Source: a virus | Taxonomy: Duplodnaviria; Caudoviricetes | Strand: one strand, 5' to 3' | Length of the DNA stretch: 64,000 nucleotides | Virus record (IMG/VR): IMGVR_UViG_3300009185_000001 | Coordinates: 1 to 64,000 of that record | Shown here: positions 1 through 64,000 of the stretch, piece after piece | Layout: the number at the start of each line of letters is the position of its first letter | Position numbering within the stretch: position 1 is the stretch's first letter | Program-made: the position numbers and the translations under genes | The notes under the pieces: model-generated | What the model was told of the DNA's origin: nothing | Seen by the model: only the letters and a program-made list of their open reading frames with translations | Databases searched by the model: none

Positions 1-17
1 TAAATTTTAAGAAGTAG

Positions 18-566
18 TTATTGTTCTATTATTTGTTCTATTTTACGAGTATTAAATAATTCGTCCAGTCTTTCCATTGGGTATAATTTGTCTTTTGGAA
101 GATAGTAGTTATTAATATTCAGAGAGGAGAATATTTTAGTTGGTTGTTGTTGCATTATTTTCCTTGTTGTCCATCCAAGAAATTTTATATTAGTTTCAGA
201 GATGTATTCTGCTAGGATAAGAATATCGGAGCATTTATTGATTTCCCATTCTTTTACTAGGAGGTTAAATGCTTTTTGGTATGTTTTAACATCAAGGGTA
301 ACAATTTTACTATCATCTATTTTAATTTTGAAATCTATGTGATTGTCACCTTTTGGTCTAAATTTTAGATCTGGTTCTAGGTTATATTTTTTTCCTAGGG
401 CGATTTCTCCTGCTAGTCCTATGGTTTGTTCTCTATATTTGTCATCTTTATAATATCTTTTTCCTTTCAGGGAATTTTCAGAATTGGGTTTATCCTTTCT
501 GTGGAGGTCTTGTCGTTCCTCGGCTATTTGTCTTGTATTTGATTTTTCGTGCATAATTTTAAACAA
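18..566 (-). CDS. Putative PD-(D/E)XK nuclease-fold protein
   Basis: GEIA...D.HID...LDVKT pattern typical of restriction-endonuclease-like folds. Confidence 0.5.
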   Translation of the reverse strand: MFKIMHEKSNTRQIAEERQDLHRKDKPNSENSLKGKRYYKDDKYREQTIGLAGEIALGKKYNLEPDLKFRPKGDNHIDFKIKIDDSKIVTLDVKTYQKAFNLLVKEWEINKCSDILILAEYISETNIKFLGWTTRKIMQQQPTKIFSSLNINNYYLPKDKLYPMERLDELFNTRKIEQIIEQ

Positions 567-1032
567 TAAACCATTCTGGTGTATTTCCCATCTTCCATTT
601 AGAGAATTCTTTTTTGTCCTTGATATAATAGGTACGATATGCCTTTACCGGATCTTGGTCTTTGTATTCAGGAGGCATTGCTTGGGCGAAGTTTGTCATT
701 TCTCCTTCTGGAATAAAGTTGGCATGATTCCTGCATGTTTGGAAAATAGGATATGATTTGTGTTGCTTTCCATAGCGTCTTGTATATTCTTGGAATAGTT
801 CTTCGGTCATTTCACATAGCCAGTTAAAGTTACTTCTAGTTTGTCGTGTCCACTTGGAACAAGGATGATTCAAATGTGCCATCTTATAAACTCCTTCTAC
901 TGTGTCATTTGAATGAACCCGAATGGCAGTTGAAAGCATTTGGGTATGTTCGAGAATCATTTTCACGCAATGCTTATCGCTATGATATTGAGCAGCTTGT
1001 TTTGGATTGTTTGACAAGATAAAAATATTCAT
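559..1032 (-). CDS. Pyrimidine dimer DNA glycosylase / endonuclease V family (DenV-like)
   Basis: MNIFIL..NP..AAQYHSDKHCVKMILE..QMLST and H.NHPC..W motifs. Confidence 0.75.
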   Translation of the reverse strand: MNIFILSNNPKQAAQYHSDKHCVKMILEHTQMLSTAIRVHSNDTVEGVYKMAHLNHPCSKWTRQTRSNFNWLCEMTEELFQEYTRRYGKQHKSYPIFQTCRNHANFIPEGEMTNFAQAMPPEYKDQDPVKAYRTYYIKDKKEFSKWKMGNTPEWFIV

Positions 1033-1038
1033 GAGTTG

Positions 1039-1067
1039 AGATTACATTGTGAAAACTTTCCCGTCAA
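1039..1067 (-). promoter_or_regulatory. Sigma70-type early promoter
   Basis: TTGACG-N17-TAATCT just upstream of the 1032 start. Confidence 0.6.
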
Positions 1068-1089
1068 GCATAAATATTAAAATAATAAG

Positions 1090-1296
1090 ATGAAAGACCA
1101 AAAAAATTCCAATACATTATCCTTCGAGGAATATTATCAAATCGTAGAAAAAAAAGAAAAATCAAAAAGAGATGCTTGTTATTACAAAGTAAAGGCAAGA
1201 TATAAGGTTTGGCCTTCAGCTTATGGTTCTGGTGCTTTATCAGCTTGCCGTAAGCGTGGAGCTAAAAATTGGGGAAACAAGAGTAAAAATAAATGA
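1090..1296 (+). CDS. Small basic protein with DACY.KVK.RY.VWPSAY.SGAL..CRK motif
   Basis: Motif recalled from T4-like phage proteins; preceded by ATAAATA at 1070-1076. Confidence 0.7.
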   Translation: MKDQKNSNTLSFEEYYQIVEKKEKSKRDACYYKVKARYKVWPSAYGSGALSACRKRGAKNWGNKSKNK

Positions 1297-1345
1297 TAAC
1301 AGAATTTGAAGTTGATAAAACAAAAAAATATAGAGGAATATAAAA

Positions 1346-1621
1346 ATGAAAACATTTAATGAAACATTTGAAATGTTGATGGAAGGGTTTGAGAAGGAAA
1401 AGAAAGAAGGGTTGCATGGTTGGTTTTCAAGAAATCATGGAAAGGGATGGGTAAATTGTAAAAAAAGTAGAAAGGGCCACATAGTACCGTGTGGTAGAAA
1501 AAAGGCAAGCGGTGGTAGTTATCCAGCTTGCAGACCTACACTATCCGCTTGTAATTCAAGAAAAAGATTAAAAAAAGGATCAAAGAGAATATCTTGGAAA
1601 AAAGGCGATAAGACTAAATGA
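1346..1621 (+). CDS. Small basic Cys-rich protein (GL..WF...GW..C...PCGR...YP.CRP)
   Basis: Recurrent phage motif; MKTF..-type N-terminus. Confidence 0.7.
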   Translation: MKTFNETFEMLMEGFEKEKKEGLHGWFSRNHGKGWVNCKKSRKGHIVPCGRKKASGGSYPACRPTLSACNSRKRLKKGSKRISWKKGDKTK

Positions 1622-1995
1622 AAAACAAAGACCAAATATTATTGGAAAGTATTTATAATAAAATTCTTTTAGAAAAAAAAGAAACTCTTTCGATTGACGA
1701 ATTTATCGATAAACGTTCCGCTGGTGCAAAAAAGATTCAGCAACAAGCAGAAGCAAAAGGCGGACCAGCATTATTAACATCTGTACATTTTAAGGCAAAA
1801 GAAAAACCATACGAATACTGTTCAAATAATTTTGATGACATCGAAAATATTACAAAAAAAGCCGATGAAGTATTTGATAAATTAAAGAATTGGAAAGAGA
1901 TGTCCCAAAGAGATTTTCAACATTATATGGGAATGTTAGAAGCATATGGCGAGATTTTTATAAAGATAAAGAAACCGAATAGTTTGGTTAAGTAA
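1618..1995 (+). CDS. Hypothetical protein with shared N-terminal leader
   Basis: ATGA overlap with the previous gene; N-terminus MKNKDQILLESIYNKILLE. Confidence 0.7.
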   Translation: MKNKDQILLESIYNKILLEKKETLSIDEFIDKRSAGAKKIQQQAEAKGGPALLTSVHFKAKEKPYEYCSNNFDDIENITKKADEVFDKLKNWKEMSQRDFQHYMGMLEAYGEIFIKIKKPNSLVK

Positions 1996-1999
1996 TATT

Positions 2000-2263
2000 A
2001 TGCCCTATACAATAAAAAAGAAAAAACAAGGATACAAAGTCTGTAAAAAAACTGGTGGAAAATGCTTTAGTAAAAAACCTCTTACAAAAAAAGGGGCAGT
2101 TGCTCAGATGGGAGCAATTATGTCAAATGAAAATAAAACACCATTAGAACTTCTTTTCATTGAAGCTTGTTGGAACAATTACAAACAAGTTGGAATGAAA
2201 AAGAAAGGAAGTAAAATGGTTCCTAATTGTGTTCTTAAAAAGAAATCAAAGACTAAACGGTAG
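2000..2263 (+). CDS. Small basic protein with EACW..YKQVGMKKKG.KMVPNCV motif
   Basis: Recurrent T4-like phage motif; TAAGTA late-type motif at 1989-1994. Confidence 0.7.
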   Translation: MPYTIKKKKQGYKVCKKTGGKCFSKKPLTKKGAVAQMGAIMSNENKTPLELLFIEACWNNYKQVGMKKKGSKMVPNCVLKKKSKTKR

Positions 2264-2644
2264 GGGATTGTCTTTGTTTTCTGTGATTTGAAATTCTATA
2301 TTAAAGGGTTTCTTAATAGGTCGAATGAAGAAACAATCTGGATGTTTTCCTAAATACTGAAGAGTCACGGGACATAGAGTTCCTTGCATGTCTTTATATT
2401 CATATAAAGCCCAGTCATCGCCCATATCTTCCACTTTTTTAATTTCTATCTGATCATCGAAATTTTTTTCCAATGAGAATTCAATATCGATTCCACGATG
2501 GCTTCCTGCCCATACGCCCTGTTCTTTAAGAACATAATCAATTAGTTCGCTAAAACCTCCTACAAAAGGTTCTTTTTCGATGCTTTTTGAGGCATCATCG
2601 AACATCCACGTTCCACTTTCTTTATAAATTGTTATCGTTTGCAT
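2246..2644 (-). CDS. DUF6717-like protein
   Basis: YKESGTWMFDD....EPFVGG.SE.ID pattern. Confidence 0.55.
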   Translation of the reverse strand: MQTITIYKESGTWMFDDASKSIEKEPFVGGFSELIDYVLKEQGVWAGSHRGIDIEFSLEKNFDDQIEIKKVEDMGDDWALYEYKDMQGTLCPVTLQYLGKHPDCFFIRPIKKPFNIEFQITENKDNPLPFSL

Positions 2645-3110
2645 TGATTTTTGGTGTTAGAATATACTTTCTTATAGCATCTCTATCATCAATGTCAACA
2701 TCAAAATTGTTTTTTATAAAACCAGTAGTAACAAACCTGTCGTATAATCTTGCTCTGTTCTTGTCATTTTTGTTAGCAATAAAATATACATCCTTCACAT
2801 AACGAATATATTGAGTAATAAATTGATTGAAAATATTTATTACTGCACCAAATACTTTTTGAGAAGCTCCTTTTTCGCCAGTATTTAAAATCGACATAGG
2901 GTGTTCTTCATATTCTTCATTTGTATTAGAAAATAAAAAACTGGTTGATTTAGTATCTTTTTGTATAGAAAAGACAACATCATATGTCAATCTACCAATA
3001 CTAAATTCGTAACTTATATCAACTTCTTTTCCCCTATCTTTTAGTGTTTTGTTTATGTTTTCCGGAACATAATCAAATGCTTCTAGATAGAAAAATTCTT
3101 TAAACTTCAT
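2622..3110 (-). CDS. Conserved phage hypothetical protein
   Basis: Overlapping packing; TG..GA..VF..V..I and R.RLY.R motifs. Confidence 0.6.
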   Translation of the reverse strand: MKFKEFFYLEAFDYVPENINKTLKDRGKEVDISYEFSIGRLTYDVVFSIQKDTKSTSFLFSNTNEEYEEHPMSILNTGEKGASQKVFGAVINIFNQFITQYIRYVKDVYFIANKNDKNRARLYDRFVTTGFIKNNFDVDIDDRDAIRKYILTPKINANDNNL

Positions 3111-3775
3111 TCCAACGGACCTTTAAGAGCGTTTTTTAATTCCTTTTCATACCCACCAATTACATCCACAAGAGTTTTTGGAATTTGCATACCTTTCATA
3201 AAGTATAGATATGCACATCTTTTTGCGGTATCTGGATTCGTAGCAATGATTTTTAACATTGGTTCTGGAACTAATTTATTTTTATGAAGATATTCAAGAG
3301 CCTTATCAAGTGCTTCGGGTGCGGTTGGTATTGATGGAGATTGAGCGTATTCAATAGCAGCTTTATCTGCATAATCATCTGCTGTCATTCCTTGTTGTGC
3401 ATTAGCACCTCCTGCTGTTGCTGCTGTCATTGCTGCGGCTGCTCCCATGCTTTTGAGCCAGTTTTCCTGTACAATTGAATAAGCTTCTTTTAAAGAATCT
3501 AAATCATTTTCTTTTTTGCAACATTTTGATCCACAATTACATTTTCCCTTTTTATGTTTCTTAGATTCGGTTATATCATCTCCACCGTCTTCGTCACCTT
3601 CATCTCCACCTTCTACCATATCTCCACCTTCAAAATCTTGAGAGTCTGTAGATGTTGGTTCTTCGGCGGTTATGTCTTCTTCGGTTTCGTCTTTAAAACC
3701 TTCCATATCATCATCTTCTTTTAACAAAATTTTGATATATGCTTCTTCTAAATTTATTTTGTCGGATTTATTCAT
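3107..3775 (-). CDS. Acidic low-complexity protein with shared leader (possible head-internal protein)
   Basis: MNKSDKINLEEAYIKILLKE; second internal copy DLDSLKEAYSIVQE. Confidence 0.65.
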   Translation of the reverse strand: MNKSDKINLEEAYIKILLKEDDDMEGFKDETEEDITAEEPTSTDSQDFEGGDMVEGGDEGDEDGGDDITESKKHKKGKCNCGSKCCKKENDLDSLKEAYSIVQENWLKSMGAAAAMTAATAGGANAQQGMTADDYADKAAIEYAQSPSIPTAPEALDKALEYLHKNKLVPEPMLKIIATNPDTAKRCAYLYFMKGMQIPKTLVDVIGGYEKELKNALKGPLE

Positions 3776-3815
3776 ATTATTTTATGTTTTTTTACAATTT
3801 CGGATCGTCTTTTGA

Positions 3816-5150
3816 TTATGGATTGTAATCTACTGCTATGCTATCCGGTCTTTCGCCAGAAAGTACTTCTCCTCCTCCACCTTTATATAGAAATGGATAC
3901 TTTTCTTTTGGATAGAATTCTTCAAAATACTCTTTTGCAATGCCAGCGTTTAAAAGGTTTTCTATTTGAATTTTATTTTTTCCTATAAACGTCCGCTTTA
4001 GCGCAAGTGCGTTTTTGGGTTCAAAATTTACTAACATCGGGGGAGAACTCCATTGAGGTTCTCCTTCATATCTTGGAACTCTTTTTGCAGTCTCATGGAA
4101 CATTTCACCTTCTACTACGCCTTGAGCAGGTACATATCCATTATATTTATATACAAAAAGTTCTGGCTCTAATAATTTAAATCTTTTATCATATTTATGT
4201 ATTAAATTTTTATTTATACTTTTCTCTCCTTTATATCCATGCCATCCTCCTTTGTTTTTGTTATTAAGCATTTCTTCGTCAAACAATCCCAACTCTATTC
4301 CTCTTTTATTTGCCCAAAAATAACGTTTGTCAGTATATCCTACGAGTTCACCATCTAAAAAGCATTTAAGTCTTTGTGCAAAATAATATAAAAGGGTTAC
4401 TTGTCTACCTTTTGGATCCTCTTTAAGATTTCCATTTTCATATTCCTGTCCCTCCCACATACCGTTTCCTTGTTCATCAAGATCTGTTGCTTCATCATTG
4501 ATATAGTATATCCCATCTATCCATCCATCTTTTACGTCTTCTTCGGGAGTTTCGCCTTCATCTTTTGTTTTGATACTTTGAATAGCTACGTTTTCTGCTC
4601 TATTTCCAAAAACAGGTAAATTTAATAATTTTCTTGCAGTTTTAAATATATCAAAAAGCTCTCTCGACCTTCCGGGAATTGGATTAGGACGTTTTTCTGT
4701 TTTCATCGATCCAAAACTTTTAACTCCATACATATATTGATTATAATTATTAGTGGCTAGCAATTCTTGTGGATTTTCATCTGATGATAAAGTTTTTAAT
4801 ATCATTTCTAGAATTGTACGTGAATCCAGCGTTTCTTTATTATGTTCTAAGTCTGTAATCGGCATACCTGCATCCTTAAATTTTTTTAATATATTAAGTA
4901 TTGCATTAACTGCTTCTAAATTGTTTGGATCAGATTTAAAGAAATCTAACGCGTTTTTTAATGCTTCCTCAAGTAATTTTCGTTCTTGCTCATTCCTTAC
5001 GTTCAATCTTTGAACTTTGCCCGGTGTTATTATTTTTTTTCCATAACCAATTGATCTATTACTGCCGCCATAAGATGCTCTGTCTCTTATCATTTCATTG
5101 AAAACCTTTAAATACGCATTTTCTAATAATATTGTATCTTTATTTCTCAT
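3816..5150 (-). CDS. Hypothetical protein with shared leader
   Basis: 444-aa ORF; MRNKDTILLENAYLKVFNE; GTAAGTA upstream at 5172-5178. Confidence 0.75.
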   Translation of the reverse strand: MRNKDTILLENAYLKVFNEMIRDRASYGGSNRSIGYGKKIITPGKVQRLNVRNEQERKLLEEALKNALDFFKSDPNNLEAVNAILNILKKFKDAGMPITDLEHNKETLDSRTILEMILKTLSSDENPQELLATNNYNQYMYGVKSFGSMKTEKRPNPIPGRSRELFDIFKTARKLLNLPVFGNRAENVAIQSIKTKDEGETPEEDVKDGWIDGIYYINDEATDLDEQGNGMWEGQEYENGNLKEDPKGRQVTLLYYFAQRLKCFLDGELVGYTDKRYFWANKRGIELGLFDEEMLNNKNKGGWHGYKGEKSINKNLIHKYDKRFKLLEPELFVYKYNGYVPAQGVVEGEMFHETAKRVPRYEGEPQWSSPPMLVNFEPKNALALKRTFIGKNKIQIENLLNAGIAKEYFEEFYPKEKYPFLYKGGGGEVLSGERPDSIAVDYNP

Positions 5151-5262
5151 ATATTTTTTTTTATGTATTTCTACTTACCTATTTATTTGTATTTTATATA
5201 TTAAAAAAATGTATTTACATTTTTTAATTAAAGTGGTTACTCTTTAAGATAAATTTTAGCAT

Positions 5263-5502
5263 ATGACAATTAAAGAATTAATTCAGGTGGTTGAAGATGC
5301 ACACGAATTGCTCGTTGCAGATTTTAAATCTGAAACTAAAAAAACACCAAAAGATGACGATTTACTCCTTCATGTTAAAACGCTTTATAAACAAGGATTG
5401 GAAAATACAATCTTAGAAGAGTTGTTTTTAGATGATTTTAATTGTCCAGAAGACTTTGAAAAACTCGTTTTAGTATGTGCTGCTAAATTAAAATCTTCTT
5501 AA
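5263..5502 (+). CDS. Hypothetical protein
   Basis: ORF fills an intergenic gap; TTTACA-type promoter upstream. Confidence 0.6.
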   Translation: MTIKELIQVVEDAHELLVADFKSETKKTPKDDDLLLHVKTLYKQGLENTILEELFLDDFNCPEDFEKLVLVCAAKLKSS

Positions 5503-6187
5503 AGTATCCTGAAAAACTTTCCAAGGAAAGATCAGTATCTACGAGCTTTGCTTTATAGTCATAAAGATTTTTGATATATCCACTATGTCTTAAATTTTTA
5601 AAAACTAAATTTCCAATTGAAAATTCTCCATCAGTTTCTAATCCCACTTTTCTGAGATTTTTTATCTCATCTCGTATTTCTTTTAATTCTTCTAAAGAAA
5701 CTTTATTTTCAATCGCATTATCTATAATAGATTGCATTTCTTTTGTTTTTTTCAAAACTTCAGAATTGTTTAACGTTATTTCAGAATGAACAGGCGTTAC
5801 CAACCATTTACCTTTCTGCAAATCATAAACCGCTTTATCTTTTAATAGATCTTCTTTTTCTTTAAGATTAACTTCTACAGGATATCCCTTTATAAAAATG
5901 TCATGTTCTTTATTATATAGCTTACTTTTAACATCGAAGTAGTCCTTTATTGTAAGTTCATCACAATATCCATCTTCAATAGAAACTATGATATGCAAAT
6001 CCCAATCGCTTTCATCTGTCCATTCATAAGTGCAAAGAGATCCCGTAAGAAAAATATTTTTAATTTCTATAGGAGCTTCGATAGTATCTAAAAAGTCTTG
6101 CGAAATCGAAAGAAGTTTCTTTTTTATAGGATCATATAGATTGTTTCTAACATCCCATATTAATGGATTTAATTTTTTAGATTCCAT
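5483..6187 (-). CDS. Pol-beta superfamily nucleotidyltransferase
   Basis: LTGSL...W...SDWDLHI (GS + DxD) and a later E in PVEV. Confidence 0.8.
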   Translation of the reverse strand: MESKKLNPLIWDVRNNLYDPIKKKLLSISQDFLDTIEAPIEIKNIFLTGSLCTYEWTDESDWDLHIIVSIEDGYCDELTIKDYFDVKSKLYNKEHDIFIKGYPVEVNLKEKEDLLKDKAVYDLQKGKWLVTPVHSEITLNNSEVLKKTKEMQSIIDNAIENKVSLEELKEIRDEIKNLRKVGLETDGEFSIGNLVFKNLRHSGYIKNLYDYKAKLVDTDLSLESFSGYFKKILI

Positions 6188-6257
6188 GATTTTATGAATT
6201 ATAATTTATATTTATATTTAAACTGTATTTAAAATTATTAAATATTAATAATATTTT

Positions 6258-6488
6258 ATGACAATACTTAATTTTAAGTATATATTTGCAATTGTAGCAT
6301 TGTTAACATTTTTCAGTTTAGTTATATATAATATTATAGGAAAAACCGATTGTTTCTGGAATATATTCTATTCATTGGGAATTGGAAGTCTTGTTATATC
6401 AATAGCATCATTTTTATTTTTATATATAGGAAATAAAATATTTTTAAATTCAAGTTTTAAAAAAACCAATAAAAAAATTAATTATTGA
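6258..6488 (+). CDS. Small membrane protein (2 TM)
   Basis: Two hydrophobic stretches. Confidence 0.55.
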   Translation: MTILNFKYIFAIVALLTFFSLVIYNIIGKTDCFWNIFYSLGIGSLVISIASFLFLYIGNKIFLNSSFKKTNKKINY

Positions 6489-6511
6489 AATATTATTGAT
6501 TTGTATTAATT

Positions 6512-6718
6512 ATGATTATGGAAGAAATAAAATCACCTGAATTAATAGAAGAACACATTTATTTAGTTACTAGTAAAGACAAAGATGAGCAAGGAAATTC
6601 TTTGGTAGAAATTGCTCAGTTTAGAAAAAACAAATTTTGGTTTTTTGGTTGGGAAGTTCCGGAACCTGTTGAAAAATTTGAATCTTGCAAAGAATTAGTA
6701 TTTGGAATAAAGGAATAA
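6512..6718 (+). CDS. Hypothetical protein
   Basis: Co-directional ORF with protein-like composition. Confidence 0.55.
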   Translation: MIMEEIKSPELIEEHIYLVTSKDKDEQGNSLVEIAQFRKNKFWFFGWEVPEPVEKFESCKELVFGIKE

Positions 6719-6777
6719 AATGATGTAAGTATATTTAAATAGTTTTTTTTAATTGATGGTTGTAAATATATAAACAT

Positions 6778-7017
6778 ATGAGTAAAACAATAACACTAAG
6801 ACCCGCACAAACAGTAACAGTAGAAGAAGTAAAAATTCTTGCCGTTAGAGATCTTTTTGAAGAAAAAAAGATCATTGCTCGCATTAAAGATCTTCCAGTA
6901 GGAGTTATCCTTTGGGAAGGCGACGAAGAATATGCAGCAGCTTCTAATTGGACAAATGAATCTGCACAAGCAAGAGTCGAAGAACTTTTGAATTCTGATT
7001 CTTTGAAGTTTGTTTAA
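6778..7017 (+). CDS. Hypothetical late protein
   Basis: GTAAATA at 6762-6768; balanced composition. Confidence 0.65.
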   Translation: MSKTITLRPAQTVTVEEVKILAVRDLFEEKKIIARIKDLPVGVILWEGDEEYAAASNWTNESAQARVEELLNSDSLKFV

Positions 7018-7020
7018 ATT

Positions 7021-7050
7021 TGATGGTATCGAAAATATTTGATACCATTA
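7021..7050. terminator. Stem-loop downstream of the 7017 stop
   Basis: TGATGGTATC-N10-GATACCATTA inverted repeat; no clear U-tract. Confidence 0.4.
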
Positions 7051-7070
7051 AGAATAAAGCCAAATTTTTA

Positions 7071-7240
7071 CGTACACGGTTCTCGCCGTAGTAAACAATT
7101 AGGCTCTCTGGATGAAAACTTGGAAGAGTTAGTAGTCCCCTGCGATTAAGAACGGTGCTTCCACACTGTTGGGATCGTTGGTATTTCTAGCCGTAGTTCT
7201 TTTTGTATTCTTGGACGCATAATACAACCCAACAGGCTAC
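7071..7240. ncRNA. Candidate structured non-coding RNA
   Basis: About 45% GC (77/170 counted) with no ORF of 60 aa or more; several potential helices, e.g. 7166-7173/7228-7235 and 7203-7209/7221-7227. Confidence 0.3.
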
Positions 7241-7256
7241 TTTTTAAAAAAAGTAA

Positions 7257-7284
7257 TTGACATATATATTATTTCCTGTAATAT
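7257..7284 (+). promoter_or_regulatory. Sigma70-type early promoter
   Basis: TTGACA-N16-TAATAT. Confidence 0.65.
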
Positions 7285-7305
7285 TAGCCCCCTAACCCAA
7301 AAATT

Positions 7306-8412
7306 ATGGCTATATTCAACGAAAAGGAAAAACAAAAATTAATCGACTTTGCTATTTCTCTCAGAAAAGAGGGAAAGACAAATACTGAAATTTCAACATT
7401 ATTGAACATTCCTCGTTCAACACTATTTGGTTGGATTGGTGGAAGCACTAAAAAAATTATCATCGAAGAGACTATTACAACAGATGAAAACGATTTGTTC
7501 AATGTTAATTCTCTTCAAAGTTTATACAACAACATTCAAAGCAAGGATGAAACTATTCTAAAATTTATTGAGAATATTAAGCCTATTAGTTATCCTGCTC
7601 CTGTCAGGAGTAAAGTTTCTCAATCTCCAAATAAAATTGCAGTCGTTATTGGTGATCTTCATTTCGGAATGGAGCATCAACCCACTATTGAGATTTTTTA
7701 CCAAGTAGTTTCTGATTTGAAACCAGAAAAGGTAATTCTCAATGGAGATACTCTTGATATGTTTGCTATTAGCAAATATCCAAAGGACGCTCGACATTTT
7801 CAGTCCCTATCAGATGAACAACAAAGGTATCATAAATTTTTGAAAATTCTTCATGATATTACAGTTGATTGGGATTGTGAAATTCTAGAAACGAATGCAA
7901 ATCATTCTGGAAATAGTCAAGAAGGTCGTTATTGGCGGTACATTAGCCAAGGAATTGGAACTCTTGCTTGTCTTCCAAGGGTTCAAGAACTATTGAGCTA
8001 TCAGAATGTATTTTTCCCACAAGAAGATTGGTGCAGGATTAAACTGGTCGATAGTGTAATTCTACCAACAAATCTCATCGTTCAGCATGGAACGGTTGTA
8101 CGGAAACATGGAGGAATGTCTGCTAGGGGAGAATTTGAAAAGATTCTTGCATCGACATTGACTAATCATACTCATCGATTTGGCTGTTCTTCTCAGCGTT
8201 TTCCTTCTGCTGGTCATCGAGAGGAACAAACATTTGTAAACTATGAGAATGCCTGTGCCTGTAGGTTTGATGTTGATTATGTTCAAAACGCAAACTGGCA
8301 AAATGGATTTGCTGTTGTGAATTATACAGATAATACGATTGGCGTTGAACAAGTTGTTGTTCATGGAAACAAGGCTACCGTTTGTTCATTGAATAAAACT
8401 ATAAGGGTTTAA
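7306..8412 (+). CDS. HTH + calcineurin-like metallophosphoesterase
   Basis: N-terminal HTH (NTEISTLLNIPRSTLFGW); GDLH, GDTLD, NH and HTH motifs. Confidence 0.8.
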   Translation: MAIFNEKEKQKLIDFAISLRKEGKTNTEISTLLNIPRSTLFGWIGGSTKKIIIEETITTDENDLFNVNSLQSLYNNIQSKDETILKFIENIKPISYPAPVRSKVSQSPNKIAVVIGDLHFGMEHQPTIEIFYQVVSDLKPEKVILNGDTLDMFAISKYPKDARHFQSLSDEQQRYHKFLKILHDITVDWDCEILETNANHSGNSQEGRYWRYISQGIGTLACLPRVQELLSYQNVFFPQEDWCRIKLVDSVILPTNLIVQHGTVVRKHGGMSARGEFEKILASTLTNHTHRFGCSSQRFPSAGHREEQTFVNYENACACRFDVDYVQNANWQNGFAVVNYTDNTIGVEQVVVHGNKATVCSLNKTIRV

Positions 8413-8457
8413 TTTTTTTAATACTATTATATCCAATCTAGTGTAAATAGTTTGGAT

Positions 8458-8622
8458 ATGATAACAAACGAATTAACACTCTTAACAAACATTGATAATA
8501 AATTAGGTCAGATAGTAGATAGATTAAACAATACTACAATAACAGAAACCAATCCAGAAATAGAAACTGAGGAATCAGAAGTAAATTCTAACTCAAGATT
8601 ACTATTGGAAGTAATAGTTTAA
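8458..8622 (+). CDS. Small hypothetical protein (54 aa, not in the ORF track)
   Basis: MITNELTLL...LLEVIV; GTAAATA at 8443-8449; abuts the next gene. Confidence 0.55.
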   Translation: MITNELTLLTNIDNKLGQIVDRLNNTTITETNPEIETEESEVNSNSRLLLEVIV

Positions 8623-8623
8623 T

Positions 8624-9193
8624 ATGAAAATATTATTGCTTCCAATAGTTTCTTTCTTTTTACTGAGTTGTACTGTTTACACAGAAAAACAATCGGAAGC
8701 ATTGTCAAAAACTGTATATGCTGCCAAAGATTCATTGGATTCTGCTAGATTGGATTTAACAGATAACTATCTTACAGAAGCATCCCGAATAGTTCGTCCT
8801 CCGAAGGAAAGAATTGAAATCAAGTCTATATATAAATCTTCTACTATAGAACAAGGCAAAAAAAGAGTTTTGGTCGTTCCTGAAAAATATAAAAATGATA
8901 CAGTAATTGTAGTAAGCTCGATTGAATATGATCAGCTTTTAAAAGACAAAGAAGTATATAAGCAGATACAAGAAGATAATACAAGACTAATAGAAACTAA
9001 AAAAACCGTAGACGAAGAATTAATTAAACAACAAGAATATAATAATAAGATGGTTAAAGATCTTAATAATATGCAAAGAAAGCTAGTGGAAAAGGATCTT
9101 GCCATATTACAAAGAAATATTGTTATTGCATTACTGAGTTTGATTATAGCATTTGGTATTTATATTAGATTCAAAGGTGGTTTAGTATTTTAA
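8624..9193 (+). CDS. Lipoprotein with C-terminal TM; candidate unimolecular spanin
   Basis: Lipobox LLSC at residues 13-16, coiled-coil body, C-terminal TM; adjacent to holin and endolysin. Confidence 0.55.
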   Translation: MKILLLPIVSFFLLSCTVYTEKQSEALSKTVYAAKDSLDSARLDLTDNYLTEASRIVRPPKERIEIKSIYKSSTIEQGKKRVLVVPEKYKNDTVIVVSSIEYDQLLKDKEVYKQIQEDNTRLIETKKTVDEELIKQQEYNNKMVKDLNNMQRKLVEKDLAILQRNIVIALLSLIIAFGIYIRFKGGLVF

Positions 9194-9218
9194 TCCTCGT
9201 ATAAACTAAGTAGTTTAT

Positions 9219-9650
9219 ATGTGGCAGAATATTGTAGGAATTACAAAAAGCGCAACAGCCTTTTTACAAAATGGAGTTGCACCCCCAAATACACCAGAGT
9301 TTTTAAAAAAAACAATGGAAGATCAAAATCATTTTTCTTCCAAGAAGTTTTTTATAATTTTTACTTCTATTTTAATGTTAGCTATTCTTTATTACTCAAG
9401 TGTTTTTATTTTGAGCTTATTCAGTTCACCGGAGCATATAACAGCTTATGTAACAATTTTTTCCAAAACTATAGAAATATTTGCGATTATTATAGCTGCA
9501 TATCTTGGGGTCCAATGTGCAGTTGATTTAAAATATAATAGTTCATCCAATGCATCATCACAAGGATACACAGAAATAATAAAAAAAGATATTGTTTTAA
9601 CTAATAATGCAAAAGAAGATGATTATAATATTTCGGAGGTAGAAGTATGA
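9219..9650 (+). CDS. Putative holin (2 TM)
   Basis: Two TM segments, charged C-terminal tail, overlaps the endolysin start. Confidence 0.5.
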   Translation: MWQNIVGITKSATAFLQNGVAPPNTPEFLKKTMEDQNHFSSKKFFIIFTSILMLAILYYSSVFILSLFSSPEHITAYVTIFSKTIEIFAIIIAAYLGVQCAVDLKYNSSSNASSQGYTEIIKKDIVLTNNAKEDDYNISEVEV

Positions 9651-10258
9651 AACTTCCATCACCAAAAGCATTAGCATTAATATTAGAATATGAAGTAGGA
9701 GGAGGCAAATCTTACTATGAAAAATATTTATCCAAACCAACATGGCCCGGCGGGGCAAGTGGATTTACTTTAGGAATCGGTGTAGATTGTGCGTATTATT
9801 CTCCAACAGAACTTGAAAAGTTATTTTATTTTCTTCCAAAAGAACAATTAGAAATCGTCAAAGGTGCTTCTGGCAAAACAAGCCAAGCAGGAAAAGAATA
9901 TACAAAATTGCATAAAGATAGTGGAATAGTAATTTCATGGGACCAAGCACTTGAAATGTTTAATAACTTAACATGGACAAAATTTTCTAAACTCGCAGAA
10001 AAAGCATTTCCAGAATTGGATAAATTGTGTGATGATGCCTACGGAGCAATCGTTTCTTTGGTGTTTAATAGAGGTTCTTCAATGTCTGGAGATAGTCGTT
10101 TAGAAATGCGTAATATAAGAGCCTTGGTTCCTAAAAGAGATTATAAGGGCATTGCCAAGGAATTGCGTAAAATGAAGCGTATATGGCAAGGTAAGGGCTT
10201 GGATGGACTATTATCAAGAAGAGAAGCAGAAGCTAAATTAGTAGAAACTTGTGTATGA
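9647..10258 (+). CDS. Endolysin, pesticin-like/lysozyme-fold muramidase
   Basis: LILEYEVGG, WPGGASGFTLGIG, A.VSLVFNRG and GL..RRE.EA.L motifs. Confidence 0.8.
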   Translation: MKLPSPKALALILEYEVGGGKSYYEKYLSKPTWPGGASGFTLGIGVDCAYYSPTELEKLFYFLPKEQLEIVKGASGKTSQAGKEYTKLHKDSGIVISWDQALEMFNNLTWTKFSKLAEKAFPELDKLCDDAYGAIVSLVFNRGSSMSGDSRLEMRNIRALVPKRDYKGIAKELRKMKRIWQGKGLDGLLSRREAEAKLVETCV

Positions 10259-10506
10259 GCCTATCAAATATATATCTAAATCAAGTAAAACATAATCCGG
10301 TAAATATGTTTAGCAGTTCTTTTGGAGGAATGCCAACTATTGAGAAAGATCCGACTATTCTTGGATTGGAACAACAGCTATTTGACAAATTTCAGGAGAT
10401 AAATCCTCCCGAAGAGATTAAATCTCCTATTAACATAAAGCCAAACACCGTGGAAGATGCTATCAGAGAATTATTAGAATTACAAAAAAATAATTCTTTC
10501 CAGTAA
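10255..10506 (+). CDS. Hypothetical protein
   Basis: ATGA overlap with the endolysin stop (start moved to 10255). Confidence 0.6.
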   Translation: MSLSNIYLNQVKHNPVNMFSSSFGGMPTIEKDPTILGLEQQLFDKFQEINPPEEIKSPINIKPNTVEDAIRELLELQKNNSFQ

Positions 10507-10539
10507 TGCTTATAAAAAAGGATAAATATATGCAAGCAT

Positions 10540-10962
10540 ATGTCAGAGATAGATCCACCCACAGGAGAAACAGAGCCAAAAAGCATTGTCGATAAGTTAG
10601 TAGTATTTGAATTGACTCATCGTGCCTTTTTGAATGTTATTTTCAAACCATTATTGACCGTTATGGTTTTTCTTGCTATGGGCTATTATACTATGTGGTT
10701 ATCAACAAATTATGTAAAAGCAGATAAATTTACTGCATATGTTGAAAAACAAATTCAATCTGACAAAGTACAAGACGAAATTTTAAAAACTAGATTTGAA
10801 ATTACACAAACAAAATTAGAAACAATTATAAATCAACAAACTGCATATACAGAGCAGTTAAAAGCATATAATCAAGTCTTATCTAATTTTCAAAAACAAG
10901 TGGACTCTATTGATAGTAGACTTGTGTATTTGGAAAGAAGAAACTATTCTAAATCACCATAA
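10540..10962 (+). CDS. Membrane-anchored coiled-coil protein
   Basis: One TM then heptad repeats; GATAAATA at 10521-10528. Confidence 0.65.
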   Translation: MSEIDPPTGETEPKSIVDKLVVFELTHRAFLNVIFKPLLTVMVFLAMGYYTMWLSTNYVKADKFTAYVEKQIQSDKVQDEILKTRFEITQTKLETIINQQTAYTEQLKAYNQVLSNFQKQVDSIDSRLVYLERRNYSKSP

Positions 10963-10976
10963 TAGAATAATATTTC

Positions 10977-11147
10977 ATGAAAACTTTAAGCTATAGACAA
11001 GGAGTTGTAAATACAAATTTACACCCTACTCTACTAAATGGTCAAATCGTTTATATATTAGAAGATAATCAAGATTTTTATAAAGTCAAAGTTTGTAACA
11101 ATTCAAGGGTTGAGATTATAGAAAAAAAATATATTTTAATAAATTGA
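10977..11147 (+). CDS. Small hypothetical protein (56 aa, not in the ORF track)
   Basis: Open frame MKTLSYRQG...KKYILIN filling the gap. Confidence 0.45.
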   Translation: MKTLSYRQGVVNTNLHPTLLNGQIVYILEDNQDFYKVKVCNNSRVEIIEKKYILIN

Positions 11148-11172
11148 CTTTATTGTTTAGAGGTGATAAGTT
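11144..11172 (+). promoter_or_regulatory. Sigma70-type promoter for the tRNA cluster
   Basis: TTGACT-N17-TAAGTT 8 nt before tRNA-Thr. Confidence 0.5.
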
Positions 11173-11180
11173 TTAATAAC

Positions 11181-11255
11181 GCCTGTGTAGCTCAGTGGTA
11201 GAGCAACGGTTTTGTAAACCGTCTGTCATCGGTTCAAATCCGATCTCAGGCTCCA
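11181..11255 (+). tRNA. trnT: tRNA-Thr(UGU)
   Basis: Cloverleaf; anticodon stem ACGGT/ACCGT, loop TT-TGT-AA; TTCAAAT T-loop; encoded CCA. Confidence 0.95.
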
Positions 11256-11258
11256 TAT

Positions 11259-11331
11259 GCGGTTGAAGAGAAACAGCAGACTCGTCTCCCTTTCACGGAG
11301 AAGACAGCGGGGGCAGCACCCGTCAACCGTA
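11259..11331 (+). tRNA. trnE: tRNA-Glu(UUC), non-canonical
   Basis: Acceptor GCGGTTG/CAACCGT; anticodon stem TCTCC/GGAGA with TTC; T-loop GGCAGCA; A at position 8; no encoded CCA. Confidence 0.8.
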
Positions 11332-11413
11332 CCTTACCTCTATTAGAAAATTTTCATTAAAAATGTATACAGTTTATGATAAGTTGTTAATAGCTTTGAT
11401 GCTAAAAATAATT

Positions 11414-11500
11414 GGATGATTAATTTAACTGGCGTTAAACCTAGTCTTGAAAACTAGCGGTGCTGAAAGGCATGGGGATCGATACCTCAGTCATCCGCCA
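11414..11500 (+). tRNA. trnS: tRNA-Ser(UGA), likely 8/4 fold
   Basis: Anticodon stem CTAGT/ACTAG with TGA; long variable arm; G73; encoded CCA. Confidence 0.9.
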
Positions 11501-11509
11501 TTTTTTTTG

Positions 11510-11537
11510 TTGACATTTTCAGAAAAAAAACTATAAT
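11510..11537 (+). promoter_or_regulatory. Sigma70-type early promoter
   Basis: TTGACA-N16-TATAAT upstream of the RNA ligase. Confidence 0.75.
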
Positions 11538-11544
11538 ACTGATT

Positions 11545-12558
11545 ATGAAATTAGCATCAGTAGAAATCCTAAAAAACGTTCGTGAGCATCCTAATGCTGA
11601 TTCCTTAGAACTTTGTGAAGTTCTTGGATGGCAAACGGTAGTAAAAAAAGGAATCCATAAAGAAGGAGATATGGTTGTATTCATTACGATTGATACAATC
11701 GTTCCTCGATGTCAATGGTCAGAATTTCTAGTAGATTCTAAAAATCCAGACAAACCAATTAGGCTTAAAAATATAAAACTTCGTGGAGAATATAGTTCAG
11801 GATTGGTTATACCTCTCAGTGAATTTCCTGATCAATTTACAGAAACTACTGTTATTGGTGAGGATTTAACTACTTTGCTTGGTATTCAAAAGTATGTGAA
11901 GGAAATCCCTGCAAATCTTTCCGGAGAAACATTGGGAGATTTTCCAACAAGTATTATCTCTAAAACAGATGAAGACAATGGGCTGAATGATCCAAATTTA
12001 GTTGAAAAGGTTCTCAATCACGATTCTCATATCACAGTAACAAGCAAACTCGATGGAAGTTCTATAACTCTAATTGTTGAAGATGGTGTACTTACACAAG
12101 TTTGTACAAGGAATCTTTCCAAGAAAGAGACCGAAAATAATACATTCTGGAAAGCCGCAAAAAAACTTACCATTCCAGAAAATTGGACAGGAACAATTCA
12201 GGGTGAACTTTGTGGAAATGGAATCCAACGAAATCAGCTTAAATTGGAAGATGTTAAGATCTTTGTATTTCAAATCAGTGAAAACAAAAAATACATGACC
12301 TACGAAGAGATGAAAGATTTTTGCGAAAATTCTTTACATTGTGATATCGTTCCACTAGTATGTAAATTAGGTTTAGAAGAACAAATAAAACTTTGGGTAA
12401 ATCCATTGCAAAAACTTCAAGAACTTGCAGACAAACAAAAATATCCAAGTGGTTTAGACGGAGAAGGAATCGTAGTAAGACCATCATCTTATCCAAAAAG
12501 TTATTCATCTCGTCGCCCACTTGGATTTAAACTCATCAACCGAAACTATAAAGACTAA
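11545..12558 (+). CDS. RNA ligase, DRB0094/Rnl2-like family
   Basis: N-terminal H.NAD.LE...V.GW..VV domain; KLDGSS (motif I), EGIV (IV), FKLIN (V). Confidence 0.85.
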   Translation: MKLASVEILKNVREHPNADSLELCEVLGWQTVVKKGIHKEGDMVVFITIDTIVPRCQWSEFLVDSKNPDKPIRLKNIKLRGEYSSGLVIPLSEFPDQFTETTVIGEDLTTLLGIQKYVKEIPANLSGETLGDFPTSIISKTDEDNGLNDPNLVEKVLNHDSHITVTSKLDGSSITLIVEDGVLTQVCTRNLSKKETENNTFWKAAKKLTIPENWTGTIQGELCGNGIQRNQLKLEDVKIFVFQISENKKYMTYEEMKDFCENSLHCDIVPLVCKLGLEEQIKLWVNPLQKLQELADKQKYPSGLDGEGIVVRPSSYPKSYSSRRPLGFKLINRNYKD

Positions 12559-12559
12559 T

Positions 12560-12739
12560 ATGTATAAACTAGAAAGAAAAGAAAATGCAGGAAATTGGTA
12601 TCAAGTTATGTTGTCTCCTTTTAAAACAAGGGAAGATATTATAGAATATCATGCAAAATATAGCAAATATTACCCGCATACCAATACTTCATACCGAGTT
12701 ACAAATCTTGAAACCGGAGGAATGAAAGTAATTCGATGA
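12560..12739 (+). CDS. Hypothetical protein
   Basis: ATG 1 nt after the ligase stop. Confidence 0.6.
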   Translation: MYKLERKENAGNWYQVMLSPFKTREDIIEYHAKYSKYYPHTNTSYRVTNLETGGMKVIR

Positions 12740-12930
12740 AAGATACATATAAAGAAGCAGCAGAAGTAGGAGAGATTAAAGATCAAGTATCAATTATGCA
12801 AGATGATATATTGGATATATACACAAAAAATCCAAAAGAATGTAAAAACCTTCTCGTTGAGCTTTCAAAAATTAACAAAGAATTGGATGAACTGGATGCA
12901 GAATATGATATTCTTATAAAGCAATTGTGA
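12736..12930 (+). CDS. Hypothetical coiled-coil protein
   Basis: ATGA overlap. Confidence 0.6.
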   Translation: MKDTYKEAAEVGEIKDQVSIMQDDILDIYTKNPKECKNLLVELSKINKELDELDAEYDILIKQL

Positions 12931-12967
12931 TTGCTTTATAGTATTTTTAATGTTAAGTCTTAAAAAA

Positions 12968-13825
12968 TTAAGCAGTTAGCGTTCTACAATAAGAGGTATA
13001 ATCAACCCAACCGAAGGAATCATATCTTTTAAATCCATCTATGTTGATGTATGCACTATATCCATCGTCTACATTTATAAATGTACCATATGAAACAAAA
13101 ACCGGAGTTCTATTGCTATTGCCAAAATAAAAGCTATAAGCATTTGGAAGTATTACTTCGGTGATCGCAGAAGCAGCATTTAAAATACTTTTTGTAGCAA
13201 CTATCATTTTTGCACTTAGAGGAACATTTACAGGAGTTATATATTGTCTAGAATTCCAAACAATATCAGTAAGAACCCATTGCTGAAAATCTTCAACGAA
13301 ATTTGAACTTACAGGTGCTGTGTTATTATTTAAAACCCAATTAACAGCAAGTCCAACTGCTCCGCAAGTTGTTGAAAGACTTCCTCCTTGACCTCTTCTT
13401 TTTACATATCCAACATCCCCATCGATAGTGATTCCGAGATGCGGCATTACATTAAGATATAATGCACCAGATACTGCTGGAATATGACTAGCCCATGCAA
13501 TTAAACCAACAGTTCCTGCAAATGGATAGCCACCAATTCCACCTTCCATAAACGGTCCTAGAAATGGTTGTAAGGAAACTGGTTGCTGTCCTATATTATT
13601 ATTTCCGTATATAGGAGCATCTATATCATCTGCACAAATTGACTGAGCCATTAAAACGGTATTTGTATTAAAACCAGAAACATTTTTAATAAGTGTTGCT
13701 GCAATACTGCCAAAGCTTTGTGCTGTAATTGCACTTGATAATTTAAAAGAATTTGTGGAACTATTATCTCCCCAACTGTAATTAACAGAAGTAACCTTTT
13801 GGGTATATGTTGTTGGATTTGCCAT
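12968..13825 (-). CDS. LCIB/LCIC-family beta-carbonic anhydrase, copy 2
   Basis: ICADD (C64, D66), F..GG.GG.P..G..G..A..SH, PH.GI..DG.VG...R.G (H129), TCGA (C154). Confidence 0.85.
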   Translation of the reverse strand: MANPTTYTQKVTSVNYSWGDNSSTNSFKLSSAITAQSFGSIAATLIKNVSGFNTNTVLMAQSICADDIDAPIYGNNNIGQQPVSLQPFLGPFMEGGIGGYPFAGTVGLIAWASHIPAVSGALYLNVMPHLGITIDGDVGYVKRRGQGGSLSTTCGAVGLAVNWVLNNNTAPVSSNFVEDFQQWVLTDIVWNSRQYITPVNVPLSAKMIVATKSILNAASAITEVILPNAYSFYFGNSNRTPVFVSYGTFINVDDGYSAYINIDGFKRYDSFGWVDYTSYCRTLTA

Positions 13826-13828
13826 AAT

Positions 13829-15034
13829 TTATAGTAAAGTGTTTTTAAATGCTGTTGTATAGTCTACCCATCCCGAAGAATTGTATTTAGCAAAGCTGCT
13901 TACATCTACATACGCATCATATCCATCATCAGTATTTATGAATGTTCCAGAGCAGAAATATACATCTGGAGCAAATCCTACACTAGCAGCAATAGCATAT
14001 GCAGCTGGAAGATTTGTTTCTACCCAAGATTGTATAGCACTTCTTATTATTTCCGTAGCAACTCTCATTCTATCGGCGGGAGCAGTAGCTAAAAGCGTAC
14101 TTCTATTATTCCATAGAATATTTGTTAATGTAAATTGTTGATAATCATCTTTAACAGAAAATGCAAATGATGTGTTAGGATCTACTGCATTTGAAGCCAC
14201 AACGGTTGAAATTGCTAAGTCAACGGCTCCACAAGTGGAAGATAATATTCCTCCCTGTCCTCTTCTTTTCATAAATCCAACGTCTCCGTCAAATGTGATT
14301 CCAATATGAGGAGCAGCATATAAGAAAAGTGCTCCACTCAAAGCGGTTGTTGTATGTGTTAACCATGCAACCAATCCAGTAATTCCAGTGTGAGGATAGC
14401 CTGCTAATCCACCAGCCATAAATGCTCCGAGATATGAAGACATTGAAACCGGAAATTGTCCTATGTTTCCAATAAACTTAGGAGCATCCACATCGTCAGA
14501 ACATATAGATTCTGCTACAACAATGTTATCGGGAGTATATCCAAATTCTGATTGTATAAAGTTTATTGTTTTAGAACCAAATGTTTCTGATAATAATGCA
14601 TTTGGATATATTTGCTGTATTGTGGATGAATAAGAATCGGCGGAATTATATGCCATTACTGCTCCGTATGCTAATGTAATATTACGAATTTCTGTTTTAA
14701 ATTCAAATCCAACGGGCAATTCATAAACTGGTAATCTTCCGGTGGTTGTATTAATTGCTGTCAATCCAGAAATTTTACATGCGGACAAAACCTTTATACT
14801 TTGAAAGTTTCCATCATGCTGTAATTTATCATCAATAACAACAAATCCATTGCTATTGGGTTCATTTACAATTAAAGAATTTAATGCTTTATTAGTTTCT
14901 TGTAAGTTAACTATATAACCAGTCTGTGCGAACAATGCTCGATTTTGATCATTGTTTACTTTTATCCAAGAATTATTCCAACCAACATTTGGATTTATTG
15001 GATTACTAGCAATTACTGGTGTTAAAGATGCCAT
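13829..15034 (-). CDS. LCIB/LCIC-family beta-carbonic anhydrase, copy 1, with about 130-aa N-terminal extension
   Basis: YPNAL...F, GYTPDN, ICSDD (C178, D180), PHIGI (H243), TCGAV (C268). Confidence 0.88.
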   Translation of the reverse strand: MASLTPVIASNPINPNVGWNNSWIKVNNDQNRALFAQTGYIVNLQETNKALNSLIVNEPNSNGFVVIDDKLQHDGNFQSIKVLSACKISGLTAINTTTGRLPVYELPVGFEFKTEIRNITLAYGAVMAYNSADSYSSTIQQIYPNALLSETFGSKTINFIQSEFGYTPDNIVVAESICSDDVDAPKFIGNIGQFPVSMSSYLGAFMAGGLAGYPHTGITGLVAWLTHTTTALSGALFLYAAPHIGITFDGDVGFMKRRGQGGILSSTCGAVDLAISTVVASNAVDPNTSFAFSVKDDYQQFTLTNILWNNRSTLLATAPADRMRVATEIIRSAIQSWVETNLPAAYAIAASVGFAPDVYFCSGTFINTDDGYDAYVDVSSFAKYNSSGWVDYTTAFKNTLL

Positions 15035-15043
15035 GTTATATCA

Positions 15044-15051
15044 TACTTATC
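15044..15051 (-). promoter_or_regulatory. Late promoter motif
   Basis: GATAAGTA 9 nt upstream of the 15034 ATG. Confidence 0.6.
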
Positions 15052-15101
15052 CTTTATAATGTTTTTTATTAATATTATTTTAAAATATACTAAGTAGTTT
15101 T

Positions 15102-15383
15102 ATGAATAAAAAAGATTTATTACTTTTAGCCGAAGCATATGATGATGTTGTTGAAAATGAAATTCCATATGAAATTTCTCCGGAACAAGCACTTGAAAAT
15201 GAAAAGGAAGAAGTTGGTATGCTAAAAACTAGCTTGGAGAATACTCATAGAAAAATCGAAATGCTATTGAAGCTAATTGAAGATGGGCATGAAATTGAAC
15301 CTTGGATGATGCAAAAACTTCCAACTGCATTAAAAGCTATTTCTGAAGTTGCCGATGTTGTTCAAACCAAACACGGCTATTGA
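15102..15383 (+). CDS. Hypothetical protein with shared leader
   Basis: MNKKDLLLLAEAYDDVVENE; CTAAGTA at 15090-15096. Confidence 0.7.
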   Translation: MNKKDLLLLAEAYDDVVENEIPYEISPEQALENEKEEVGMLKTSLENTHRKIEMLLKLIEDGHEIEPWMMQKLPTALKAISEVADVVQTKHGY

Positions 15384-15395
15384 TAAATTTTTTTG

Positions 15396-15424
15396 TTGCA
15401 TTTTTAATTATATTTTATTATAAT
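15396..15424 (+). promoter_or_regulatory. Sigma70-type promoter
   Basis: TTGCAT-N17-TATAAT before tRNA-Val. Confidence 0.65.
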
Positions 15425-15432
15425 TTGAAAAC

Positions 15433-15507
15433 GGAAGATTAGCTCAGTGGTAGAGCGGTAGTTTTACACACTATTGGTCAGGAGTTCGAATCTCTTATCT
15501 TCCACCA
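15433..15507 (+). tRNA. trnV: tRNA-Val(UAC)
   Basis: Canonical cloverleaf; anticodon TAC; TTCGAAT T-loop; CCA end. Confidence 0.95.
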
Positions 15508-15519
15508 TTTTTAAAATGT

Positions 15520-16107
15520 ATGAATACGATTAGACAAGAAACTGTTTTAGTTTTAAATAGATGTTGGCAAGCAATTAACATTAAAAGTCCAGCAGAAGCC
15601 ATCTCAATGATGTATGATGATTCTGCAACTGGTTTGGATGTAAGAGGAGAGGATAATATGGTCCCATTAAAGTGGGAAGATTGGATTTCTATGCCTTATG
15701 ATGAAAATTCTTCATATATAAAAACAGTAAGTTTACAAATCAAAATCCCAAAAATTATCGTACTTTCTAATTTCGATAGAGTTCCTTTCAAGCGTCCGAA
15801 GTTTACAACCAAAAATCTTTGGATCAGAGATGGTGGAATTTGCCAATATACCGGAAAAAAACTAACCCCCAACAATGGAAACATAGATCATATAATTCCT
15901 AAAAGTAAGGGCGGTAAAAGTATTTGGACTAATTGCGTATTGGCTCATAAAGAAGTAAATGCAAAGAAAGCAGATAGAACTCCGGAAGAGTCTGGCTTGA
16001 CATTAATTAGAAAACCATTAGCACCTAGAGATCTTCCAGTAAGTCTTTATATTAAAAATAAACACAATATAAAAGAATGGGATATTTTTTTAAAGGATTT
16101 AAATTGA
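15520..16107 (+). CDS. HNH endonuclease
   Basis: VLVLN, RD...CQY, IDH.IP.SKGG...W.N.V.AH..VN..K motifs. Confidence 0.85.
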   Translation: MNTIRQETVLVLNRCWQAINIKSPAEAISMMYDDSATGLDVRGEDNMVPLKWEDWISMPYDENSSYIKTVSLQIKIPKIIVLSNFDRVPFKRPKFTTKNLWIRDGGICQYTGKKLTPNNGNIDHIIPKSKGGKSIWTNCVLAHKEVNAKKADRTPEESGLTLIRKPLAPRDLPVSLYIKNKHNIKEWDIFLKDLN

Positions 16108-16108
16108 T

Positions 16109-16516
16109 ATGAGAATTTCTTGGAAAGATTATGCTCTAAAAATGGCAGAAGTCACCACTCTTCGTTCCGAAGATCCTTTTATGAAGGTTGGTGCTGTTGT
16201 TTTAAATAAAGAAAATAGAGTTGTTGGTGTGGGATATAACGGACTTGCTTCTGGAAAAAATGTTACAGAAGAGTTTTGGAAAGATAGAGACGAACGCAGA
16301 AAATACATGATACATGCAGAAGCAAATGCTCTTCTTAATGTTAAAAGAGGAGAAGGTGATTTACTTGCGTGTACATTACTTCCTTGCGGTTCCTGTGCAA
16401 CATTGATAGCTGCACACGGAATCAAACATGTAATATATAATGAAGTTTACAAGAGAGACACATCTTCCTTAGAGATTTTTAAATTCTATGGAATAGAATG
16501 TGAACAATTAGTCTGA
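16109..16516 (+). CDS. dCMP deaminase
   Basis: HAEANAL and PCGSC Zn-binding motifs. Confidence 0.9.
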   Translation: MRISWKDYALKMAEVTTLRSEDPFMKVGAVVLNKENRVVGVGYNGLASGKNVTEEFWKDRDERRKYMIHAEANALLNVKRGEGDLLACTLLPCGSCATLIAAHGIKHVIYNEVYKRDTSSLEIFKFYGIECEQLV

Positions 16517-18955
16517 AATAATATCTTCCAGACAATATAGAATCGAAACGACTCTATCATTGTCTTCCAATACTTCATCTATCAATTTTGTTGTTATTGG
16601 ACCAAATTCATGTTCTTCCATAAAATCTTTTATAAATTTTATAAGATCTTGTGTTTTAATTTTTTTCAATGCTCTTAAAATGTTAGAATCCAATGCACCT
16701 ATCTTGTAATGATCTTGAATTGTGTGTAACAATTTTTCTATTTTTAAATATTGTATTCTATTTTTAATAAGATTTGGAAGTTTATATGGAGTTTCTTCTT
16801 TTTTGAAATCAATTTTCTCGTAATTTTCCAATAAATTTTCGAATTTTGTCTTAAATGGTTTTAATCTACAAAAATTTTTATATCTAGATTCTTTCAGTTC
16901 TTCGTATTGAGATTTTCTTATAGGTAAATTATAATAGAAATATCTTTCTGCTAATATTTTGTGTCTTAGATTTGTACTGATATTTTCTTTCATTTCAAGT
17001 CTATTAGCTTCGATGTCTTCATCGCTATCAGGATTTGTTGATTTCTCTGCGTTCTTGTCCTGAACATATTGTACTAATATCTGCGAAGCTAATATTCCAA
17101 TTTCCTTTTCTTCAGGAGTTCTTGCACCACCAGTAGTTAAATAACTCGCAAACTCATCTAAAAACACCAATAACCCCTTAGCTTTTAATCTTGGCGTGAT
17201 AGCCGCCATAAGTTGTTTATTTTTGTTGTATGCGTTATCAAGCGTTTCTAATACAGCTACCATATCATTATAAATACGTTCTTCGTTAGAATTAGGTTTT
17301 ATGTTTTTTAATTTGCTTACATCTGGTTTATATACATCGCCAACTTTTGTACCAAAAGCATTGGCTGCTTTGTTTACTGTTTGTGGGATTATATTAAATG
17401 GTATTGCAAATCCTCCTCGACTCCATGATTCTTGATCATAATCTGCTCCTCTTTTTCTTAAATTTTCCAATTTTATGCCGCCTTTTTCTTTTAAATACAA
17501 CCAAAAATCATCAGCCCATTTACTACCACAGTCGCTTTGTGCTGCTTTAATAACATCTTCTTGCCACCACGAAGAAACCACATCTACTTTATCAGTTGTT
17601 TTTTCTAAGTTTACATATTGTTTTATCTTTTCATAGTATCTATCATTCTCCGGTGTTCGAAGCTGGGGGTCTGATTTAATAATTTTTGTATAAACTATTG
17701 CAAATGACTTATCATAATTAAGTCTTTTAAAAGTTTTATTAAATCTTTCAATTGCTCTTGGAGAAGGTCTTATACCCTTTTCTTCTGGTTCTTGATAAGG
17801 TTGTTCCCATTCAGGAGCCGCAGATATAGCCGTTGCAGTATCATCAACAGTATTTTTTATAAGATTTTGGTTTTGAAGACCAAGTCTTTTATATGGTGCT
17901 TCTGCTACAAATCCTATAATATCTTTCTTAAATCCTTTTTTCTCTGCATAGTCAAACCAACTGGTAGCATCTAAATAGACATAATATTGTGTAGCTCTGG
18001 TCATTAATGCTTCTTGTTCAAAAACATCTCTAAAAACACCTCCAGATGCTTTTCCGTGTGGCTTTACGTTTCCAGCACCACAAATGGTTATACCATTTGA
18101 TAATTTATTTCCTCCCCATAATCCCTCATCAAAAAGTTTTATAAAAAGGTTGAATACATTTCCATTTTGAGTTCTATTAAACTCATCTATAAAAAAAATT
18201 CCCTTTGCATTGCCTTCCATAGCAAGCGTCATAGGAGCCTCTTTTATGTTATAAGTATCTACTGCAAGTTTATCTGCCTTTTCGTCTCCTGTTGGTTCTG
18301 GTCGATTCAATAAATCTGGAATACCCATAATTTCCATAGGAATTATTTGATCACCATTAACTTGAAAAAGTGTAAAAACATTTCCACTTCGAATTTCGTT
18401 TTCAATAAAAGATGCATTCTTTTTAAACTCTGGTGGAAGTTTGGCATAATCTATAAAAGATTTAGCTCCTTTTTCATCAGATGTATCCTTAAACCTTTTT
18501 TGATATTCATCAGATTCTCTCCATCTTTTATATTCAACAGAATTTTTAATCATTTTATTAAGCTCTCTTCCTCTAGCATCCAACCCAAGTTCAGCTGCTT
18601 TTTCATTACAAAAATTATAAATACCTTCTGTTTTTCCTGTAGAAGGCTCTCCGAAAAACAACATAGTTCTTTTATTTTTGTCTGGTTCTTCGTTATAGTT
18701 TTCATCCCAAGCTTTATTCAGATCAACCATTGCCATATGTGTTAACATAGGTTTTAGGTTTCTAACCGCAGCCAAATTTTTTAAATTTGGCATTGGTGCA
18801 TTGTCTTCCGTTGGGTTTATATCATATTTTTTACCAAACATAGCAGAAACCTCTTCATCACTTTCATCGTCTTCTTTTAATAAACGCTCATTATTTTCTC
18901 TTGAAATAATTTTATAATACATTTCTTCTAGGTTAACAATATCATTATTTTTCAT
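16508..18955 (-). CDS. MoxR-type AAA+ ATPase with long C-terminal extension
   Basis: Walker A GEPSTGKT, Walker B FFIDEFNR, sensor GAGN, Arg finger ALMTR, PSPR motif; shared leader. Confidence 0.8.
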   Translation of the reverse strand: MKNNDIVNLEEMYYKIISRENNERLLKEDDESDEEVSAMFGKKYDINPTEDNAPMPNLKNLAAVRNLKPMLTHMAMVDLNKAWDENYNEEPDKNKRTMLFFGEPSTGKTEGIYNFCNEKAAELGLDARGRELNKMIKNSVEYKRWRESDEYQKRFKDTSDEKGAKSFIDYAKLPPEFKKNASFIENEIRSGNVFTLFQVNGDQIIPMEIMGIPDLLNRPEPTGDEKADKLAVDTYNIKEAPMTLAMEGNAKGIFFIDEFNRTQNGNVFNLFIKLFDEGLWGGNKLSNGITICGAGNVKPHGKASGGVFRDVFEQEALMTRATQYYVYLDATSWFDYAEKKGFKKDIIGFVAEAPYKRLGLQNQNLIKNTVDDTATAISAAPEWEQPYQEPEEKGIRPSPRAIERFNKTFKRLNYDKSFAIVYTKIIKSDPQLRTPENDRYYEKIKQYVNLEKTTDKVDVVSSWWQEDVIKAAQSDCGSKWADDFWLYLKEKGGIKLENLRKRGADYDQESWSRGGFAIPFNIIPQTVNKAANAFGTKVGDVYKPDVSKLKNIKPNSNEERIYNDMVAVLETLDNAYNKNKQLMAAITPRLKAKGLLVFLDEFASYLTTGGARTPEEKEIGILASQILVQYVQDKNAEKSTNPDSDEDIEANRLEMKENISTNLRHKILAERYFYYNLPIRKSQYEELKESRYKNFCRLKPFKTKFENLLENYEKIDFKKEETPYKLPNLIKNRIQYLKIEKLLHTIQDHYKIGALDSNILRALKKIKTQDLIKFIKDFMEEHEFGPITTKLIDEVLEDNDRVVSILYCLEDIISD

Positions 18956-18966
18956 ACTTTATACTT

Positions 18967-18974
18967 TATTTATC
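18967..18974 (-). promoter_or_regulatory. Late promoter motif
   Basis: GATAAATA 11 nt upstream of the AAA ATPase ATG. Confidence 0.55.
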
Positions 18975-19005
18975 TTAACTATATATTTATTCTACATTTA
19001 TTTTT

Positions 19006-20058
19006 TTAGGAATGAGGAACATCTGCCGTATATACTTTCATTAATGGAGATAATTTTTCAATTCCAGATTTAAGACTATAGCTATCTGCACATATTAATG
19101 CTATTTTTTCATTAGCAGTCGGAACTTTTGGACTATCTTCAACACCACCATCCGTAAAGACTAAAAATCCGTCTAATGGTTCCATTCGTTGAGATTTTAT
19201 ATAGTTTGTAACATTTGATATATTAGTTCCCCCCCATTTTATATCTAAAGCACCAAATAATAAACTTTTTAGTTTTTTCTTATCGCTTACTAATTGAAAC
19301 AATACATTACTATCCTTAATATGTTTATTATTTGATGAAAATTCTTCTGTAGTATCTATTTCTATATGAGCATAAACCCTTGTATCAAAAAATAAAACAG
19401 TTAGAACAACCTGACTCAATTGCATTGCTATCTTATATATTTCGCTTAAAAATATATTTAATACATCACTACCAACAGATCCACTAGTATCTACGGCTAT
19501 GACGGTTCTTAGTAAATCTTCTTCTCCTACTTCTCTATAAGATGGTTCATATATATAAGATCCAATATATCTAGTATCTGGTCTGTTTCTTAATTCTTCA
19601 ATTTTTGGTGTTTTGTCCATCATTCTATACAAAACACCTTGCCAATCAATTTTTAAAGGAGTATATTTTCTATTAAATCTACTGCTTCCACTGCCGCTAT
19701 CATTCGATCTTCCGATTCCACTTTCTTTTAATCTTTCCTCTTCTTCTCTTTCAATCCTAGCGGCTATTTCTTCTACATCTGAATTTATTTGAGATTGGGA
19801 TTTTTCTCTTTCTTCTTTAGATTTTCTAGTATATTGCGGATTTCCTTTATATTTTTCTGGAAGATCGGTTACCTCTACCTCATCATCTTTTCCTAAATGA
19901 GAATCAAGACCCGGAACATGTATATCTTTATCTAAAATATCTTTTAGAGTGGGTGGTTTTGATTTACCGCTTTTAGAACCTTCGGGACCAACAGGACTAT
20001 CTTTAGGTTGTTTTCTATACACCTGAATATCATTTATATTGTATGTTTTAGTTTTCAT
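19006..20058 (-). CDS. vWA-domain protein (DUF2201 C-terminal-like)
   Basis: MIDAS DTSGS, GGT and FTDG; W...L..M motif before the vWA domain. Confidence 0.85.
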   Translation of the reverse strand: MKTKTYNINDIQVYRKQPKDSPVGPEGSKSGKSKPPTLKDILDKDIHVPGLDSHLGKDDEVEVTDLPEKYKGNPQYTRKSKEEREKSQSQINSDVEEIAARIEREEEERLKESGIGRSNDSGSGSSRFNRKYTPLKIDWQGVLYRMMDKTPKIEELRNRPDTRYIGSYIYEPSYREVGEEDLLRTVIAVDTSGSVGSDVLNIFLSEIYKIAMQLSQVVLTVLFFDTRVYAHIEIDTTEEFSSNNKHIKDSNVLFQLVSDKKKLKSLLFGALDIKWGGTNISNVTNYIKSQRMEPLDGFLVFTDGGVEDSPKVPTANEKIALICADSYSLKSGIEKLSPLMKVYTADVPHS

Positions 20059-20062
20059 TTTT

Positions 20063-21145
20063 TTATTTTGCTAATCTATCTGCTTCTTCTTTACTAATAG
20101 GACTTACCATAACTTCTCCCGTTTTTTTATCTATGTGATTTACTATTCCATATTCAGTAGGATTGTATTTAGTTTCTATGACTTGCCCAACTTTTAATGT
20201 ATTTTCTTGATCCTCTCCTTCACCTTTACCTTCACCCTTACCTTCACCCTTACCTTCACCCTTACCTTCACCCTTACCTTCACCCTTACCTTCACCCTTA
20301 CCTTCACCCTTACCTTCACCCTTACCTTCACCCTTACCTTCACCCTCGCCTTCGCCCTCGCCTTCGCCTTCGCCTTCTCCTTTACCTTCACCCTCTCCCT
20401 TTTCACCTTGTTCGCCTTGTTGTTCACCTTGTTGTTCACCTTGTTCACCGCCTTCTGGTGGTTGTGGTGGTTCCGGTGGTTTTTTTGCAGTTTCCATCAA
20501 TTTTTTGTATATTTGTTCTGCGGTTAAATTTGTAATATCAAAATCTGTTATTCCCCACACTTCAGAATCTATATAAAACCTACCATTTTTATAAACTGGA
20601 GTGCAGGTTTCGGCTGATTGTTCATTTCCTAAGTCATCTATTAATTTAACAAATCGAGGAATATTAACTTTTTTAAATTTTTCTATGTCCTTTTCATCTC
20701 TTTTGGTTTTCAATGCATGATCTACGTGTGCAGACATCATCTGTGCAATAACCTTATTCATTTCAAAATCTGTTGCAATGTTCCATAATCTGCGATGTCT
20801 ACCCTCTTGTCTTCCGAATGTTGAATTATATATGTGATATGCTTCATGGACAAATACCGCAGCAGCTTCTGTTGTTGTTACTTGTTTTAATAAAAAATCT
20901 ACGTTGCAAAATAATTCTCCTGCCCGATTAATTCCCATGGTTGGATTCTTTTTATCTTTTGATGGTATTATTCTTATATATTCTTTCAAAAAAAGAGCCA
21001 ATTTTCTATCAAATCTTGCAATTATGTTTATAGCGGCTGTTACTTTTTTATCGTATTTTATAAATTCTTCATCAGATTCAAATACAGATTCTTTTAGATA
21101 TATAGATTTATACGCATTTTCCAACGAGGTGTATACATTTTTCAT
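20063..21145 (-). CDS. Zincin-like metallopeptidase (DUF2201 N-terminal-like) with G/E/K linker and SH3-like tail
   Basis: HEAYH, WNIATD..MN; start moved to MKNVY after GATAAATA at 21157-21164. Confidence 0.8.
20217..20336. repeat. 12-bp tandem repeat (CCTTCACCCTTA) encoding (KGEG)10
   Basis: Nine perfect units at 20229-20336 plus one unit with a synonymous change. Confidence 0.95.
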
Positions 21146-21205
21146 ATTTTTTTTATTATTTATCTTTTTTTTAAAAAAACAGTACAATTAATAGTAAATA
21201 TTTAT

Positions 21206-21850
21206 ATGAACATATTAGCAGAAACTATTAAAAAATATTACGATGATCCTTCAATTAGAGAAATGAATGTTATTCGTCCTGATAATTTTACTATTGATGA
21301 TTCTGCTATGAATTTAGGAAAATCTTTGATTAGTAGAATGGATGAGAGAAGAAAAAAATTTGGAAGACCAACTGATGAGAAAAAAAATAAAGATGCAATA
21401 AAAAAAACTGTCTTTGATTATTTTACATATTTTAAAAATTTAGAAGGCTATCCCAATAAAAAAATAGGAAATATTAGAAATTGGAAAATTGAAGATCTGA
21501 GGGGAGATTTGATATCTGGCGTTCCTGTTTATATGGCAATAGTATCTCCTAAATCTGATTTATATAAAAGAAAATGGTTTATTGCATTTAAAGAAGATGA
21601 TAATTTTAACCCAATTTATGTTGAAATAATAACTCCCCATTTTTCTTTGAATCTGTTATCATTAGAAGAAATTTCTAATAAATTTTTAGACACAAATCTG
21701 AGAAACCGTATCACTGAAATGACATCTAAAACGTTTTTTGATGATGTCGATCCAGAACAATACAAAAAAGATGTTGGAATTTCTATAGAAGATAGATTAA
21801 AAGCTACAAGAGATATGGAAGATATGGAGGCTTCAGATGATATGTTCTAA
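21206..21850 (+). CDS. Hypothetical late protein
   Basis: GTAAATA at 21194-21200; divergent from the peptidase gene. Confidence 0.7.
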   Translation: MNILAETIKKYYDDPSIREMNVIRPDNFTIDDSAMNLGKSLISRMDERRKKFGRPTDEKKNKDAIKKTVFDYFTYFKNLEGYPNKKIGNIRNWKIEDLRGDLISGVPVYMAIVSPKSDLYKRKWFIAFKEDDNFNPIYVEIITPHFSLNLLSLEEISNKFLDTNLRNRITEMTSKTFFDDVDPEQYKKDVGISIEDRLKATRDMEDMEASDDMF

Positions 21851-22245
21851 AAATCATCTGACCAACAAAATATAACATTATCTAAATTCTCCAATTCTTT
21901 TACTAAATTGTGCCTGATTAATTTCTGCCAAATAAAAAATTTATTAGCTAATCCCCCGCCCAACTGCGATATATAAAATGTTTTAGTTGGTCTTTGTTGA
22001 ATAATATTTTTGAGTTTTTTTAGTTCTTCAAAAAATACAGGCGAATATTCTTCCGGTCTGTAAAACGATGCATCCTTATTATCCGGAAACTTTTTAGTAA
22101 TAAATCCAATAGAATGGGGATGATCTCTTAAAATTGCTGCACCCCCGTATCCCATTCTTTCTAGATTATCTCCAAAAACGAAATATGCATTAGGATTAGA
22201 ATCTAAAACCCCTTTGGTTATCTGAATGTTTTCGTATTTAGACAT
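21847..22245 (-). CDS. Conserved phage protein (FVFGDN....G.GG motif; possibly DUF7831-like)
   Basis: YFVFGDNLERMGYGGAA...GFITKK. Confidence 0.5.
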   Translation of the reverse strand: MSKYENIQITKGVLDSNPNAYFVFGDNLERMGYGGAAILRDHPHSIGFITKKFPDNKDASFYRPEEYSPVFFEELKKLKNIIQQRPTKTFYISQLGGGLANKFFIWQKLIRHNLVKELENLDNVIFCWSDDF

Positions 22246-22481
22246 TAAACATCCTCTTCTACTTTAGGTGCTTTTCTATTATTAGATTTTTCTTGACGAA
22301 GAGCCTTTCTTGCCCTCTTTTGATCATCAGAAAGAATTCCCAAAATATCTTCTCTCCATGTTCGGTTTGCTTCTTTATTTGAAATAGGAGGTTGTCCTTT
22401 TTCTGATTTCTTTTTTAGTGCTTGTCTAATTTCTGCCATCATCGGGGATGACTTTGTTGATGTCCATATTGCTGTTATCAT
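22245..22481 (-). CDS. Hypothetical basic protein
   Basis: Has its own sigma70 promoter; abuts the next gene. Confidence 0.6.
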   Translation of the reverse strand: MITAIWTSTKSSPMMAEIRQALKKKSEKGQPPISNKEANRTWREDILGILSDDQKRARKALRQEKSNNRKAPKVEEDV

Positions 22482-22488
22482 ATATATT

Positions 22489-22517
22489 ATATTAATCTAA
22501 AATTTTGTAATTGTCAA
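22489..22517 (-). promoter_or_regulatory. Sigma70-type early promoter
   Basis: TTGACA-N17-TAATAT. Confidence 0.65.
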
Positions 22518-22523
22518 TGTTTT

Positions 22524-23066
22524 TTACCATCCACCTGTATAAATTCCGTTACTATTAAGTTGTTTCCATTCTTTCACTGGTGTCATTAAATCTATTTCCA
22601 ATCTTTCGGAAGCAAATCGGAGAATTCGTAGATTTGGCCATGCCATAGGCCGAATATTAATAATTTCATCCAGTGCTTCTTGCGGAGATTTACCCTGTAT
22701 GACCCAAGCTATAATTCCTATTGCAGTCGAACGCGAAACACCAGCATAGCAATTAACCCCAAGATGATACACTTTATTAGACTCCACAATTGTTTGTAAA
22801 AAAGAAATAATATTATTGACATGCTGTTCTCTCGGTCCTAGTTCTTCCAAGTGTCTTTGGATATAGACATCATTATCTTCATCAGACCAATCATAAAAAT
22901 ATTGAGCAAAATGAGGAACGTGTTTTTTGAAAAAATTCCTCTTAATCATTCGAATTTTTTTCTGATCTGCTTCATCAACAGCAGAAATCCAAACATTTTC
23001 CTTTATATCTTTAAAGGAATTTGAAACTGCACTCGAAAGATCTGTTATTATTATACTATCGATCAT
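22524..23066 (-). CDS. Protein-tyrosine/dual-specificity phosphatase family
   Basis: Cx5R loop NCYAGVSRS; PN..IL downstream. Confidence 0.8.
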   Translation of the reverse strand: MIDSIIITDLSSAVSNSFKDIKENVWISAVDEADQKKIRMIKRNFFKKHVPHFAQYFYDWSDEDNDVYIQRHLEELGPREQHVNNIISFLQTIVESNKVYHLGVNCYAGVSRSTAIGIIAWVIQGKSPQEALDEIINIRPMAWPNLRILRFASERLEIDLMTPVKEWKQLNSNGIYTGGW

Positions 23067-23266
23067 CGAAATCTATTCAAAAATTGATTAAGATCCCATT
23101 TATACACACCATGATCACCACTATCTAATATAGGACAGGTTTTACCTCTCATGAAATTATCCCAATCATTATGTAGATCATGTGGTAAATTAAAAAGAAT
23201 TTCGCTTTCTTTTATTACATTATCTTGTAGTGATAAATTCTCCAAAATTTTCGTCCAATTATTCAT
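23063..23266 (-). CDS. Hypothetical protein
   Basis: Overlapping early-array ORF. Confidence 0.55.
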   Translation of the reverse strand: MNNWTKILENLSLQDNVIKESEILFNLPHDLHNDWDNFMRGKTCPILDSGDHGVYKWDLNQFLNRFR

Positions 23267-23972
23267 TTATTAAAAATAAAGCTCTTTGAGTTTCTTGAAT
23301 TGTTTCTTTGTATCCCGAAATGATATCATTTAAATAACCTTTATTAACCACCATAGGTTTACCGTGATTAGTAACAATTGCGTTTTTATTATATTCTAGA
23401 TCTCTAACTATATAGCCATATCCATCCATTTCCCATTCATGATGTAAAATTTTAAACTTGGAAATAATTTTACCGAAATCTTTTTCTATTGTTTTTTCTG
23501 TTTTATCCAACTTTTCTGGCGAAATTTCTGAAATTTCTTTGTGACCCGGATACGGTGGAATTTCATCGGTTTGATTAAAACTCGCCCAATCTTTCATAGT
23601 AGTCCAATCAAAATTATCATAAGAACCAATAACATCCGGATAAGGTGGATAACATTGTGGAAGATCGGAAGAATCTACATAATCAGAATTTAAAATAGCA
23701 TTATCTGAAATTGAACTACTCAAACTTACCATAATGGGGTTTAGAGGACACTTAATTTTTTCGGAAGAATCCCACGGACTAGAAAAATCTGTTTCCAAGT
23801 CTGGTTCTGACATTAAATTGATACTAGGATTATACATATAATCTTCTTTATTGGGATCATTATACGGGGGATAGTTATTTAAATAACTGGAAGTGTCATT
23901 TAATTTGTTTTTAGCCTTAAGAAGTTTTACTTCTAATTCTAATTCTTCTACACGTTGTTCAAGGTACTTCAT
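23259..23972 (-). CDS. Hypothetical Pro/Asp-rich protein
   Basis: Overlapping early-array ORF. Confidence 0.6.
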   Translation of the reverse strand: MKYLEQRVEELELEVKLLKAKNKLNDTSSYLNNYPPYNDPNKEDYMYNPSINLMSEPDLETDFSSPWDSSEKIKCPLNPIMVSLSSSISDNAILNSDYVDSSDLPQCYPPYPDVIGSYDNFDWTTMKDWASFNQTDEIPPYPGHKEISEISPEKLDKTEKTIEKDFGKIISKFKILHHEWEMDGYGYIVRDLEYNKNAIVTNHGKPMVVNKGYLNDIISGYKETIQETQRALFLINE

Positions 23973-24111
23973 AATAATCTCCTATATTATAACTTACCCA
24001 TGTGTTTTTGTCAACTAAAATCTCAGTTAATCCTTCTGATTCATCTTCGACGTAGAATGAATAACGTTTTAAGAACCAAAAACCCCAAGCATCTTTGTGA
24101 TATATTTTCAT
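23959..24111 (-). CDS. Small hypothetical protein (50 aa, not in the ORF track)
   Basis: MKIYHKDAWGFWF...YYEVP fills the gap and overlaps both neighbours. Confidence 0.55.
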   Translation of the reverse strand: MKIYHKDAWGFWFLKRYSFYVEDESEGLTEILVDKNTWVSYNIGDYYEVP

Positions 24112-24383
24112 TTGTATTGTTCAAGACCTTTCTCCAAAAGATCTGAAATAACCTGATTAACCGAAATATCTTTATCACAAGATTCTTGAATAAGAAATTC
24201 TATTAGTTCTCTGTCAAGCTCAGATAAATTAATATCAACCGTAGAAAACTTTTCAAGTAAAATTCCTCCATCAGTTTCTTTAATAGAGAACTTATCTCCT
24301 TGTTTAATGTTAAGTTGAGCTAGTTCATCTTCTGTGAATTTAACGCAGACATCTCCTGTTGGTTCTATTGTTTTTTTGATCAT
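24108..24383 (-). CDS. AbrB/MazE-like DNA-binding protein
   Basis: GDVCVKF.ED.L.QL.IK.GD.F pattern. Confidence 0.5.
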   Translation of the reverse strand: MIKKTIEPTGDVCVKFTEDELAQLNIKQGDKFSIKETDGGILLEKFSTVDINLSELDRELIEFLIQESCDKDISVNQVISDLLEKGLEQYK

Positions 24384-24721
24384 ATTAATTTTTCTAGTAA
24401 ATCTTTTTCGTTACAAATTAGGTTGCAATCAGTCCAATCTCGGCTTTGAACGCTATCTTCGTATTTGTCGTCAAGAACTGTATACATTGTCTTTAATCCT
24501 TTTTTTGTATCATTACTCAATTTAGATTTTAAAAGAGCCAGAATATCTTTTATATCATCGTCATCCAAATCAAATCTCAACTTACTACCATCATACTTTG
24601 ATCCATAATTAAAGTCAATCATTAATTCTACAGGGGGATGCATTTCACCAAAACATTTTCCAGAAAAATCTGAATAGTAAGTTGCTTCTTCTCGTTGTGC
24701 GGGTTTAGTTGTCTTTTTCAT
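24380..24721 (-). CDS. Hypothetical protein
   Basis: Early-array ORF; start moved to MKKTTK. Confidence 0.55.
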   Translation of the reverse strand: MKKTTKPAQREEATYYSDFSGKCFGEMHPPVELMIDFNYGSKYDGSKLRFDLDDDDIKDILALLKSKLSNDTKKGLKTMYTVLDDKYEDSVQSRDWTDCNLICNEKDLLEKLI

Positions 24722-25016
24722 CCATGTGCTCCTTAACTGTTTTCCAAAGTGATTCAATATTGTGACAAATCTCCGTACCGTCTACATCAAAGGCTTTTAA
24801 TGGTTCTTTACCACCAAAGCTAGGTCTTTCGTACATATACCAATCAATCCAATCTTTACCTTCGATTCCAAATACTGATAGTAATAGAGTTCCAAATATT
24901 TCATGGTAAATGTCATCATAGTTCATCAAATCTATGCCTAATTTGTGCATAGAACTTGAACGTTCTCTGCATTTTTCTAAATTGTTAATTAACTTTTCGA
25001 ATTCTTTGTATTCCAT
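24705..25016 (-). CDS. Hypothetical protein
   Basis: Early-array ORF. Confidence 0.6.
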   Translation of the reverse strand: MEYKEFEKLINNLEKCRERSSSMHKLGIDLMNYDDIYHEIFGTLLLSVFGIEGKDWIDWYMYERPSFGGKEPLKAFDVDGTEICHNIESLWKTVKEHMDEKDN

Positions 25017-25017
25017 A

Positions 25018-25272
25018 TTAAAATTCTATTTGCAGTGTTGTAAATACACTTGTTTCCTTGATTTCGTTATTAAAACAATCCAGATCAACACTCATGGCAT
25101 TTGATAAACTAACGATATATTTATGATCTTCATGTAATTTAAATTTATATTGAATATTATTCTTAGATGACAGGTTTTCGGAATATTGTTTTAGGTAATT
25201 TACATTACCATTAAAGCTTACCTGAGCAAAACTAATATTAGCACAACTTAGGAAGATTAAAAGATATTTCAT
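25018..25272 (-). CDS. Hypothetical exported protein
   Basis: N-terminal signal-like segment. Confidence 0.55.
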   Translation of the reverse strand: MKYLLIFLSCANISFAQVSFNGNVNYLKQYSENLSSKNNIQYKFKLHEDHKYIVSLSNAMSVDLDCFNNEIKETSVFTTLQIEF

Positions 25273-25865
25273 TAGTTCATTTTCCTGACAAAGAATGTAT
25301 TGAGTCTACTAAAGAAGTTAGATGTTTTATAGCAAATCATACTCAGCCTATTCAACAACCAGAAGTATCCAGAACGCTTTTTTAATTTATATGGAAAGCT
25401 GTTTATCTTTTTTTGATGTTCCTCTTCCCATTTATTCATTTTAATTTTACGGTTTTCATACTTCTCTACCTTGGCTAATTCAAGTTTATCCAGCTTTCCG
25501 TAGATAAAATAAGCATCGAAGTCTACCCAAATGTCTTGTTGATCGTTAAGGTTAAAGGTATCATAAAAAGTAATCTTACCATGAAAATCTACCTTCTTGG
25601 TTTCTTGTTTTATTATTTTTTGATCCTTGACAATATTCCAAGGTTTATGATCTTTTTGCTTCTTTTCTTCTTCTGTATAATAGGTGTATTCGTATTCTAT
25701 TACTTCTTCCAATAGTTCACCATCTTCTGAGATAATGTAAGTTTCTAAACAATTATCCATATCCTTGGTTTGGAATTGAGTTTCGCACCACTTTACAGAA
25801 AGACCTTTAAGTTCATCCGTTAGTGGTAGTTCTTTTTTGCATTTTATATATGAAAACATTCCCAT
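25272..25865 (-). CDS. Conserved phage hypothetical protein
   Basis: MGMF..I.C..LP...FQTKD..NC...Y.I..DG.L motif. Confidence 0.65.
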   Translation of the reverse strand: MGMFSYIKCKKELPLTDELKGLSVKWCETQFQTKDMDNCLETYIISEDGELLEEVIEYEYTYYTEEEKKQKDHKPWNIVKDQKIIKQETKKVDFHGKITFYDTFNLNDQQDIWVDFDAYFIYGKLDKLELAKVEKYENRKIKMNKWEEEHQKKINSFPYKLKKRSGYFWLLNRLSMICYKTSNFFSRLNTFFVRKMN

Positions 25866-25896
25866 AAGTTTTATTCTATATTAAATTTTTATCCTG

Positions 25897-26514
25897 TCAA
25901 GTCCAAAAATATGCTCTCCGTTTAATAAGTTCTATTAAAACTTCTGTATCTCGTTTTTCGATCTCTTCTTCGATTTTATTGACATCTTTATATTTTACTT
26001 CATAAGGAATACCATCATCTACCATTTGAAATAATTTTCTTCCGTTTTCATCCGTTTTAGGTTCAAATATTTCATCAAAACTTCTGTGCGGAGGATAAGC
26101 GTTTTGTAGATCAATTTCCAATTGAGGTCTAATTTTAGTTATATATTCATAAGCTCCTTCCAACCATTTTGCAAATTCACTATGTTTTTCGGTTGCTTCC
26201 CAATCTACAATATCTGCTTTAAATTCTTCTTCATAGAATGCTTTAATAAATTCAAAATTAACACTCACCACCATTTCGGTAACATCAACCCAAGTACGAG
26301 GAATTGCTTTTCTAATACGCTGGTTTTGAGGTTTGAAGATTGGGTTAATCTTATCATAATAGGTCATTCTCCAGCTATAAGGAAACAAATCCCAAGCATC
26401 CCAAAAGCCATATTTTTCAAAAATATAACTCCTTACTTTCCCAAATAGTGTTTCATCTTTTTTTGGAAAGTCTTTCAAGCAGTGATTTTTAGCTATAAAT
26501 TTTTCTTCGTTCAT
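25897..26514 (-). CDS. Hypothetical protein
   Basis: Early-array ORF ending R...WT. Confidence 0.65.
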   Translation of the reverse strand: MNEEKFIAKNHCLKDFPKKDETLFGKVRSYIFEKYGFWDAWDLFPYSWRMTYYDKINPIFKPQNQRIRKAIPRTWVDVTEMVVSVNFEFIKAFYEEEFKADIVDWEATEKHSEFAKWLEGAYEYITKIRPQLEIDLQNAYPPHRSFDEIFEPKTDENGRKLFQMVDDGIPYEVKYKDVNKIEEEIEKRDTEVLIELIKRRAYFWT

Positions 26515-26795
26515 TTTTTATTCATCCATTTAGTGAATTTTTCAGCAGTATCTTGCAAGTGTTTTTCACAAGCAATCATGGCAGCTTCTTCTGTCTTGTA
26601 AAACTTTTTAGAAAATCTTGTTATCTCATCATCGGTTTTAGAAAAGTAAGTACCAGCAATATACTCTTCACTCTCTCTCGAAAGATAGTTTTGATCTACT
26701 ATATACTCCCATCCAATAACAGGAACTACTGCTGAATACCAATAACCTGAGTTATCATCTAACCATATTCTCTTCCAATTTAGTTTAGTTTTCAT
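26511..26795 (-). CDS. Hypothetical protein
   Basis: Overlapping early-array ORF. Confidence 0.6.
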   Translation of the reverse strand: MKTKLNWKRIWLDDNSGYWYSAVVPVIGWEYIVDQNYLSRESEEYIAGTYFSKTDDEITRFSKKFYKTEEAAMIACEKHLQDTAEKFTKWMNKK

Positions 26796-26967
26796 TTTTT
26801 AAAACCTGAACAATGAATGCACACAATCCTGCCATGAATATTAGGAATAACACCCAAGAAATCCATATCCATAAAGGAGATAATACCCAAATCCAAGACC
26901 ATGTTATGTTATTTGTTAATTTTAGTCCTATGAAAAGAACTGTTAGTAGTATTGATAGTAATTTCAT
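26785..26967 (-). CDS. Small phage membrane protein
   Basis: LLTVLFIGLKLT..I.WSW.WVLSPLW motif; start moved to MKLLS. Confidence 0.65.
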   Translation of the reverse strand: MKLLSILLTVLFIGLKLTNNITWSWIWVLSPLWIWISWVLFLIFMAGLCAFIVQVLKNEN

Positions 26968-27374
26968 TTTAAGTTCAATAAATAGTCTATATGCTTTTGA
27001 AGATTTGTCAAGTCTTCTTCTAAAATTCCGCAAACTTCTAATTTTGCCGTTGGTCCGGAATAACTTTTTCGGTCATGTAATTCTATTTCTGGATAGTATT
27101 TTAAATCAAATGTAAAATAATCTTCAAACACTGGCATGAGTGCTTCAAGATGGAGTCTTTTGGTTTTTTCGTTTTTACTTTTAAATCCGAATTGCCACCA
27201 TAATGAGGATTCTTCTATATCTGGTTTTTCTTTAGCAACCGACATATCTTTCCAATTACCACAATAACGACCATCAGCATACCATATGAATTCAAGATTT
27301 TCAAAACCATGTTCTTTTAGAATTTCTCTAAAAGAATCTACTTTTTTAGTTATTTTGATTAATTCTGGACTCAT
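26964..27374 (-). CDS. Hypothetical protein
   Basis: Early-array ORF; start moved to MSPELI. Confidence 0.6.
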   Translation of the reverse strand: MSPELIKITKKVDSFREILKEHGFENLEFIWYADGRYCGNWKDMSVAKEKPDIEESSLWWQFGFKSKNEKTKRLHLEALMPVFEDYFTFDLKYYPEIELHDRKSYSGPTAKLEVCGILEEDLTNLQKHIDYLLNLK

Positions 27375-27610
27375 GTAATTTTTTCTAAAAATGTTCTGGC
27401 GATTTGCCCCATGCTTTTCCAATCTTCGTAGGTATCATCACCATCAATATAAATTTCTTCAATTTTCATTATTGCGTCTATTGCTGCGTCTCGTTGATTG
27501 TAAATTTTATTAACTTCCAGCATATTTTCTGTTGCAAGTTTGTCGTAATCTTCGAGCGCTATGCATTTTGTTCCATCAGCCAGTTCTATTATTTGAGGCA
27601 TATGATTCAT
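27371..27610 (-). CDS. Hypothetical protein
   Basis: Overlapping early-array ORF. Confidence 0.6.
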   Translation of the reverse strand: MNHMPQIIELADGTKCIALEDYDKLATENMLEVNKIYNQRDAAIDAIMKIEEIYIDGDDTYEDWKSMGQIARTFLEKIT

Positions 27611-27912
27611 TTTAAAACTTTTTCTTTTTGTTTCAATATTCTATCCTTTGCTTCAGCCCAAAATTTTTGCCTCTCTTCACTGTCTTTATCAGTTTTAGGA
27701 GTATCGCAAAGATTCCAGAATGCGCTATTGATCATTTTATCTCTTTGTGCATCAGTAACAAACTCGCCCCGCCTATGTGCATAACTCCAAGTATCCGCAT
27801 TCTCTACCAACTCTCTAATACCATCATTATTACAAGATACAATAAACATATTAATCTTGTGCAAAAAAGACTCGTACTGTAAAATTTTTTCTTTGTTTGT
27901 GGGGCTTTTCAT
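27607..27912 (-). CDS. Hypothetical protein
   Basis: Early-array ORF; start moved to MKSPT. Confidence 0.55.
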   Translation of the reverse strand: MKSPTNKEKILQYESFLHKINMFIVSCNNDGIRELVENADTWSYAHRRGEFVTDAQRDKMINSAFWNLCDTPKTDKDSEERQKFWAEAKDRILKQKEKVLK

Positions 27913-27934
27913 ATAGTTAATATTAGCGGAATTG

Positions 27935-28306
27935 TTAGGACAGGGCAAGCCTTTTTACTAGTTTGCCGCTCTCGTCATACATATAATCTTGAATCATATT
28001 ACCAACAATTTCTAAAGAGTCAAGATGAATATCAACAATTTTATGATACCAATCTACAACATAACAGCAAAGATCATAGCTATATATTACCTCTCCCATT
28101 ATATCCAACCCTTCCGAACCGTATATACCTTTTACTACATCGCCCTCATAAACTTCTTTCATGCGCGAATCTAAAATTCCAAGAAATTGCTGAACGGGAT
28201 ATGAGTGCTGAGAAAGCAAACGATCAGGAGCAGTAATATTATCAAGTTCAAAGTATTCAAACTTCTTCTGAATGTTGTCCCAAACTCTAAATTTTTTATT
28301 GTTCAT
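27935..28306 (-). CDS. YopX-family protein, copy 1
   Basis: KFRVWD...QF.G..D....E.YEGD.V...E.VGN. Confidence 0.75.
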   Translation of the reverse strand: MNNKKFRVWDNIQKKFEYFELDNITAPDRLLSQHSYPVQQFLGILDSRMKEVYEGDVVKGIYGSEGLDIMGEVIYSYDLCCYVVDWYHKIVDIHLDSLEIVGNMIQDYMYDESGKLVKRLALS

Positions 28307-28572
28307 TTATCTTCTCCAAAAATTAATTTGTGTAATTTATCCAACCCTTCTTGATGAACATCCCATTCTCTTTTTAGACCCAAACAATAGCAAATCTTTT
28401 CTGCTAGAGGATAAAGAAAGTCTTGTTCATATTTCAAGTATACATAAAGATAATGAGGTTTTCTGGTCTTAAACAATCTCATTAACCACATGATTATATT
28501 TGCAATAAATTCAGAGATTCTGAATAAACCACCCACTATTACAATACTAACAATTTTTTGTTTGAGTGTCAT
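28303..28572 (-). CDS. Hypothetical protein
   Basis: Overlapping early-array ORF. Confidence 0.55.
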   Translation of the reverse strand: MTLKQKIVSIVIVGGLFRISEFIANIIMWLMRLFKTRKPHYLYVYLKYEQDFLYPLAEKICYCLGLKREWDVHQEGLDKLHKLIFGEDK

Positions 28573-28883
28573 AAAGGCTTTTGCCAGATTGGATCACTTG
28601 TTACCCATTCTTTCCATTCATTAACGTCTGGTTTGAGATGATATTCTCCAAAAGAATTCCAATCTTCTTCTGTCATTCTGAAATCAGGTCCATTTGTAGT
28701 TTTTAAAGGCATTGCTTCTTCTGGATAGTTATATTTTGCTGTAACTTCAATATTATTAGCAGCAAGTGTTCTCAAAAATTCATCATATTGCTTAAGGATC
28801 ATAAATGAATTACCACCAGCATTCATAAGAGCTTCACCAAGTTGCATGAAGTTCTTTAGATATATATCCACGTTTTCTTCCAT
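28569..28883 (-). CDS. Hypothetical protein
   Basis: Overlapping early-array ORF. Confidence 0.55.
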   Translation of the reverse strand: MEENVDIYLKNFMQLGEALMNAGGNSFMILKQYDEFLRTLAANNIEVTAKYNYPEEAMPLKTTNGPDFRMTEEDWNSFGEYHLKPDVNEWKEWVTSDPIWQKPL

Positions 28884-28891
28884 ATTATTTC

Positions 28892-29134
28892 TTAGTTTTT
28901 ATTTCTCTCGTTTTTAAGCATTGCAAGAGTCTTTGTCAATTCTCTAATATCTTTCTCTATTGTCTCTGCCCAATTTTTGTTTTTTAGAGTGGTTCTTCCA
29001 AGACCAGTATCATGTACAGCTAAACACTCTTTAGCATATTCAAGTCCCGCTTCTACAGCGGAAATTGCTGCATATATTGTATCTTTTTCCACTTTCCAAA
29101 TTTCTGGTTGATATTCTATAAAAATTTTGTCCAT
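28892..29134 (-). CDS. Hypothetical protein
   Basis: Early-array ORF. Confidence 0.55.
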   Translation of the reverse strand: MDKIFIEYQPEIWKVEKDTIYAAISAVEAGLEYAKECLAVHDTGLGRTTLKNKNWAETIEKDIRELTKTLAMLKNERNKN

Positions 29135-29135
29135 G

Positions 29136-29507
29136 TTATTCCTCCCATTCTCCGATTGTTTTCAGAAAAGCCTCTGCGCGTTGGGCAGCGGTGGCCTGTA
29201 GAACAAACGCCCAGTCAGGGGCGGATTCGGGAAGACGTCCGAGGTCGCTGCAAATGCAGAGGTTGTCCATCCACGTTTTGGTAGCTCGCCAAGATTTGAA
29301 GATAGTGCTGGTACGTTCTGCTTCGTGCATAACGTTTAGGTCATTGCAGTAGTTTGGAAGTTGGGCCATCCCATTTTCGTATGTACCGTAAATCGTGGGA
29401 TTATTCGGCGGCGGAAAGCCTTTTGTTAGCTTGAGAGATTCTACAAATACGCAGTCCGTCCACCCACACGTTTCCGCAATTGCAATATTGATTTGTTCGT
29501 TTGTCAT
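29136..29507 (-). CDS. Conserved phage protein, GC-rich
   Basis: INIAIAE.CGW...PNYC.DLN.MH.AE...ATA.QRAEAFL. Confidence 0.65.
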   Translation of the reverse strand: MTNEQINIAIAETCGWTDCVFVESLKLTKGFPPPNNPTIYGTYENGMAQLPNYCNDLNVMHEAERTSTIFKSWRATKTWMDNLCICSDLGRLPESAPDWAFVLQATAAQRAEAFLKTIGEWEE

Positions 29508-29513
29508 AGTTTA

Positions 29514-29542
29514 ATATTAGAGATTGTTTGAGGAATAGTCAA
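29514..29542 (-). promoter_or_regulatory. Sigma70-type early promoter
   Basis: TTGACT-N17-TAATAT. Confidence 0.6.
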
Positions 29543-29961
29543 GATTTATTTTCTTTTTTAATAAATTCACAATCACTCAACCAACAATCACAAACCAAAC
29601 ATTCTCCATTATGGTCTGGATTACAAGGCAATTGAAAAATATTTCCAACTACTTCAAAGTATTTCATATAATCCATTAAGTCTTCAAAAGTTTCAAAAGC
29701 ATTCTTAGTTCTAACTCCAAAAGATGCTCTGTCTTCAAGCCATACAACTTCACCAAAAAAGTCTACTTTTCCAGTATAGCCAAACCTTACTCTATCACCT
29801 TCATAGATTGGTTTTTTATTCTTGTCATAGAGTCCAGTATATTGCTGAACTGGAAATTTGTCTTGAGTTAGCAATATATTTGGAACTGTAATATTATTAA
29901 GTTCAAAATATTCAAACTTCTTTTGTTCATTGTCCCAAATGCGGAATTTTTTATTGCTCAT
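29539..29961 (-). CDS. YopX-family protein, copy 2, with Cys-rich tail
   Basis: KFRIWD...QYTGLYDKN..PIYEGD...EVVGN; start moved to MSNKKF. Confidence 0.8.
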   Translation of the reverse strand: MSNKKFRIWDNEQKKFEYFELNNITVPNILLTQDKFPVQQYTGLYDKNKKPIYEGDRVRFGYTGKVDFFGEVVWLEDRASFGVRTKNAFETFEDLMDYMKYFEVVGNIFQLPCNPDHNGECLVCDCWLSDCEFIKKENKS

Positions 29962-30112
29962 TTTGTGTTTCCTGCATAGCCTTTTCCATATCACCATAGA
30001 TACTATTTGAGATATAATCTTCTCCTGCATCATATAAAGCATCTATTGCTTTTTTTAGGAGTTTTAATAATTCCAACTCTAATTTTGTTAGTTTTTTATT
30101 GTTAATTTTCAT
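29951..30112 (-). CDS. Small hypothetical protein (53 aa, not in the ORF track)
   Basis: MKINNKKL...ETQNEQ overlaps both YopX neighbours. Confidence 0.5.
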   Translation of the reverse strand: MKINNKKLTKLELELLKLLKKAIDALYDAGEDYISNSIYGDMEKAMQETQNEQ

Positions 30113-30542
30113 TGTTTAAAAGTTCTTTAGATTCGAAGATATTTCCAATTACTTCATAACTATAAGAAAGATATCGAAAATCATCCATATCATCATAACC
30201 TTTATAAGCAATTAGAAAAGCAGCCTTCATTTCCCACCAAACTACCTGTCCTATCTCTAACCCGCCATCAATTGTTTTATATTCTATTTTCCCATCCTTA
30301 ACATCAGGACGAGTAAAACTTCTTTGAACATTGACTATATCACCTTCATAGATTGGTTTTTTGTTCTTGTCGTAGAGTCCAGTAAATTGCTGAACAACAT
30401 ATTCATCACCACCAGAACCATTCTGAAAGTTTTGAAATTGTCCGTTCAAAGTAAGAACATAATGTCCCTGATATCCTTTGTCTGGATAGGTGAATTGTTT
30501 TGCTGGTTTATCCCAAGCTCGGAATTTAAGTTGTCTTTGCAT
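30102..30542 (-). CDS. YopX-family protein, copy 3
   Basis: LKFRAWD...QFTGLYDKN..PIYEGDIV...EVIGNI.E. Confidence 0.85.
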   Translation of the reverse strand: MQRQLKFRAWDKPAKQFTYPDKGYQGHYVLTLNGQFQNFQNGSGGDEYVVQQFTGLYDKNKKPIYEGDIVNVQRSFTRPDVKDGKIEYKTIDGGLEIGQVVWWEMKAAFLIAYKGYDDMDDFRYLSYSYEVIGNIFESKELLNNEN

Positions 30543-30798
30543 ATTTCTTTCTCTCCATTCTAACTTCTTTTCTCTTCATGTCAAGTTTTTTGATTTGTTC
30601 TTCAAGTTTCTTGTTTCTATGTTTTTCAAAACCAAAATCAAAATCCCCAAAAGGAGTTATCATTTTATAGAGTTTTGTAATTTCTCTATCTAACTTTTGT
30701 AATTTTTTAAAAATGGTCGAAAGTACACGACTCGAACGTGTGCCACTCGTACGTCTACGGCTGTTCTCTCCACCTAAACTAACTTTCGAAATTTTCAT
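30526..30798 (-). CDS. Hypothetical basic protein
   Basis: Overlapping early-array ORF. Confidence 0.5.
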   Translation of the reverse strand: MKISKVSLGGENSRRRTSGTRSSRVLSTIFKKLQKLDREITKLYKMITPFGDFDFGFEKHRNKKLEEQIKKLDMKRKEVRMERKKYAKTT

Positions 30799-30822
30799 AA
30801 ATTACTTTGTGAGTATACCCCC

Positions 30823-31065
30823 TTATTTTAGGTAGGCTAATTTAGCTATTGATTTTTCTTTTGTAGGTATCCAGCTATGATACAAAAGATCAGTACATTT
30901 TTTTATTTTATAGATCTTAATAACATTTTTAGAATGATATTTTATAACAAAATCTTTATCTTTTACTTTGAAGAAATATGGATCATCTGCCCAGTATACT
31001 TTCTTTAGTTTACCATTTTTACTAAAAATTCTCCAATATTTGTTAGCATTACAACAATCACACAT
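30823..31065 (-). CDS. Hypothetical protein
   Basis: Early-array ORF. Confidence 0.5.
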   Translation of the reverse strand: MCDCCNANKYWRIFSKNGKLKKVYWADDPYFFKVKDKDFVIKYHSKNVIKIYKIKKCTDLLYHSWIPTKEKSIAKLAYLK

Positions 31066-31105
31066 ATAAATTATCCTCCACTTTTTTAATTTCTGTTTTC
31101 ATAAA

Positions 31106-31312
31106 TTATTTTGGAATTTTCACTTCTCCTGTAAGAACATAACAATTGTGAACTTCTCTAGCAAATTCCATTTTGTTCATTTGATCGTGTAAAATATTAA
31201 TATAATCTTGTTTGTTATCTTCAAAAAGATTTGGATTGAATTTCATATCAGCAATCTTATCACTAAGCATTGCTCGAATCTTATCTATTTGTTTATCAAA
31301 ATGTGTTTTCAT
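31106..31312 (-). CDS. Hypothetical protein
   Basis: Early-array ORF; start moved to MKTHF. Confidence 0.5.
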   Translation of the reverse strand: MKTHFDKQIDKIRAMLSDKIADMKFNPNLFEDNKQDYINILHDQMNKMEFAREVHNCYVLTGEVKIPK

Positions 31313-31535
31313 GTTCTTTGTATATCGCATTGTGCAGAAAAGCAAAAGCATTTTCTGCTCTTTCTCCCCACTCATATTCTCTACCATTAGACCAATCCAA
31401 GCAATTCAAAATTGCCTCTCGATACATATCTCTTTCTTTTTTTATTTTGGAATAAATTTCAAGCCAATCAGCAGGTGATAATTCTTTACATTTAAAATTA
31501 GAATCACCAGTAGTATCACTCATAATATTTTTCAT
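31296..31535 (-). CDS. Hypothetical protein
   Basis: Overlapping early-array ORF. Confidence 0.55.
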   Translation of the reverse strand: MKNIMSDTTGDSNFKCKELSPADWLEIYSKIKKERDMYREAILNCLDWSNGREYEWGERAENAFAFLHNAIYKEHENTF

Positions 31536-31539
31536 AATG

Positions 31540-31761
31540 TTAATTTACTTTAATTTTTTGATAACCAATTTCTTCAATTACTTCACCATCTTTAAGCAAA
31601 CGGTGCTTATAGTTCTGATTATAATAACTTTTTAACATACTCCAAGCACCCTCTGCAAATGACTTTTGCATACAATCAAAAGGAAATAAAAGGGTCCATT
31701 TGTTTTGTTCGGGGTTATCAGGATATTCCCAAAGTCTTTCAATTTTATAGAGGCTTTTCAT
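31540..31761 (-). CDS. Hypothetical protein
   Basis: Early-array ORF. Confidence 0.55.
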   Translation of the reverse strand: MKSLYKIERLWEYPDNPEQNKWTLLFPFDCMQKSFAEGAWSMLKSYYNQNYKHRLLKDGEVIEEIGYQKIKVN

Positions 31762-32124
31762 TTAAAGTTTAAATTGTTTGTCGTTTCCAAAATGTATTGA
31801 ACAAAGCATATCTACGCAACCATGAATTTCTCTCATTAAATTGGGATGAGGATTGCTAAAAAAACTTTCTGGATAATCGGAACCAGTAGAAATAGAACGA
31901 ACTGGTTCTAAAGTTTCAGAGTCTTTTATTACAATCTCAACAAAGTATCTTTTGTCTTTCATTGAATTAGTGAATGTCTTAAGTTTATTAATTGTTTTTT
32001 CAATTGCTTCAAATTTCTCTTTATCATCTCTATAGCTATCTTGCTCCATTTCAAGCCAATATATATCTTTAGATGAAAGGTTTTTTTCTTTTGTCAATAC
32101 TTCGGTATCGTCTGGATCTCTCAT
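31762..32124 (-). CDS. Hypothetical protein
   Basis: Abutting early-array ORF. Confidence 0.55.
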   Translation of the reverse strand: MRDPDDTEVLTKEKNLSSKDIYWLEMEQDSYRDDKEKFEAIEKTINKLKTFTNSMKDKRYFVEIVIKDSETLEPVRSISTGSDYPESFFSNPHPNLMREIHGCVDMLCSIHFGNDKQFKL

Positions 32125-32266
32125 AATTTATTTTGCAAAAGAATTAACCATGGCATAAACGTAAAAACATGGCAAAAAGGTAAAAAGCTAATGAGCAAAC
32201 AAATGCAAACCAAATAAATGCTTTGCCAAATTTTTCAAATAATGGGTTCATGTAATCAATATAGAA

Positions 32267-32602
32267 TTATTCGTAGGACAAGTCAAGCCAATTTGTATCG
32301 TCTGGCATTATTTCTACATTTACTCCAGCTTCTTTGGATTTGTTGATAATGTCCTGCAAAACTCCGTGACCATAGATAGTAGCACCATAACGATTTTCAT
32401 TGCAAGAATAAACAGAACCAGAATAACCTTTAAACAGATAAAAATTTTCTTCTTTTGTAACTTTTGTAATACCGCTATTTAGTTTCCAAGAGTCTTCACT
32501 TAAATAACCTCCATACCAACAAGCAAATACTTTATAAGTCAAAGGAAATTTTTTTCCCTCAATCTTGACAACTAGCCATTTGTCCGGTGTGTATTGTTTC
32601 AT
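32267..32602 (-). CDS. Conserved phage hypothetical protein
   Basis: YTPD.W.VVKI...YKVF..W.GGY...DSWKLNSGI motif. Confidence 0.7.
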   Translation of the reverse strand: MKQYTPDKWLVVKIEGKKFPLTYKVFACWYGGYLSEDSWKLNSGITKVTKEENFYLFKGYSGSVYSCNENRYGATIYGHGVLQDIINKSKEAGVNVEIMPDDTNWLDLSYE

Positions 32603-32665
32603 AAATTACTATTTAAAATATTTTAAAGTATTTTTAATTTTTACTCTAAAAATACATTCATCTGA

Positions 32666-32673
32666 GATAAGTA
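32666..32673 (+). promoter_or_regulatory. Late promoter motif upstream of tnpB
   Basis: GATAAGTA 6 nt before the ATG at 32680. Confidence 0.5.
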
Positions 32674-32679
32674 TAATAA

Positions 32680-33942
32680 ATGATCGGGAAATGTCAAGAA
32701 CTAAAAGAGAACGAAATGCATAAAGCATTTAAGTTCCGTTTGCTTCCTACAAAGGAGCAAGAAGTTCTTTTAGCAAAGCACTTTGGATGTTCTAGATTCA
32801 TCTATAATCACTTTTTATCTGAAAAGCAAAAACATTATTTGGAAAACAAAACAACGTTGAATTTTAATCAATGTGCAGGAAATTTAGTAGCTAAGAAAAA
32901 AGAAGAAGGATATGAATGGTTAAAAGAAGTTAATTCGCAAGTTCTTATATCCACTCTAATGAATTTGGAAACAGCTTATGGCAATTTTTTTAAAAAGAAA
33001 TCTAAGTTCCCTCGTTTTAAATCAAAAAAGAATAAAAATTCGTTTCAGATCCCTCAACATATTTCTTTAAAAGAAGAAAATGTAGTTCAAATACCAAAGT
33101 TCAAAGAAGGATTAAAATTTGTTAAACATAGAGAACTAAAAGGAGAAATTAAATCAGCAACCATTTCCAAATTAACTACAGGAAAATACTACATTTCCTT
33201 CCTGTGCGTTGTGGAAAAGCCAATTAAACACAAGAAAACAGGAAAGAGCATTGGAATTGATTTGGGGTTGAAAGACTTCATTATTACTTCTGAAGAACAG
33301 AGATATTGTAATCCGAAGTTCACTAAGAAGTATGAAGCTAAGTTAGCTAAAAAGCAAAGAATTTTAAGTAGAAAAGAAAAAGGATCAAAAGGAAGAGACA
33401 AAGCTAGAATAGCTGTTGCAAAGGTACATGAGAAGATAACCAATTCTCGTAATGATATGCAACATAAAGTTTCTTCTAAGTTAGTAAAAGACTACGATCT
33501 AATTGCAATAGAAGACCTGAATGTTAAAGGAATGGTTAAAAACCATAAACTCGCTAAAGCAATATCAGATGTAGCTTGGTCAAGCTTTGTGACCAAATTA
33601 AAGTACAAAGCACAATGGAATGATAAAGAAGTGATCACTATAGATCGTTTTTATCCTTCCAGCAAAACATGTAGTTGCTGTGATCAGGTCAAAGAGAGTC
33701 TTTCATTGGATGAAAGAACTTGGACTTGTTCTAAATGCAATACAATACATGATAGAGATGTTAATGCTTCAAAGAATATTTTAAGAAGAGCATTAGCAAT
33801 TCAATCGGCAGGAACTGTCGATAACAGGAATGGAGCTAAGGTAAGACCAAAGGAGATCTCAAAGGTTTCTAGAGGCACTGGCGTTGAAGTTCTTAAAAAG
33901 AAGAATGGACGTAAGTACATTCTGAAGCCAGTAGGTCTTTAG
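32680..33942 (+). CDS. tnpB: IS200/IS605-family RNA-guided endonuclease TnpB
   Basis: HKAFKFRLLPT..Q HTH; RuvC GIDLG, IEDL, DRD.NA; CSCC/CSKC zinc finger. Confidence 0.95.
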   Translation: MIGKCQELKENEMHKAFKFRLLPTKEQEVLLAKHFGCSRFIYNHFLSEKQKHYLENKTTLNFNQCAGNLVAKKKEEGYEWLKEVNSQVLISTLMNLETAYGNFFKKKSKFPRFKSKKNKNSFQIPQHISLKEENVVQIPKFKEGLKFVKHRELKGEIKSATISKLTTGKYYISFLCVVEKPIKHKKTGKSIGIDLGLKDFIITSEEQRYCNPKFTKKYEAKLAKKQRILSRKEKGSKGRDKARIAVAKVHEKITNSRNDMQHKVSSKLVKDYDLIAIEDLNVKGMVKNHKLAKAISDVAWSSFVTKLKYKAQWNDKEVITIDRFYPSSKTCSCCDQVKESLSLDERTWTCSKCNTIHDRDVNASKNILRRALAIQSAGTVDNRNGAKVRPKEISKVSRGTGVEVLKKKNGRKYILKPVGL

Positions 33943-33958
33943 CCTACTGGCAGTTCAC
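33805..33958 (+). mobile_element. IS605-type right end / omega-RNA scaffold
   Basis: Hairpin CCAGTAGG(33928-35)/CCTACTGG(33943-50) ending GCAGTTCAC at 33958; overlaps the tnpB 3' end; 5' boundary approximate. Confidence 0.75.
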
Positions 33959-33973
33959 CTGGACAATACTCAC

Positions 33974-34297
33974 TCACGATTCAATAATAAATTCACCCTC
34001 TTTGCATTTATCTGGAGAAAGATATAAAGAAATTGTTTGTTCTTCATTAACCCATGTTCCAAAAAGAACTGGAAATTCTAAAGTATCTCCGTCATTCTTT
34101 TCGACTTTATATTTTGAAGACATTTGAATGTATTTGTAAATTTTTGGTCCACAATATAGAGTATTAAGATCTACACTGTACTTCCCATAAAAACTCTTTG
34201 TACTAGACAAAAATTCATCAATTTTTTTAATGATTTCGCTAGGAGTTAGTGTAGATATATTTTCTATTATATTTTCTAGTTCGTATGTTATTTTCAT
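33974..34297 (-). CDS. Hypothetical protein
   Basis: Early-array ORF. Confidence 0.55.
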   Translation of the reverse strand: MKITYELENIIENISTLTPSEIIKKIDEFLSSTKSFYGKYSVDLNTLYCGPKIYKYIQMSSKYKVEKNDGDTLEFPVLFGTWVNEEQTISLYLSPDKCKEGEFIIES

Positions 34298-34300
34298 AAA

Positions 34301-34501
34301 TTAAAAATGATCTGGAATGTTTCTAATAGCTTGATCAAGCTTCTTATACAGGTTTGGAATCTTTGTTTCGTTTTGTTTTTCTTCGGTATATAGTTTTCCT
34401 TCAAACCAAATCTTACCAGTAGAGTCTTTTATTTCAATTTTATGAAATATAGTTTCATTTTGAAACATTCTATAAATTTTTGTTGTTAATTCGTCGTTCA
34501 T
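34301..34501 (-). CDS. Hypothetical protein
   Basis: Early-array ORF. Confidence 0.5.
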   Translation of the reverse strand: MNDELTTKIYRMFQNETIFHKIEIKDSTGKIWFEGKLYTEEKQNETKIPNLYKKLDQAIRNIPDHF

Positions 34502-34734
34502 AAATCTTCAATAATATCAAACCAAGTTAGTTCTACTTCTTCGTTTGTTTCTTCTAGTATAACACCAGTTGAAGAAGAAGCAACACTAATTTTCTTTACT
34601 GTATAAACTTGTCCAGATACTAGCTTCTTTGCATTCTCAATTCTATTTGTGAACCAATGCATAGTGGATTCTCTAAACCTAATCTTGTCTCCAACTTTGG
34701 TGTTTTGGTATGTTGCGTATTTTCTAGGTATCAT
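34498..34734 (-). CDS. Hypothetical protein (SH3-like)
   Basis: KVGDKI.F...L..G.VYTV pattern. Confidence 0.55.
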   Translation of the reverse strand: MIPRKYATYQNTKVGDKIRFRESTMHWFTNRIENAKKLVSGQVYTVKKISVASSSTGVILEETNEEVELTWFDIIEDL

Positions 34735-35225
34735 TCTAATATATGTCCTCTAAATGTGTATCTCAGTTCAGGGTTATCTAGGCGATATGGAACAAAACTA
34801 GCACTGTCACATCCTTTAGTTTTAACAGAAACAATAATCATATACAATAGATATTTCTTGCATTTAAGATATTCTCTTAAATCCTGCATCGTCTTAAAAG
34901 TTTTATTTGATGCTGCTTCTACCTTAGTTTTATATTTAAAAATGGGTGCTGTAATATAACCCGAAGCATCTTTGATTGTCTCATAATCAAAGTTAAAATC
35001 GGAACATTCAGTCAACCATAAATCTGGTACTCTATCTGGATTAGGTCCAGATCCTTCCGTATTTTTACCAAGAATATCAATCTGTTTTATAGTTTCTAAC
35101 CATTCGATTGCATCCGTTATACAATTCAAATCGTTTTTATCAGCCTCGTCTTGAACTATATTAGATTTAATTTCATCTAGTTCTTTTGTTATTATGCTTG
35201 TTAATGTTTCTATTTCTGTATTCAT
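34731..35225 (-). CDS. Hypothetical protein
   Basis: Overlapping early-array ORF. Confidence 0.55.
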   Translation of the reverse strand: MNTEIETLTSIITKELDEIKSNIVQDEADKNDLNCITDAIEWLETIKQIDILGKNTEGSGPNPDRVPDLWLTECSDFNFDYETIKDASGYITAPIFKYKTKVEAASNKTFKTMQDLREYLKCKKYLLYMIIVSVKTKGCDSASFVPYRLDNPELRYTFRGHILE

Positions 35226-35506
35226 TTGTTTATTTCTTTTTTAAGTTGTGCTATCTCTTCTTTAAGTTTTTTATTCTCAAGAATAAGATCTGTAATGACA
35301 TCGTGTTGAGCTATAACAACAGGGTTTTTAGTATGTTTTTTAAAAGAACCTGACCTTACAAGTTTATCCAAAGTTTCTTCCGTATACTCACTAACCAAAT
35401 GTCCTTTGTCTTTAAACTTTTTCATCGCTGATAAATAGAATTTTTTGCTTTCTTCACTGTAAACAAAAAATTCCCCATCATGAATTCTTTCGTAAAATGT
35501 ATTCAT
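35222..35506 (-). CDS. Hypothetical protein
   Basis: Overlapping early-array ORF. Confidence 0.55.
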   Translation of the reverse strand: MNTFYERIHDGEFFVYSEESKKFYLSAMKKFKDKGHLVSEYTEETLDKLVRSGSFKKHTKNPVVIAQHDVITDLILENKKLKEEIAQLKKEINK

Positions 35507-35889
35507 AATAATTCTGGATGTTCAAACTTGTTCCCAATTACTTTTACTTTGCTTTTATAGATGGCATTAGAAAGATTATGTAACCACACATGAGCCAGTG
35601 TTCCTTCAACAGACACTGCTTTAACCGAAAGCAAATAAGCTGCATCTGCATAGGATACTACAGCGGTATATTTTTGAGAATCTTTGTTTGTCAAAGGTCT
35701 TTCATATTCTAAAATATCCCCTTCCCAAATTTCTTTATTATTGCAATCTTTCATTCCTGTGTATTGGGAAGGAACTAGAATACTCCATTCTCTCTCATCA
35801 AACAATTCATCAACAAGTCCATTGTATTTGTATTGTTGTACAAATGCTTTTCCCTGCGGACTCCAAAAACGAAATTTTATTGTTCTCAT
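35503..35889 (-). CDS. YopX-family protein, copy 4
   Basis: IKFRFW...QYTGMKD.N.KEIWEGDIL...KVIGN.FE.PELL; start moved to MRTIKF. Confidence 0.85.
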   Translation of the reverse strand: MRTIKFRFWSPQGKAFVQQYKYNGLVDELFDEREWSILVPSQYTGMKDCNNKEIWEGDILEYERPLTNKDSQKYTAVVSYADAAYLLSVKAVSVEGTLAHVWLHNLSNAIYKSKVKVIGNKFEHPELL

Positions 35890-36071
35890 CTTGCTTCTAC
35901 TATAACTCGGATTTGTTCTGGTGTCCAATTCTTTTCAATAGCTTCTTTAACAAGCTCTGCTCTCTTGTTTTTATCGTCTCTTTCTAATTTAGACATATAA
36001 CAAAGTGTAAGCAGAATACAACTAAACATAATAGCCATAAATACCAAAACAGGATCAATTTTTTCTTTCAT
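35886..36071 (-). CDS. Small membrane protein
   Basis: One TM; start moved to MKEKID. Confidence 0.5.
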   Translation of the reverse strand: MKEKIDPVLVFMAIMFSCILLTLCYMSKLERDDKNKRAELVKEAIEKNWTPEQIRVIVEAR

Positions 36072-36072
36072 A

Positions 36073-36351
36073 TTATTTTTTAATAAAATTTCTATAACTC
36101 TTTCCAAGAGTTTGTACATAATGAGCAAAGTCATCAATTTCTTGATCATCGTTGTCTACATTGTAAATGTAATCGAAAAGATATTCTTCTCCTTCTTGGG
36201 TTAATTTTAATCCTTTAGACAATTTTTGAAAATAATCTTCTTGAACGTCTTGGAGTTTATTGATGAAGGTTTTAACTTCATGGATTGCGTCTTCTGGATG
36301 TTTTTCTTCGGGTGTGTATGTTTTAAATGTATTATTTTCCATCGATATCAT
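36073..36351 (-). CDS. Hypothetical protein
   Basis: First gene behind the promoter at 36350-36379. Confidence 0.6.
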   Translation of the reverse strand: MISMENNTFKTYTPEEKHPEDAIHEVKTFINKLQDVQEDYFQKLSKGLKLTQEGEEYLFDYIYNVDNDDQEIDDFAHYVQTLGKSYRNFIKK

Positions 36352-36379
36352 TATAACAGTATATTGCCCATATTGTCAA
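36350..36379 (-). promoter_or_regulatory. Sigma70-type early promoter
   Basis: TTGACA-N18-TATAAT with a TG extended -10. Confidence 0.6.
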
Positions 36380-36419
36380 CACTAAAGTTAGAATAAAATA
36401 AAAAATTGCGATTGTCATA

Positions 36420-37091
36420 TTATTCGTGTTGTTTTAATTCTATTTTACCACTGTCATCAATCATAGCATAGGTAATCGGTAACTCACACTGAGAACCTAA
36501 ATTTACGCATTCTACTCCACCTACATAGTATTGTTTAGGAACGTGTGTATGACCAAAACAAACTGCATCATACTGGTTATTGTAGCAATACTGAGCAATA
36601 CGGACAGTTAAATCATGCGCTGCTCCGTGCCATGTTTTAATTTTAGTTTTAAGTTTTCTTGTCAGCTTTTGCTTCTTGTCTAGTTTTTGTAGAATATAAT
36701 ATATGCCAGACGCTAATTCTGTCAAAAACGGCTTTGTAGTAATAAAAAAATCAAACTTATCACCATGAGTAAAAAGTATTCTTTTATGGTTAATTGTTTG
36801 CGAATATTCATCTACAAATTCAAACCCAAGAAGAGCGGAAATTGTTTCTAGATCTTTATCATGATTTCCTTTAATAAAGATACATTTTTTATTTTTTGAT
36901 ATTTTTCTTAAAGTTGAAAGAATTTTCCATTGTTGTTTGCAAAGTCTGTGAATATTGTAACTATCCAGTAAGTCTCCACAAATTATTAAAGTATCATATT
37001 TTTCATTTTCTAGTAAATGTAAAGTCAAACTTGCTTGGCAAATTGGACTACCTAAATGTAAATCAGAAAGAGCTAAAATCATATTTTCCAA
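36420..37091 (-). CDS. LpxH-like (UDP-2,3-diacylglucosamine hydrolase family) metallophosphoesterase
   Basis: SDLHLG, GDLLD, GNHD, HGD.FD and GHTH motifs. Confidence 0.75.
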   Translation of the reverse strand: MENMILALSDLHLGSPICQASLTLHLLENEKYDTLIICGDLLDSYNIHRLCKQQWKILSTLRKISKNKKCIFIKGNHDKDLETISALLGFEFVDEYSQTINHKRILFTHGDKFDFFITTKPFLTELASGIYYILQKLDKKQKLTRKLKTKIKTWHGAAHDLTVRIAQYCYNNQYDAVCFGHTHVPKQYYVGGVECVNLGSQCELPITYAMIDDSGKIELKQHE

Positions 37092-37348
37092 GTTTTAGTT
37101 TCTACAGTGTCAAAACATTGGGAGCATGGTTCTGGATCGTGTTCATAATCATCATATTGAAACAATTGCACAACGTCTTGAAAGGATATAGAATTTTGTT
37201 TAATTCCTTCTTTTACTTTAACAAAAAGATAATCTAATATTTCTTCTTGTTTTTCTAAAGATATCTCAGAAAGAGGCTGATCATTTACATAAAAATTAAA
37301 TGCAGTGCAGCCCGTTACTTCTTCAAATAAATATTTAGTGTTTTCCAT
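37079..37348 (-). CDS. Hypothetical protein
   Basis: Early-array ORF; C-terminal CxxC. Confidence 0.55.
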   Translation of the reverse strand: MENTKYLFEEVTGCTAFNFYVNDQPLSEISLEKQEEILDYLFVKVKEGIKQNSISFQDVVQLFQYDDYEHDPEPCSQCFDTVETKTWKI

Positions 37349-37523
37349 GATATTGAATAATTTCTTTTTCTACGATTTGTTCCAGTTCTTGCATGTCTAA
37401 TTTGCTTTGGTCTTGTATATAATAACTAAAAACAAAAGCCAGTAATATTAATACAAGAATAACTAAAAAGAATAGGATTTTTTCAAGAATTGGTGTTATA
37501 TTCTTCATACATTTTAATAGCAT
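37335..37523 (-). CDS. Small membrane protein
   Basis: One TM. Confidence 0.5.
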   Translation of the reverse strand: MLLKCMKNITPILEKILFFLVILVLILLAFVFSYYIQDQSKLDMQELEQIVEKEIIQYHGKH

Positions 37524-37899
37524 TTACTGCCTCCGAATAAAAATTTGGACCAACTACAACTAATATATTTGTTTTAGAGACTTCTTGTAATTGCAAAACA
37601 ACTCCATAAAGTCTTCTCGCAATTTCTTCCAGTTTTTGATTTAATATCCCTACAGGTTCACAGCAATAACAAGATCCTTGAAACCCTTCTATGAAATTTT
37701 CTTTTTGTTTTTCTACAAGAATTCTACCATATCTTTCAATGGCTTCAATAGTGTAAGCGTCTAATTTTTTTAAACATCCATCAGCAGACAATCCGCTTTC
37801 GTAAAATGCAAACTCTTCAAGTTGTTTCTGGTTCATCGTGGTCGTCATTTTTTTCTCCTTTTGCGTCTTTTTCTTTCCAGTATGCTTCGGTTGATTCAT
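37483..37899 (-). CDS. Hypothetical protein
   Basis: Early-array ORF; true start probably internal (MTTTM). Confidence 0.5.
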   Translation of the reverse strand: MNQPKHTGKKKTQKEKKMTTTMNQKQLEEFAFYESGLSADGCLKKLDAYTIEAIERYGRILVEKQKENFIEGFQGSCYCCEPVGILNQKLEEIARRLYGVVLQLQEVSKTNILVVVGPNFYSEAVNAIKMYEEYNTNS

Positions 37900-38326
37900 T
37901 ACAAGCTACATAACCTAGCTTTCTTGCTTCTTCATAAGATAGCGTCATATACCATCCACCTTTTTTACACGCTTCTCCATGTTTACCTGACATCTCGCAT
38001 GTTCTGGCGGACTCTGCTTCCGCTTGATTAATAATGTCATCAATAATGTTATTTTCAATACTATTTGCACCATAGACACTTACGTAGAATCTTAATGTCC
38101 CGTACTTTTCCTTAATAGTCGTAGAAATAACCTGCACTTCTCTATCATCTGTTGAACAAAGATCGCAAAAATATTGAAGTTTCTCCATGCATTTATCTAG
38201 AAGATTATACCAGCCATCCTCATGTTGGCAGCCAAAATATAAAGCTGTTTGCATAATATCTCCTTTATAATCTCTGAGGATTTTAGGATACTTTTTTACG
38301 AGTTGGAGTTCTAGTTCTTCATTCAT
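37817..38326 (-). CDS. Conserved phage hypothetical protein
   Basis: YP..L...DGW..L...IKEKYGTLRFY...S..TCE..G; start moved to MNEEL. Confidence 0.7.
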   Translation of the reverse strand: MNEELELQLVKKYPKILRDYKGDIMQTALYFGCQHEDGWYNLLDKCMEKLQYFCDLCSTDDREVQVISTTIKEKYGTLRFYVSVYGANSIENNIIDDIINQAEAESARTCEMSGKHGEACKKGGWYMTLSYEEARKLGYVACNESTEAYWKEKDAKGEKNDDHDEPETT

Positions 38327-38333
38327 ATATCCA

Positions 38334-38361
38334 ATATTAATATATTTTTGAAAGAAGTCAA
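38334..38361 (-). promoter_or_regulatory. Sigma70-type early promoter
   Basis: TTGACT-N16-TAATAT. Confidence 0.6.
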
Positions 38362-38394
38362 TAGAAAAATACAATATAAAAGATAAATACTTAT

Positions 38395-39375
38395 ATGACC
38401 AAATTAAATAATACGGAACGCGAAGAGTTTATATGTCAAGCATACCTTAACAGGACGCACACTACAACACAGCTTCAACAAGAATTTAGAATATATCCAA
38501 ATGAAATATACAAAGTGTTAAAGAAAAACAATATAGAACTCAGAGGTGCAAATTTACCAAAAGAAAAAGCATTAAAAATTTGCGAAGAATACAAAAGCGG
38601 AAAAAGCTTCAAAAAAGTATGCAAAGATTTGAATGTAGCTGAATCTACAGTGATAAAAATTTTAAAAAAATATAAGGTAGAAACGAGAAAAGACGCAGGA
38701 CAATTTTCAAGAGTCTACAATTTAGACGAAACGATATTAAAAAATATAGATACCTTTGAAAAGGCTCAATTTTTAGGGTTGATATACTCGGATGGATCTT
38801 TATCTAAATACAATAAAAATATATCAATTAGGTTAAGAGAAGATGATAAAAACTACTTGGATGATTGGAGAATTAATTTTCTAAAATCTAATAAACCAAT
38901 GAATTATACATTCAAACCTATAACAATAAGCCCACTTAATAAAAAAGAATATAAAAATACTTATGGAGCATTCATTCTTGATATTTCATCTATAAACGTA
39001 TACAAAGATGCATTAAAATTGGGATTGTGTCCAAACAAAACTAAAGCAAACCTACCAATGCCAAACATTCCGGAAGAACTAAAAATAGCATTTATTTTAG
39101 GATTATTTGAAGGAGATGGAACTGTGGCGTATTGTTTAAGCAATAGAAGCCGATATTTTTCCATAGCTTGTCAAGAAAATATGGGATTAGATATCAAAAA
39201 ATACTTTGACTCTATTGGATTGTTTTCTTCTTTCTATAAAAGAAAATATATATGTACAGTATCAATCAAAAGAAAGGAAGATCTTAAAAAACTTTATAAT
39301 TTGCTCTATCAAGATACATCAATATACATGAAAAGAAAGAAGAAAAAATTTGAGGAAGCTTTAGATGCTTTTTAA
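38395..39375 (+). CDS. Free-standing double-motif LAGLIDADG homing endonuclease with N-terminal HTH-like repeats
   Basis: FLGLIYSDG and FILGLFEGDG; GATAAATA at 38382-38389. Confidence 0.85.
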   Translation: MTKLNNTEREEFICQAYLNRTHTTTQLQQEFRIYPNEIYKVLKKNNIELRGANLPKEKALKICEEYKSGKSFKKVCKDLNVAESTVIKILKKYKVETRKDAGQFSRVYNLDETILKNIDTFEKAQFLGLIYSDGSLSKYNKNISIRLREDDKNYLDDWRINFLKSNKPMNYTFKPITISPLNKKEYKNTYGAFILDISSINVYKDALKLGLCPNKTKANLPMPNIPEELKIAFILGLFEGDGTVAYCLSNRSRYFSIACQENMGLDIKKYFDSIGLFSSFYKRKYICTVSIKRKEDLKKLYNLLYQDTSIYMKRKKKKFEEALDAF

Positions 39376-39383
39376 TGTCAAGA

Positions 39384-39659
39384 CTATTCTTCCCAACACC
39401 AATTTTTATAATCCCAATGTCTGGAATCATAAATTCTCAGTCCTGCTTCAAATCCCAAAAAATTTAAAGTTATATTCAAACCGCCATGATCTTGTGCAAT
39501 TGGACAAAAATCAAATTCAAATTGAAAAATGTTATGCCCTGAATAAAATGTTTCGAATTCTACATTTTTATATTTAGAAAGTTGTTTGTAAAAAGAAAAA
39601 TACTTTTCAAACTCTTTTCTTGGCTTGCAAAAGTTTCTTAATGTTATATTAAAATACAT
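39384..39659 (-). CDS. Hypothetical protein
   Basis: ORF behind the promoter at 39666-39693. Confidence 0.6.
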   Translation of the reverse strand: MYFNITLRNFCKPRKEFEKYFSFYKQLSKYKNVEFETFYSGHNIFQFEFDFCPIAQDHGGLNITLNFLGFEAGLRIYDSRHWDYKNWCWEE

Positions 39660-39665
39660 TCATTT

Positions 39666-39693
39666 ATATTAGCTTATTTTTTAACAATGTCAA
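39666..39693 (-). promoter_or_regulatory. Sigma70-type early promoter
   Basis: TTGACA-N16-TAATAT. Confidence 0.6.
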
Positions 39694-39731
39694 TAAAAAA
39701 CCCTATCCGAAGGTTTGAACTCCAGATAGGG
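39692..39731 (-). terminator. Rho-independent terminator
   Basis: CCCTATC/GATAGGG stem followed by a T-tract on the minus strand. Confidence 0.65.
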
Positions 39732-39756
39732 AATATTATGTTTTATTACCGAAATG

Positions 39757-39978
39757 TTAGATGTTTACTAATCTTTCCTCAAATTGAGAAAAGTCAGGAA
39801 GATTTAGAATAACTTCGTCCAAGGTAAATGTAATGTCGTTATTTTCGTCTACTTCCATATCTTCTACAAGAGGAAGAATTGTTTTACATCTTCCAGAGTT
39901 GATGATGTCGATGTATTTAACATCGACATCTTTTTGGAATTGGATATATTGTTCTTTTGATGATTTGAATGTTTTCAT
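39757..39978 (-). CDS. Hypothetical protein
   Basis: Co-directional with the upstream Ig-repeat gene. Confidence 0.55.
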   Translation of the reverse strand: MKTFKSSKEQYIQFQKDVDVKYIDIINSGRCKTILPLVEDMEVDENNDITFTLDEVILNLPDFSQFEERLVNI

Positions 39979-39987
39979 AGTTTTATA

Positions 39988-41721
39988 TTAAAAAGATACG
40001 CTGCCATTAAGAGTGCTTGCTTTCAAATAATTCATCACTTGTAGTCTTTCATAATCTGTATGGATTGCTTTGTAAACTAAAACGTGATATATAGTTGTAT
40101 CTGCAAGAGTTTGTGTGGCAGACGAAAATAGTCTTCCTCCTAATGTAAAGGAGTTTGGTTGATTCGTGTTATTTAACCCTGTTCCAATACCAGTTGCTGC
40201 ATACGATTGTATTGTTTCACCACCATATTGTTTTTTATAGACATTTCCATTACCATTATTGAAATTAGCACTAACGATAATTGGTAAATTGTCGCGATTA
40301 GATGTCTCAATATCAGTCACTCTTGATGTTCCGTTAGATATTCTAAATGCACCAATGTTGTTGATGCCAAAAGAGAATCTGTGAGTTGTCGGAGTCGTAA
40401 AATTTCCAAATCTTACTATAGGAGTTTCTGTTCCAGATGTTATAAAGAAATTCTTACCAACAATATAATAGGTCAGAGGGCCATTAATATTAAGAAATTC
40501 ATTGCTAAATACAGATAACTCTCCCATGGCTTTATTATTAAAATACAAACCTTTGTCAGCAAGAACTGCAGGTTGAAGGCTAAGAGTACTTTGTGGCAAG
40601 AATTTGTTGCCATATCTACTGCTCCAAACCCTAACTCCATCTCCTTCAACTGCTGGTGTATAGTTGGTATCTTTATATACGCCCGTTCTGTAATCCCAGT
40701 GAGCAATAAGATCAGTTAAATCTTCAGGCGAGAATGGTCTAGAAGAATCAATTACTTGGAATTCATAAAAGTTGTCTTCTCCGTTGATAGTCGCTCTGTT
40801 GTCCAGAGCTAACTTAAGAGTTTCACTTCCTTCTGTCAATACGTCATTAGCAAGAGTAATTGATGTTGTTGCTGTGTTATTGTTAACAGTAAAGTTTCCG
40901 GTTACTAAACCAGAAGAAAGATCTTCTTGAGTTATTCCGGTAATTGTATAAGGAACGAGAGTGCCGTTTGATACGTTGGTTGTATTCAATGTAAATGTTA
41001 CTGTTGTTCCTTCGTTAATATTGCCATTATTGTCGGCTGTTACAGCATAAGTTGGAGTTCTTGATGTATCATTGACGGTTACAGCCACAGAACCGACAGA
41101 AGTGCTTAAGGTAGCAGTTTCGGTTCCTTCTGTAAGAACGTCATTTGCAAGAGTAATAGAAGTGCTTGCAGAACCATTAGAAACAGTGAAAGATCCTGTC
41201 AAAGAACCAGAGCTTAAATCACCAGAAGAGATACCAGAGATTACGTAAGGAACAGAAGTTCCATTAGCAACATTTGCAGTGCTTAAGGTAAATGTAACAG
41301 AAGATCCTTCATTAACTGAAGCAGAGCTAGAAGTTAATGAGTAAAGTGGAGTCTTAGAAGTATCATTAACAGTTACAGAATCAAAATCTGCTACGTTATC
41401 AAGTGTTAATGTGGCTGTTTCAGCACCTTCTGTTAATTGATCAGCAGTTGCTGTAATAGTAACTGTTGCGGTGTTGTTATTAATCGTGAAGTTACCTGTT
41501 AATGTTCCGCTTGTTATATCAGCAGCAGAAATGCCAGTGATTGTATAAGGGACCTCTGTTCCGTTTGCTACGTTGGTTGTTGTGAGAGTAAAAGTAACAG
41601 AAGCTCCTTCGTCTACAGAACTTACGCTTTTTTCGATAGAATAAGTTGGTTCTGGTTCTGATAAATCAAAGAAAGCTTTGCCTTGAATTTTAGTGTTTCC
41701 AAATAGTTTAATGTTTGCCAT
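39988..41721 (-). CDS. Ig-like (Calx-beta-like) repeat protein with C-terminal LamG/ConA-like domain; probable virion surface protein
   Basis: Three repeats of about 97 aa (SV.EG..VTFTL.T.NV.NGT.VPY.I.GI...D...G..TG.F.V.N) followed by a LIAHWD...V..W...G domain. Confidence 0.7.
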   Translation of the reverse strand: MANIKLFGNTKIQGKAFFDLSEPEPTYSIEKSVSSVDEGASVTFTLTTTNVANGTEVPYTITGISAADITSGTLTGNFTINNNTATVTITATADQLTEGAETATLTLDNVADFDSVTVNDTSKTPLYSLTSSSASVNEGSSVTFTLSTANVANGTSVPYVISGISSGDLSSGSLTGSFTVSNGSASTSITLANDVLTEGTETATLSTSVGSVAVTVNDTSRTPTYAVTADNNGNINEGTTVTFTLNTTNVSNGTLVPYTITGITQEDLSSGLVTGNFTVNNNTATTSITLANDVLTEGSETLKLALDNRATINGEDNFYEFQVIDSSRPFSPEDLTDLIAHWDYRTGVYKDTNYTPAVEGDGVRVWSSRYGNKFLPQSTLSLQPAVLADKGLYFNNKAMGELSVFSNEFLNINGPLTYYIVGKNFFITSGTETPIVRFGNFTTPTTHRFSFGINNIGAFRISNGTSRVTDIETSNRDNLPIIVSANFNNGNGNVYKKQYGGETIQSYAATGIGTGLNNTNQPNSFTLGGRLFSSATQTLADTTIYHVLVYKAIHTDYERLQVMNYLKASTLNGSVSF

Positions 41722-41801
41722 AATATTTTAAAAATTGTTTCTTTTGTTTGTGTACTTTATGTACACGATTACTTATTCTTTTTGAGAGTCTTTTTTTCAG
41801 A

Positions 41802-42188
41802 TTATTTTAAAAATTCTGCGAAATAAACGTCTCTGTCCTCAAATCTAACTCTAACTGCTTCCTTTGCAATCTGTAGAGGATTGTCTTTAAATGCGCGAAC
41901 TCTATAACTGCCCCAAAAATCATAAGTCCAGAGTTTATTTTGTCCTTTTGGGTACATATATACCACAATTGCATGACCATTTTGTTTTAGAGTCTTTTTG
42001 TCAATCCATTCATACCTAAGAACTTCGGACCAAACATCATATTTTTGCAAGCCTTCTCTGAAAGCAATTGCTGTGGGAAGACAGGCATTTTTTTGATTTG
42101 CCATCCAAGATTCTGAATTTGTTGGTGTTGTGGAGCAGGACATCAAGCTGGCTCCAATTAATGCTAACAGTGTATTTTGTATTTTCAT
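41802..42188 (-). CDS. Lipoprotein with putative Cys-His-Asp (papain/transglutaminase-like) triad
   Basis: Lipobox LMSC; NACLP, GHAIVV, WTYD. Confidence 0.5.
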   Translation of the reverse strand: MKIQNTLLALIGASLMSCSTTPTNSESWMANQKNACLPTAIAFREGLQKYDVWSEVLRYEWIDKKTLKQNGHAIVVYMYPKGQNKLWTYDFWGSYRVRAFKDNPLQIAKEAVRVRFEDRDVYFAEFLK

Positions 42189-42197
42189 ATTAATTAT

Positions 42198-42410
42198 TTA
42201 TCTTAATATAATGATCGCTTTGGTTTTTAGTAATTCTGCTTCCCTGCAATCGTCGTATTCTCCATAATACCATGCTCTTTTAAATGGACCACATACTTCC
42301 ATTTGTTTTGTTCCTGTGGGTATGGCATAACCGTCTTCATATCCATTTACTAAGATGAGTGTTTCGGGATCTAGTTTTTGCAATATTTCAATTAGTTCTT
42401 TGGCTTTCAT
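42198..42410 (-). CDS. Hypothetical protein
   Basis: MK.KELIE.L.KLDP...I.V.GYE.G phage motif. Confidence 0.6.
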   Translation of the reverse strand: MKAKELIEILQKLDPETLILVNGYEDGYAIPTGTKQMEVCGPFKRAWYYGEYDDCREAELLKTKAIIILR

Positions 42411-43485
42411 AATTTTGATTTATAAGTTTCGTCCACTGTTCTTTTGTTATTATTTTACCATCTAAAACAGAAAATACAAATGAAGAATTTTCTTTAAAAT
42501 TTCTTTTGATCATTAATGCCTGTTCTTTTCTGGTTTCGACTGTTCTTATATCATGCACTACTTCTAGGATATGGTCAATATATTTTTTTGATTTTTCTCC
42601 TGCTTCGCAAATTTTTTCTAGTTCATGTCTTAGTTGAACTGCGATTTCATAGTCAAATTCAGTTTCGATTGTCTCGTAAAAGTCTTCATAAGGAGGCATT
42701 TCTTTTTCTATATAATAATCAATAAGGTTCTTGGTAGAACTAAGTTGTGATTTAACACGATGTATAAAAAGATACCAATCCGACTTTAATTTGATTCTAT
42801 TTTGTCCATTATTATACGAAACAACAATACCCTCTTTACCTTTCCAAAATTTTATACTTTCAGCAATTTTGGAAAGATCATTAGTATCTAAAAAATTATA
42901 AAGTTGAGGTATAGGAATTGGTCCAATCTTTCTCCATATTTCTAATAAATCAGAAGAAGAAACAATTTCCATACTATTTTTATTGATCGCACCCAAGAGA
43001 TAAAATTCTATCTGTGGTGATCTAATAACTATTACATTATTAGGAGTTACGATCTCAAACAATAAACTAAGATGTTGATTTTCTTTTAAGAACTCGACTA
43101 TAGTTGGATACTTTTGAGTTAGTAATTCAAAATCCTTTGCGTTTTTTTGAGTAACATAACTTACTGTTCCCCTAGTTCTCATAGAAAATTGATCATTTAC
43201 AAAATCAGCGATTAAAAGGGAACCATCCTTTTTCTCTTCATATTTCCAATCATTGTATTGTTCGGGATTTGGATAACAATCTGGTTTCTCTCCATAGTTA
43301 AAAAACTTAGGCCAACCAGAAGACAATACATTTCCTTCTCTATCAACAATTAAAGATCTATAAAAAAGGTTATTTTTATTCCATTTCGCATCAATTTCCG
43401 GTGTTATCAGCCAGCAATACAATCCGCAGAATTCATCTGGAGTGATATTAAAACACCCTTCTTCTATAGGAAGACTAACTTTCAT
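42388..43485 (-). CDS. rnlA: RNA ligase 1 (T4 RnlA-like)
   Basis: KFFNY.E, EK.DGSL (motif I), FE...P.N, EGIV, KLKSDWY. Confidence 0.8.
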   Translation of the reverse strand: MKVSLPIEEGCFNITPDEFCGLYCWLITPEIDAKWNKNNLFYRSLIVDREGNVLSSGWPKFFNYGEKPDCYPNPEQYNDWKYEEKKDGSLLIADFVNDQFSMRTRGTVSYVTQKNAKDFELLTQKYPTIVEFLKENQHLSLLFEIVTPNNVIVIRSPQIEFYLLGAINKNSMEIVSSSDLLEIWRKIGPIPIPQLYNFLDTNDLSKIAESIKFWKGKEGIVVSYNNGQNRIKLKSDWYLFIHRVKSQLSSTKNLIDYYIEKEMPPYEDFYETIETEFDYEIAVQLRHELEKICEAGEKSKKYIDHILEVVHDIRTVETRKEQALMIKRNFKENSSFVFSVLDGKIITKEQWTKLINQNYESQRTN

Positions 43486-43573
43486 CTAATAATACTATTT
43501 TAAAACAACCATCAACCAGTAATACAGTATTGATGCTAGAAGAAATGTTATTGCTGCTAAAATGTTTTTTGTT

Positions 43574-43807
43574 CTATTTTTCATTTCTTCGATAATTTCT
43601 CCAATTAGTCCTATGTTTTAAAATCCAATCAATTAAAGCAGTACTATAACCAATATCATAGCCTTTCTTTTCACTCTCTAACCATTTGTGTTTCATTACC
43701 TCTTCCTTTTCTTCTACGAATTCCCTATAAATCGAGGAATTATAAAAAGAAAATTCAGCAGCTACGACTGTTTCTTTCACTATACTACTTATCTTTTTAA
43801 AAATCAT
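43574..43807 (-). CDS. DUF4032-like small protein
   Basis: YREF..E.EE..KHKW.ESEK.G.DIG...AL.DW..KH...WR. Confidence 0.7.
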   Translation of the reverse strand: MIFKKISSIVKETVVAAEFSFYNSSIYREFVEEKEEVMKHKWLESEKKGYDIGYSTALIDWILKHRTNWRNYRRNEK

Positions 43808-44516
43808 AACTCATTGTCCACCAAATTTCGTTAATATCTAACAATTTATGTACACATCCATTTACTCTTTCGGTCCAAGAACTATGAAAGTGTCCATATA
43901 GATGAAGTCTTGGTTTACATAGCTTAGAAATTTCATCCATTACTGCTCTTTCGTCTGTGAGGTCTTCTAGTAAATAAGCATCCTCGTTTGCCCAGCCATA
44001 GACCGTTTCATTAAACTGTTGCGGAAAGCACCAAGAAGGAGCAGTATGAGTTACGAGAATATCTACTTCTTTGCATTTTTCCCCATCAAATTTAACTATT
44101 TCATCTTCCCAATAAGAGCGTCCTTCGGTTCTAGATGTTCTATCAATAGAAACAGCACCACCAATGAATTGAAATTTTTTGCCATTATATTCCATTATGG
44201 TATAATCTTCAATTAGTTCAAAATTACTTAAAGAAACTCTGTTAAGTCCTTGAAAATAAGATGGGTCTGAATGATTTCCTCTTATGCTTTTGTATTCTAT
44301 ATTGTATTTTTTAAAACGATTATTTAAAAGTTCAAACTGCCTCAATTGTTTGTCTTTTGAAATGAATCCCTCTCCACCATCTCCAACACAAATAATATAA
44401 CAATTTTCTATTTCTTTAGTTTTTATAATATCAAAAACAAAATCCCACTCCCCATGATGATCTCCTAAAAATAATAAAGGAATATTTTTGTTTAGTGTTT
44501 TCATATTACCATCCAT
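43797..44516 (-). CDS. Calcineurin-like metallophosphoesterase
   Basis: GD.HG, VGD.G, RGNH, GGA.SID, THTAP, GHFH. Confidence 0.85.
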   Translation of the reverse strand: MDGNMKTLNKNIPLLFLGDHHGEWDFVFDIIKTKEIENCYIICVGDGGEGFISKDKQLRQFELLNNRFKKYNIEYKSIRGNHSDPSYFQGLNRVSLSNFELIEDYTIMEYNGKKFQFIGGAVSIDRTSRTEGRSYWEDEIVKFDGEKCKEVDILVTHTAPSWCFPQQFNETVYGWANEDAYLLEDLTDERAVMDEISKLCKPRLHLYGHFHSSWTERVNGCVHKLLDINEIWWTMSYDF

Positions 44517-44793
44517 TTTCTTCGTTTTCTTTTTGAGATTTTTTCTCTTCTTCTATTTTTTCTTTTAAGGTGTCTTTTAAAACAATTAATGCTTCTTCAT
44601 AAGAAGAACATTCTATTTCCTCAAAATCGTGTAAAATGTAACCTTGATGTTGCACACTATATTTTGGAGGTTGGCCATAACTCCATTTGGTTTCTATATA
44701 CCAATGAAAATCTCTATCTTTACAATGTCCTTTCCCACCCAAAGACCTCCAATCATTGGTTAATTTTGTGATTTCTTCAATAATATTTTCCAT
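44506..44793 (-). CDS. Hypothetical protein
   Basis: Overlapping early-array ORF. Confidence 0.55.
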   Translation of the reverse strand: MENIIEEITKLTNDWRSLGGKGHCKDRDFHWYIETKWSYGQPPKYSVQHQGYILHDFEEIECSSYEEALIVLKDTLKEKIEEEKKSQKENEENGW

Positions 44794-44795
44794 AA

Positions 44796-45443
44796 TTAAT
44801 TTGTTTTATAAGGTTCTGTAATTACAACATAGTAAGTTCCTGCAACTTCTTTTACACTAGAACTAGAACCTTTTGGTAAAGTATTCTTAAATGCCTTATC
44901 TACTAGATCCCAAACCAAAGTAAAGTCTTTATCTTTCATTGCTTTATCTACCCGATTTTGATACCCTTGTGGAATTCTAAATTCTTTTTGTGGTTTCCAA
45001 TATGCAAATTCCGACAACATACGAGAAGGTTCTATGATTTTTGGCATAGGGACTTCGGAACTTTGAAATGCTCCAGCACCGGAAACATCACAAATTTGTC
45101 TGTATCCATCATTCCTTTGGTAATGTAAATACTGATCAATTGTCTTTTTAATTTCCCATGCTACAGTGCCATCTTTCATTTTTTCGCAACCAATACCATA
45201 ATAACAATTGCGATTTTTCATTAGTTCTTCTTCTCTATAGAAAACAATAGTTCTTACCATGCTTTCAAGAACTTCTCCATCTTGATATGTTAGATCCTTA
45301 TCCCAAAATGCAGTATCCATTGCCATTTTAATTTGACCAGAACGGAGACGAGAATAAACTTCTAATGCTGTTGCGATAGTACCAAGATGCTTTTCATCAA
45401 ATTCTATTGCTACTTTTTTAGATGGTTTGGTTTTCTTTTTCAT
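44796..45443 (-). CDS. Hypothetical protein
   Basis: Start moved to MKKKTK. Confidence 0.6.
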   Translation of the reverse strand: MKKKTKPSKKVAIEFDEKHLGTIATALEVYSRLRSGQIKMAMDTAFWDKDLTYQDGEVLESMVRTIVFYREEELMKNRNCYYGIGCEKMKDGTVAWEIKKTIDQYLHYQRNDGYRQICDVSGAGAFQSSEVPMPKIIEPSRMLSEFAYWKPQKEFRIPQGYQNRVDKAMKDKDFTLVWDLVDKAFKNTLPKGSSSSVKEVAGTYYVVITEPYKTN

Positions 45444-45444
45444 T

Positions 45445-45798
45445 TTAGTTATCGTTACTGCTACAACTAACATCAAATCCGCCAGTCCTACGATATGCTG
45501 GATTTTCTTCTCCCAATTCAAACCAATTATTAGAACCTTGTTCAGCAGAGTTTCCAAATTCTGTCCATGACAAATTTTCTCCAAGTTTCTTTAACTCTTC
45601 TTGAACCTCAAAATCCAACTCATCGGATGGTTCATTATATTGAAGATTTAAATCTTCAATATATTTCAAAAACTCTTCTTGACTATCTCCGGTATATGGA
45701 TTTTCTTCTAACTCTCGAAAATCATTTGGGTCTAATTCAACGATTTCGCTTGTCATATATACTTCCATGTTTTCTCGTTTGCGGATTTTGTATGTCAT
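45445..45798 (-). CDS. Hypothetical acidic protein
   Basis: First gene behind the promoter at 45809-45837. Confidence 0.6.
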   Translation of the reverse strand: MTYKIRKRENMEVYMTSEIVELDPNDFRELEENPYTGDSQEEFLKYIEDLNLQYNEPSDELDFEVQEELKKLGENLSWTEFGNSAEQGSNNWFELGEENPAYRRTGGFDVSCSSNDN

Positions 45799-45808
45799 AA
45801 TTTTTTAT

Positions 45809-45837
45809 ATAGTAGTGTAAAAATAATAAAATGTCAA
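45809..45837 (-). promoter_or_regulatory. Sigma70-type early promoter
   Basis: TTGACA-N17-TACTAT. Confidence 0.65.
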
Positions 45838-45840
45838 CAA

Positions 45841-46188
45841 TTATTTGTAGTATGAATCTTGTCCAAAATTTTCATCCAGATCAACTCTATCTTTTAGCCA
45901 TGCTTTTAATGCCCAATGATAATATGTATAATTTGGATCGCCCTCATAATGAAAGAAAGCATGGCCAAGATCATATTGAATCTGCATTAGAATTTTATTT
46001 TTAATTCCTTTTGGTTCTCTACTTTCCAGAATCCAAGAATCCAAAAATACTTTACAATCCATTCCAAAATCCCATTCAAAATATGCTAGATGATTATGAC
46101 GATCTACATGATATAGATCAATATATGCGGGTTCTTTAAACGTAATCAAACCAAGTTCATATATCGATTTTGGTAATTTAATTTTCAT
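45841..46188 (-). CDS. Hypothetical protein
   Basis: Early-array ORF. Confidence 0.55.
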   Translation of the reverse strand: MKIKLPKSIYELGLITFKEPAYIDLYHVDRHNHLAYFEWDFGMDCKVFLDSWILESREPKGIKNKILMQIQYDLGHAFFHYEGDPNYTYYHWALKAWLKDRVDLDENFGQDSYYK

Positions 46189-46378
46189 TTGATGATATGT
46201 CGAAAGTTCCGTTTTTATGTATTTTTAATTGATCAGATCTAAAATGAAGTATACCTCCACCCTTCTCTAATGCAACGGTCCAAATATCATTTTCAAAGGT
46301 TCCTCCATTTGAAACATATATAGCATAACCATCACCTAATGGCGTTATGACAGGAATTGGGTTTTTAAATTCTAACAT
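46178..46378 (-). CDS. Conserved phage hypothetical protein
   Basis: PIPV.TPLG.G.A.......ND.W.V.L motif. Confidence 0.6.
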   Translation of the reverse strand: MLEFKNPIPVITPLGDGYAIYVSNGGTFENDIWTVALEKGGGILHFRSDQLKIHKNGTFDISSNEN

Positions 46379-46626
46379 TCTAAAAATATTGGTGTGTTTT
46401 CTCCGACATATGCACCTTCCACATTAAAAGAAAAATACTCTTCTGCTTCTTCTTCAGACATTCCTTCTTTTGTTAAAATTTCGATACATTTTAATTTATT
46501 ATAAACGGCCATTGGTTTACCAAATTGTCTACCAATACCAACAAATGCATCTTCAAATCCATCTGCCAATAACACTGTTTCATCATCATATAAACAGTTT
46601 TCCAACGTTTCTTGTATGTTTTTCAT
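46372..46626 (-). CDS. Conserved phage hypothetical protein
   Basis: LADGF.DA..G...AVY...KC...M..EEA.EYF.FN..GAY.GE.TP. Confidence 0.7.
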   Translation of the reverse strand: MKNIQETLENCLYDDETVLLADGFEDAFVGIGRQFGKPMAVYNKLKCIEILTKEGMSEEEAEEYFSFNVEGAYVGENTPIFLEC

Positions 46627-46630
46627 TTTA

Positions 46631-47719
46631 TTATTTTATTGTTTTTTTCCAAATCCAAACAGGTTCTACGAATATACCGGATCTGTCCGAATTACTTCCC
46701 ATTCGTTTTGCCATTCTATAATTTATATTTTCTGATTTTGTAGAATTTGGCAAAGTAGATATAAAATCATTCATAGGATCGCATATTTTGTTTATTGTAT
46801 GGTTGCAATATACATCACTTATGTTTATTGCTAAATGACCATCAGATTTTAATAATCTCCAAGAATTTTCAATCACCGGAAATAAGAAATTTGATAACCA
46901 TTTATCTATTTTTTTATACCTTTGCCACGATTGATTATCTTCTTTTGAATATCTTTCTATAATAAAGTACGGTGGACTTGTGAATATGAAATCAAATTCT
47001 GATTGATTGTAAGAGGGTAAAAAATCTTCAGCAGGAAAACAATTCATTTCAATACTTTTATCAGAATTGAAAAGATTCATTTGTTGATTATAGGAATCAT
47101 ACAAATTATCATTTGGATCAATTCCTACGTATGTTTTAACTGTTTGTGATGCCATTGCACCATTAAGTCTATCTCCCCATCCTGAACTAAAATCCAATAC
47201 GCTTTCAGCATTAAAATGATCGTATAATGCTTTAGCTGCCGATGGACGAAACTGACTTGCAATATATTTTCTCATTGCTATACAGGTTCTCAATGTATCG
47301 GAAGTGACTTCTTTAACTTTTAATGTCCACAAAGCATTTAAAAGAGTCATGAAAAACTTCTCTGTATGCCATGTTCTATATGGTGATGGAGAATTTATAG
47401 AATCACATTTAAATCTTAGATCCTGATGGAAAAAATTTGATGATTTGTTTCCTATATTACATGAATCTATATATTTTGTACCCAATTCCCACTTATATTC
47501 ATATCTACTGAATAGGTCTCCCTCTTTTATAAGAGGGAGTGTATTTAGATTTTTAAGCGATTGAAAGTCTGTCTCTGCCTCCGTTTGTGTAATTTCAACC
47601 AAAGGAACATCATAATTTCTAGTCCTTTTCCATATCTCTTCTTTTATAGAAACATCAAATTTTGGACGATTTTTTATAATATCTGACCATTCTGATTGAT
47701 TGTATATTGTAAACATCAA
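46631..47719 (-). CDS. DNA methyltransferase (N4-C/N6-A class)
   Basis: SAM motif LDFSSGWG; catalytic FTSPPYF. Confidence 0.85.
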   Translation of the reverse strand: MMFTIYNQSEWSDIIKNRPKFDVSIKEEIWKRTRNYDVPLVEITQTEAETDFQSLKNLNTLPLIKEGDLFSRYEYKWELGTKYIDSCNIGNKSSNFFHQDLRFKCDSINSPSPYRTWHTEKFFMTLLNALWTLKVKEVTSDTLRTCIAMRKYIASQFRPSAAKALYDHFNAESVLDFSSGWGDRLNGAMASQTVKTYVGIDPNDNLYDSYNQQMNLFNSDKSIEMNCFPAEDFLPSYNQSEFDFIFTSPPYFIIERYSKEDNQSWQRYKKIDKWLSNFLFPVIENSWRLLKSDGHLAINISDVYCNHTINKICDPMNDFISTLPNSTKSENINYRMAKRMGSNSDRSGIFVEPVWIWKKTIK

Positions 47720-47724
47720 TCCTA

Positions 47725-50502
47725 TTATGCTTCACATGATTTACATGTCAAGATAGATCTTGCAAGCTCCTGGGCTGGATTTGCACTACGTTGATAATAC
47801 AATGATTTAATCCCCTGTTCCCAAGCAAAGATCATAAGTTCATTTACTTCTTTTGGCTTTGTATTTGGTGGAATCATTATATTTAAACTCTGTCCTTGAT
47901 CAATATATTTTTGACGTTGAGCAGCTTGAATAATGATTTCTTTTTGTGAAATTTCACCAAATGTTTTAAACACTTCTTTTTCATTATCAGAAAGAAAATC
48001 TAAATGTTGAACCGATCCACCATGAACTAAAATAGACTTCCAAGTATCATCATCGTGTTTACCTTTTTCTTTCAAAAGATTTTTAAGATGTGGATTTTTA
48101 TTTGTAAATTTACCTTTAGCAAGGTCTTTGACATAATAGTTACTATTCAATGGTTCAATACTAGGCGATACTTGCCCAAGAATAAAGCTGGATGAGGTTG
48201 TCGGAGCAACTGCAAGGGTTGTTGTATTTCTCCTAGCATATTCGGTTCCTTCGTAAATTGGAGCTTTTCCAAGAGTCTGTGCTAAAAATCTTGTTGCGTA
48301 ATCAGCGCGTTTTCTAATATCTCCCCAAATTTGATTATTTAACATCTTCGCTTCCATTGATTCAAACGCAATCATTTTAGATTGCAACAAAGAATGCCAA
48401 CCAAGAACACCGACACCCAATGCTCTTTGATTCATAGCAAACTTTCTAGGTGCTTCCATGAACTTCATTCCTTCGGTTTTTTCGATGAACTCAGACATTA
48501 CAGCATCCAAAAAGTAAACTAAAACCTCTACTGTATCGGAGGTCCATTCTTCCCAAGTTTCCAAGTTTAGAGAAGAAAGATCACACACAAAAGATTCATC
48601 TTCTGAATTAGAAAGCATAATTTCTGAGCAATTATGAGTAATAAATCCATTACACACCCAATGATGCTCTTCTGAATCAACGCTAACGCAATAAACGTCT
48701 TCTTTTCCAACATATTCAATGGATTGAACTTTGTAGAATTTTTTAGTGTTGTTTCTATATTCCTTTTCTTCTATTTTAATTTTTTTTCTACTCAAGAAAC
48801 TCGTGTTTTTTTCAAAAACAAGTGCATCATTTTTATTTCCAATAATAAGTCGATAGCAATCTTTACATTCATAATGTTTTTTACCACCTTTACCATCAGG
48901 TAATAGTGTTTTACCAGCTTCTCTAAGAATTCTAATAGAGGTTTGCATTCCAAGATTAGCCAAAATTATCTGAATTTCTTCTAAAAATTCTTTATTAATA
49001 GATGCTAATGAAATTTGTACTGGTTCGCCATCAGATTTTGATTTAAAAACCGTACCATCTGCATAATAAAGACCTTTAATATATTGCCATTGTGTCTCTT
49101 CGTTAGAAGACCAAATCCAATCTGGCACATATCCCTTTTCAAAATTGAGTGCCTTTTTCAAAGCCTTTGACGTTAATCTCTTTTTTAAAGATGAACCCTC
49201 TTGAACCACGCAGTCTCTAAAAATTGGATTTTCATAAATTCTTTTATTATAACTAGAAATTTGAGTTTTATATTCATTGCAAACATAATCATGATATGAC
49301 TGAACTTCATTTAAAAGATCAAAATCATTTTCCCATAAATCAATCATAATAAAATCTTTATGTTGAGTACCGTCGGCTTGATATAACCCAAGCAGAAATG
49401 CTTCTTTTGGCATATTATTGTCTCCAAAAAGTCCTTTGTTTGTTTGAATTGCAACCGAATCACCAATTTTTAAATCTTCACATGCTACATCTCTCGTAAT
49501 TATCACTTGAGGTTCGTTTGTTTTTTGAGTTCTTTTATCAAAAACAGAAACTTTATGGTAAGACGTAATTTTGTGTGTCATACCGTTTTCTAATGTAATT
49601 TTAAATACATCAGCGTTATTTTCTATAAGTCTCATTGGAGAAGATTTTACTATTTTATTATTGTCAAATAAAGTTAATTCTTTTCCAATTTCATAAAGTT
49701 CCTTTGCTGTCAAAATGCCAAAGTTGGAAGGAACTCTTTGATCACCTGTTACACACAAATTAGAATTATTAATTTTCAATCCTTTATCTTTATAAATTTG
49801 CGGAGCTTGATTATTAACATTGTCACTAAAAAGAATATATGGATATCCAGATTCAAAACGCTTTTTAATAACAAGACCCCAAATTTTACGAGCATCTTTA
49901 TCACCATCAATCATTTTTTTCATCCATTCATCGGAAACCGAAACTCCAATTGATAAATCTTGAATATCGCATCCATCGGATTTAATCTTCAAAAACTCTT
50001 CAATATCCGGATGATCGATTGGAAGATATGCAGCAAATGATCCCCTACGAACATTTCCCTGTGAAACAACATTCATGAGTTTATCAAACAATTCCATGAA
50101 ATGTACCGAGCCTGTAGATTCTCCACCGGATGAAATCGGTGTTCCTCTTCCTCTAAGACCACCAAAATATGCAGATGTACCGCCACCGTGTTTTGTCATT
50201 ACAGCAGTCTCAGAAACCTTCTCCATGATTCCTTCCATAGTGTCGGGAATGTAAGAACCAAAGCAACTAATAGGCAATCCTCTTTTGCGTCCAAAATTTG
50301 ACCAGATGGGCGAACTCAAACTGAAAAAACCCCTGGACATATAATCCTCAAATTTATCAGCAAACCCTTCACATTTTAAATATTTTTCCGCTGCTTCTGC
50401 AATATCTCTAATTCTCTGTTCTGCTGTTTCTCCTTCTAACAAGTACCCTCTTTCGAGAAATTTTCTTGAGTCTTTGTTTAGCCATTCGTATTTGTTTGTC
50501 AT
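47725..50502 (-). CDS. nrdA: Class I ribonucleotide reductase alpha subunit (intein-containing)
   Basis: PISCFGS, SQG..RRG, SNL|C.EI, APT.SSS, KSLYY motifs. Confidence 0.95.
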   Translation of the reverse strand: MTNKYEWLNKDSRKFLERGYLLEGETAEQRIRDIAEAAEKYLKCEGFADKFEDYMSRGFFSLSSPIWSNFGRKRGLPISCFGSYIPDTMEGIMEKVSETAVMTKHGGGTSAYFGGLRGRGTPISSGGESTGSVHFMELFDKLMNVVSQGNVRRGSFAAYLPIDHPDIEEFLKIKSDGCDIQDLSIGVSVSDEWMKKMIDGDKDARKIWGLVIKKRFESGYPYILFSDNVNNQAPQIYKDKGLKINNSNLCVTGDQRVPSNFGILTAKELYEIGKELTLFDNNKIVKSSPMRLIENNADVFKITLENGMTHKITSYHKVSVFDKRTQKTNEPQVIITRDVACEDLKIGDSVAIQTNKGLFGDNNMPKEAFLLGLYQADGTQHKDFIMIDLWENDFDLLNEVQSYHDYVCNEYKTQISSYNKRIYENPIFRDCVVQEGSSLKKRLTSKALKKALNFEKGYVPDWIWSSNEETQWQYIKGLYYADGTVFKSKSDGEPVQISLASINKEFLEEIQIILANLGMQTSIRILREAGKTLLPDGKGGKKHYECKDCYRLIIGNKNDALVFEKNTSFLSRKKIKIEEKEYRNNTKKFYKVQSIEYVGKEDVYCVSVDSEEHHWVCNGFITHNCSEIMLSNSEDESFVCDLSSLNLETWEEWTSDTVEVLVYFLDAVMSEFIEKTEGMKFMEAPRKFAMNQRALGVGVLGWHSLLQSKMIAFESMEAKMLNNQIWGDIRKRADYATRFLAQTLGKAPIYEGTEYARRNTTTLAVAPTTSSSFILGQVSPSIEPLNSNYYVKDLAKGKFTNKNPHLKNLLKEKGKHDDDTWKSILVHGGSVQHLDFLSDNEKEVFKTFGEISQKEIIIQAAQRQKYIDQGQSLNIMIPPNTKPKEVNELMIFAWEQGIKSLYYQRSANPAQELARSILTCKSCEA
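48631..49755 (-). mobile_element. Intein with LAGLIDADG endonuclease (375 aa)
   Basis: Begins CVTGD, ends ITHN, next extein residue Cys; LLGLYQADG and IKGLYYADG. Confidence 0.95.
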
Positions 50503-50508
50503 ATAAAA

Positions 50509-51480
50509 TTAAAATAATTCAGATTCATCAAAACACTGAGATTTTTTAGAATATCCAGTGTCTTTGGAATGGAAAAAGTCGGTCATGTTATTGCCCAATA
50601 ATTCCTCCTGAAACCACATTGTAGAAGAAATAAGATTTTTGTCAATCTCAAAAGCAGCAGGAAATCCAATCATTTTAAGGGATTCATTGATTCTATTTTT
50701 AACAAACTCTTTAAGAATAACAGCACTAAGACCTTCCTCTTTGATTCCGTTTATCATCCAATCAATAATTTTTGCTTCTGCTGCGTATGCTTCTTTAGCT
50801 TCCGCAATAATTTTACTCACAAACTCATCATCAAACAATTCTGGATATTCTTCTCTGATGGTATTAATGATTTGAGCACCGACCATGCCATGAATATTCT
50901 CTTCATTTCGTGTGTATTTTACCTGTTGATCCGTATCTTTAAGAACATTCTTGAAGCGAGCGAACCAATTGATTACATAGAATTGAGAAAACAATGATAC
51001 GTTTTCAACAAATAATGTAAAAAGAGTTAATGCATAGACATATTGCTTTTTTGAGTCCTTATAATAGCGATGAGTATATTTTTTAAGATATTTTACCCTA
51101 CCTTGAATCCAATCGAGGTTTAAATTATTTTCAAAAACCTCTTCCAAACCAAGAATAGAAATAAGACGTTCATATGCATTGTTATGTATAACTTCTGTAT
51201 TCGCCATAACGTATCCCAAATCTTGCAGTGCGGGATGTGGAAGATTCTCACCAAGCTTTGCCCAAAAAGATTTTACAGAAATTTCAATTTGTCCAATTGC
51301 AGATAAAGTGCGTATAACTATTTCTCTTTCTTGATCAGTTAAATTAACTTTAAATTGTTGAACATCAGACTTAAAGGAAAATTCTTTATCCGTCCAAAAG
51401 CCATTATGCATAGCTTCAATAAATTTTTCTGTCCAAGGGTAGTTGTTTGGTTTGCGCGAGATTTGTTCTTCGAATATCAT
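50509..51480 (-). CDS. nrdB: Class I ribonucleotide reductase beta subunit
   Basis: E.IH..AY, FVENVSLFSQF, EENIH, DFF motifs. Confidence 0.92.
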   Translation of the reverse strand: MIFEEQISRKPNNYPWTEKFIEAMHNGFWTDKEFSFKSDVQQFKVNLTDQEREIVIRTLSAIGQIEISVKSFWAKLGENLPHPALQDLGYVMANTEVIHNNAYERLISILGLEEVFENNLNLDWIQGRVKYLKKYTHRYYKDSKKQYVYALTLFTLFVENVSLFSQFYVINWFARFKNVLKDTDQQVKYTRNEENIHGMVGAQIINTIREEYPELFDDEFVSKIIAEAKEAYAAEAKIIDWMINGIKEEGLSAVILKEFVKNRINESLKMIGFPAAFEIDKNLISSTMWFQEELLGNNMTDFFHSKDTGYSKKSQCFDESELF

Positions 51481-51515
51481 ATGTCTATATTTAATAAAAG
51501 TTCCCTGATTGTCTT

Positions 51516-51890
51516 CTATTTTTTTTTAGATGTCAAAGCTTTTTTTTGTTTAGATAATCGTTTTTGTAATTCTGATTTGTATAACTTGTTGGACAAAATT
51601 TTTAAAAAATATGCTAAGTCTAATGAATCACAAACATTTACTATTCTACTTTCTGTATACTTTACCATACTTTCAGAGTAATCAGGAAACAAGTAATGAA
51701 CACATTCATGATACGCTGTTGATAATAAATCTCTCCTATAATCCAATTCAATGTCTGTCCAATTACACAATCCTACCGATGCTCTCATTTTCCTAAATGA
51801 AAAAAATTCTGCTGGTTTTCTTTTAACCAAATTTACGCATTTTTCATGTATTTCGTAAATTTGTTTTTTTGATAACTTTTCCATATGCAT
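51516..51890 (-). CDS. Hypothetical HExxH protein
   Basis: TAYHECVH. Confidence 0.5.
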   Translation of the reverse strand: MHMEKLSKKQIYEIHEKCVNLVKRKPAEFFSFRKMRASVGLCNWTDIELDYRRDLLSTAYHECVHYLFPDYSESMVKYTESRIVNVCDSLDLAYFLKILSNKLYKSELQKRLSKQKKALTSKKK

Positions 51891-51918
51891 AATAATTATG
51901 GAATGTTTTAAAAAAGGC

Positions 51919-51946
51919 TTGCCTTTTATGAATATTCATATATTCT
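51919..51946 (+). promoter_or_regulatory. Sigma70-type promoter
   Basis: TTGCCT-N16-TATTCT. Confidence 0.45.
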
Positions 51947-51953
51947 GAAGATC

Positions 51954-53183
51954 ATGCTCTCATTAAAACAAAATCAGATACAGTCAATCCATGTAGAAGG
52001 AAATGAAGATTCTTTCTATAATACTATTAATGATAATGAATTTCCAATAAGAAAATATATAGAAAAAAAATATGGTCATTGTACAGGGTTTTTTTATTCA
52101 GACGACGAATATACTGGGCTTGCTTTTAAACATTTACTTAAAAAAGGAAAACTTTTATCATATACTTCTGTCGGAAAGAGCAATTTTGTTAAAAAAGATT
52201 TTTATGAAGGTATTAGAGGAGGAACTTTTTGGTTTTATTATAAAAACATATATGTTCGTCTTTCAATGAAAAATCAACCGGATGATTGTGAGTATATGTC
52301 AAACAGCAGTTTGAGTTCTCCTCCTAGTAATATTATTATCGATGAATCAGAAGATGTGGAAGGTGGTTATAGTGAAAGTAATAAAACATTTTCTATTTTA
52401 TTCTGTGCTCCAATCACTGTTCAAAAGTTTCCTTTAGAAGATTTTGATCCATTTATACTAACAAAAACTAAAGGAAGAATTCATATTTTCATTAAGAATC
52501 AATATGGAGAATATGATTTTGAACCGATAAAATTAGATAATTCAAGGAGTGTAGACATTGAACTCAATTATGGAAGTGGGTTTTCAGAAATAAATGAAAC
52601 TATTTTAGAACGATTGCAAACAAAAACAAATGGATTGTATATGTTTCATGGTTCTCCGGGTACGGGAAAAACCACATATATAAAATATCTAACTACTCAA
52701 GTAGAAAAGGATTTTATTTATGTTCCAACAAATATGTTGGAATACTTTACTACAGATCCTAATAGCCTTTCTATACTTCTTAGAAAGCCAAATTCAGTTA
52801 TCATCCTAGAAGATGCAGAGAAAGCTATTTTAAAGCGAGAAGACGGTGGAAGTTCGTCTGCTGTTTCTTCTCTGTTGAATCTTTCAGATGGAATCATGAG
52901 CGACATCATGAAAACTTCTATTATAGTTACATATAATTGTTCTAAGCATGATATTGATGAAGCTCTTAGACGCAAAGGACGCTTACAGATAGATTATGAA
53001 TTCGGATTATTATCAATAACAGATGCAAAGCTACTTGCTAATAGTCTTAACTATCCTGCGGATTTTGTAGAAACCGAAATAACCAAAAATACCTCATTAG
53101 CAGATATATATAATCTACAAACTAAAGTGGATTTCTTGGATAAAAAAACAAAATCAAATCGTGTGATTGGATTTGGACAATGA
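51954..53183 (+). CDS. AAA ATPase
   Basis: GSPGTGKTT, ILEDAE, LLN.SDG, RKGRL. Confidence 0.85.
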   Translation: MLSLKQNQIQSIHVEGNEDSFYNTINDNEFPIRKYIEKKYGHCTGFFYSDDEYTGLAFKHLLKKGKLLSYTSVGKSNFVKKDFYEGIRGGTFWFYYKNIYVRLSMKNQPDDCEYMSNSSLSSPPSNIIIDESEDVEGGYSESNKTFSILFCAPITVQKFPLEDFDPFILTKTKGRIHIFIKNQYGEYDFEPIKLDNSRSVDIELNYGSGFSEINETILERLQTKTNGLYMFHGSPGTGKTTYIKYLTTQVEKDFIYVPTNMLEYFTTDPNSLSILLRKPNSVIILEDAEKAILKREDGGSSSAVSSLLNLSDGIMSDIMKTSIIVTYNCSKHDIDEALRRKGRLQIDYEFGLLSITDAKLLANSLNYPADFVETEITKNTSLADIYNLQTKVDFLDKKTKSNRVIGFGQ

Positions 53184-53998
53184 AGACTCCTAATTTAGAT
53201 ACTATTATAGAACTATATGATTCTTTTTCAGATATTAAATTCTTTGAAAAGAATCATACATATGAAATTTCAGGTAAAAAGGCTAAAATTTCGGTTTCTG
53301 GTCTCATTTCTAAATACGAAAAGCCTTTCAATACTGATGTAATCGCAGCAAGAGTAGCAAAAAAGGAAAAAGTTCCTGTAAAAACTATTCTTGAAAAATG
53401 GGAGAAAAATAAAAATTATTCTTGTCACAAAGGTTCAGAATTTCATTTACATGTTGAAAATTTCTTAGAACGTAGAATTGTTCCAATAGATAGAGAAGCA
53501 TTTGTCAATTTCATGTCACCAAAGGGAGAATTATTCTCTTGTGAAAATTCTGAAATTGAAAAATATTATAATGAAATGGCCATTCTTATAAGAAATTTTA
53601 GAAATTTTTATGAATGGTGGAAAGAAGATCATATTCTTATTAAATCAGAATTTGTAATAGGAGATAAAGAATCTATGATCTGTGGAACAATTGATAATCT
53701 TTCTTATAACAAAAAAACAAAAGAATTTGTTATTTTTGATTATAAAACTAATAAAAAAATTGAAAGAAAAAATTCATATGGTGAAAATTTCTTAAAACCA
53801 TTTGAACATATTTCAAAGTGTGAACATACAAAATATAGCTTTCAACTTTCATTGTATAGTTTGATATTTGAAAGAAATTCTCCATTTAAAATAAACTCTT
53901 CTTATATTGTTTGGGTTGCTGGAGAAAATGATTATGAATTAATTTCTCCGATAGATTTTAAACACGAAGCAGAAATAATGTTAAATTCAAAAAATTAA
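53180..53998 (+). CDS. PD-(D/E)XK (Cas4/RecB-like) exonuclease
   Basis: GS.FH, CGTID, IFDYKT, Y.FQL..Y. Confidence 0.85.
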   Translation: MKTPNLDTIIELYDSFSDIKFFEKNHTYEISGKKAKISVSGLISKYEKPFNTDVIAARVAKKEKVPVKTILEKWEKNKNYSCHKGSEFHLHVENFLERRIVPIDREAFVNFMSPKGELFSCENSEIEKYYNEMAILIRNFRNFYEWWKEDHILIKSEFVIGDKESMICGTIDNLSYNKKTKEFVIFDYKTNKKIERKNSYGENFLKPFEHISKCEHTKYSFQLSLYSLIFERNSPFKINSSYIVWVAGENDYELISPIDFKHEAEIMLNSKN

Positions 53999-54069
53999 AA
54001 TAAAAAAAATATTTTTTTTTGTTGAAATGTAATAATTCGAGGTAAATATCATTACAACAATACAACTAT

Positions 54070-54891
54070 ATGTCATTCATGAAATCATACCTCTCAGTAT
54101 TAAACGAAGATACAAAGAAGAATTCCAGCGTTGCAGCTGATAACACTGGAGAACTTGAAGGTGCAGAAAAAGCAAAGAAATTTGTTAAAGATTCTGGACC
54201 AGAAGCCGTAAAAACTGAAAAACCAGTTAAGGGACCACACTCCGAACAAGATGCTGATTCACTTCCTAAATCTGTTAGCAGCGAATCTAAAAACCCATTT
54301 GATCTCCTTTATAATAAAATTTTAGCTCAAGAAGCATTTGGTGAAGAAGAGGGCGATACCTTAGATTTTTCCGGTGAAGTTGAAGATGAAGCTGGTGATG
54401 AAATGAACTTTGACATGGAAGATTTAGAAGAACCTTCTGAAGAAGAAGGAGAAGAAACCGAAAAAGAAGGTCTTGAAGCTGTTCTCGATCATTTAAAAAG
54501 TGCTGTATCCGCCTTAGAGTCTTTAATCGGTGAAGAAGAAGGCGAAGAAGAAGGCGAAGAAGAAGGCGAAGAAGATATGGATATGGACGAAGAAGACATG
54601 GATTCTGATGAAGATATGGGAGAATATCCAGTTTCTGAGGAATCTGTGGAAGCCGAAATTGAAGGCCATGCGCTCGTTAATAAGGAAAGATTAGAAAATA
54701 AATTAAACAAATCTTCAAATCAAAAAGTCAAAAATGCTGTTCCGGTAACTAAAAAGAAAGCACAAGTTACTAAAGGAACTCGATATGACGGAAAGCCTGA
54801 ACCCTTCCGTTCAAATCCAGAAGAATTAACAAAACCATCTAAACACAATGTTGGTGGAGTTAAAGTTGGAAAAGGTCTTTTTGATCAGTAA
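54070..54891 (+). CDS. Highly acidic late protein; possible prohead core/scaffold
   Basis: E/D-rich centre, GEEE repeats; GGTAAATA at 54041-54048. Confidence 0.55.
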   Translation: MSFMKSYLSVLNEDTKKNSSVAADNTGELEGAEKAKKFVKDSGPEAVKTEKPVKGPHSEQDADSLPKSVSSESKNPFDLLYNKILAQEAFGEEEGDTLDFSGEVEDEAGDEMNFDMEDLEEPSEEEGEETEKEGLEAVLDHLKSAVSALESLIGEEEGEEEGEEEGEEDMDMDEEDMDSDEDMGEYPVSEESVEAEIEGHALVNKERLENKLNKSSNQKVKNAVPVTKKKAQVTKGTRYDGKPEPFRSNPEELTKPSKHNVGGVKVGKGLFDQ

Positions 54892-54911
54892 TATAAAAAA
54901 ACATAATATTT

Positions 54912-54945
54912 AAAAAATCCGATACATTGTATCGGATTTTTTTTT
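54912..54945. terminator. Bidirectional intrinsic terminator
   Basis: 15-bp perfect inverted repeat AAAAAATCCGATACA-T-TGTATCGGATTTTTT. Confidence 0.8.
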
Positions 54946-54965
54946 GCTATGACTAAGTATAGGAT

Positions 54966-55316
54966 ATGGAAAACTTTTCTAAATTTTTTGATGCTTCGAA
55001 AGAAAGATTTACTCCGAACACTAGAAAACATCATCAGAATCCAATTCGTTCTATAAACAGAAAACATCAAAATCAGGTTGCAAGAATGTACGGTGCAGCA
55101 GGAAGAAAAGATGATCCTATAGTAGATAGCATTGTAAAATATGATAAAGTTGGAAAATGGCCTGTTGGAATCGCTGCTGCACAACGACTTTTAAAAACAT
55201 ACGGAATAAAACATCTTCCAGAAAAAAGCTATTCAAAGGCAATAAACAGAACAGGAATCATGATTAATTATGATTCAAACACTAAAAAATTTACGTTAAG
55301 TAGACAAAGAAAATAA
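54966..55316 (+). CDS. Hypothetical basic late protein
   Basis: CTAAGTA at 54953-54959. Confidence 0.65.
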   Translation: MENFSKFFDASKERFTPNTRKHHQNPIRSINRKHQNQVARMYGAAGRKDDPIVDSIVKYDKVGKWPVGIAAAQRLLKTYGIKHLPEKSYSKAINRTGIMINYDSNTKKFTLSRQRK

Positions 55317-55317
55317 T

Positions 55318-55947
55318 ATGGAAAGTTTAAGATATTTAAATAAAACAAAAAACCAAACAGAAAGACAAAACTTTTCAAATTGGTGGAAAGAACAAATAAA
55401 CATCTACGGACAAGAAGTTTTATATTATTCCAATACCGCACCGCTTTCTAGTTTTAACTTTTTATATGGTGAAAAACCAGACGGTGGCTTTACCGATGGT
55501 AAACCACTGATTGTTTTATTAAATTTAAATAACGATTCTCTTTTACTTTCAAAATTTGGAATACTAGCAGATAGTGATATGTCCGGAGTAATCCATCCTT
55601 ATCACTTTACGTTGCTATATGGTCTATCCTCGGAACCAAGAGCAGGGGATTTGATGATGCTATCTGAATTTGGAATAGACAGATTGAATTACCCTAGAAG
55701 AGGACCAACAATTTATCAACTTACAGAAGTAATAGATGAATTTCAAGGGAATCCACTAGGAGGACATTATGTTTGGTTTTTTAAAGGTAAGCGATATGAC
55801 TATAGCTTTGAAACAAATAGTCCAGGTTCTGGAATGGGAAATATTCCTCTGGATGATAATGATAAAGCCAATGAAGCAAGTTTAAATAACTTTGATTATG
55901 CTACAGAAAATCCATGCGACAATACTTCTGTATATGGAAATTATTGA
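55318..55947 (+). CDS. gp14: Neck/head-closure protein, gp14-like
   Basis: I.IYGQ.V.Y..., YGE, KFG....D...., P..GD.. pattern. Confidence 0.6.
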   Translation: MESLRYLNKTKNQTERQNFSNWWKEQINIYGQEVLYYSNTAPLSSFNFLYGEKPDGGFTDGKPLIVLLNLNNDSLLLSKFGILADSDMSGVIHPYHFTLLYGLSSEPRAGDLMMLSEFGIDRLNYPRRGPTIYQLTEVIDEFQGNPLGGHYVWFFKGKRYDYSFETNSPGSGMGNIPLDDNDKANEASLNNFDYATENPCDNTSVYGNY

Positions 55948-56231
55948 ATAATTTCTATATTTAGATTGTCATTAGAATTTTCTTCGGAGTAACAAACATC
56001 TATGTTATAATCTTCCATTAGGATTTTCTTTAAAATGATATCCTCGGTAGCGGTGATATAATCTCTGATTGCCTTTGGCTTATATACTATCTTTTCTGGA
56101 GAAACACCCTTTTGTTCTGCTTTATCAGAAACAATATTCACAGCCTCGTATAGAGCTATCCACTTGGATAACATAGAAGCTTTTCCATGCATTTCTTCCC
56201 ACCATGTAATTGGATTTGTTTTAGTATTCAT
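55941..56231 (-). CDS. Hypothetical protein
   Basis: Co-directional cluster. Confidence 0.6.
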   Translation of the reverse strand: MNTKTNPITWWEEMHGKASMLSKWIALYEAVNIVSDKAEQKGVSPEKIVYKPKAIRDYITATEDIILKKILMEDYNIDVCYSEENSNDNLNIEIIQ

Positions 56232-56233
56232 GA

Positions 56234-56662
56234 TTATTCTTTTATAAAAGTTGGAGCTGAGAGTGCGCTTTGATTGCTTATAACTGGTTCTGTAATTCTA
56301 GCAACTGTAAAATTGATATTAACAAAATTCCTCTTTTCGCATGAATCACACACAAATTCTACTCTTTCGTTTTCATCTGGAATAAAAGTCAATACATTAG
56401 GTTTTTTACAATAAGCACATTCCAATATTGTAGATAGTTGCTCTAACTTATCTAATTCTTTTTGTCTGGTGATTTGATAAAAATAGTTATTAAACAACCC
56501 CCCAAAAAAGGAAAATAGAATATATTGAATGCTAAGAGATAATAGAAATGCAGCAATATAATTCTGTCCCACCATCCAAGCAGATAGTGATATTAAAGCA
56601 GATGTTAGTGTTACAGTTAGTGTTGATTTTAGAAATAATATTACTTCTTTGTTAATTTTCAT
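56234..56662 (-). CDS. Membrane protein with zinc ribbon
   Basis: Two TM segments, CAYC and CDSC. Confidence 0.6.
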   Translation of the reverse strand: MKINKEVILFLKSTLTVTLTSALISLSAWMVGQNYIAAFLLSLSIQYILFSFFGGLFNNYFYQITRQKELDKLEQLSTILECAYCKKPNVLTFIPDENERVEFVCDSCEKRNFVNINFTVARITEPVISNQSALSAPTFIKE

Positions 56663-56707
56663 AATTTGAATATTACATCAAATCATCAAAATTGTAAAGA
56701 TATATTT

Positions 56708-57151
56708 TTAAAAAATATTAGGATTTTGCTTTGCATCAATCTCTACTAGATTTGCAAAGTTTAATACATTACTTCCAACCTTTTTAATTCCTATTAATGA
56801 AGTTTTTGTCAATTTCATCAAAACTTTAATAGCTAGTTTTTGTCTTTTGTTTAGTGATGGGTTTTCACTTACACAACGCTGCATTTTTCTATATGCAGAA
56901 AGAAGATATACAAAACTATCCGCTAAATCGCTAGTAACTGTATCCAAAGGCCAAGGAATTGATGGAATCTTTTCCGGTTCTGGAGCAGTTGGTGGAAACA
57001 CTGGAGGAGAACCTTTCTGGTATGGAAAGGAATATCCTTGGCTACTGCTGTATGGTTGATAATCTTTTCTAGGTAATTCACTAGTACCACCATATTGGCG
57101 ATTATTCCACAAGCCATCCAAGGACTCTTCAAGTGTTTCTTCGAAGTTCAT
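56708..57151 (-). CDS. Hypothetical protein
   Basis: MNFEETLEES N-terminus, Pro-rich segment. Confidence 0.6.
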   Translation of the reverse strand: MNFEETLEESLDGLWNNRQYGGTSELPRKDYQPYSSSQGYSFPYQKGSPPVFPPTAPEPEKIPSIPWPLDTVTSDLADSFVYLLSAYRKMQRCVSENPSLNKRQKLAIKVLMKLTKTSLIGIKKVGSNVLNFANLVEIDAKQNPNIF

Positions 57152-57152
57152 T

Positions 57153-57335
57153 TTAGTTTACTCTTCCAACTTTAACCAAATTTCCACATCTGGAACAAAC
57201 CCATCTACAGATGTTTTCTGTTTCTTTGGTTTGTTGATTTTGTATAGAAGATACTTGACCGCTAACATTTGCTCCGCAAAAGGTGCAAGCAATCGGCCTG
57301 TTTGTAACTGTATTATATGATGGAGTATTATTCAT
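57153..57335 (-). CDS. Small zinc-ribbon protein
   Basis: CTFC...CSRC; GTAAATA at 57340-57346. Confidence 0.6.
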   Translation of the reverse strand: MNNTPSYNTVTNRPIACTFCGANVSGQVSSIQNQQTKETENICRWVCSRCGNLVKVGRVN

Positions 57336-57346
57336 GTCGTATTTAC

Positions 57347-58153
57347 TTACTTACCATCCGATGGTCTCCAAGTGTCTTTTGGTTGTTCATTTGTAATTAA
57401 TTCTTTAAATTTATGTGTTATATATTTGCAAAGTTCTGAACGAACAATATCTTCTTCGGTTAATTCCATGCAAAAAATTCCATGTTCTTTAGATTCTTCA
57501 TTATTGAAAAGATTATAAATTTTATCAAATCCTGATTTTCCAATTGGCAAATCGCTTTGTTCTGGATCACCACATAAAAAAACCTTTGAAAATTCTCCAA
57601 TTCTACTCATAAGAGTATGTATTTCTCGTTTAGAAAAGTTTTGAACTTCATCTGCACATACAAATTTTGCCGAAAAATGAAGTCCTCTTGCAAAATTTAT
57701 AGGACATATTGTTAGTCTATTATCCTTTTCTAGCTTATCTATCAAGGATTTATTCAATAATTCTTGAAATTTATCGTGAAAAGGAGTCAAATAAACATTA
57801 AATTTCTCCGCAATATCACCCGGTAGAAACCCCAACTTAGAATCCGATGATTCGACCGCTGATCTGACTAAAACCATATCAGAAACTCTTCTCATATTTA
57901 AAAGAGTAAGACCGCAATACATTCCCAAGGTAGTTTTACTCGTTCCTGCTGGACCCTTCAACAATAATACCTTTGTTTTTTTGTCTAAAAACGTTTTTAT
58001 TATTTCCTTTTGTCTATTCGTCCACGGTAATTCCTTAACTGTTAAGTCGAATTTTATTTTATCACGTTGAAAAACATATGGAGAGGTGTCTTCGGAAGAT
58101 GTTTCAATTTTACTTTCCAAAGGCTTCGCTTTTGATCGAGGTTTATTACGCAT
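57347..58153 (-). CDS. phoH: PhoH-family ATPase
   Basis: GPAGTSKT, LGFLPG, RG..F, DEVQN, GDPEQ.D, DIVRS. Confidence 0.92.
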   Translation of the reverse strand: MRNKPRSKAKPLESKIETSSEDTSPYVFQRDKIKFDLTVKELPWTNRQKEIIKTFLDKKTKVLLLKGPAGTSKTTLGMYCGLTLLNMRRVSDMVLVRSAVESSDSKLGFLPGDIAEKFNVYLTPFHDKFQELLNKSLIDKLEKDNRLTICPINFARGLHFSAKFVCADEVQNFSKREIHTLMSRIGEFSKVFLCGDPEQSDLPIGKSGFDKIYNLFNNEESKEHGIFCMELTEEDIVRSELCKYITHKFKELITNEQPKDTWRPSDGK

Positions 58154-58165
58154 CAGTAATAATTA

Positions 58166-58606
58166 CTAAGCACTCGGCTGATTTAAAGGGTTGTATTGTT
58201 TTCCGTTTGGTTGTTGTGATGTTTGTTGTGTAGTTTTTGTTCCCGATTGTTGATATGTAGTTGGATTTTCTCCTTGTTTTGCCTCTTGTTTTTCAACTGG
58301 TGTTTCAGTTGGTTTCAATTTATCAGCAACCGATAGAAAAGTTTCTAATTCTTTTGGAGATAGATTTGGATTTTCTGGATTGTTTTTTAGTTTTTCAAAA
58401 GCACTGTGTAAAGGATCATCTGCTGTACCGCTTGGTGTATCAAATAATTTAGAAGCAAGTGCCTTTGCGTTTGGGTTTGAATTTGCTTTTCCACTACTTG
58501 TAATAGCATTTCTAATATCTTCTACTGCTTTGTTAATAAGAGGATTTTGATTATCTTCTAACAATTGTTCACTAGCTTTATTTATAATTTTGTCAAAATT
58601 TTTCAT
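58166..58606 (-). CDS. Hypothetical protein
   Basis: MKNFDKII...QLLED N-terminus, Q/P-rich tail. Confidence 0.6.
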   Translation of the reverse strand: MKNFDKIINKASEQLLEDNQNPLINKAVEDIRNAITSSGKANSNPNAKALASKLFDTPSGTADDPLHSAFEKLKNNPENPNLSPKELETFLSVADKLKPTETPVEKQEAKQGENPTTYQQSGTKTTQQTSQQPNGKQYNPLNQPSA

Positions 58607-58677
58607 TCTATATATAATTATACTGTATATTAAAATTTTCTTAATAAAAAAAAATAATTAAATGGATATTAATGAAA

Positions 58678-58685
58678 GGTAAATA
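58678..58685 (+). promoter_or_regulatory. Late promoter motif
   Basis: GGTAAATA 12 nt before the tail sheath ATG. Confidence 0.6.
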
Positions 58686-58697
58686 GTATTATAAATT

Positions 58698-61097
58698 ATG
58701 TCAACAAGAACCATAGCATCTCCCGGTGTACAAATTAACGAAGTAGATCTTAGCCTTATTGCAAGACCAATTGGAGCAACAAATACCTTTATTACAGGGT
58801 TTGCCAGCCAAGGACCAACTGATGAGATTATCAATGTTGGAAGCATTTCCGAATATGAAGAAGTTTTCGGAACTCCAACAAATGCAGCTGAAAGATATCT
58901 TTACCATTCTGCTCGTCAACTTTTAACACAATCTCCTACCAATCTTTTGGTGACGAGAATGCCATATGGATCTGGTGCAGGAGCAGGGTTTTCCAATCAA
59001 TATACTGCTTTAGTATATCCTCTTGAAGGAAAAACTACAACTAAAGTAGCTGCATTAAGTACATTTAATGGAAGTACTGCATTGAGTTCTGACGGATCTA
59101 ATTCATATCCTGTATATTTGGGATATGATAATGAAATTTCACATTCAACTTATTGGTCTAGTCCCACAGCAGTAAGTGCTGTTTATGAAAATACAATGGT
59201 AAGCGTTATTACCGGATATACTATATCAACTACCAACATTTCCTATACAGATTCTACATCATATAATGTATTGTCTCCTAAATCTATTTTGCTTTCTGAT
59301 AATCAATATTTGGATATCGTTGAAAATAATATTACTTGGGGAAATTCTTATAGTGCTGTTAATATAAAAAGTTTTAAAGATCTTCAAAACTATGGCGGTA
59401 TTGTTGTTATTGATTCTGCAAAAACTTCTGTCAATAATCTTTATGAAGGTTATTACATTGCTGTTGCTGATAATTCCAATCACAACCCTGCAACTGACTT
59501 TACTTCTATAACAAGTGTAAAAGCAGGTAATACAATTATTAATGGAAATTATCAAACATTTGTAACAGTTCCAAGCTCAAGATTAAACTTTACTCTGACT
59601 CAATCATTTTCATCCGCAGGAAATAGTATTTCTCAAACAGTTGAACAGTTCCCAAGAGGAATTGATTTTGGAACTAGCTATTATAACGATTGCTTAACTC
59701 TTATGGTGTTTAAGCTTCGTACCTCTATATATGCTCAGGACACGGTTGTTATCGACGCAATTGTATCAGAGGGCTATACTGGTTCATTATATAGCAAACG
59801 CACACAAAATGATAGAAATGGTGGTCCTGCTGTTACTTTCTTCTTGGAAGATATAGCAAATAAAGCATCAAATACCATTAAGGTTGTAATAAATCCTTAT
59901 ATTTCAAATACTGGAGATTGGGTTAATGATGATGGTTTACCAGCCAAGACAGTAAGAACTGCTAATGAAACTAAAAGTCTTTTCTCACAGGGCGTTTATA
60001 TTTCAGATACAAATGCAGTTGCGGGTGATGTTGGAAATGTTCCAGCAAAACTTCAAAGAATTTTAAATAATATCGACAATCTTGATATTGATTTAGACGT
60101 AACTGTCGAAGCTGGATTAGGAACCATTTGGACAGGTGCTAAAGCAAGAAAAACTGCTTTATATGGAACTTCTACTGTGAATGCTCCGTATATCTATGAC
60201 GAAACCTATAATGTTTCTACAACAGTACTTAAAGATCAGACTAATAATCCGGTTGGAGGAATAGGTGCGGATTATAAAGATATTTCAAATCAATTCATAG
60301 CATTTGCTGATAATACTAGAAAGGATCATGTTTTTATTGCAGATCCTCTTAAATATATCTTCATTCAAGGAGCGGATTCTAAAGTATCTAGAAATGCTAA
60401 TTATGTTTTCTCTAGTGATACCTACTGGCCATTAAAAAATCTTTATGCTGGAAACGTTTCAAGCTATGCAGCGGTTTACGGAAACTGGATTAAAACAAAT
60501 GATACCGCTTCTAACAAGCAAGTTTGGATTCCTTCTTCTGGTTATGTTGCCGCAGTGTTTGCGACATCTTCACAAATAGCATATCCTTGGTCTGCTCCTG
60601 CTGGTTTTAATCGCGGTGTTCTAACGAATATTACTGATGTTGGAATCAATCCTACACAAAAACAACGTGATTTACTTGCGAGAATAAATGTCAATCCAAT
60701 TGCATTCTTTCCCGGAGATGGATTTGTAATATTTGGTCAGAAAACATTGTTTACAAAACCTTCCGCATTTGATCGAATCAACGTAAGAAGACTCTTCTTA
60801 TCACTCGAAAAAACAACAGAAAGCTTATTAAAATTCTATGTATTCGAGCCTAACACATTCACAACCAGATCTCGTTTGGTCAATGGTTTAGCTCCTGTAT
60901 TCAATCAGGCTAAAAACAATGATGGTTTATATGACTATAGAATCGTTTGCGATGAGCGTAACAATACTCCTGATGTAATTGATAACAATGAACTCAGACT
61001 TTCTATATACATTCAACCAGTCAGAACTGCTGAATTTATTTTAGCTGATTTCATTGCAACCAGAACAGGCATCGATTTTAACGAGCTTATTAGATGA
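58698..61097 (+). CDS. gp18: Contractile tail sheath protein
   Basis: SPGV.I.E.DLS, GF...GP, W.APAG.NRG, FDRINVRRLF, FEPN...TR, I.P....EFI. Confidence 0.97.
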   Translation: MSTRTIASPGVQINEVDLSLIARPIGATNTFITGFASQGPTDEIINVGSISEYEEVFGTPTNAAERYLYHSARQLLTQSPTNLLVTRMPYGSGAGAGFSNQYTALVYPLEGKTTTKVAALSTFNGSTALSSDGSNSYPVYLGYDNEISHSTYWSSPTAVSAVYENTMVSVITGYTISTTNISYTDSTSYNVLSPKSILLSDNQYLDIVENNITWGNSYSAVNIKSFKDLQNYGGIVVIDSAKTSVNNLYEGYYIAVADNSNHNPATDFTSITSVKAGNTIINGNYQTFVTVPSSRLNFTLTQSFSSAGNSISQTVEQFPRGIDFGTSYYNDCLTLMVFKLRTSIYAQDTVVIDAIVSEGYTGSLYSKRTQNDRNGGPAVTFFLEDIANKASNTIKVVINPYISNTGDWVNDDGLPAKTVRTANETKSLFSQGVYISDTNAVAGDVGNVPAKLQRILNNIDNLDIDLDVTVEAGLGTIWTGAKARKTALYGTSTVNAPYIYDETYNVSTTVLKDQTNNPVGGIGADYKDISNQFIAFADNTRKDHVFIADPLKYIFIQGADSKVSRNANYVFSSDTYWPLKNLYAGNVSSYAAVYGNWIKTNDTASNKQVWIPSSGYVAAVFATSSQIAYPWSAPAGFNRGVLTNITDVGINPTQKQRDLLARINVNPIAFFPGDGFVIFGQKTLFTKPSAFDRINVRRLFLSLEKTTESLLKFYVFEPNTFTTRSRLVNGLAPVFNQAKNNDGLYDYRIVCDERNNTPDVIDNNELRLSIYIQPVRTAEFILADFIATRTGIDFNELIR

Positions 61098-61118
61098 TCT
61101 AAAAGATAAATATATTAT

Positions 61119-61685
61119 ATGGCAAACCTATTTCAAAACCAAGATATCAATAGCTTCTTTCAGAATGCTATCAACAAAGATTTCGCAAGAACAAATCTTT
61201 TTCGAGTTCTTTACATATCATCTGGAGCAACAAACATTGTTTTTGATCAGCAAGACTTAGTATATATTACTACAACAAGTCTTCCTAAACGTGCGATTAA
61301 AAACATTCAAGTTCCTTTTATGGGTCTTCAATTCAATGTTCCCGGAACCGCTAGCTATCCTTCAAGTGATTCTTGGAATGTAACCTTTAGAATGCCACAG
61401 GACGTATCCATTCGTTCTAAACTTGAACTCTGGACTCGCGGGACATTCGATGATGCAACAAGTACTGGTTCTTATAACGTAAAAGACTTAGGAAATATTG
61501 GTCTTGCACTTATGGGCAAGGGCGGTCAAGTCATAAGAATTTATAATTTAATCGGTGCTTATTGTGTAAACATTGGTGATTATAATCTTGATGTAACTGC
61601 TGGTGGTGAAATTGTTACTACACAGGCAACAATTGCATATCAGTACTGGGTTCAGCCAGAATCATCTCCGCTTCTTACTAGATAA
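61119..61685 (+). CDS. gp19: Tail tube protein
   Basis: AR.NLF.V, LP........VP..G.....PG, W..TF, W, Y.YW; GATAAATA at 61105-61112. Confidence 0.85.
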   Translation: MANLFQNQDINSFFQNAINKDFARTNLFRVLYISSGATNIVFDQQDLVYITTTSLPKRAIKNIQVPFMGLQFNVPGTASYPSSDSWNVTFRMPQDVSIRSKLELWTRGTFDDATSTGSYNVKDLGNIGLALMGKGGQVIRIYNLIGAYCVNIGDYNLDVTAGGEIVTTQATIAYQYWVQPESSPLLTR

Positions 61686-61722
61686 CTAGATCAAATGATT
61701 CTAAGCATATAAGTATTCTTAT

Positions 61723-62418
61723 ATGACTAGCCCATATCGTTATTATTTAGACGTAATAAGTCAATGGCCAACCGCTATTGTCAGTGAAAGTCAATGGTTT
61801 ACATGGTTTGATTTGCCGTCTGTTGGTGCTTTAAAGGCTGACTTGGCAACTACCGTGAGGAATGTTGATTCTGGAGCGGATAATACATGGGATATACCAA
61901 AGGGTATTGTAGATAATTTAATAAAAAGTGAATATCAATTAGCTACAGAAAACTTAATTGGCTGTGTTTTTGCCAGACAAGTAACCCTTCCCGGTGAATC
62001 TATAACGGCAGGAAATGATGGATTGGATTATTCCGGATATCAAGCACCTGCAATTACTAGTGGTAGACAAAGTTATAAAAAATTACAAATATATTTTGTA
62101 GAAACCAATAGTTCTTTTATTGATTTAGTAATTCGTCCTTGGATTATTTTGGTTGGTTATTATGGATTTATAGCAAGAAGCAATCCAACAAACAATCCTA
62201 GAAGTGTTAAGTGTAATTCTTTAGATGTTGTATATTTAGGAAAAACCGGAGCATATTCACCATCTATAAAAAGAAAAATAGTAAGGTTTTATGGAATTGC
62301 TCCTGTTTCAGTAAATGGATTATCAAATACATATGCAAGTGATGGTATGCAATTCACATCTGTAGATTTTACATACGATTCTTATAGCGTATTAGCACCT
62401 GATTATATAATTGAGTGA
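61723..62418 (+). CDS. Tail-tube-like baseplate protein (gp19/gp54 family)
   Basis: V.LPGE, F.ET..S..D..IRPW, P.SV, V.F.YD.Y; TATAAGTA upstream. Confidence 0.65.
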   Translation: MTSPYRYYLDVISQWPTAIVSESQWFTWFDLPSVGALKADLATTVRNVDSGADNTWDIPKGIVDNLIKSEYQLATENLIGCVFARQVTLPGESITAGNDGLDYSGYQAPAITSGRQSYKKLQIYFVETNSSFIDLVIRPWIILVGYYGFIARSNPTNNPRSVKCNSLDVVYLGKTGAYSPSIKRKIVRFYGIAPVSVNGLSNTYASDGMQFTSVDFTYDSYSVLAPDYIIE

Positions 62419-62453
62419 GTAGATAATAAGCATATCTACAATAAGATATAATA

Positions 62454-63419
62454 GTGGAATACTTTTTATACTCATCGGATCTGCCATTTTCTGGAATACA
62501 ACTTTCCTATAGGGAAATAAATTCTAAAGAACAATTAATATTAGCAAAGACTAATATCCTTTTTCCTATGAGTGAGGAAAATTCTTTAGATTATGCAAGA
62601 ATATGTAAAAATATAATATCTAATTGCGTAGAAAACAAAGAAGAATTTTATAAATTAAATCTTTTGGATTATATTTTGTTTTTAACAAAATTAAGAATAA
62701 TAAGCATCGGTCCTGAATTGAATTTACAGATGAAATCTGACGAGGATTCTACAGAAAATACAATAAAAATTTCTATAGATTTGAATGTTTTTATGAAAAA
62801 TTTGTATCAAGCTGCTACAGAAGCTATGAGCAATAATTTTATAGAATCCAATGGCATAAAAATTATTTTAAATTGGCCTAGTATTAAATCTGAAAGAAAT
62901 TTATTAAATAAAAATGATAAAACTGAATTGGAACATATTCTATCAACTATACCGGAATATATAAAAACAATTATAATAAATGATAATACAATTGATTTAT
63001 TAGACTTTAACACTGAAGAAAAGATAGAAATTTACGAAAAACTACCAATTTCTTTAAGAACACAGGTGCAAATGGCAGTTATTGAATGTATAAAAAAATT
63101 ATCAGAAAAAAATATGTTTGATATTCCTATGATGGAATTTTTAAAATTTAGTTTTTACAATAAAACACATCAAGAAATTATTAGATTGTTATTTTCTAAT
63201 GATTTAAGAAATATATATCAAGAATACTATGTTTTAGCGTCAAAAAAGATAAATCCGGAATATGTAGATAAATTATCAATACCAGAGCGAAGAGTTTTTT
63301 GTTCTTTCATAGAAGAAGAAATAAAAGCTAGAGAAGAAAATAATAAAACAGGTGATGAAATGCCAATATCAGACGGTCAGACCGGATTGCAGGATTTAAT
63401 AGATGAATTTGAGGGATAG
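62454..63419 (+). CDS. Baseplate hub subunit, gp26-like
   Basis: LP.SG..L.YR....KEQ.IL, NC......L...D...L..LR..SIG. Confidence 0.7.
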   Translation: MEYFLYSSDLPFSGIQLSYREINSKEQLILAKTNILFPMSEENSLDYARICKNIISNCVENKEEFYKLNLLDYILFLTKLRIISIGPELNLQMKSDEDSTENTIKISIDLNVFMKNLYQAATEAMSNNFIESNGIKIILNWPSIKSERNLLNKNDKTELEHILSTIPEYIKTIIINDNTIDLLDFNTEEKIEIYEKLPISLRTQVQMAVIECIKKLSEKNMFDIPMMEFLKFSFYNKTHQEIIRLLFSNDLRNIYQEYYVLASKKINPEYVDKLSIPERRVFCSFIEEEIKAREENNKTGDEMPISDGQTGLQDLIDEFEG

Positions 63420-63435
63420 GTAGGTAATTACTAAT

Positions 63436-64000
63436 ATGTCCGAAGAAAATAATAACATTTTAAATTTTAATGAAGCATTAAACCTATTAGACAATGCTTC
63501 TAAAGAATCGTTTTTAACCGAAGCCTATATTCCATCGTTAAAAAGAACCGTTAAAATAAAAGAAATTAATGCCAAACAACAGAAAACTATAATAGAATCT
63601 GCAATTGATTCTGCAATGGCCAAATCTACTTTTTCTAAGGTTTTTTATGATATTGTTTGTTCTAATTGCTTAGAAGAAAAGTCTGTAATAGAAACATTTA
63701 CTACAGTAGATAAGGCATCTATCGCATTTTCGATGCGATCACAAATTTCTGATAGTATTAAAGTAATTTTTCAAGAAGAACCTAAGATTGAAAACACTAT
63801 TATTTTAAATGATATTATTAGTAAATTTTTTAATTATACACATCCGAGTGAAAGTCTTATAAATTTTTCTAAAAATGGAGTTAATATAGATGTAAAAATT
63901 GATATTCCATTATTTTCTGAAGAAGCAAAGTTTGATAGTATTATCTACGGAAAAGAAAAGGTAGGAAATCAGGTAGAAGAAATTAAAAGCATTATTACAG
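63436..64000 (+). CDS. Second gp26-like baseplate hub subunit (runs off the window end)
   Basis: ATG at 63436; IPSL...VK.KE...KQQK.I, NC......T..DK..I...MR. Confidence 0.6.
   Translation, partial: MSEENNNILNFNEALNLLDNASKESFLTEAYIPSLKRTVKIKEINAKQQKTIIESAIDSAMAKSTFSKVFYDIVCSNCLEEKSVIETFTTVDKASIAFSMRSQISDSIKVIFQEEPKIENTIILNDIISKFFNYTHPSESLINFSKNGVNIDVKIDIPLFSEEAKFDSIIYGKEKVGNQVEEIKSIIT

Follow-up and report, generated by a model that had tools for sequence, protein, structure and literature searches.

A conserved N-terminal leader on unrelated, putatively late proteins of T4-like phages: a candidate capsid-targeting propeptide

We found that a single leader peptide of about 20 residues opens 11 ORFs in a complete 202.9-kb T4-like phage genome, six of them in the window (the whole stretch of DNA analyzed, which is the first 64 kb of that genome) and five at 182.6 to 186.4 kb. 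With moderate confidence, we read the leader from its sequence as an N-terminal amphipathic-helix propeptide whose most likely role is that of a capsid-targeting sequence (CTS) like the one on the T4 internal proteins. The preliminary description of this DNA had proposed a capsid-targeting or protease-cleaved role, and that proposal is now partly supported by the modular nature of the leader, the putative late promoters, the head protease gene, the sites at the leader ends and a slot in the head-gene cluster of relatives.

Leader-bearing genes in the window and the genome

The six N-termini on which the preliminary description rested (1618+, 3775-, 5150-, 15102+, 18955- and 21145-) were confirmed as read. 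The leader MKNKDQILLESIYNKILLEK (positions 1618 to 1677, plus strand; HMM, 33 bits) opens the 125-amino-acid ORF 1618-1995, whose start codon shares bases with the stop codon of ORF 1346-1621 (ATGA), and an ortholog with the same leader is present in L004. Four small co-oriented ORFs (68, 91, 125 and 87 amino acids) occupy positions 1090 to 2263 on the plus strand downstream of a single strong late-promoter match at 1067-1079 (position weight matrix [PWM] score, 13.3), and this run contains one leader gene of this class (class 1) and one of a second class (class 2).

The leader MNKSDKINLEEAYIKILLKE (3716 to 3775, minus strand; 27 bits) opens the 222-amino-acid ORF 3107-3775. The same protein carries an internal relic leader, ENDLDSLKEAYSIVQEN (3461 to 3511, minus strand), followed by the signal-peptide-like NWLKSMGAAAAMTAATAGGANA. 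This internal copy, listed in the preliminary description, proved genuine by homology, since BLASTP aligned residues 86-219 of the protein with an entire 146-amino-acid homolog, whose leader at Met1 matches ...NDLDSLKEAYSIVQEN. The 444-amino-acid ORF 3816-5150 begins with MRNKDTILLENAYLKVFNEM (5091 to 5150, minus strand; 38 bits) and has the late-promoter-like TAGGTAAGTAGAA at 5169-5181 (PWM score, 9.4).

The leader MNKKDLLLLAEAYDDVVENE (15102 to 15161, plus strand; 28 bits) opens the 93-amino-acid ORF 15102-15383, which is preceded by a late-promoter-like site at 15087-15099 (PWM score, 8.0). In an AF2 model of this protein, of which the mean pLDDT was only 67, the leader formed a separate helix (residues 3-18), and a low-confidence linker (residues 20-24) lay at the predicted cut site. 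The largest member, the 815-amino-acid ORF 16508-18955, carries MKNNDIVNLEEMYYKIISRE (18896 to 18955, minus strand; 25 bits) on an AAA+ ATPase-like body (match to phrog_1297 ATPase), with GATAAATA at 18964-18976. A degenerate leader (21086 to 21145, minus strand; 9.0 bits) opens the 360-amino-acid ORF 20063-21145, which has a DUF2201_N putative metallopeptidase as its body and a late promoter match at 21154-21166 (PWM score, 11.1). When 20 cargo proteins were compared with Pfam and PHROGs, no family was found except the ATPase and DUF2201_N of these last two.

The other five of the 11 ORFs, 182611+, 183376+, 184543-, 185818- and 186422-, lie beyond the window. Nine members scored 32 to 43 bits when the leader HMM was run on the six-frame genome, and the next-best matches were the N-termini of 184543 and 21145, neither of which had been used in training. 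With a broader HMM, 21145, outside the training set here too, scored as a degenerate member (9.0 bits), and 184543 was borderline by score (6.8 bits) yet convincing by eye. Ten shuffled proteomes gave zero matches of 8 bits or more with the broader HMM (maxima, 1.4 to 7.3 bits). ORF 1090-1296 (MKDQKNSNTLSFEEYYQIVE) was rejected as a member at 1.3 bits, and similar-looking internal stretches, among them those in the 1618 protein, were rejected at noise-level scores.

The consensus over the 11 ORFs was M-K-x-K-D-x-I-L-L-E-x-A-Y-x-K-V-L-x-E, and that of the whole family was M-[KR]-x-K-D-x-I-L-L-E-x-A-Y-x-x-[VI]-L-x-E. The pattern first drawn from the six window genes, M-x3-D-x3-L-E-x2-Y-x2-(I/V)-x2-3-E, was roughly right when set against the latter.

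A portable module under selection as a peptide

A degenerate DNA pattern of the leader matched 85 IMG/VR loci, every one at an ORF start, and had 0 matches in 596 Gb of prokaryote genomes. An exhaustive profile search of 1.84 billion representatives then returned at least 326 protein clusters with the leader (E ≤ 0.001), and in 139 of the 143 parsed representatives the match began at residue 1. A word-indexed homolog search with a 114-amino-acid leader protein as query matched nothing but that query. The leader had no match among GenBank phages, and tblastn of 50,697 of their records gave nothing useful with the 444-amino-acid cargo or a 30-amino-acid leader segment. The leader-bearing clade has no cultured representative.

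The bodies behind the leader were unrelated, falling into 67 families among 108 proteins and 105 families among 138 proteins, which bears out the idea of a portable N-terminal module on more than 100 body families. They ranged from acidic to basic and included the 815-amino-acid AAA+ protein, a spread that counts against a T4-CTS-like reading. The shortest cargos consist of the leader and a Lys-rich tail with a pI of about 10 after the cut, compared with 9.6 for T4 IPII and IPIII. A signal-anchor-like segment follows the leader in several members, and an n-h-c signal-peptide or lipobox pattern comes directly after it in about 8 to 10, including the relic copy in the 222-amino-acid protein; a signal peptide is absent from about 90% of members.

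Conservation was very strict at eight positions (K4, D5, I7-E10, A12 and Y13). The invariant residues were encoded by many synonymous codons, including all six for Leu and four for Ala, and from this variation we conclude that it is the peptide that is under selection; explaining the leader at the RNA or DNA level was rejected on the same ground. The leader was also rejected as a Sec or Tat signal peptide, since it has no hydrophobic core and is an acidic amphipathic helix with a pI of about 4.5.

Late promoters of the leader genes

A late-promoter PWM trained on 12 structural genes only gave 5.7 to 13 bits at 9 to 10 of 12 candidate genes and did not exceed 3.4 bits at any of 13 replication genes; 0.6% of random 35-mers reached 8 bits. 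Among the viral sequences, 58% of leader genes scored 7 bits or more, versus 21% of other ORFs. The promoter type on leader genes is the late TAAATA type, as on structural genes, and the genome encodes a homolog of the late sigma factor gp55. That a matrix built from structural genes finds leader genes and spares replication genes agrees with the earlier assignment of these proteins to the late class, and the leader genes are thus predicted, by promoter inference, to be expressed late, alongside the head proteins.

Leader ends, head protease and genome position

The phage encodes a gp21-type protease (Peptidase_S77), a scaffold and a gp23-type capsid protein. Peptidase_S77 was present in all four complete leader-bearing genomes and in 11 of 40 contigs, and leader-bearing fragments scale to genomes of about 200 to 230 kb. 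Cleavage by T4 gp21 follows L/I-x-E (PMC9026906). An [LIV]-x-E end at residues 18-21 was found in 43 of 57 leaders versus 10% of background windows, and the motif stood at the leader end in 106 of the 143 representatives; L-L-E at residues 8-10 was invariant. The capsid protein of the clade retains W-C-[LIF]-x-E at the position where T4 gp23 is cut (LTE|A). At the level of sequence, most leaders thus end at a putative prohead protease motif (L/I-x-E, cut after Glu). Helices rich in Glu and Leu readily give rise to short motifs of the [LIV]-x-E type, a caveat on the cut-site evidence, and about 25% of leaders have no such motif at 18-21, which counts against a T4-CTS-like reading.

In one subclade, the protease and scaffold genes flank a leader gene, and five unrelated bodies occur in this slot. 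Variable regions outside the head cluster, such as the interval between nrdB and nrdA, contain the majority of leader genes, a distribution that also counts against a T4-CTS-like reading. Pfam searches of leader-gene neighbors gave only a zinc ribbon, a nucleotidyltransferase-like protein, PhoH and a PD-(D/E)XK nuclease. A leader for a linked modifying enzyme (RiPP-like or radical-SAM-associated tags) was rejected, since no enzyme family recurred within ±5 kb of the 85 loci; an unlinked enzyme would have escaped this test.

Comparison with known systems

In T4, a CTS is present on IPI, IPII, IPIII and Alt and is removed by the gp21 prohead protease (PMC9026906, PMC3012670, PMC7411985). The leader resembles this CTS in being a short N-terminal peptide that proteins of a T4-type phage share despite being unrelated in other respects and in ending at an L/I-x-E-type site; as in T4, gp21-, gp22- and gp23-type head genes are present, some cargos are small and Lys-rich, and the cargo set is highly variable among relatives. 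However, the class 1 sequence is not similar to the T4 sequence (MKxKDxILLExAYxKVLxE versus MKTYQEFIAE), is about 20 rather than 10 residues long and is far more strictly conserved. It is known here, from sequence alone, on 11 genes of a single genome and in a total of at least 326 clusters, whereas T4 has four such proteins. Many of its cargos are acidic or large; T4 internal proteins are small and basic. The CTS of T4 internal proteins was reportedly the subject of work by Mullaney and Black in 1996. The dissimilar sequence and doubled length count against a T4-CTS-like reading, as does the conservation of the leader, which is stricter than T4 CTS genetics would require; a different specific partner could be involved.

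Head and ejection proteins of the giant phages phiKZ, 201phi2-1 and SPN3US carry N-terminal propeptides that are cut after S/A-x-E by gp21-related proteases (PMC9026906, PMC7411985). These propeptides likewise end in Glu, are removable and have been proposed to act in targeting, but they are long (up to 110 to 130 residues) and do not share one sequence, and the genome organization of these phages is not T4-like. PeSL promoter/stem-loop cassettes are known from T4-like phages (PMC2839356, PMC4122927). Like PeSLs, the leader repeat marks the 5' edge of ORFan cassettes located in variable regions, and cassettes are replaced at fixed slots. PeSLs, however, are noncoding and combine an early sigma-70 promoter with a stem-loop, whereas the leader repeat consists of a late promoter and a translated leader conserved at the protein level. 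A PeSL-type mobile regulatory cassette was rejected, since leader genes have the late TAAATA promoter and not an early sigma-70 one.

Proposed function and alternatives

In the capsid-targeting reading, each leader gene would be a cassette with its own late promoter, and we propose that the protein would for that reason be made together with the head proteins. The leader helix would dock the protein onto the assembling prohead core, the gp21-type protease would cleave after [LIV]-x-E at 18-20, with a second cut possible after the invariant L-L-E at 8-10, and the mature, highly variable body would remain in the head with the DNA and might be delivered into the next cell.

It is rather unlikely, in our view, that the leader instead serves as a docking helix, perhaps uncleaved, for a shared partner that is not in the head interior, such as another late assembly, a chaperone, or a host or phage hub protein. 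The strictly kept positions do suggest a single specific binding partner, the majority of leader genes lie outside the head cluster, the bodies vary in size and charge, and the signal-anchor-like segments, if uncut, would leave the leader cytoplasmic at the membrane. However, no partner gene recurred within ±5 kb, where the commonest neighbors were syntenic nrd, neck and head genes, and a docking helix accounts neither for the surplus of [LIV]-x-E precisely where the leader ends nor for the protease-to-scaffold slot. That slot is equally unexplained if the leader is a removable pro-sequence which keeps the cargo inactive or mislocalized, for example, by masking a Sec signal peptide, and which has no part in capsid addressing. 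Although the few members with a signal-peptide or lipobox pattern right after the leader and the cleavage-type motif at the leader/body junction agree with such a pro-sequence, we regard it as improbable: the great majority of members lack a signal peptide, and masking alone fails to explain one invariant sequence on so many unrelated bodies.

The shared 5' end, comprising the late promoter and the leader codons, could also serve chiefly as a handle for recombination that moves cassettes in a PeSL-like manner, the peptide itself being without function. The neighbors 185818- and 186422- share about 45 identical upstream bases in addition to the leader codons, close relatives hold different bodies in the same slots, and shuffling through PeSLs has been documented for T4-like phages (PMC2839356). 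A DNA-level handle, however, would conserve bases, whereas here the synonymous sites vary freely and the amino acids are invariant. Shuffling may well occur, yet it leaves selection on the peptide unexplained, and we consider a functionless peptide very improbable.

If the leader is a capsid address, a clade of uncultured T4-like phages of about 200 to 230 kb packages a large and rapidly changing array of proteins, and the T4 internal-protein paradigm grows from four proteins to hundreds of families. A simple sequence rule would then find packaged, possibly injected, phage proteins in metagenomes, and these would be candidates for counter-defense or host take-over functions. We know of no structural understanding, even in T4, of how the prohead core recognizes its cargo, and the invariant 20-mer is a ready reagent with which to probe that recognition in a T4-type core. 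In a far bolder extension, to which we give little credence, the leader would address an open-ended arsenal of more than 100 unrelated families to the capsid and then be clipped off; in a subset of these families its removal would expose a Sec signal peptide or lipobox at the new N-terminus, so that pre-made proteins carried in the head would be delivered with the DNA and then exported into the envelope of the new host.

A second leader class and the 54070 protein

The second class (MK-x-F...E) of the preliminary description was loosely defined; 1346 could be retained by orthology, and the membership of 3110, 57151 and 58606 was not established. The 1346 protein (1346 to 1621, plus strand), which opens with MKTFNETFEMLMEGFE, was placed in class 2 by orthology (MNFQSLVLELLEE... 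in a relative; ortholog MNFQSLVLELLEEAF...GLHGWF in L061). After the leader, it has a very basic, Cys-containing body of 75 amino acids (pI, 10.8), and it resembles a T4 internal protein. The pattern MKF-x-LL-x-ES-LL-NE is common to four more late genes beyond the window. A strict class 2 regular expression had 2 matches in this genome versus 0 to 1 in shuffles and 10 viral matches versus 0 to 3 in shuffles. Class 2 (MKF...LNE; e.g., MKTFNETFE... and MKFDLLVESLLNE) loosely resembles the T4 CTS, more closely than class 1 does.

The conserved, very acidic 273-amino-acid protein encoded at 54070 to 54891 (plus strand) had been credited with a looser internal leader copy; the segment concerned, NPFDLLYNKILAQE, is a conserved internal motif of its family. 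The N-terminus of this family is a half-leader (KSYLSVLNE here and NAYLKILEE in homologs). The gene adjoins a neck gene (55318-55947; head closure Hc2), and in relatives a hot spot of leader genes lies immediately upstream.

The leader in the phage genome

The N-terminal similarity noticed in the preliminary description was confirmed and extended. The six N-termini quoted there were all found, at ORFs 1618+, 3775-, 5150-, 15102+, 18955- and 21145-, and five further leader ORFs occur genome-wide (182611+, 183376+, 184543-, 185818- and 186422-). All 11 fall in an arc of roughly 41 kb crossing the arbitrary contig ends; the record, 202,880 bp long, is a single contig that carries direct terminal repeats, and the window (G+C about 31%) is its initial 64 kb. 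When an HMM of nine leaders was searched against the six-frame translation of the genome, members scored 32 to 43 bits, the next-best matches were the N-termini of 184543 and 21145, on which the HMM had not been trained, and the remainder was noise. With a broader HMM, a score of 8 bits was never attained in ten shuffled proteomes.

Two internal copies had also been described. The copy in the 3775 protein is genuine by homology: residues 86 to 219 align to an entire 146-aa homolog, and the Met1 leader of that homolog coincides with NDLDSLKEAYSIVQEN. The alignment indicates that the 3775 protein gained another leader, plus a linker of 85 residues, ahead of an older leader. In the 54070 protein, NPFDLLYNKILAQE is a conserved internal motif, and the N-terminus KSYLSVLNE is the counterpart of the half-leader NAYLKILEE of the homologs. 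The latter protein (54070-54891, +; EEEGEEEGEEEGEED...) is a core-conserved, extremely acidic protein of 273 aa with a repeated hydrophobic-x-K-I-L-x-E-E motif and an adjoining neck gene. No Pfam or PHROG family was found for it; it may belong to the prohead core or act in a scaffold-like way.

Distribution of the leader

A degenerate DNA pattern for M-x-x-K-D-x-I-L-L-E-x-A-Y matched 85 stretches in IMG/VR, every match lying at the first ATG of an ORF, whereas 596 Gb of genomes from bacteria and archaea contained none. A 30-aa leader query found nothing in GenBank phages. Although the pattern did not constrain them, V/I at residue 16, L at 17 and Glu at 18-20 were conserved, and similarity ended after about residue 20. 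Many synonymous codons are used at the invariant residues, so selection acts at the level of the peptide rather than of RNA or DNA. When 1.84 billion cluster representatives were searched exhaustively with a leader profile, 326 clusters had the leader at E<=0.001; the match started at residue 1 in 139 of the 143 parsed hits.

BLAST homologs of T4 gp18, gp19, gp20, gp21, gp23, gp25, gp41, gp43, gp44, gp46, gp47, gp55, UvsW, UvsX and rIIA identify this genome as a T4-type myovirus; no GenBank phage has a tail sheath more than about 40% identical to its own. Among 40 leader-bearing contigs, Peptidase_S77 is encoded by all four complete ones (211 to 227 kb) and by seven fragments; by CheckV completeness, each fragment extrapolates to a genome of about 200 to 230 kb. 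Capsid proteins of these relatives are 63 to 85% identical, and scaffolds 38 to 64% identical, to those of this genome. Together, protease presence, genome size and these identities show that the leader is a trait of a single uncultured T4-type phage clade. Strict copies number five in this genome and one to three in each of the four complete relatives.

Late promoters

Structural genes carry an xxTAA(A/G)TA box 5 to 17 nt 5' of the ATG, whereas replication genes lack it. Some of these early genes have TTGACA-like boxes in its place. A late-promoter PWM was trained on 12 structural genes only and applied to 12 candidates (11 leader genes and ORF 1090, later rejected as a leader member). Nine or ten of the 12 scored 5.7 to 13 bits, while thirteen replication or nucleotide-metabolism genes all scored 3.4 or less; 0.6% of random 35-mers reached 8 bits. 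Both low-scoring genes, 1618 and 3775, are immediately downstream of co-oriented genes with promoters. Across the viral sequences, 58% of leader genes scored at least 7 bits, versus 21% of other ORFs. The late status assigned to these genes in the preliminary description is thus a well-supported prediction from the PWM scores and the gp55 homolog encoded in the genome. Late boxes in the window, among them those at 1067-1079, 5169-5181, 15087-15099, 21154-21166 and 58676-58688, likewise end 5 to 17 nt before the ATG, and no Shine-Dalgarno sequence is present; with the box so close to the start codon, the late mRNAs are probably leaderless or nearly so.

Cargo proteins

With the first 22 residues cut away, the bodies fell into 67 families among 108 locus proteins and 105 among 138 representatives. 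Leader proteins are 29 to 815 residues long, their pI varies between acidic and very basic, and 20 cargos had no Pfam family. The window bodies comprise an 815-aa AAA+ ATPase-like protein, a 360-aa DUF2201_N metallopeptidase-like protein and four ORFans. The metallopeptidase-like protein (20063-21145, -) carries a long (GEGK)n / GEGEGE repeat, opposite which lies a spurious LHPY-repeat ORF (20197-20535).

The shortest members consist of the leader and a Lys-rich tail (…EE/AKKKVNPWAV…KKK, the slash marking the predicted cut), and cleavage there would leave a product with a pI of about 10; for T4 IPII and IPIII the pI is 9.6. Longer members have a mosaic build, with a variable middle between the leader and the shared basic tail (KKKVNPWAV...KKK). 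Such Lys-rich-tail proteins are encoded on viral loci L024 (1717-1929, -), L032 (614-835, +) and L074 (9200-9745, +). By eye, a signal-peptide or lipobox pattern could be read right behind the leader in about 8 to 10 members (e.g., …IEE/NWKGLLASAAMALSNLLAPQANA/AQ), including L028:1022-1507 (-), L072:227-688 (+), L061:4262-4681 (-) and window 3107-3511 (-), the last being a relic copy inside a 222-aa protein. Since this segment abuts the leader, a cut at the leader Glu would expose a canonical signal peptide as the new N-terminus.

The leader end and the head protease

T4 gp21 cleaves after L/I-x-E, and the CTS of T4 internal proteins has 10 residues ending in I-A-E (PMC9026906), an ending for which we inspected the T4 ipII and ipIII sequences. 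The capsid protein of the clade retains W-C-[LIF]-x-E, with a Gly/Ser/Asn-rich stretch behind it, at the position of the T4 gp23 cut LTE/A. The leader has an invariant L-L-E at residues 8-10, and [LIV]-x-E terminating at residues 18-21 is present in 43 of 57 unique leaders, versus 10% of ten-residue windows elsewhere in those proteins; the same terminus is found in 106 of 143 profile-search representatives. In a moderate-confidence AlphaFold model of a 93-aa window member (mean pLDDT 67), the leader is a separate helix (residues 3-18), with a low-confidence linker (20-24) at the predicted cut.

We lean, by a modest margin of confidence, toward the leader being a T4-CTS-like propeptide that would address proteins to the capsid and would then be removed by the protease. 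The main rival, that the leader is a docking helix for another shared partner, appears rather unlikely. What would set such a propeptide apart from the known T4-type mechanism is its strict conservation and the very large, unrelated cargo set.

The prohead protease gene of this genome (L091:3878-5656, -; genome positions 146877-148655, outside the window) has 592 codons, versus 222 to 233 in relatives. Its insert of 368 residues, from Cys82 to Asn449 and followed by Ser450, lies directly after GELNHPS, contains a LAGLIDADG-like FLGIWLAEG and looks like an intein next to the catalytic-His region.

A second N-terminal class

The list of second-class ORFs in the preliminary description is loose; a real, weaker motif that includes 1346 does exist. 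M-[KDN]-F-x-x-[LV]-[LV]-E-x-[IL]-L-x-E forms the N-terminus of small, very basic late proteins encoded at 1346 in the window and at 109034, 118376, 119680 and 176126 in the rest of the genome. The motif is similar to the T4 CTS as well as to the scaffold N-termini of this clade (e.g., MDFKSILKEQF…). In these phages it may serve as the orthodox CTS, the class-1 leader then being a second address.

Genomic slots of leader genes

One subclade places its leader gene after the protease gene and before those for scaffold and capsid protein, in that order, and the protease-scaffold slot holds five unrelated bodies (141, 178, 186, 301 and >86 aa). In this genome the slot holds a small 80-aa protein, whose position and N-terminus suggest a gp67-like protein. 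Recurrent slots also lie immediately upstream of the acidic 54070-type protein, by the neck gene (PHROG head closure Hc2), downstream of 12736 and 8624 homologs, and at the nrdB-nrdA junction, where the cassette carries its own TAAATA box. Leader genes form arrays of up to five, and no enzyme family regularly linked to them was found among viral-locus neighbours. Two adjacent leader genes of this genome have about 45 identical upstream bases in common, as well as the leader codons. Promoter and leader probably double as a recombination handle, which we liken to the PeSLs that serve this role for early cassettes (PMC2839356). Loci L015 and L043, from relatives, show an inserted leader cassette, complete with a late box, precisely between nrdB and nrdA; window 50503-50540 is the empty site of this genome, with nearly identical flanks.

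What the first reader, a model, noticed from the sequence alone, without database searches (positions are those of the whole stretch)
12968..15051. Tandem LCIB/LCIC-family beta-carbonic anhydrases under a phage late promoter
Seen: two adjacent paralogous ORFs, 3 nt apart, carry the same motif series: C-x-D-D (C64/D66 and C178/D180), F..GG..G.P..G..G..A...H, P-H-x-G-I-x-x-D-G-x-V-G-x-x-x-R-R-G (H129, H243) and T-C-G-A (C154, C268). GATAAGTA lies 9 nt upstream of the first gene. Established: this series matches the LCIB/LCIC family (Chlamydomonas CO2-concentrating mechanism; CRDE...PH...R.G..ACGAL), a beta-CA fold with Cys/His/Cys zinc ligands and active bacterial and diatom homologues. Algal LCIB and LCIC act as a heteromer. 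Inference: the phage encodes a two-subunit CA expressed late, either to supply bicarbonate or manage pH/CO2 in the infected cell (carboxylases, nucleotide synthesis) or as a virion component. I do not recall LCIB-type CAs described in phages, but I cannot check this.
Basis: partly seen in the sequence, partly recalled or inferred. Interest (0 to 1): 0.85.

Follow-up and report, generated by a model that had tools for sequence, protein, structure and literature searches.

The report
Phage paired LCIB-type carbonic anhydrases
A complete 203-kb freshwater T4-like phage carries two adjacent, co-transcribed genes for algal-type (LCIB/theta) zinc carbonic anhydrases, and this upstream-plus-downstream pair recurs in a dozen related uncultured phages and is predicted to form a heterodimer, although enzyme activity and its purpose are untested.

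Summary
Two minus-strand genes lie 3 nt apart: A (13829-15034, 401 aa) and B (12968-13825, 285 aa). They are 45% identical, and both pass Pfam LCIB_C_CA well above threshold. Both keep every residue that is invariant across the family: Cys/His/Cys, the Asp after the first Cys, and the conserved His and Arg. The models match active diatom PtLCIB4 best. The contig is a complete phage genome with terminal repeats, not a chimera.

New here:
- The pair is a conserved two-gene module found in at least 13 contigs. The upstream copy always carries a variable N-terminal add-on. The downstream copy is always a bare domain, 3-8 nt behind or overlapping.
- Upstream and downstream copies form mirrored clades.
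- The predicted A:B dimer scores 0.95 against 0.00 for controls, through the active-site face.
- The GATAAGTA box is the one found before the tail-tube and prohead-protease genes.
- Lake metatranscriptome contigs cover both genes.

The phage LCIB clade has at least 154 IMG/VR hits, mostly single-copy. It is absent from 50,697 GenBank phages and from the papers searched. This scan already met a single-copy member on another phage genome. Carbonic anhydrase activity, the role in infection and virion association remain untested.

The parts
13829..15034 (-). Gene A, the upstream subunit (401 aa): an orphan N-terminal add-on plus an LCIB-type beta-CA-fold domain
   Evidence: ORF. Pfam PF18599 E 1.9e-31, 109.5 bits against a cut-off of 25. 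Foldseek top hit PtLCIB4 5b5y, E 4.5e-14, TM 0.79 by target.
14633..15034 (-). N-terminal add-on of A (residues 1-134), family unknown, lineage-specific
   Evidence: pLDDT under 50. No Pfam, PHROG or Atlas match. Present only in the close relatives P0001, P0002 and L036; other upstream-type orthologues carry different add-ons of 38-135 aa.
13829..14632 (-). LCIB domain of A (residues 135-401), with predicted Zn ligands C178, H243, C268, plus D180, H227, R257
   Evidence: These columns are invariant in the phage clade and across 181 family domains. They align to PtLCIB4 C46/H102/C126 by HMMER.
12968..13825 (-). Gene B, the downstream subunit (285 aa): a bare LCIB domain with C64, D66, H114, H129, R143, C154
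   Evidence: Pfam PF18599 E 9.3e-26. AF2 pLDDT 87.9, pTM 0.89. Invariant columns. Member of the downstream-copy clade, support 100/98.
13826..13828 (-). 3-nt junction between the stop of A and the ATG of B, read as probable translational coupling
   Evidence: Sequence. Junctions of 3-8 nt, or overlaps, in all other pairs. A metatranscriptome contig (X24, 13734-13879) spans it.
15044..15051 (-). GATAAGTA late-type box, 9 nt before the ATG of A
   Evidence: AGGATAAGTA also precedes the 812-aa gene at genome position 154534. GATAAATA precedes the tail tube gene (phrog_45) and the prohead protease gene (phrog_207).
12915..12940 (-). 11-bp hairpin just after B, between convergent genes; a likely end of the transcription unit
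   Evidence: RNA fold -11.4 kcal/mol, z -4.05, 0 of 200 shuffles as good. The consensus terminator scan does not list it, because the stem is AT-rich.

Best explanation
The phage makes, late in infection, a soluble zinc enzyme built from two paralogous LCIB/theta-type (beta-fold) carbonic anhydrase subunits. One short or leaderless transcript starts just after the GATAAGTA box and ends at the hairpin behind B. B is translated by coupling to A, so the two are made in equal amounts. They pair through the canonical beta-CA dimer face, where each active site (Cys-His-Cys zinc, Asp, Arg, His) is completed by loops of the partner. The dimer interconverts CO2 and bicarbonate in the infected cell. Its most likely purpose is to keep respiratory CO2 as bicarbonate for carboxylation steps in nucleotide and lipid synthesis, or to steady pH. 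A carries a lineage-specific N-terminal add-on that may place the dimer somewhere; B is the more derived partner. Shown here: family membership, intact site residues, fold, phage context, conservation of the pair, the shared late-type box, and presence in lake RNA libraries. Inferred: hetero- rather than homodimer, catalytic activity, the physiological role and the cytoplasmic location.
For: Family and fold: Pfam PF18599 for both genes; PDB sequence hits to 6kfs, PtLCIB4, LCIC and LCIB; Foldseek top eight hits are all LCIB-family, followed by canonical beta-CAs; the B model has pLDDT 87.9.

Active site: every column that is near-invariant in 181 family domains is kept in A and B (C, D, H, H, R, C and the G/P scaffold). 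The residue after the zinc Cys is Ser (A) or Ala (B), as in active PtLCIB4 (CSDE), not Arg as in the PtLCIB4 S47R mutant (5b60). From memory, CrLCIB also has Arg there.

Pair conservation: tandem pairs occur in L025, L033, L032, three further metagenome contigs (one partner there is cut and unidentified) and six IMG/VR contigs. In the window's pair family, upstream copies form a clade with support 100/97 and downstream copies one with 100/98, with the same internal branching.

Dimer: ipSAE 0.95 in the median of three runs, best of 3 controls 0.00. This mark was reached by 58 of 80 solved complexes and 2 of 110 mismatched pairs. Runs agree in at least 95% of contacts and partner pLDDT is at least 93. 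The interface includes 179-182, 205, 227 and 257-260 of A and the matching residues of B.

Timing: the same box stands before the tail tube, prohead protease and other head-region genes, whereas the RNA ligase gene has a perfect TTGACA-17-TATAAT.

Expression: contigs from lake metatranscriptomes of three studies cover A, and two of them also B, at 90-100% identity. There is no cover over 15044-15327 in X15 and X21 and almost none in X16, and the contigs end at 15027/15028 in three runs.

Bicarbonate link of the nearest cellular relatives: a bacterial LCIB-like gene sits 8 nt behind a bestrophin-type anion channel gene.
Against: No assay exists. Recombinant Chlamydomonas LCIB and LCIC have the same site yet showed no CA activity in vitro (review PMC5876011), so intact residues do not prove activity. 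The phage clade has its own invariant insert (N190-x-G192-Q193) in a loop modelled with low confidence next to the site; it could change the substrate. The complex test cannot separate A:B from A:A or B:B and may score from likeness to solved LCIB dimers. Most phage relatives manage with one copy (74 of 80 loci). RNA-library contigs can hold DNA and cannot show strand or ends. The host is unknown, so the metabolic purpose is a guess. The genome has no psbA, which argues weakly against a cyanobacterial host and so against a role tied to CO2 concentration.
Confidence: 0.6

Rival explanations
1. The enzyme is a virion-associated or otherwise anchored carbonic anhydrase. The variable N-terminal add-on of the upstream subunit docks the dimer onto the particle or onto a host structure, and the bare downstream subunit rides along by dimerisation. 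The enzyme would then act at the cell surface or on entry, not as a cytoplasmic metabolic helper.
For: In other phage lineages the single-copy homologue lies co-oriented inside head and structural modules, between or just behind portal, major head protein and virion structural genes. The architecture is a lineage-specific N-terminus on a conserved C-terminal enzyme, and in every pair only one of the two subunits carries it; this is the pattern of anchored virion enzymes. The box is late-type. First-reader note e1-5373839 raised the same idea.
Against: No add-on matches any known structural, fibre or decoration family. In this genome the pair lies among nucleotide-metabolism and homing-endonuclease genes, not in the structural block. 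In L012 the neighbour is PhoH, a typical auxiliary gene. There are no virion proteomics. No function for a carbonic anhydrase on a particle is known.
Confidence: 0.2
2. The proteins have the LCIB fold but are not carbonic anhydrases. They could be a zinc enzyme with another small substrate, as COS and CS2 hydrolases are within the beta-CA fold, or a non-catalytic binding or scaffold protein, as proposed for Chlamydomonas LCIB/LCIC.
For: The phage clade sits on a long stem (0.7-0.9 substitutions per site) and has an invariant N-x-G-Q insert and other clade-specific residues near the site. CrLCIB and LCIC were inactive in vitro. B has derived changes beside the zinc Cys (Ser to Ala) and in the YQQ motif (Tyr to Phe).
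Against: The full catalytic set, not just the zinc ligands, is invariant over a clade that has diverged to about 40% identity. The best structural match is the active PtLCIB4. The nearest bacterial relatives are linked to anion and bicarbonate channels.
Confidence: 0.15
3. The pair belongs to host DNA, or the contig is a chimeric assembly, so there is no phage carbonic anhydrase.
For: None found. The nearest cellular relatives are bacterial.
Against: The record is a single 202,880-bp contig with direct terminal repeats, rated 100% complete. GC is uniform at about 31%. Phage genes lie on both sides. At least 154 IMG/VR stretches encode relatives. The phage clade is monophyletic with support 99-100. 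The DNA recurs in lake metagenomes of many studies.
Confidence: 0.02

Closest known systems
PtLCIB4 / PtLCIB3 of Phaeodactylum tricornutum (LCIB family, also called theta-CA; PDB 5b5y)
   Same: Same Pfam family and fold (TM 0.79). Same Cys-His-Cys zinc site, Asp, His88-equivalent and Arg. A small residue follows the zinc Cys.
   Different: About 22% identity. The phage clade has an N-x-G-Q insert, C-x-D-D instead of C-x-D-E, N-terminal add-ons and a viral context. The diatom proteins are plastid CO2-concentrating factors.
Chlamydomonas LCIB-LCIC heteromer (PDB 5k5w, 5b5x)
   Same: Two paralogous LCIB-type subunits that work as one complex; both subunits keep the zinc site.
   Different: The duplications are independent: the phage copies branch inside the phage clade, not with LCIB or LCIC. 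The algal genes are not adjacent and act around the pyrenoid. The residue after the zinc Cys is Arg in the algal proteins (stated from memory).
Short bacterial LCIB-like proteins (about 230-275 aa; Acidobacteriota and Planctomycetaceae MAGs)
   Same: The phage clade nests within this group in the tree. They share C-x-D-D and the L-G-P-F loop.
   Different: No N-x-G-Q insert and no add-ons. Single chromosomal genes, one of them in a bestrophin / LCIB / TMEM175 cluster. Uncharacterised.
Single-copy phage LCIB-type genes (IMG/VR contigs L001-L022; earlier scan finding e1-5338767)
   Same: Same phage-only clade, an N-terminal add-on and a late or structural gene context.
   Different: One gene, presumably a homodimer. 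The window's lineage has a fixed upstream-plus-downstream pair.
Canonical beta-carbonic anhydrases (E. coli Can, H. influenzae HICA) and CsoSCA
   Same: Same fold class and zinc chemistry; an obligate dimer with the active site at the interface. CsoSCA likewise pairs two diverged beta-CA units.
   Different: Only remote structural likeness (Foldseek E 3e-3 or worse). They have C-x-D-x-R. In CsoSCA the second unit has lost its site, whereas both phage subunits keep theirs.
Alpha, beta and gamma carbonic anhydrases annotated on viral contigs and giant viruses
   Same: Virus-borne carbonic anhydrases proposed as auxiliary genes (bioRxiv 10.64898/2026.01.21.700432; BFVD giant-virus entries).
   Different: Other CA classes. 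No LCIB-type fold in BFVD (best hit E 0.03 to a canonical beta-CA) and no LCIB mention in that preprint.

Membership tests
LCIB/LCIC family (Pfam PF18599 LCIB_C_CA; theta-CA) | Profile match above the curated threshold | tested here: met
   A scores 109.5 bits and B 90.9 bits against a cut-off of 25. The own-genome scan finds exactly these two genes.
LCIB/LCIC family (Pfam PF18599 LCIB_C_CA; theta-CA) | Cys-His-Cys zinc ligands at the family positions | tested here: met
   C178/H243/C268 (A) and C64/H129/C154 (B) align to PtLCIB4 C46/H102/C126. These columns are about 95% or more conserved in 181 domains.
LCIB/LCIC family (Pfam PF18599 LCIB_C_CA; theta-CA) | Catalytic Asp two residues after the first Cys, plus the conserved His (PtLCIB4 H88, CrLCIB H162) and Arg (CrLCIB R194) | tested here: met
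   D180, H227, R257 in A and D66, H114, R143 in B are invariant. The importance of these residues is taken from review PMC5876011. The residue equivalence rests on alignment, not on a solved phage structure.
LCIB/LCIC family (Pfam PF18599 LCIB_C_CA; theta-CA) | Beta-CA-like fold closest to solved LCIB structures | tested here: met
   Foldseek ranks 1-8 are PtLCIB4, 6kfs, LCIB and LCIC (E 4.5e-14 to 3.6e-5); canonical beta-CAs follow.
LCIB/LCIC family (Pfam PF18599 LCIB_C_CA; theta-CA) | Dimer through the active-site face | tested here: inconclusive
   The predicted A:B interface scores 0.95 against 0.00 for the best control and covers the site loops. It is a prediction that may echo solved LCIB dimers; homodimers were not tested.
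LCIB/LCIC family (Pfam PF18599 LCIB_C_CA; theta-CA) | Zinc binding and CO2 hydration activity | not testable with these tools
   Needs purified protein. Some family members (CrLCIB, LCIC) were inactive in vitro.
T4-type late genes | A TATAAATA-like box shortly upstream, shared with virion genes and absent from early genes | tested here: met
   GATAAGTA lies 9 nt before A. [GT]ATAA[AG]TA stands before the tail sheath, tail tube and prohead protease genes and the 812-aa gene. The RNA ligase gene instead has TTGACA-17-TATAAT.
T4-type late genes | Dependence on a phage late sigma factor (gp55/gp33 type) and late timing | not tested
   I did not search for gp55 or gp33 homologues. Timing needs an infected culture; the host is unknown.

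The most novel reading that the evidence does not exclude
The pair is an asymmetric, targeted enzyme. The upstream subunit's fast-changing N-terminal add-on docks a heterodimeric carbonic anhydrase onto the phage particle or a host structure, and the derived bare subunit is an obligate partner. Phages would then carry or position a CO2/bicarbonate catalyst as part of infection, a use of carbonic anhydrase not known for any virus, and one that arose independently of the algal LCIB-LCIC heteromer.
Probability: 0.2. Interest if true: 0.85.

Novelty: new variant of a known kind. Interest (0 to 1): 0.66.

Why it matters
Carbonic anhydrases of the LCIB/theta type are known as parts of algal CO2-concentrating mechanisms, and their bacterial relatives are uncharacterised. 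This finding shows a large phage-only branch of the family with at least 154 IMG/VR hits. It occurs in lake metagenomes of many studies and is absent from all 50,697 deposited phage genomes searched.

Within that branch, a lineage of large T4-like phages has fixed a two-gene upstream-plus-downstream module with both active sites intact. This gives an independently evolved counterpart to the LCIB-LCIC heteromer in proteins that are small and soluble and should be easy to express. It could help settle why this family so often works as paralogue pairs and what switches its activity on.

It also adds inorganic-carbon handling to the list of processes that abundant freshwater phages may reprogram late in infection.

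Tried and rejected
- **GenBank phages.** tblastn with A, B and a single-copy relative found no match.
- **PHROGs.** No family for either protein.
- **N-terminal add-ons.** Nothing from Pfam or PHROGs at permissive thresholds, the ESM Atlas, or tblastn with the L012 add-on.
- **Arg in PtLCIB4 C-S-D-E-V-T-R-P.** I considered whether its absence from the phage proteins breaks the site. I rejected this, because that position is variable across the family and the family-invariant Arg is R257.
- **Cyanophage idea (a cytosolic CA collapsing the host's CO2-concentrating mechanism).** No psbA in a complete genome, and the capsid protein is only 35% identical to cyanomyovirus gp23. Not excluded, but unsupported.
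- **Host search through the TnpB gene.** One 85% identical copy in an unnamed 2.9-Mb MAG that has no LCIB gene. No host could be named.
- **One origin for all downstream copies.** Rejected by the AU test (p 9e-83), so there are two pair families or an unresolved deep history.
- **Key papers.** The two key structural papers (Jin 2016, Kikutani 2016) are not held. Details of PtLCIB4 activity are from memory, PDB titles and a review.
- **Control stretch for the RNA runs.** The control against DNA carry-over was therefore not done.
- **Consensus promoter and terminator scan.** Nothing above shuffles.
Full report
**What is there**

Two ORFs lie head to tail on the minus strand. A is 13829-15034 (401 aa) and B is 12968-13825 (285 aa), with 3 nt between the stop of A and the ATG of B. 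They are 45% identical over 252 residues (E 2e-73). Both match Pfam PF18599 (LCIB_C_CA): 109.5 and 90.9 bits against a cut-off of 25. The whole genome holds exactly these two matches. Neither protein has a PHROG family.

A sequence search of the PDB finds only LCIB-family entries: 6kfs, PtLCIB4 5b5y and its mutants, 9vzj, LCIC 5b5x and LCIB 5k5w. The GATAAGTA box is at 15044-15051, 9 nt before the start of A.

**Context**

The window is the first 64 kb of a single 202,880-bp virus record with direct terminal repeats, rated complete. GC is an even 31% or so. The genome encodes:
- a tail sheath, tail tube, baseplate hub and gp5-like protein;
- a gp23-like capsid protein and a prohead protease;
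- ribonucleotide reductase, two RNA ligases, dCMP deaminase, homing endonucleases and tRNAs.

Its capsid and sheath proteins are only 35-40% identical to those of cultured T4-like phages, with cyanomyoviruses and Flavobacterium phages as best hits. There is no psbA. The DNA of the region recurs in freshwater and lake metagenomes of many studies. A host or chimeric origin is therefore excluded.

**Is the catalytic machinery intact?**

I aligned 181 LCIB domains drawn from a search of 1.84 billion cluster representatives (589 clusters at E 0.001 or better). The near-invariant columns of the whole family, in A numbering, are:
- the three predicted zinc ligands C178, H243 and C268;
- D180, H227 and R257;
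- the scaffold F205, G208, G209, G212, P214, G217, A223, P242, G245, G253, G259, G269, A270;
- Q299 and N367.

Both A and B keep all of them. H227 and R257 correspond to the His and Arg that a review singles out as important in CrLCIB/LCIC (PMC5876011).

The residue after the zinc Cys is Ser in A and Ala in B. This is like active PtLCIB4 (C-S-D-E) and unlike the Arg of the PtLCIB4 S47R mutant entry 5b60. An Arg present in PtLCIB4 and 6kfs (V-T/N-R-P) is missing from the phage proteins, but that position varies across the family, so it is not a defining residue.

The AlphaFold model of A is confident over residues 135-401, and its best structural matches are PtLCIB4 (E 4.5e-14, TM 0.79 by target), then 6kfs, LCIB and LCIC. 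Canonical beta-CAs follow at E 3e-3 or worse. The model of B has pLDDT 87.9.

The phage clade has its own invariant features. The main one is an insert N190-x-G192-Q193 in a loop next to the site that is modelled with low confidence.

**The phage clade**

Close relatives are plentiful. There are 222 hits in the 5.8-billion-protein collection, 22 and then at least 154 stretches in IMG/VR, but none in 50,697 GenBank phage records with three different queries. BFVD holds no LCIB-type fold.

In trees, the sequences with the N-x-G-Q insert form one clade (support 99 to 100) on a long stem, nested in a group of short proteins (about 230-275 aa). The two of these for which a source gives a name are from Acidobacteriota and Planctomycetaceae MAGs. 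The two-domain and three-domain eukaryotic forms (diatom, diplonemid) are the outgroup.

In other phage lineages the gene is single-copy and lies co-oriented in late or structural modules:
- portal / 422 aa / major head protein / ... / LCIB / ... / virion structural protein in L003;
- gp23-like head protein / PhoH / ... / LCIB / adaptor-like gene in L012.

A complete 128.8-kb phage has one copy. An earlier report of this scan (e1-5338767) described such a single-copy gene behind a portal gene on another genome and reached the same view of a phage-only clade. I confirm that here independently.

**What is new: a conserved pair**

The tandem arrangement is not peculiar to this genome. I found it in:
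- a 216-kb metagenome contig (L025: 368 + 285 aa, 4-nt gap);
- L033 (313 + 353 aa) and L032 (326 aa + a cut gene);
- two contigs without DNA (314 + 318 aa; 365 + 297 aa);
- a 2-kb contig where a cut gene precedes a B orthologue;
- six of 80 IMG/VR loci, on contigs up to 217 kb.

In every pair that can be read, the upstream protein carries an N-terminal add-on of about 38-135 residues that differs between lineages. The downstream protein starts directly at the domain, with a conserved beginning of the type M-P-x-S-Q-T-T-Y-T. In the eight pairs whose junction I read, the gap is 3-8 nt; in one pair without DNA the two called genes overlap.

In the window's pair family the upstream copies form one clade (100/97) and the downstream copies another (100/98), with the same internal branching. 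So the two genes have been inherited together since before these phages diverged. A second pair family (L061, L062, L066, L067) shows the same mirrored pattern. An AU test rejects a single clade of all downstream copies (p 9e-83), so the deep history (one or two duplications) is unresolved.

The upstream type keeps the residues of the single-copy forms, while the downstream type is derived at nine type-specific positions. Two of these lie in the predicted interface: Ser to Ala beside the zinc Cys, and Tyr to Phe in the Y-Q-Q motif.

**Do A and B bind?**

ESMFold2 placed B against residues 135-401 of A with ipSAE 0.95 (median of three runs), against 0.00 for the best of three controls. That mark was reached by 58 of 80 solved complexes and 2 of 110 mismatched pairs in the tool's calibration. 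The runs share at least 95% of contacts, and partner pLDDT is at least 93. The interface is the symmetric face that carries the site loops: 179-182, 202-210, 226-232, 257-260 and 295-300 of A, and the matching stretches of B.

This supports a dimer of the LCIB/beta-CA kind. It cannot tell a heterodimer from homodimers, and it may partly be memory of solved LCIB dimers. The argument for a heteromer rests more on genetics: fixed gene order, tight junctions that suggest coupled translation, co-divergence, and the fact that only one partner carries the add-on.

**Timing and expression**

The bare 8-mer is not over-represented, but its placement is. Genome-wide, 12 of 21 GATAA[AG]TA sites lie within 40 nt upstream of an ORF start, against 8 of 70 for [AC]ATAA[AG]TA (Fisher p 5e-5).

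The boxed genes include the tail tube (phrog_45), the prohead protease (phrog_207), the tail sheath, and an 812-aa gene with the identical AGGATAAGTA. The RNA ligase gene two genes away has a perfect TTGACA-17-TATAAT ending 7 nt before its ATG. Promoter boxes in this genome thus sit a few bases before start codons. This agrees with first-reader note e1-5373855 on leaderless translation.

Behind B lies an 11-bp hairpin (z -4.05).

Contigs from lake metatranscriptomes of separate studies cover A almost fully, and B in part, at 90-97% identity (X15, X16). One run covers the 5' part of A at 100% (X21). Another has a contig that spans the A-B junction (X24). There is no cover over 15044-15327 in X15 and X21, and almost none in X16. 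In three runs the contigs stop at 15027 or 15028, about 10 nt inside the predicted transcript start.

These are assembled contigs from RNA libraries. They are consistent with one late transcript for both genes but do not prove it.

**Function**

The best reading is an active, soluble, probably heterodimeric carbonic anhydrase made late in infection. The purpose is inferred only. Candidates are retaining CO2 as bicarbonate for carbamoyl-phosphate, purine and fatty-acid carboxylations while phage DNA synthesis runs, or pH control.

One small piece of outside support for a bicarbonate link: a bacterial gene from the group closest to the phage clade lies 8 nt behind a bestrophin-type anion channel gene and directly before a TMEM175-type channel gene.

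The main rival is an anchored or virion-borne enzyme. This is suggested by the swappable N-terminal add-ons, the structural-module position in other phages and the late box. But no add-on resembles any known structural protein, and there are no proteomic data. A non-CA activity or a non-catalytic role cannot be excluded, because CrLCIB and LCIC are inactive in vitro and the phage clade has a private loop at the site.

**Novelty**

Papers held that mention both LCIB and phage are unrelated to this. Viral carbonic anhydrases reported so far are of the alpha, beta and gamma classes. The phage LCIB clade itself was met once before in this scan.

The new element here is the conserved two-subunit module, an independent parallel to algal LCIB-LCIC and to the fused two-domain eukaryotic forms. 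I rate it a new variant of a known kind.

Noticed in passing
window 11500-11547 and genome-wide: Promoter boxes sit 0-11 nt before start codons. The RNA ligase gene has a perfect TTGACA-17-TATAAT ending 7 nt before its ATG, and late boxes lie 3-17 nt before the ATG. No Shine-Dalgarno sequences are visible, so transcripts would be leaderless or nearly so.
   Followed up: partly
L035:5848-8340: A bacterial contig has a bestrophin-type anion channel gene, an LCIB-like gene 8 nt behind it, then an overlapping TMEM175-type channel gene. This looks like a bicarbonate/ion module around the cellular relatives nearest to the phage clade.
   Followed up: no
L061, L062, L066, L067 (IMG/VR; contigs up to 217 kb): A second family of tandem LCIB pairs: an upstream copy of about 366 aa beginning M-R-S-S-R-Q-Y-x-D-G-L-K-Q and a downstream copy of about 310 aa. 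It has mirrored clades of its own, and monophyly with the window's downstream copies is rejected by the AU test.
   Followed up: partly
window 15027-15028: Contigs from three lake RNA libraries end at the same place, 6-7 nt inside gene A; in one run the next letters are sequencing adapter. This is about 10 nt after the start expected from the GATAAGTA box.
   Followed up: partly
window 32680-33942; L027: The phage's solo TnpB-like gene (phrog_506) has an 85% identical copy on a 13-kb contig of an unnamed 2.9-Mb MAG. This could be a host clue or a mis-binned phage contig.
   Followed up: partly
window 30714-30788 (-): ARAGORN reports a tRNA with a four-base anticodon (gacg) and no assigned amino acid.
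   Followed up: no
P0137 (1013 aa) and P0138-P0158: Many eukaryotic family members hold two or three LCIB domains in one chain (diplonemid, diatom transcripts). This is a third, fused way in which the family pairs paralogous units.
   Followed up: no
L020:660-11236: In one phage lineage the single-copy LCIB gene lies between glycosyltransferase genes (phrog_7162, phrog_24687) and a 1058-aa gene, not next to head genes.
   Followed up: no
L003:8813-9091: The 92-aa gene right behind the single-copy LCIB gene matches the C-terminal ends of many longer phage proteins (phrog_4689, 3477, 10346, 727), like a detached shared C-terminal module.
   Followed up: no

Follow-up and report, generated by a model that had tools for sequence, protein, structure and literature searches.

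From comparative sequence analysis, we propose that a tnpB gene carried by a T4-like myovirus, together with its guide RNA, probably acts without TnpA as an RNA-guided cassette for homing or competition that is expressed late. The window, that is, the whole stretch of 64,000 nt that was analyzed (64 kb), is the start of a complete virus record of 202,880 bp with terminal repeats and 32% G+C, whose genome encodes a tail sheath, tail tube, baseplate hub, RNA ligase, and ribonucleotide reductase. The features on which the argument depends are collected in Table 1.

The 420-aa open reading frame matches the Pfam families HTH_OrfB_IS605, OrfB_IS605, and Cas12f1-like_TNB (E 3e-19 to 1.5e-28) and the ISDra2 TnpB structures 8h1j and 8bf8 (E 2e-74). 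As the initial annotation had read it, the RuvC triad is intact, with the three residues lying in GIDLG, AIEDL, and HDRD, respectively, which rules out a TldR-type nuclease-dead regulator; two CxxC pairs are also present (CSCC at 331–334 and CSKC at 350–353). The gene occurs in a single copy in the genome. Searches in which positive controls matched gave no Y1 transposase (PF01797), either in the complete genome or in the records of five related phages, which bears out the earlier report that tnpA is missing. The ORFs on either side of tnpB are small and lie without exception on the minus strand, as do all sigma-70-like sites scoring at least 11/12 between 29.5 and 38.5 kb, so that tnpB stands antisense within an early-type gene array. 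This placement, too, had been noticed at the outset and holds, except that the element is not simply intergenic but sits inside a patched gene.

Distant TnpBs align from residue 13–14, which prompted us to consider Met13 (32716) as the start of tnpB; Met1 was kept because codons 1–12 vary synonymously from copy to copy and a late-type motif stands 5–7 nt upstream of it in two subfamilies. A megablast search of 31500–35500 against GenBank phages gave zero matches. For comparison, we gathered 10 close copies from IMG/VR and 28 metagenome loci, which lie at 63–97% protein identity except for one distant match at 39%; individual relatives are cited below by L numbers.

Table 1. Features of the tnpB cassette and its surroundings (positions in the window).
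Feature	Position	Strand	Description
Left gene	32267..32602	-	111 aa, intact; codons 1-7 from patch
TAM-equivalent TTTGT at original insertion point	32579..32583	+	Reverse complement of codons 7-8 (Asp-Lys)
19-nt patch and 12-nt joint	32584..32614	-	Replace left-end hairpin module; restore left-gene start
Left-end remnant	32615..32679	+	65 nt; holds GATAAGTA; conserved in 27 copies
Outward sigma-70-like promoter (putative)	32670..32697	-	TTGACA-16 nt-TATACT, 11/12; points at left gene
tnpB	32680..33942	+	420 aa; RuvC D194/E278/D360; zinc finger
Omega-RNA scaffold	33750..33958	+	Overlaps tnpB 3' end; hairpin 33928-33949; GTTCAC 33953-33958
Interrupted-gene stub with guide (33959-33974, CTGGACAATACTCACT)	33959..33977	+	Collinear with L085 uninterrupted junction and L121 MSEYCP allele
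Right gene	33974..34297	-	107 aa; no known family

The right end of the element is defined by 27 copies (10 from IMG/VR and 17 from metagenomes) that keep the motif ...GGYAGTTCA(C/T) and diverge immediately beyond it. Because all of them diverge exactly after this shared motif, we place this boundary of the element at 33958, with the guide directly behind it, in agreement with the GTTCAC end and the guide starting CTGGACAATACTCACT that had been predicted from the window alone. The scaffold that ends at this boundary is ~210 nt long. In a consensus fold of the last 220 nt of the 27 copies, 57 pairs form and 21 of them show compensatory changes, those of the terminal right-end hairpin included, and 97.7% of the alignment cells are paired versus 24–43% in slid-partner controls; this covariation is strong evidence that an omega-RNA scaffold is maintained within the 3' end of tnpB. 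It belongs to no curated family, since Rfam matched nothing over 32400–34200 at E values up to 1, and the same search gave no group I intron, the feature of an IStron, which rules out that identity. Behind the element boundary lies a 19-nt stub of the left gene (minus strand, GTG AGT GAG TAT TGT CCA G), which overlaps the right gene's stop codon and whose first 16 nt, counted from the boundary, make up the guide.

At the left end, 19 independent full-length relatives carry a hairpin module of ~57 nt with a canonical order: the TAM (TTTAT, TTTAA, or TTTAC), 7 nt, an outer stem, a GC-rich hairpin that resembles the right-end hairpin, and then AAAATATTTT... The homology of the window copy to these full-length copies begins at 32615, just 3' of their module, and the GC-rich hairpin is absent from 32603–32679, as had been remarked for the 77 bp upstream of tnpB. 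The initial annotation had allowed that a canonical left end might yet be found; it exists in the 19 relatives and is deleted in the window copy. Because this hairpin is missing, we regard the window copy as a truncated derivative of a member of an IS200/IS605 tnpB-only family. The left-end module is missing in L090, L091, L093/L111, and L105 as well, and L124 has lost the inner left-end hairpin alone. That transposition seeded the family follows from the 19 relatives with both hairpin ends beside a TTTAT/A/C TAM.

This family TAM is also supported by four empty sites, and the empty sites read TTTAT, TTTAA, and TTTGT up to the point of insertion. The site occupied in the window departs from it, with TTTGT in place of TTTAT/A/C both in the gene of the window itself and in L085. 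Insertion takes place 3' of the short TAM without target-site duplication, the diverged 19-nt repeat of the window being a repair patch. Full-length copies are mostly intergenic or fall in the outermost few codons of ORFs, at either end, positions that, in this small sample, fit selection for repair after hits at the 5' ends of genes.

The left gene, which has no Pfam or PHROG match and is 50–90% identical to homologues in 90 viral contigs, is a 111-aa early gene patched back to full length. Since the right end of the element abuts the 19-nt stub, the element interrupted codon 7 of this gene, directly after TTTGT. Empty-site alleles, by which the ends and the TAM can be defined, were found in L085, L121, L047, and L003; they read CCATTTGT/CTGG... 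in L085 and CCATTTAT/CCGG... in L121 (slash, point of insertion). The uninterrupted left gene of L085 begins GTG AGT GAG TAT ATT CCA GAC AAA TGG, and the right gene's stop codon overlaps this start. The patch in the window reads ATG AAA CAA TAC ACA CCG G on the minus strand (CCGGTGTGTATTGTTT when set against the guide target), and the N-terminal allele that it gives the left gene is found solely in the window and L011.

Two other origins of this arrangement were considered. The patch might be the mark of a TnpB cut site, left by end-joining of a cleaved recipient, but the distance from TAM to joint varies (31 nt in the window, about 40 in L093, and about 78 in L011), which rules this out. The window arrangement is also unlikely to be a deletion derivative of that in L011, as this would call for a deletion that begins precisely at the right-end boundary.

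The same anatomy recurs in sibling copies. In L011/L086, the cassette lies in the same left gene with a 23-codon stub at its right end, and in L093/L111, it occupies a different gene, with a stub beside the restored gene and the corresponding empty site in the window genome at 24339–24359. L105 probably carries it in a third gene, as judged from the flanking sequence. L090 has lost its left end, the TAM, and 25 nt in a deletion that runs as far as the next gene's start codon, and its empty site corresponds to 35527–35547 of the window.

The guide finds close targets in relatives whose left gene is uninterrupted. One is in L121, where TTTAT is followed by a match at 15/16 positions (the mismatch is at TAM-proximal position 2) in an allele that shares the MSEYCP start of the stub. 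L047 offers CTTGT with 15/16 (the mismatch is at position 11), and 14/16 positions match in L003 (behind TTTAT) and L085 (behind TTTGT), both of which mismatch at positions 6–7. Against the genome's own patch, the guide matches at 7/16. No perfect 16/16 target was found among the relatives examined or by an exact IMG/VR search, in which the 15-nt guide gave 43 matches, all of them unrelated chance occurrences and none behind the left gene or a TAM.

A second guide gives a sharper picture. That of L011, AGGTCAAAGGAAATTC, is matched 16/16 in L004 and L015, where the target follows TTTAT, and 15/16 in several further relatives, and the L011 genome's own copy of the gene reads AGGTCAGTGGGAAATC, with 4/16 positions changed in four codons, three of them synonymously. 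Such recoding would be expected of a gene that escapes an active nuclease. In silico, the pattern as a whole is consistent with a nuclease that cuts the allele lacking the gene and with an own allele that is protected.

These results bear directly on the reading in which the element is a stranded, decaying insertion sequence that entered via a host TnpA, lost its left end during a gene-repair rearrangement, and is now inert, its arrival being too recent for decay to have shown. We consider this unlikely. It would account for the absence of TnpA and of the left-end hairpin, for the single copy in the genome, and for the lack of a perfect target in our sample, and left-end loss is likewise what plain decay would produce. 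Set against it are the intact ORF and catalytic residues and a dN/dS of 0.07–0.18 (versus 19 copies); by these measures, tnpB is intact and under purifying selection. A full-length ORF is retained in 18/18 close copies checked and all three RuvC motifs, by the patterns used, in 17/18, the exception being L121, whose E motif failed the pattern. At least four independent copies without a left end (window/L011, L090, L093/L111, and L105) keep a full-length tnpB, the stems of the omega-RNA are retained through compensatory changes, and the silent recoding of the self-target in L011 implies a cutting activity to escape from.

The promoter evidence concerns when the gene would be expressed. GATAAGTA lies at 32666–32673, 6 nt before the tnpB ATG. 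The motif class N[AG]TAA[AG]TA, defined from the window genome itself and not from mapped transcription starts, occurs 201 times in the genome, and 37 of these occurrences sit 3–13 nt upstream of the start ATG of ORFs with 60 aa or more, versus 2 expected (P ~3e-35), a count that contradicts the coincidental motif that the initial annotation had allowed for. Among the carriers of the class are the tail sheath and tail tube genes and a free-standing endonuclease gene (38395–39375) that is also antisense to its neighbors. The phage also has a homologue of gp55, the late sigma factor of T4 (E 4e-10). We infer that tnpB is expressed late from GATAAGTA. The proposal of a phage late promoter thus stands as far as position, enrichment before ORFs that include tail genes, and the gp55 homologue are concerned; what does not stand is an acquisition at the site. 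Because a GATAAGTA-type motif is kept at equal distance from the start codon in two element subfamilies, full-length copies included, it belongs to the element family and is not a local gain. Together with the exact boundary in 27 copies and the 21/57 covarying pairs, the positional enrichment of this motif lifts the observation above chance.

A second putative promoter, of the sigma-70 type, points outward from the 5' end of the element and would act as a promoter for the left gene. It is one of four sites scoring at least 11/12 in the 9 kb between 29.5 and 38.5 kb, all on the minus strand, versus 0.8 in shuffles; only sites of this quality exceed expectation, the generic scan giving 48 sites overall versus 43.5 in shuffles. 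In other copies, the outward site is partly conserved (7–11/12).

Movement of the cassette DNA between phages has left a trace at the left junction. The window and L011 are identical over 638 nt (32574–33211), a tract that spans codons 1–9 of the left gene, the joint, the left-end remnant, and codons 1–177 of tnpB, and they diverge by 19% immediately to the left of it and by 7% to the right. Because the tract is identical and its flanks have diverged, the patched left junction must have been exchanged recently between diverged phages by homologous recombination inside the element and next to it. The two genomes share this left junction and differ in their right junctions, and at least two events are therefore required. 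With the empty sites, the near-perfect targets, and the mismatch to self, this tract supports in silico the homing interpretation that had been suggested at first, in which predicted cutting would fall on co-infecting relatives that lack the insertion.

The recombination tract also weighs on a further alternative, a domesticated weapon or regulator in which TnpB would destroy the DNA of a competing phage, a host, or another source without copying of the cassette, or would serve some other late function. The guide does match related phages and the motif is of the late type, and relatives that are too diverged to recombine would suffer exclusion instead of conversion, as for protein homing endonucleases (PMC13565253). 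Against this, the 638-nt identity and the occupation of the same gene by the cassette in two diverged phages mean that the cassette DNA moves by recombination, neither a second guide nor a host-matching target was found, and the intact RuvC domain speaks against a TldR-like repressor. We judge such a role even less likely than decay.

Where the lineage resides is informative as well. The clade is 64–97% identical internally and is found almost solely on phage contigs of one T4-like group, the flanks of element-bearing contigs match genes of the window phage, and related phage records carry zero, one, or two copies of the cassette; beyond this, tblastn finds 430 phage records that match TnpB at <60% identity. 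At the identity levels of the clade, the tnpB lineage looks phage-resident. IS200/IS605 elements need both a hairpin and a cleavage site at their left end for excision. That the cassette is an ordinary non-autonomous IS1341-type element still mobilized in trans by a host-encoded TnpA is very improbable, for although the 19 relatives with both hairpin ends beside a TAM speak for it and such full-length copies may still move, the window copy has neither the left-end hairpin nor the left cleavage site, which contradicts this account for the copy at hand, and among 185,579 species genomes, the close lineage has a single match, on a 13-kb MAG contig.

We therefore return to the homing or competition cassette, for which we propose the following sequence of events. 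A tnpB-only element of the IS200/IS605 type, which can no longer transpose because it is without TnpA and its left-end hairpin is deleted, would persist as a free-standing cassette in a clade of T4-like lake phages with genomes of roughly 200 kb. Late in infection, a gp55-type RNA polymerase would transcribe tnpB from GATAAGTA, and TnpB would process the 3' end of its own mRNA into the omega-RNA. The complex may then cut co-infecting relatives in which TTTAT or TTTGT precedes an unbroken 5' end of the left gene. T4-type recombination would repair the break with the genome that has the cassette as template, so that the cassette and the resistant, patched gene are copied together, or else the cut genome would simply be lost. 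The resident left gene would escape cutting because the patch mismatches the guide, and the antisense promoter in the 5' end of the element may keep this patched gene expressed.

A broader claim is possible, though we lean somewhat against it for now: that TnpB cassettes without a left end form an evolved class of RNA-guided, free-standing homing endonucleases that spread purely by phage recombination and are equipped with their own late promoter, a guide-resistant patch, and an outward early-type promoter, a transposon passenger having become an autonomous gene drive between viruses. If the cassettes are active, RNA-guided nucleases would serve as gene drives and as weapons of competition among abundant lake phages, and the loss of the transposase would be an adaptation and not decay. 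The locus is a compact and testable case, with a defined TAM and guide and with natural susceptible and resistant alleles a few bases apart, and its relatives span every stage, from full transposon through truncated cassette to empty site.

What is known of the natural role of TnpB, from which Cas12 descends, comes mainly from transposons of bacteria. A close counterpart is TnpB of ISDra2 with its omega-RNA or reRNA (IS200/IS605; PDB 8h1j, 8bf8, and 8exa; Karvelis 2021, PMC8612924). The phage protein has the same domain order, RuvC D-E-D triad, and zinc finger, its scaffold likewise overlaps the 3' end of the gene and continues via the right end into a 16-nt flank, and both systems use a T-rich TAM of 5 nt, TTTAT in the phage family versus TTGAT in ISDra2. 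The phage cassette differs in that it is without a TnpA partner, has its left end deleted, resides in a phage genome of the lytic type, carries a late-type promoter motif, and has a scaffold with no Rfam match.

TnpB-driven homing of transposons has been described in bacteria as restorative homing (bioRxiv 10.1101/2023.03.14.532601), TnpA-independent spread of TnpB among plasmid copies has been reported (PMC11870625), and the phage or plasmid case has been named 'non-restorative homing' in a review (PMC13565253); in the literature that we found, phage-to-phage homing by TnpB is treated as a theoretical case only. The logic proposed for the phage cassette is shared with these systems, in that the guide is the flank, the element-free allele is cut, and recombination copies the element. 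It differs in that the cassette cannot be excised, that the interrupted gene is rebuilt by a diverged, guide-immune patch, and that the proposed arena is a set of co-infecting phages.

Within phages, two comparisons remain. The IS1341-type, tnpB-only 'transposase' genes of many phages are likewise solo tnpB genes, and the clade of the window differs from them in carrying the late-type motif of its T4-like group. Most such elements are, to our knowledge, unstudied, and the locus, if active, would help to explain the solo 'transposase' genes in hundreds of phage genomes. T4-type free-standing homing endonucleases act by intronless homing and localized marker exclusion. The cassette resembles those of T4 (SegF, SegB, and Mob) in being an additional nuclease gene that some related phages have and others lack, whose orientation is opposite to that of its neighbors, and whose own allele would be spared through sequence differences close to the site; flanking sequence is co-converted in T4, and the identical tract is its counterpart here. 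The endonuclease gene at 38395–39375 of the window genome is likewise placed behind a late-type motif. The difference lies in recognition, which in the cassette is not by protein alone, as with GIY-YIG, HNH, or LAGLIDADG enzymes: the nuclease is a RuvC-type TnpB, and where the T4 enzymes use a GIY-YIG or HNH protein, it would find its target by a 16-nt RNA guide and a TAM.

The window carries unoccupied insertion sites of sibling TnpB cassettes found in related contigs. The guide of the L093/L111 cassette matches one such site at 15 of 16 positions, and, on paper, this genome would be a potential target of that cassette; the L090/L006 guide matches another at 14 of 16. The TAM of the latter is TTTAT in five relatives and CTTGT in the window, where the allele may be a resistant one. 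The guide of a further cassette, L011, matches the window's own left gene, the one interrupted by tnpB (14/16, with mismatches at positions 2 and 16).

Features in and near the window (slash, end of the TAM)
Feature	Position	Strand	Detail
L093/L111 unoccupied site	24339-24359		TTTAA/CGCAGACATCTCCTGT
tRNA-like gene	30714-30788	-	four-base anticodon (gacg); ARAGORN
L011 guide match, left gene	32531-32551		TTTAT/AAGTCAAAGGAAATTT
sigma-70-like promoter	32670-32697	-	11/12; inside tnpB 5' end
L090/L006 unoccupied site	35527-35547		CTTGT/TCCCAATTACTTTTAC
endonuclease-like gene, free-standing	38395-39375	+	PHROG 4645, E 2e-38; DNA-binding region
gp55-like sigma gene	genome 106669-106902 (outside window)	-	

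Compared with related contigs L002-L025, the early-gene array (window 30000-37000) is a mosaic, in which the order and combination of the same small genes vary among phages and sharp breaks in identity coincide with gene boundaries. The tRNA-like gene within it overlaps an ORF and may be a false ARAGORN call.

The sigma-70-like promoter at the start of tnpB faces out of the element, towards the patched left gene, and overlaps the late-type motif on the opposite strand. Genome-wide, such motifs lie only 3-13 nt upstream of the start codon (e.g., at window 58698, 61119, 61723, and 38395), and most genes of the phage lack a Shine-Dalgarno sequence; together, these features imply that the late mRNAs would be very short or leaderless.

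The free-standing endonuclease-like gene, which looks like a protein-type homing endonuclease, is flanked by minus-strand genes and hence antisense to its neighbours, with GATAAATA located 5 nt upstream of its ATG. Its layout is identical to that of tnpB: antisense to the neighbouring genes, with the motif just before the ATG.
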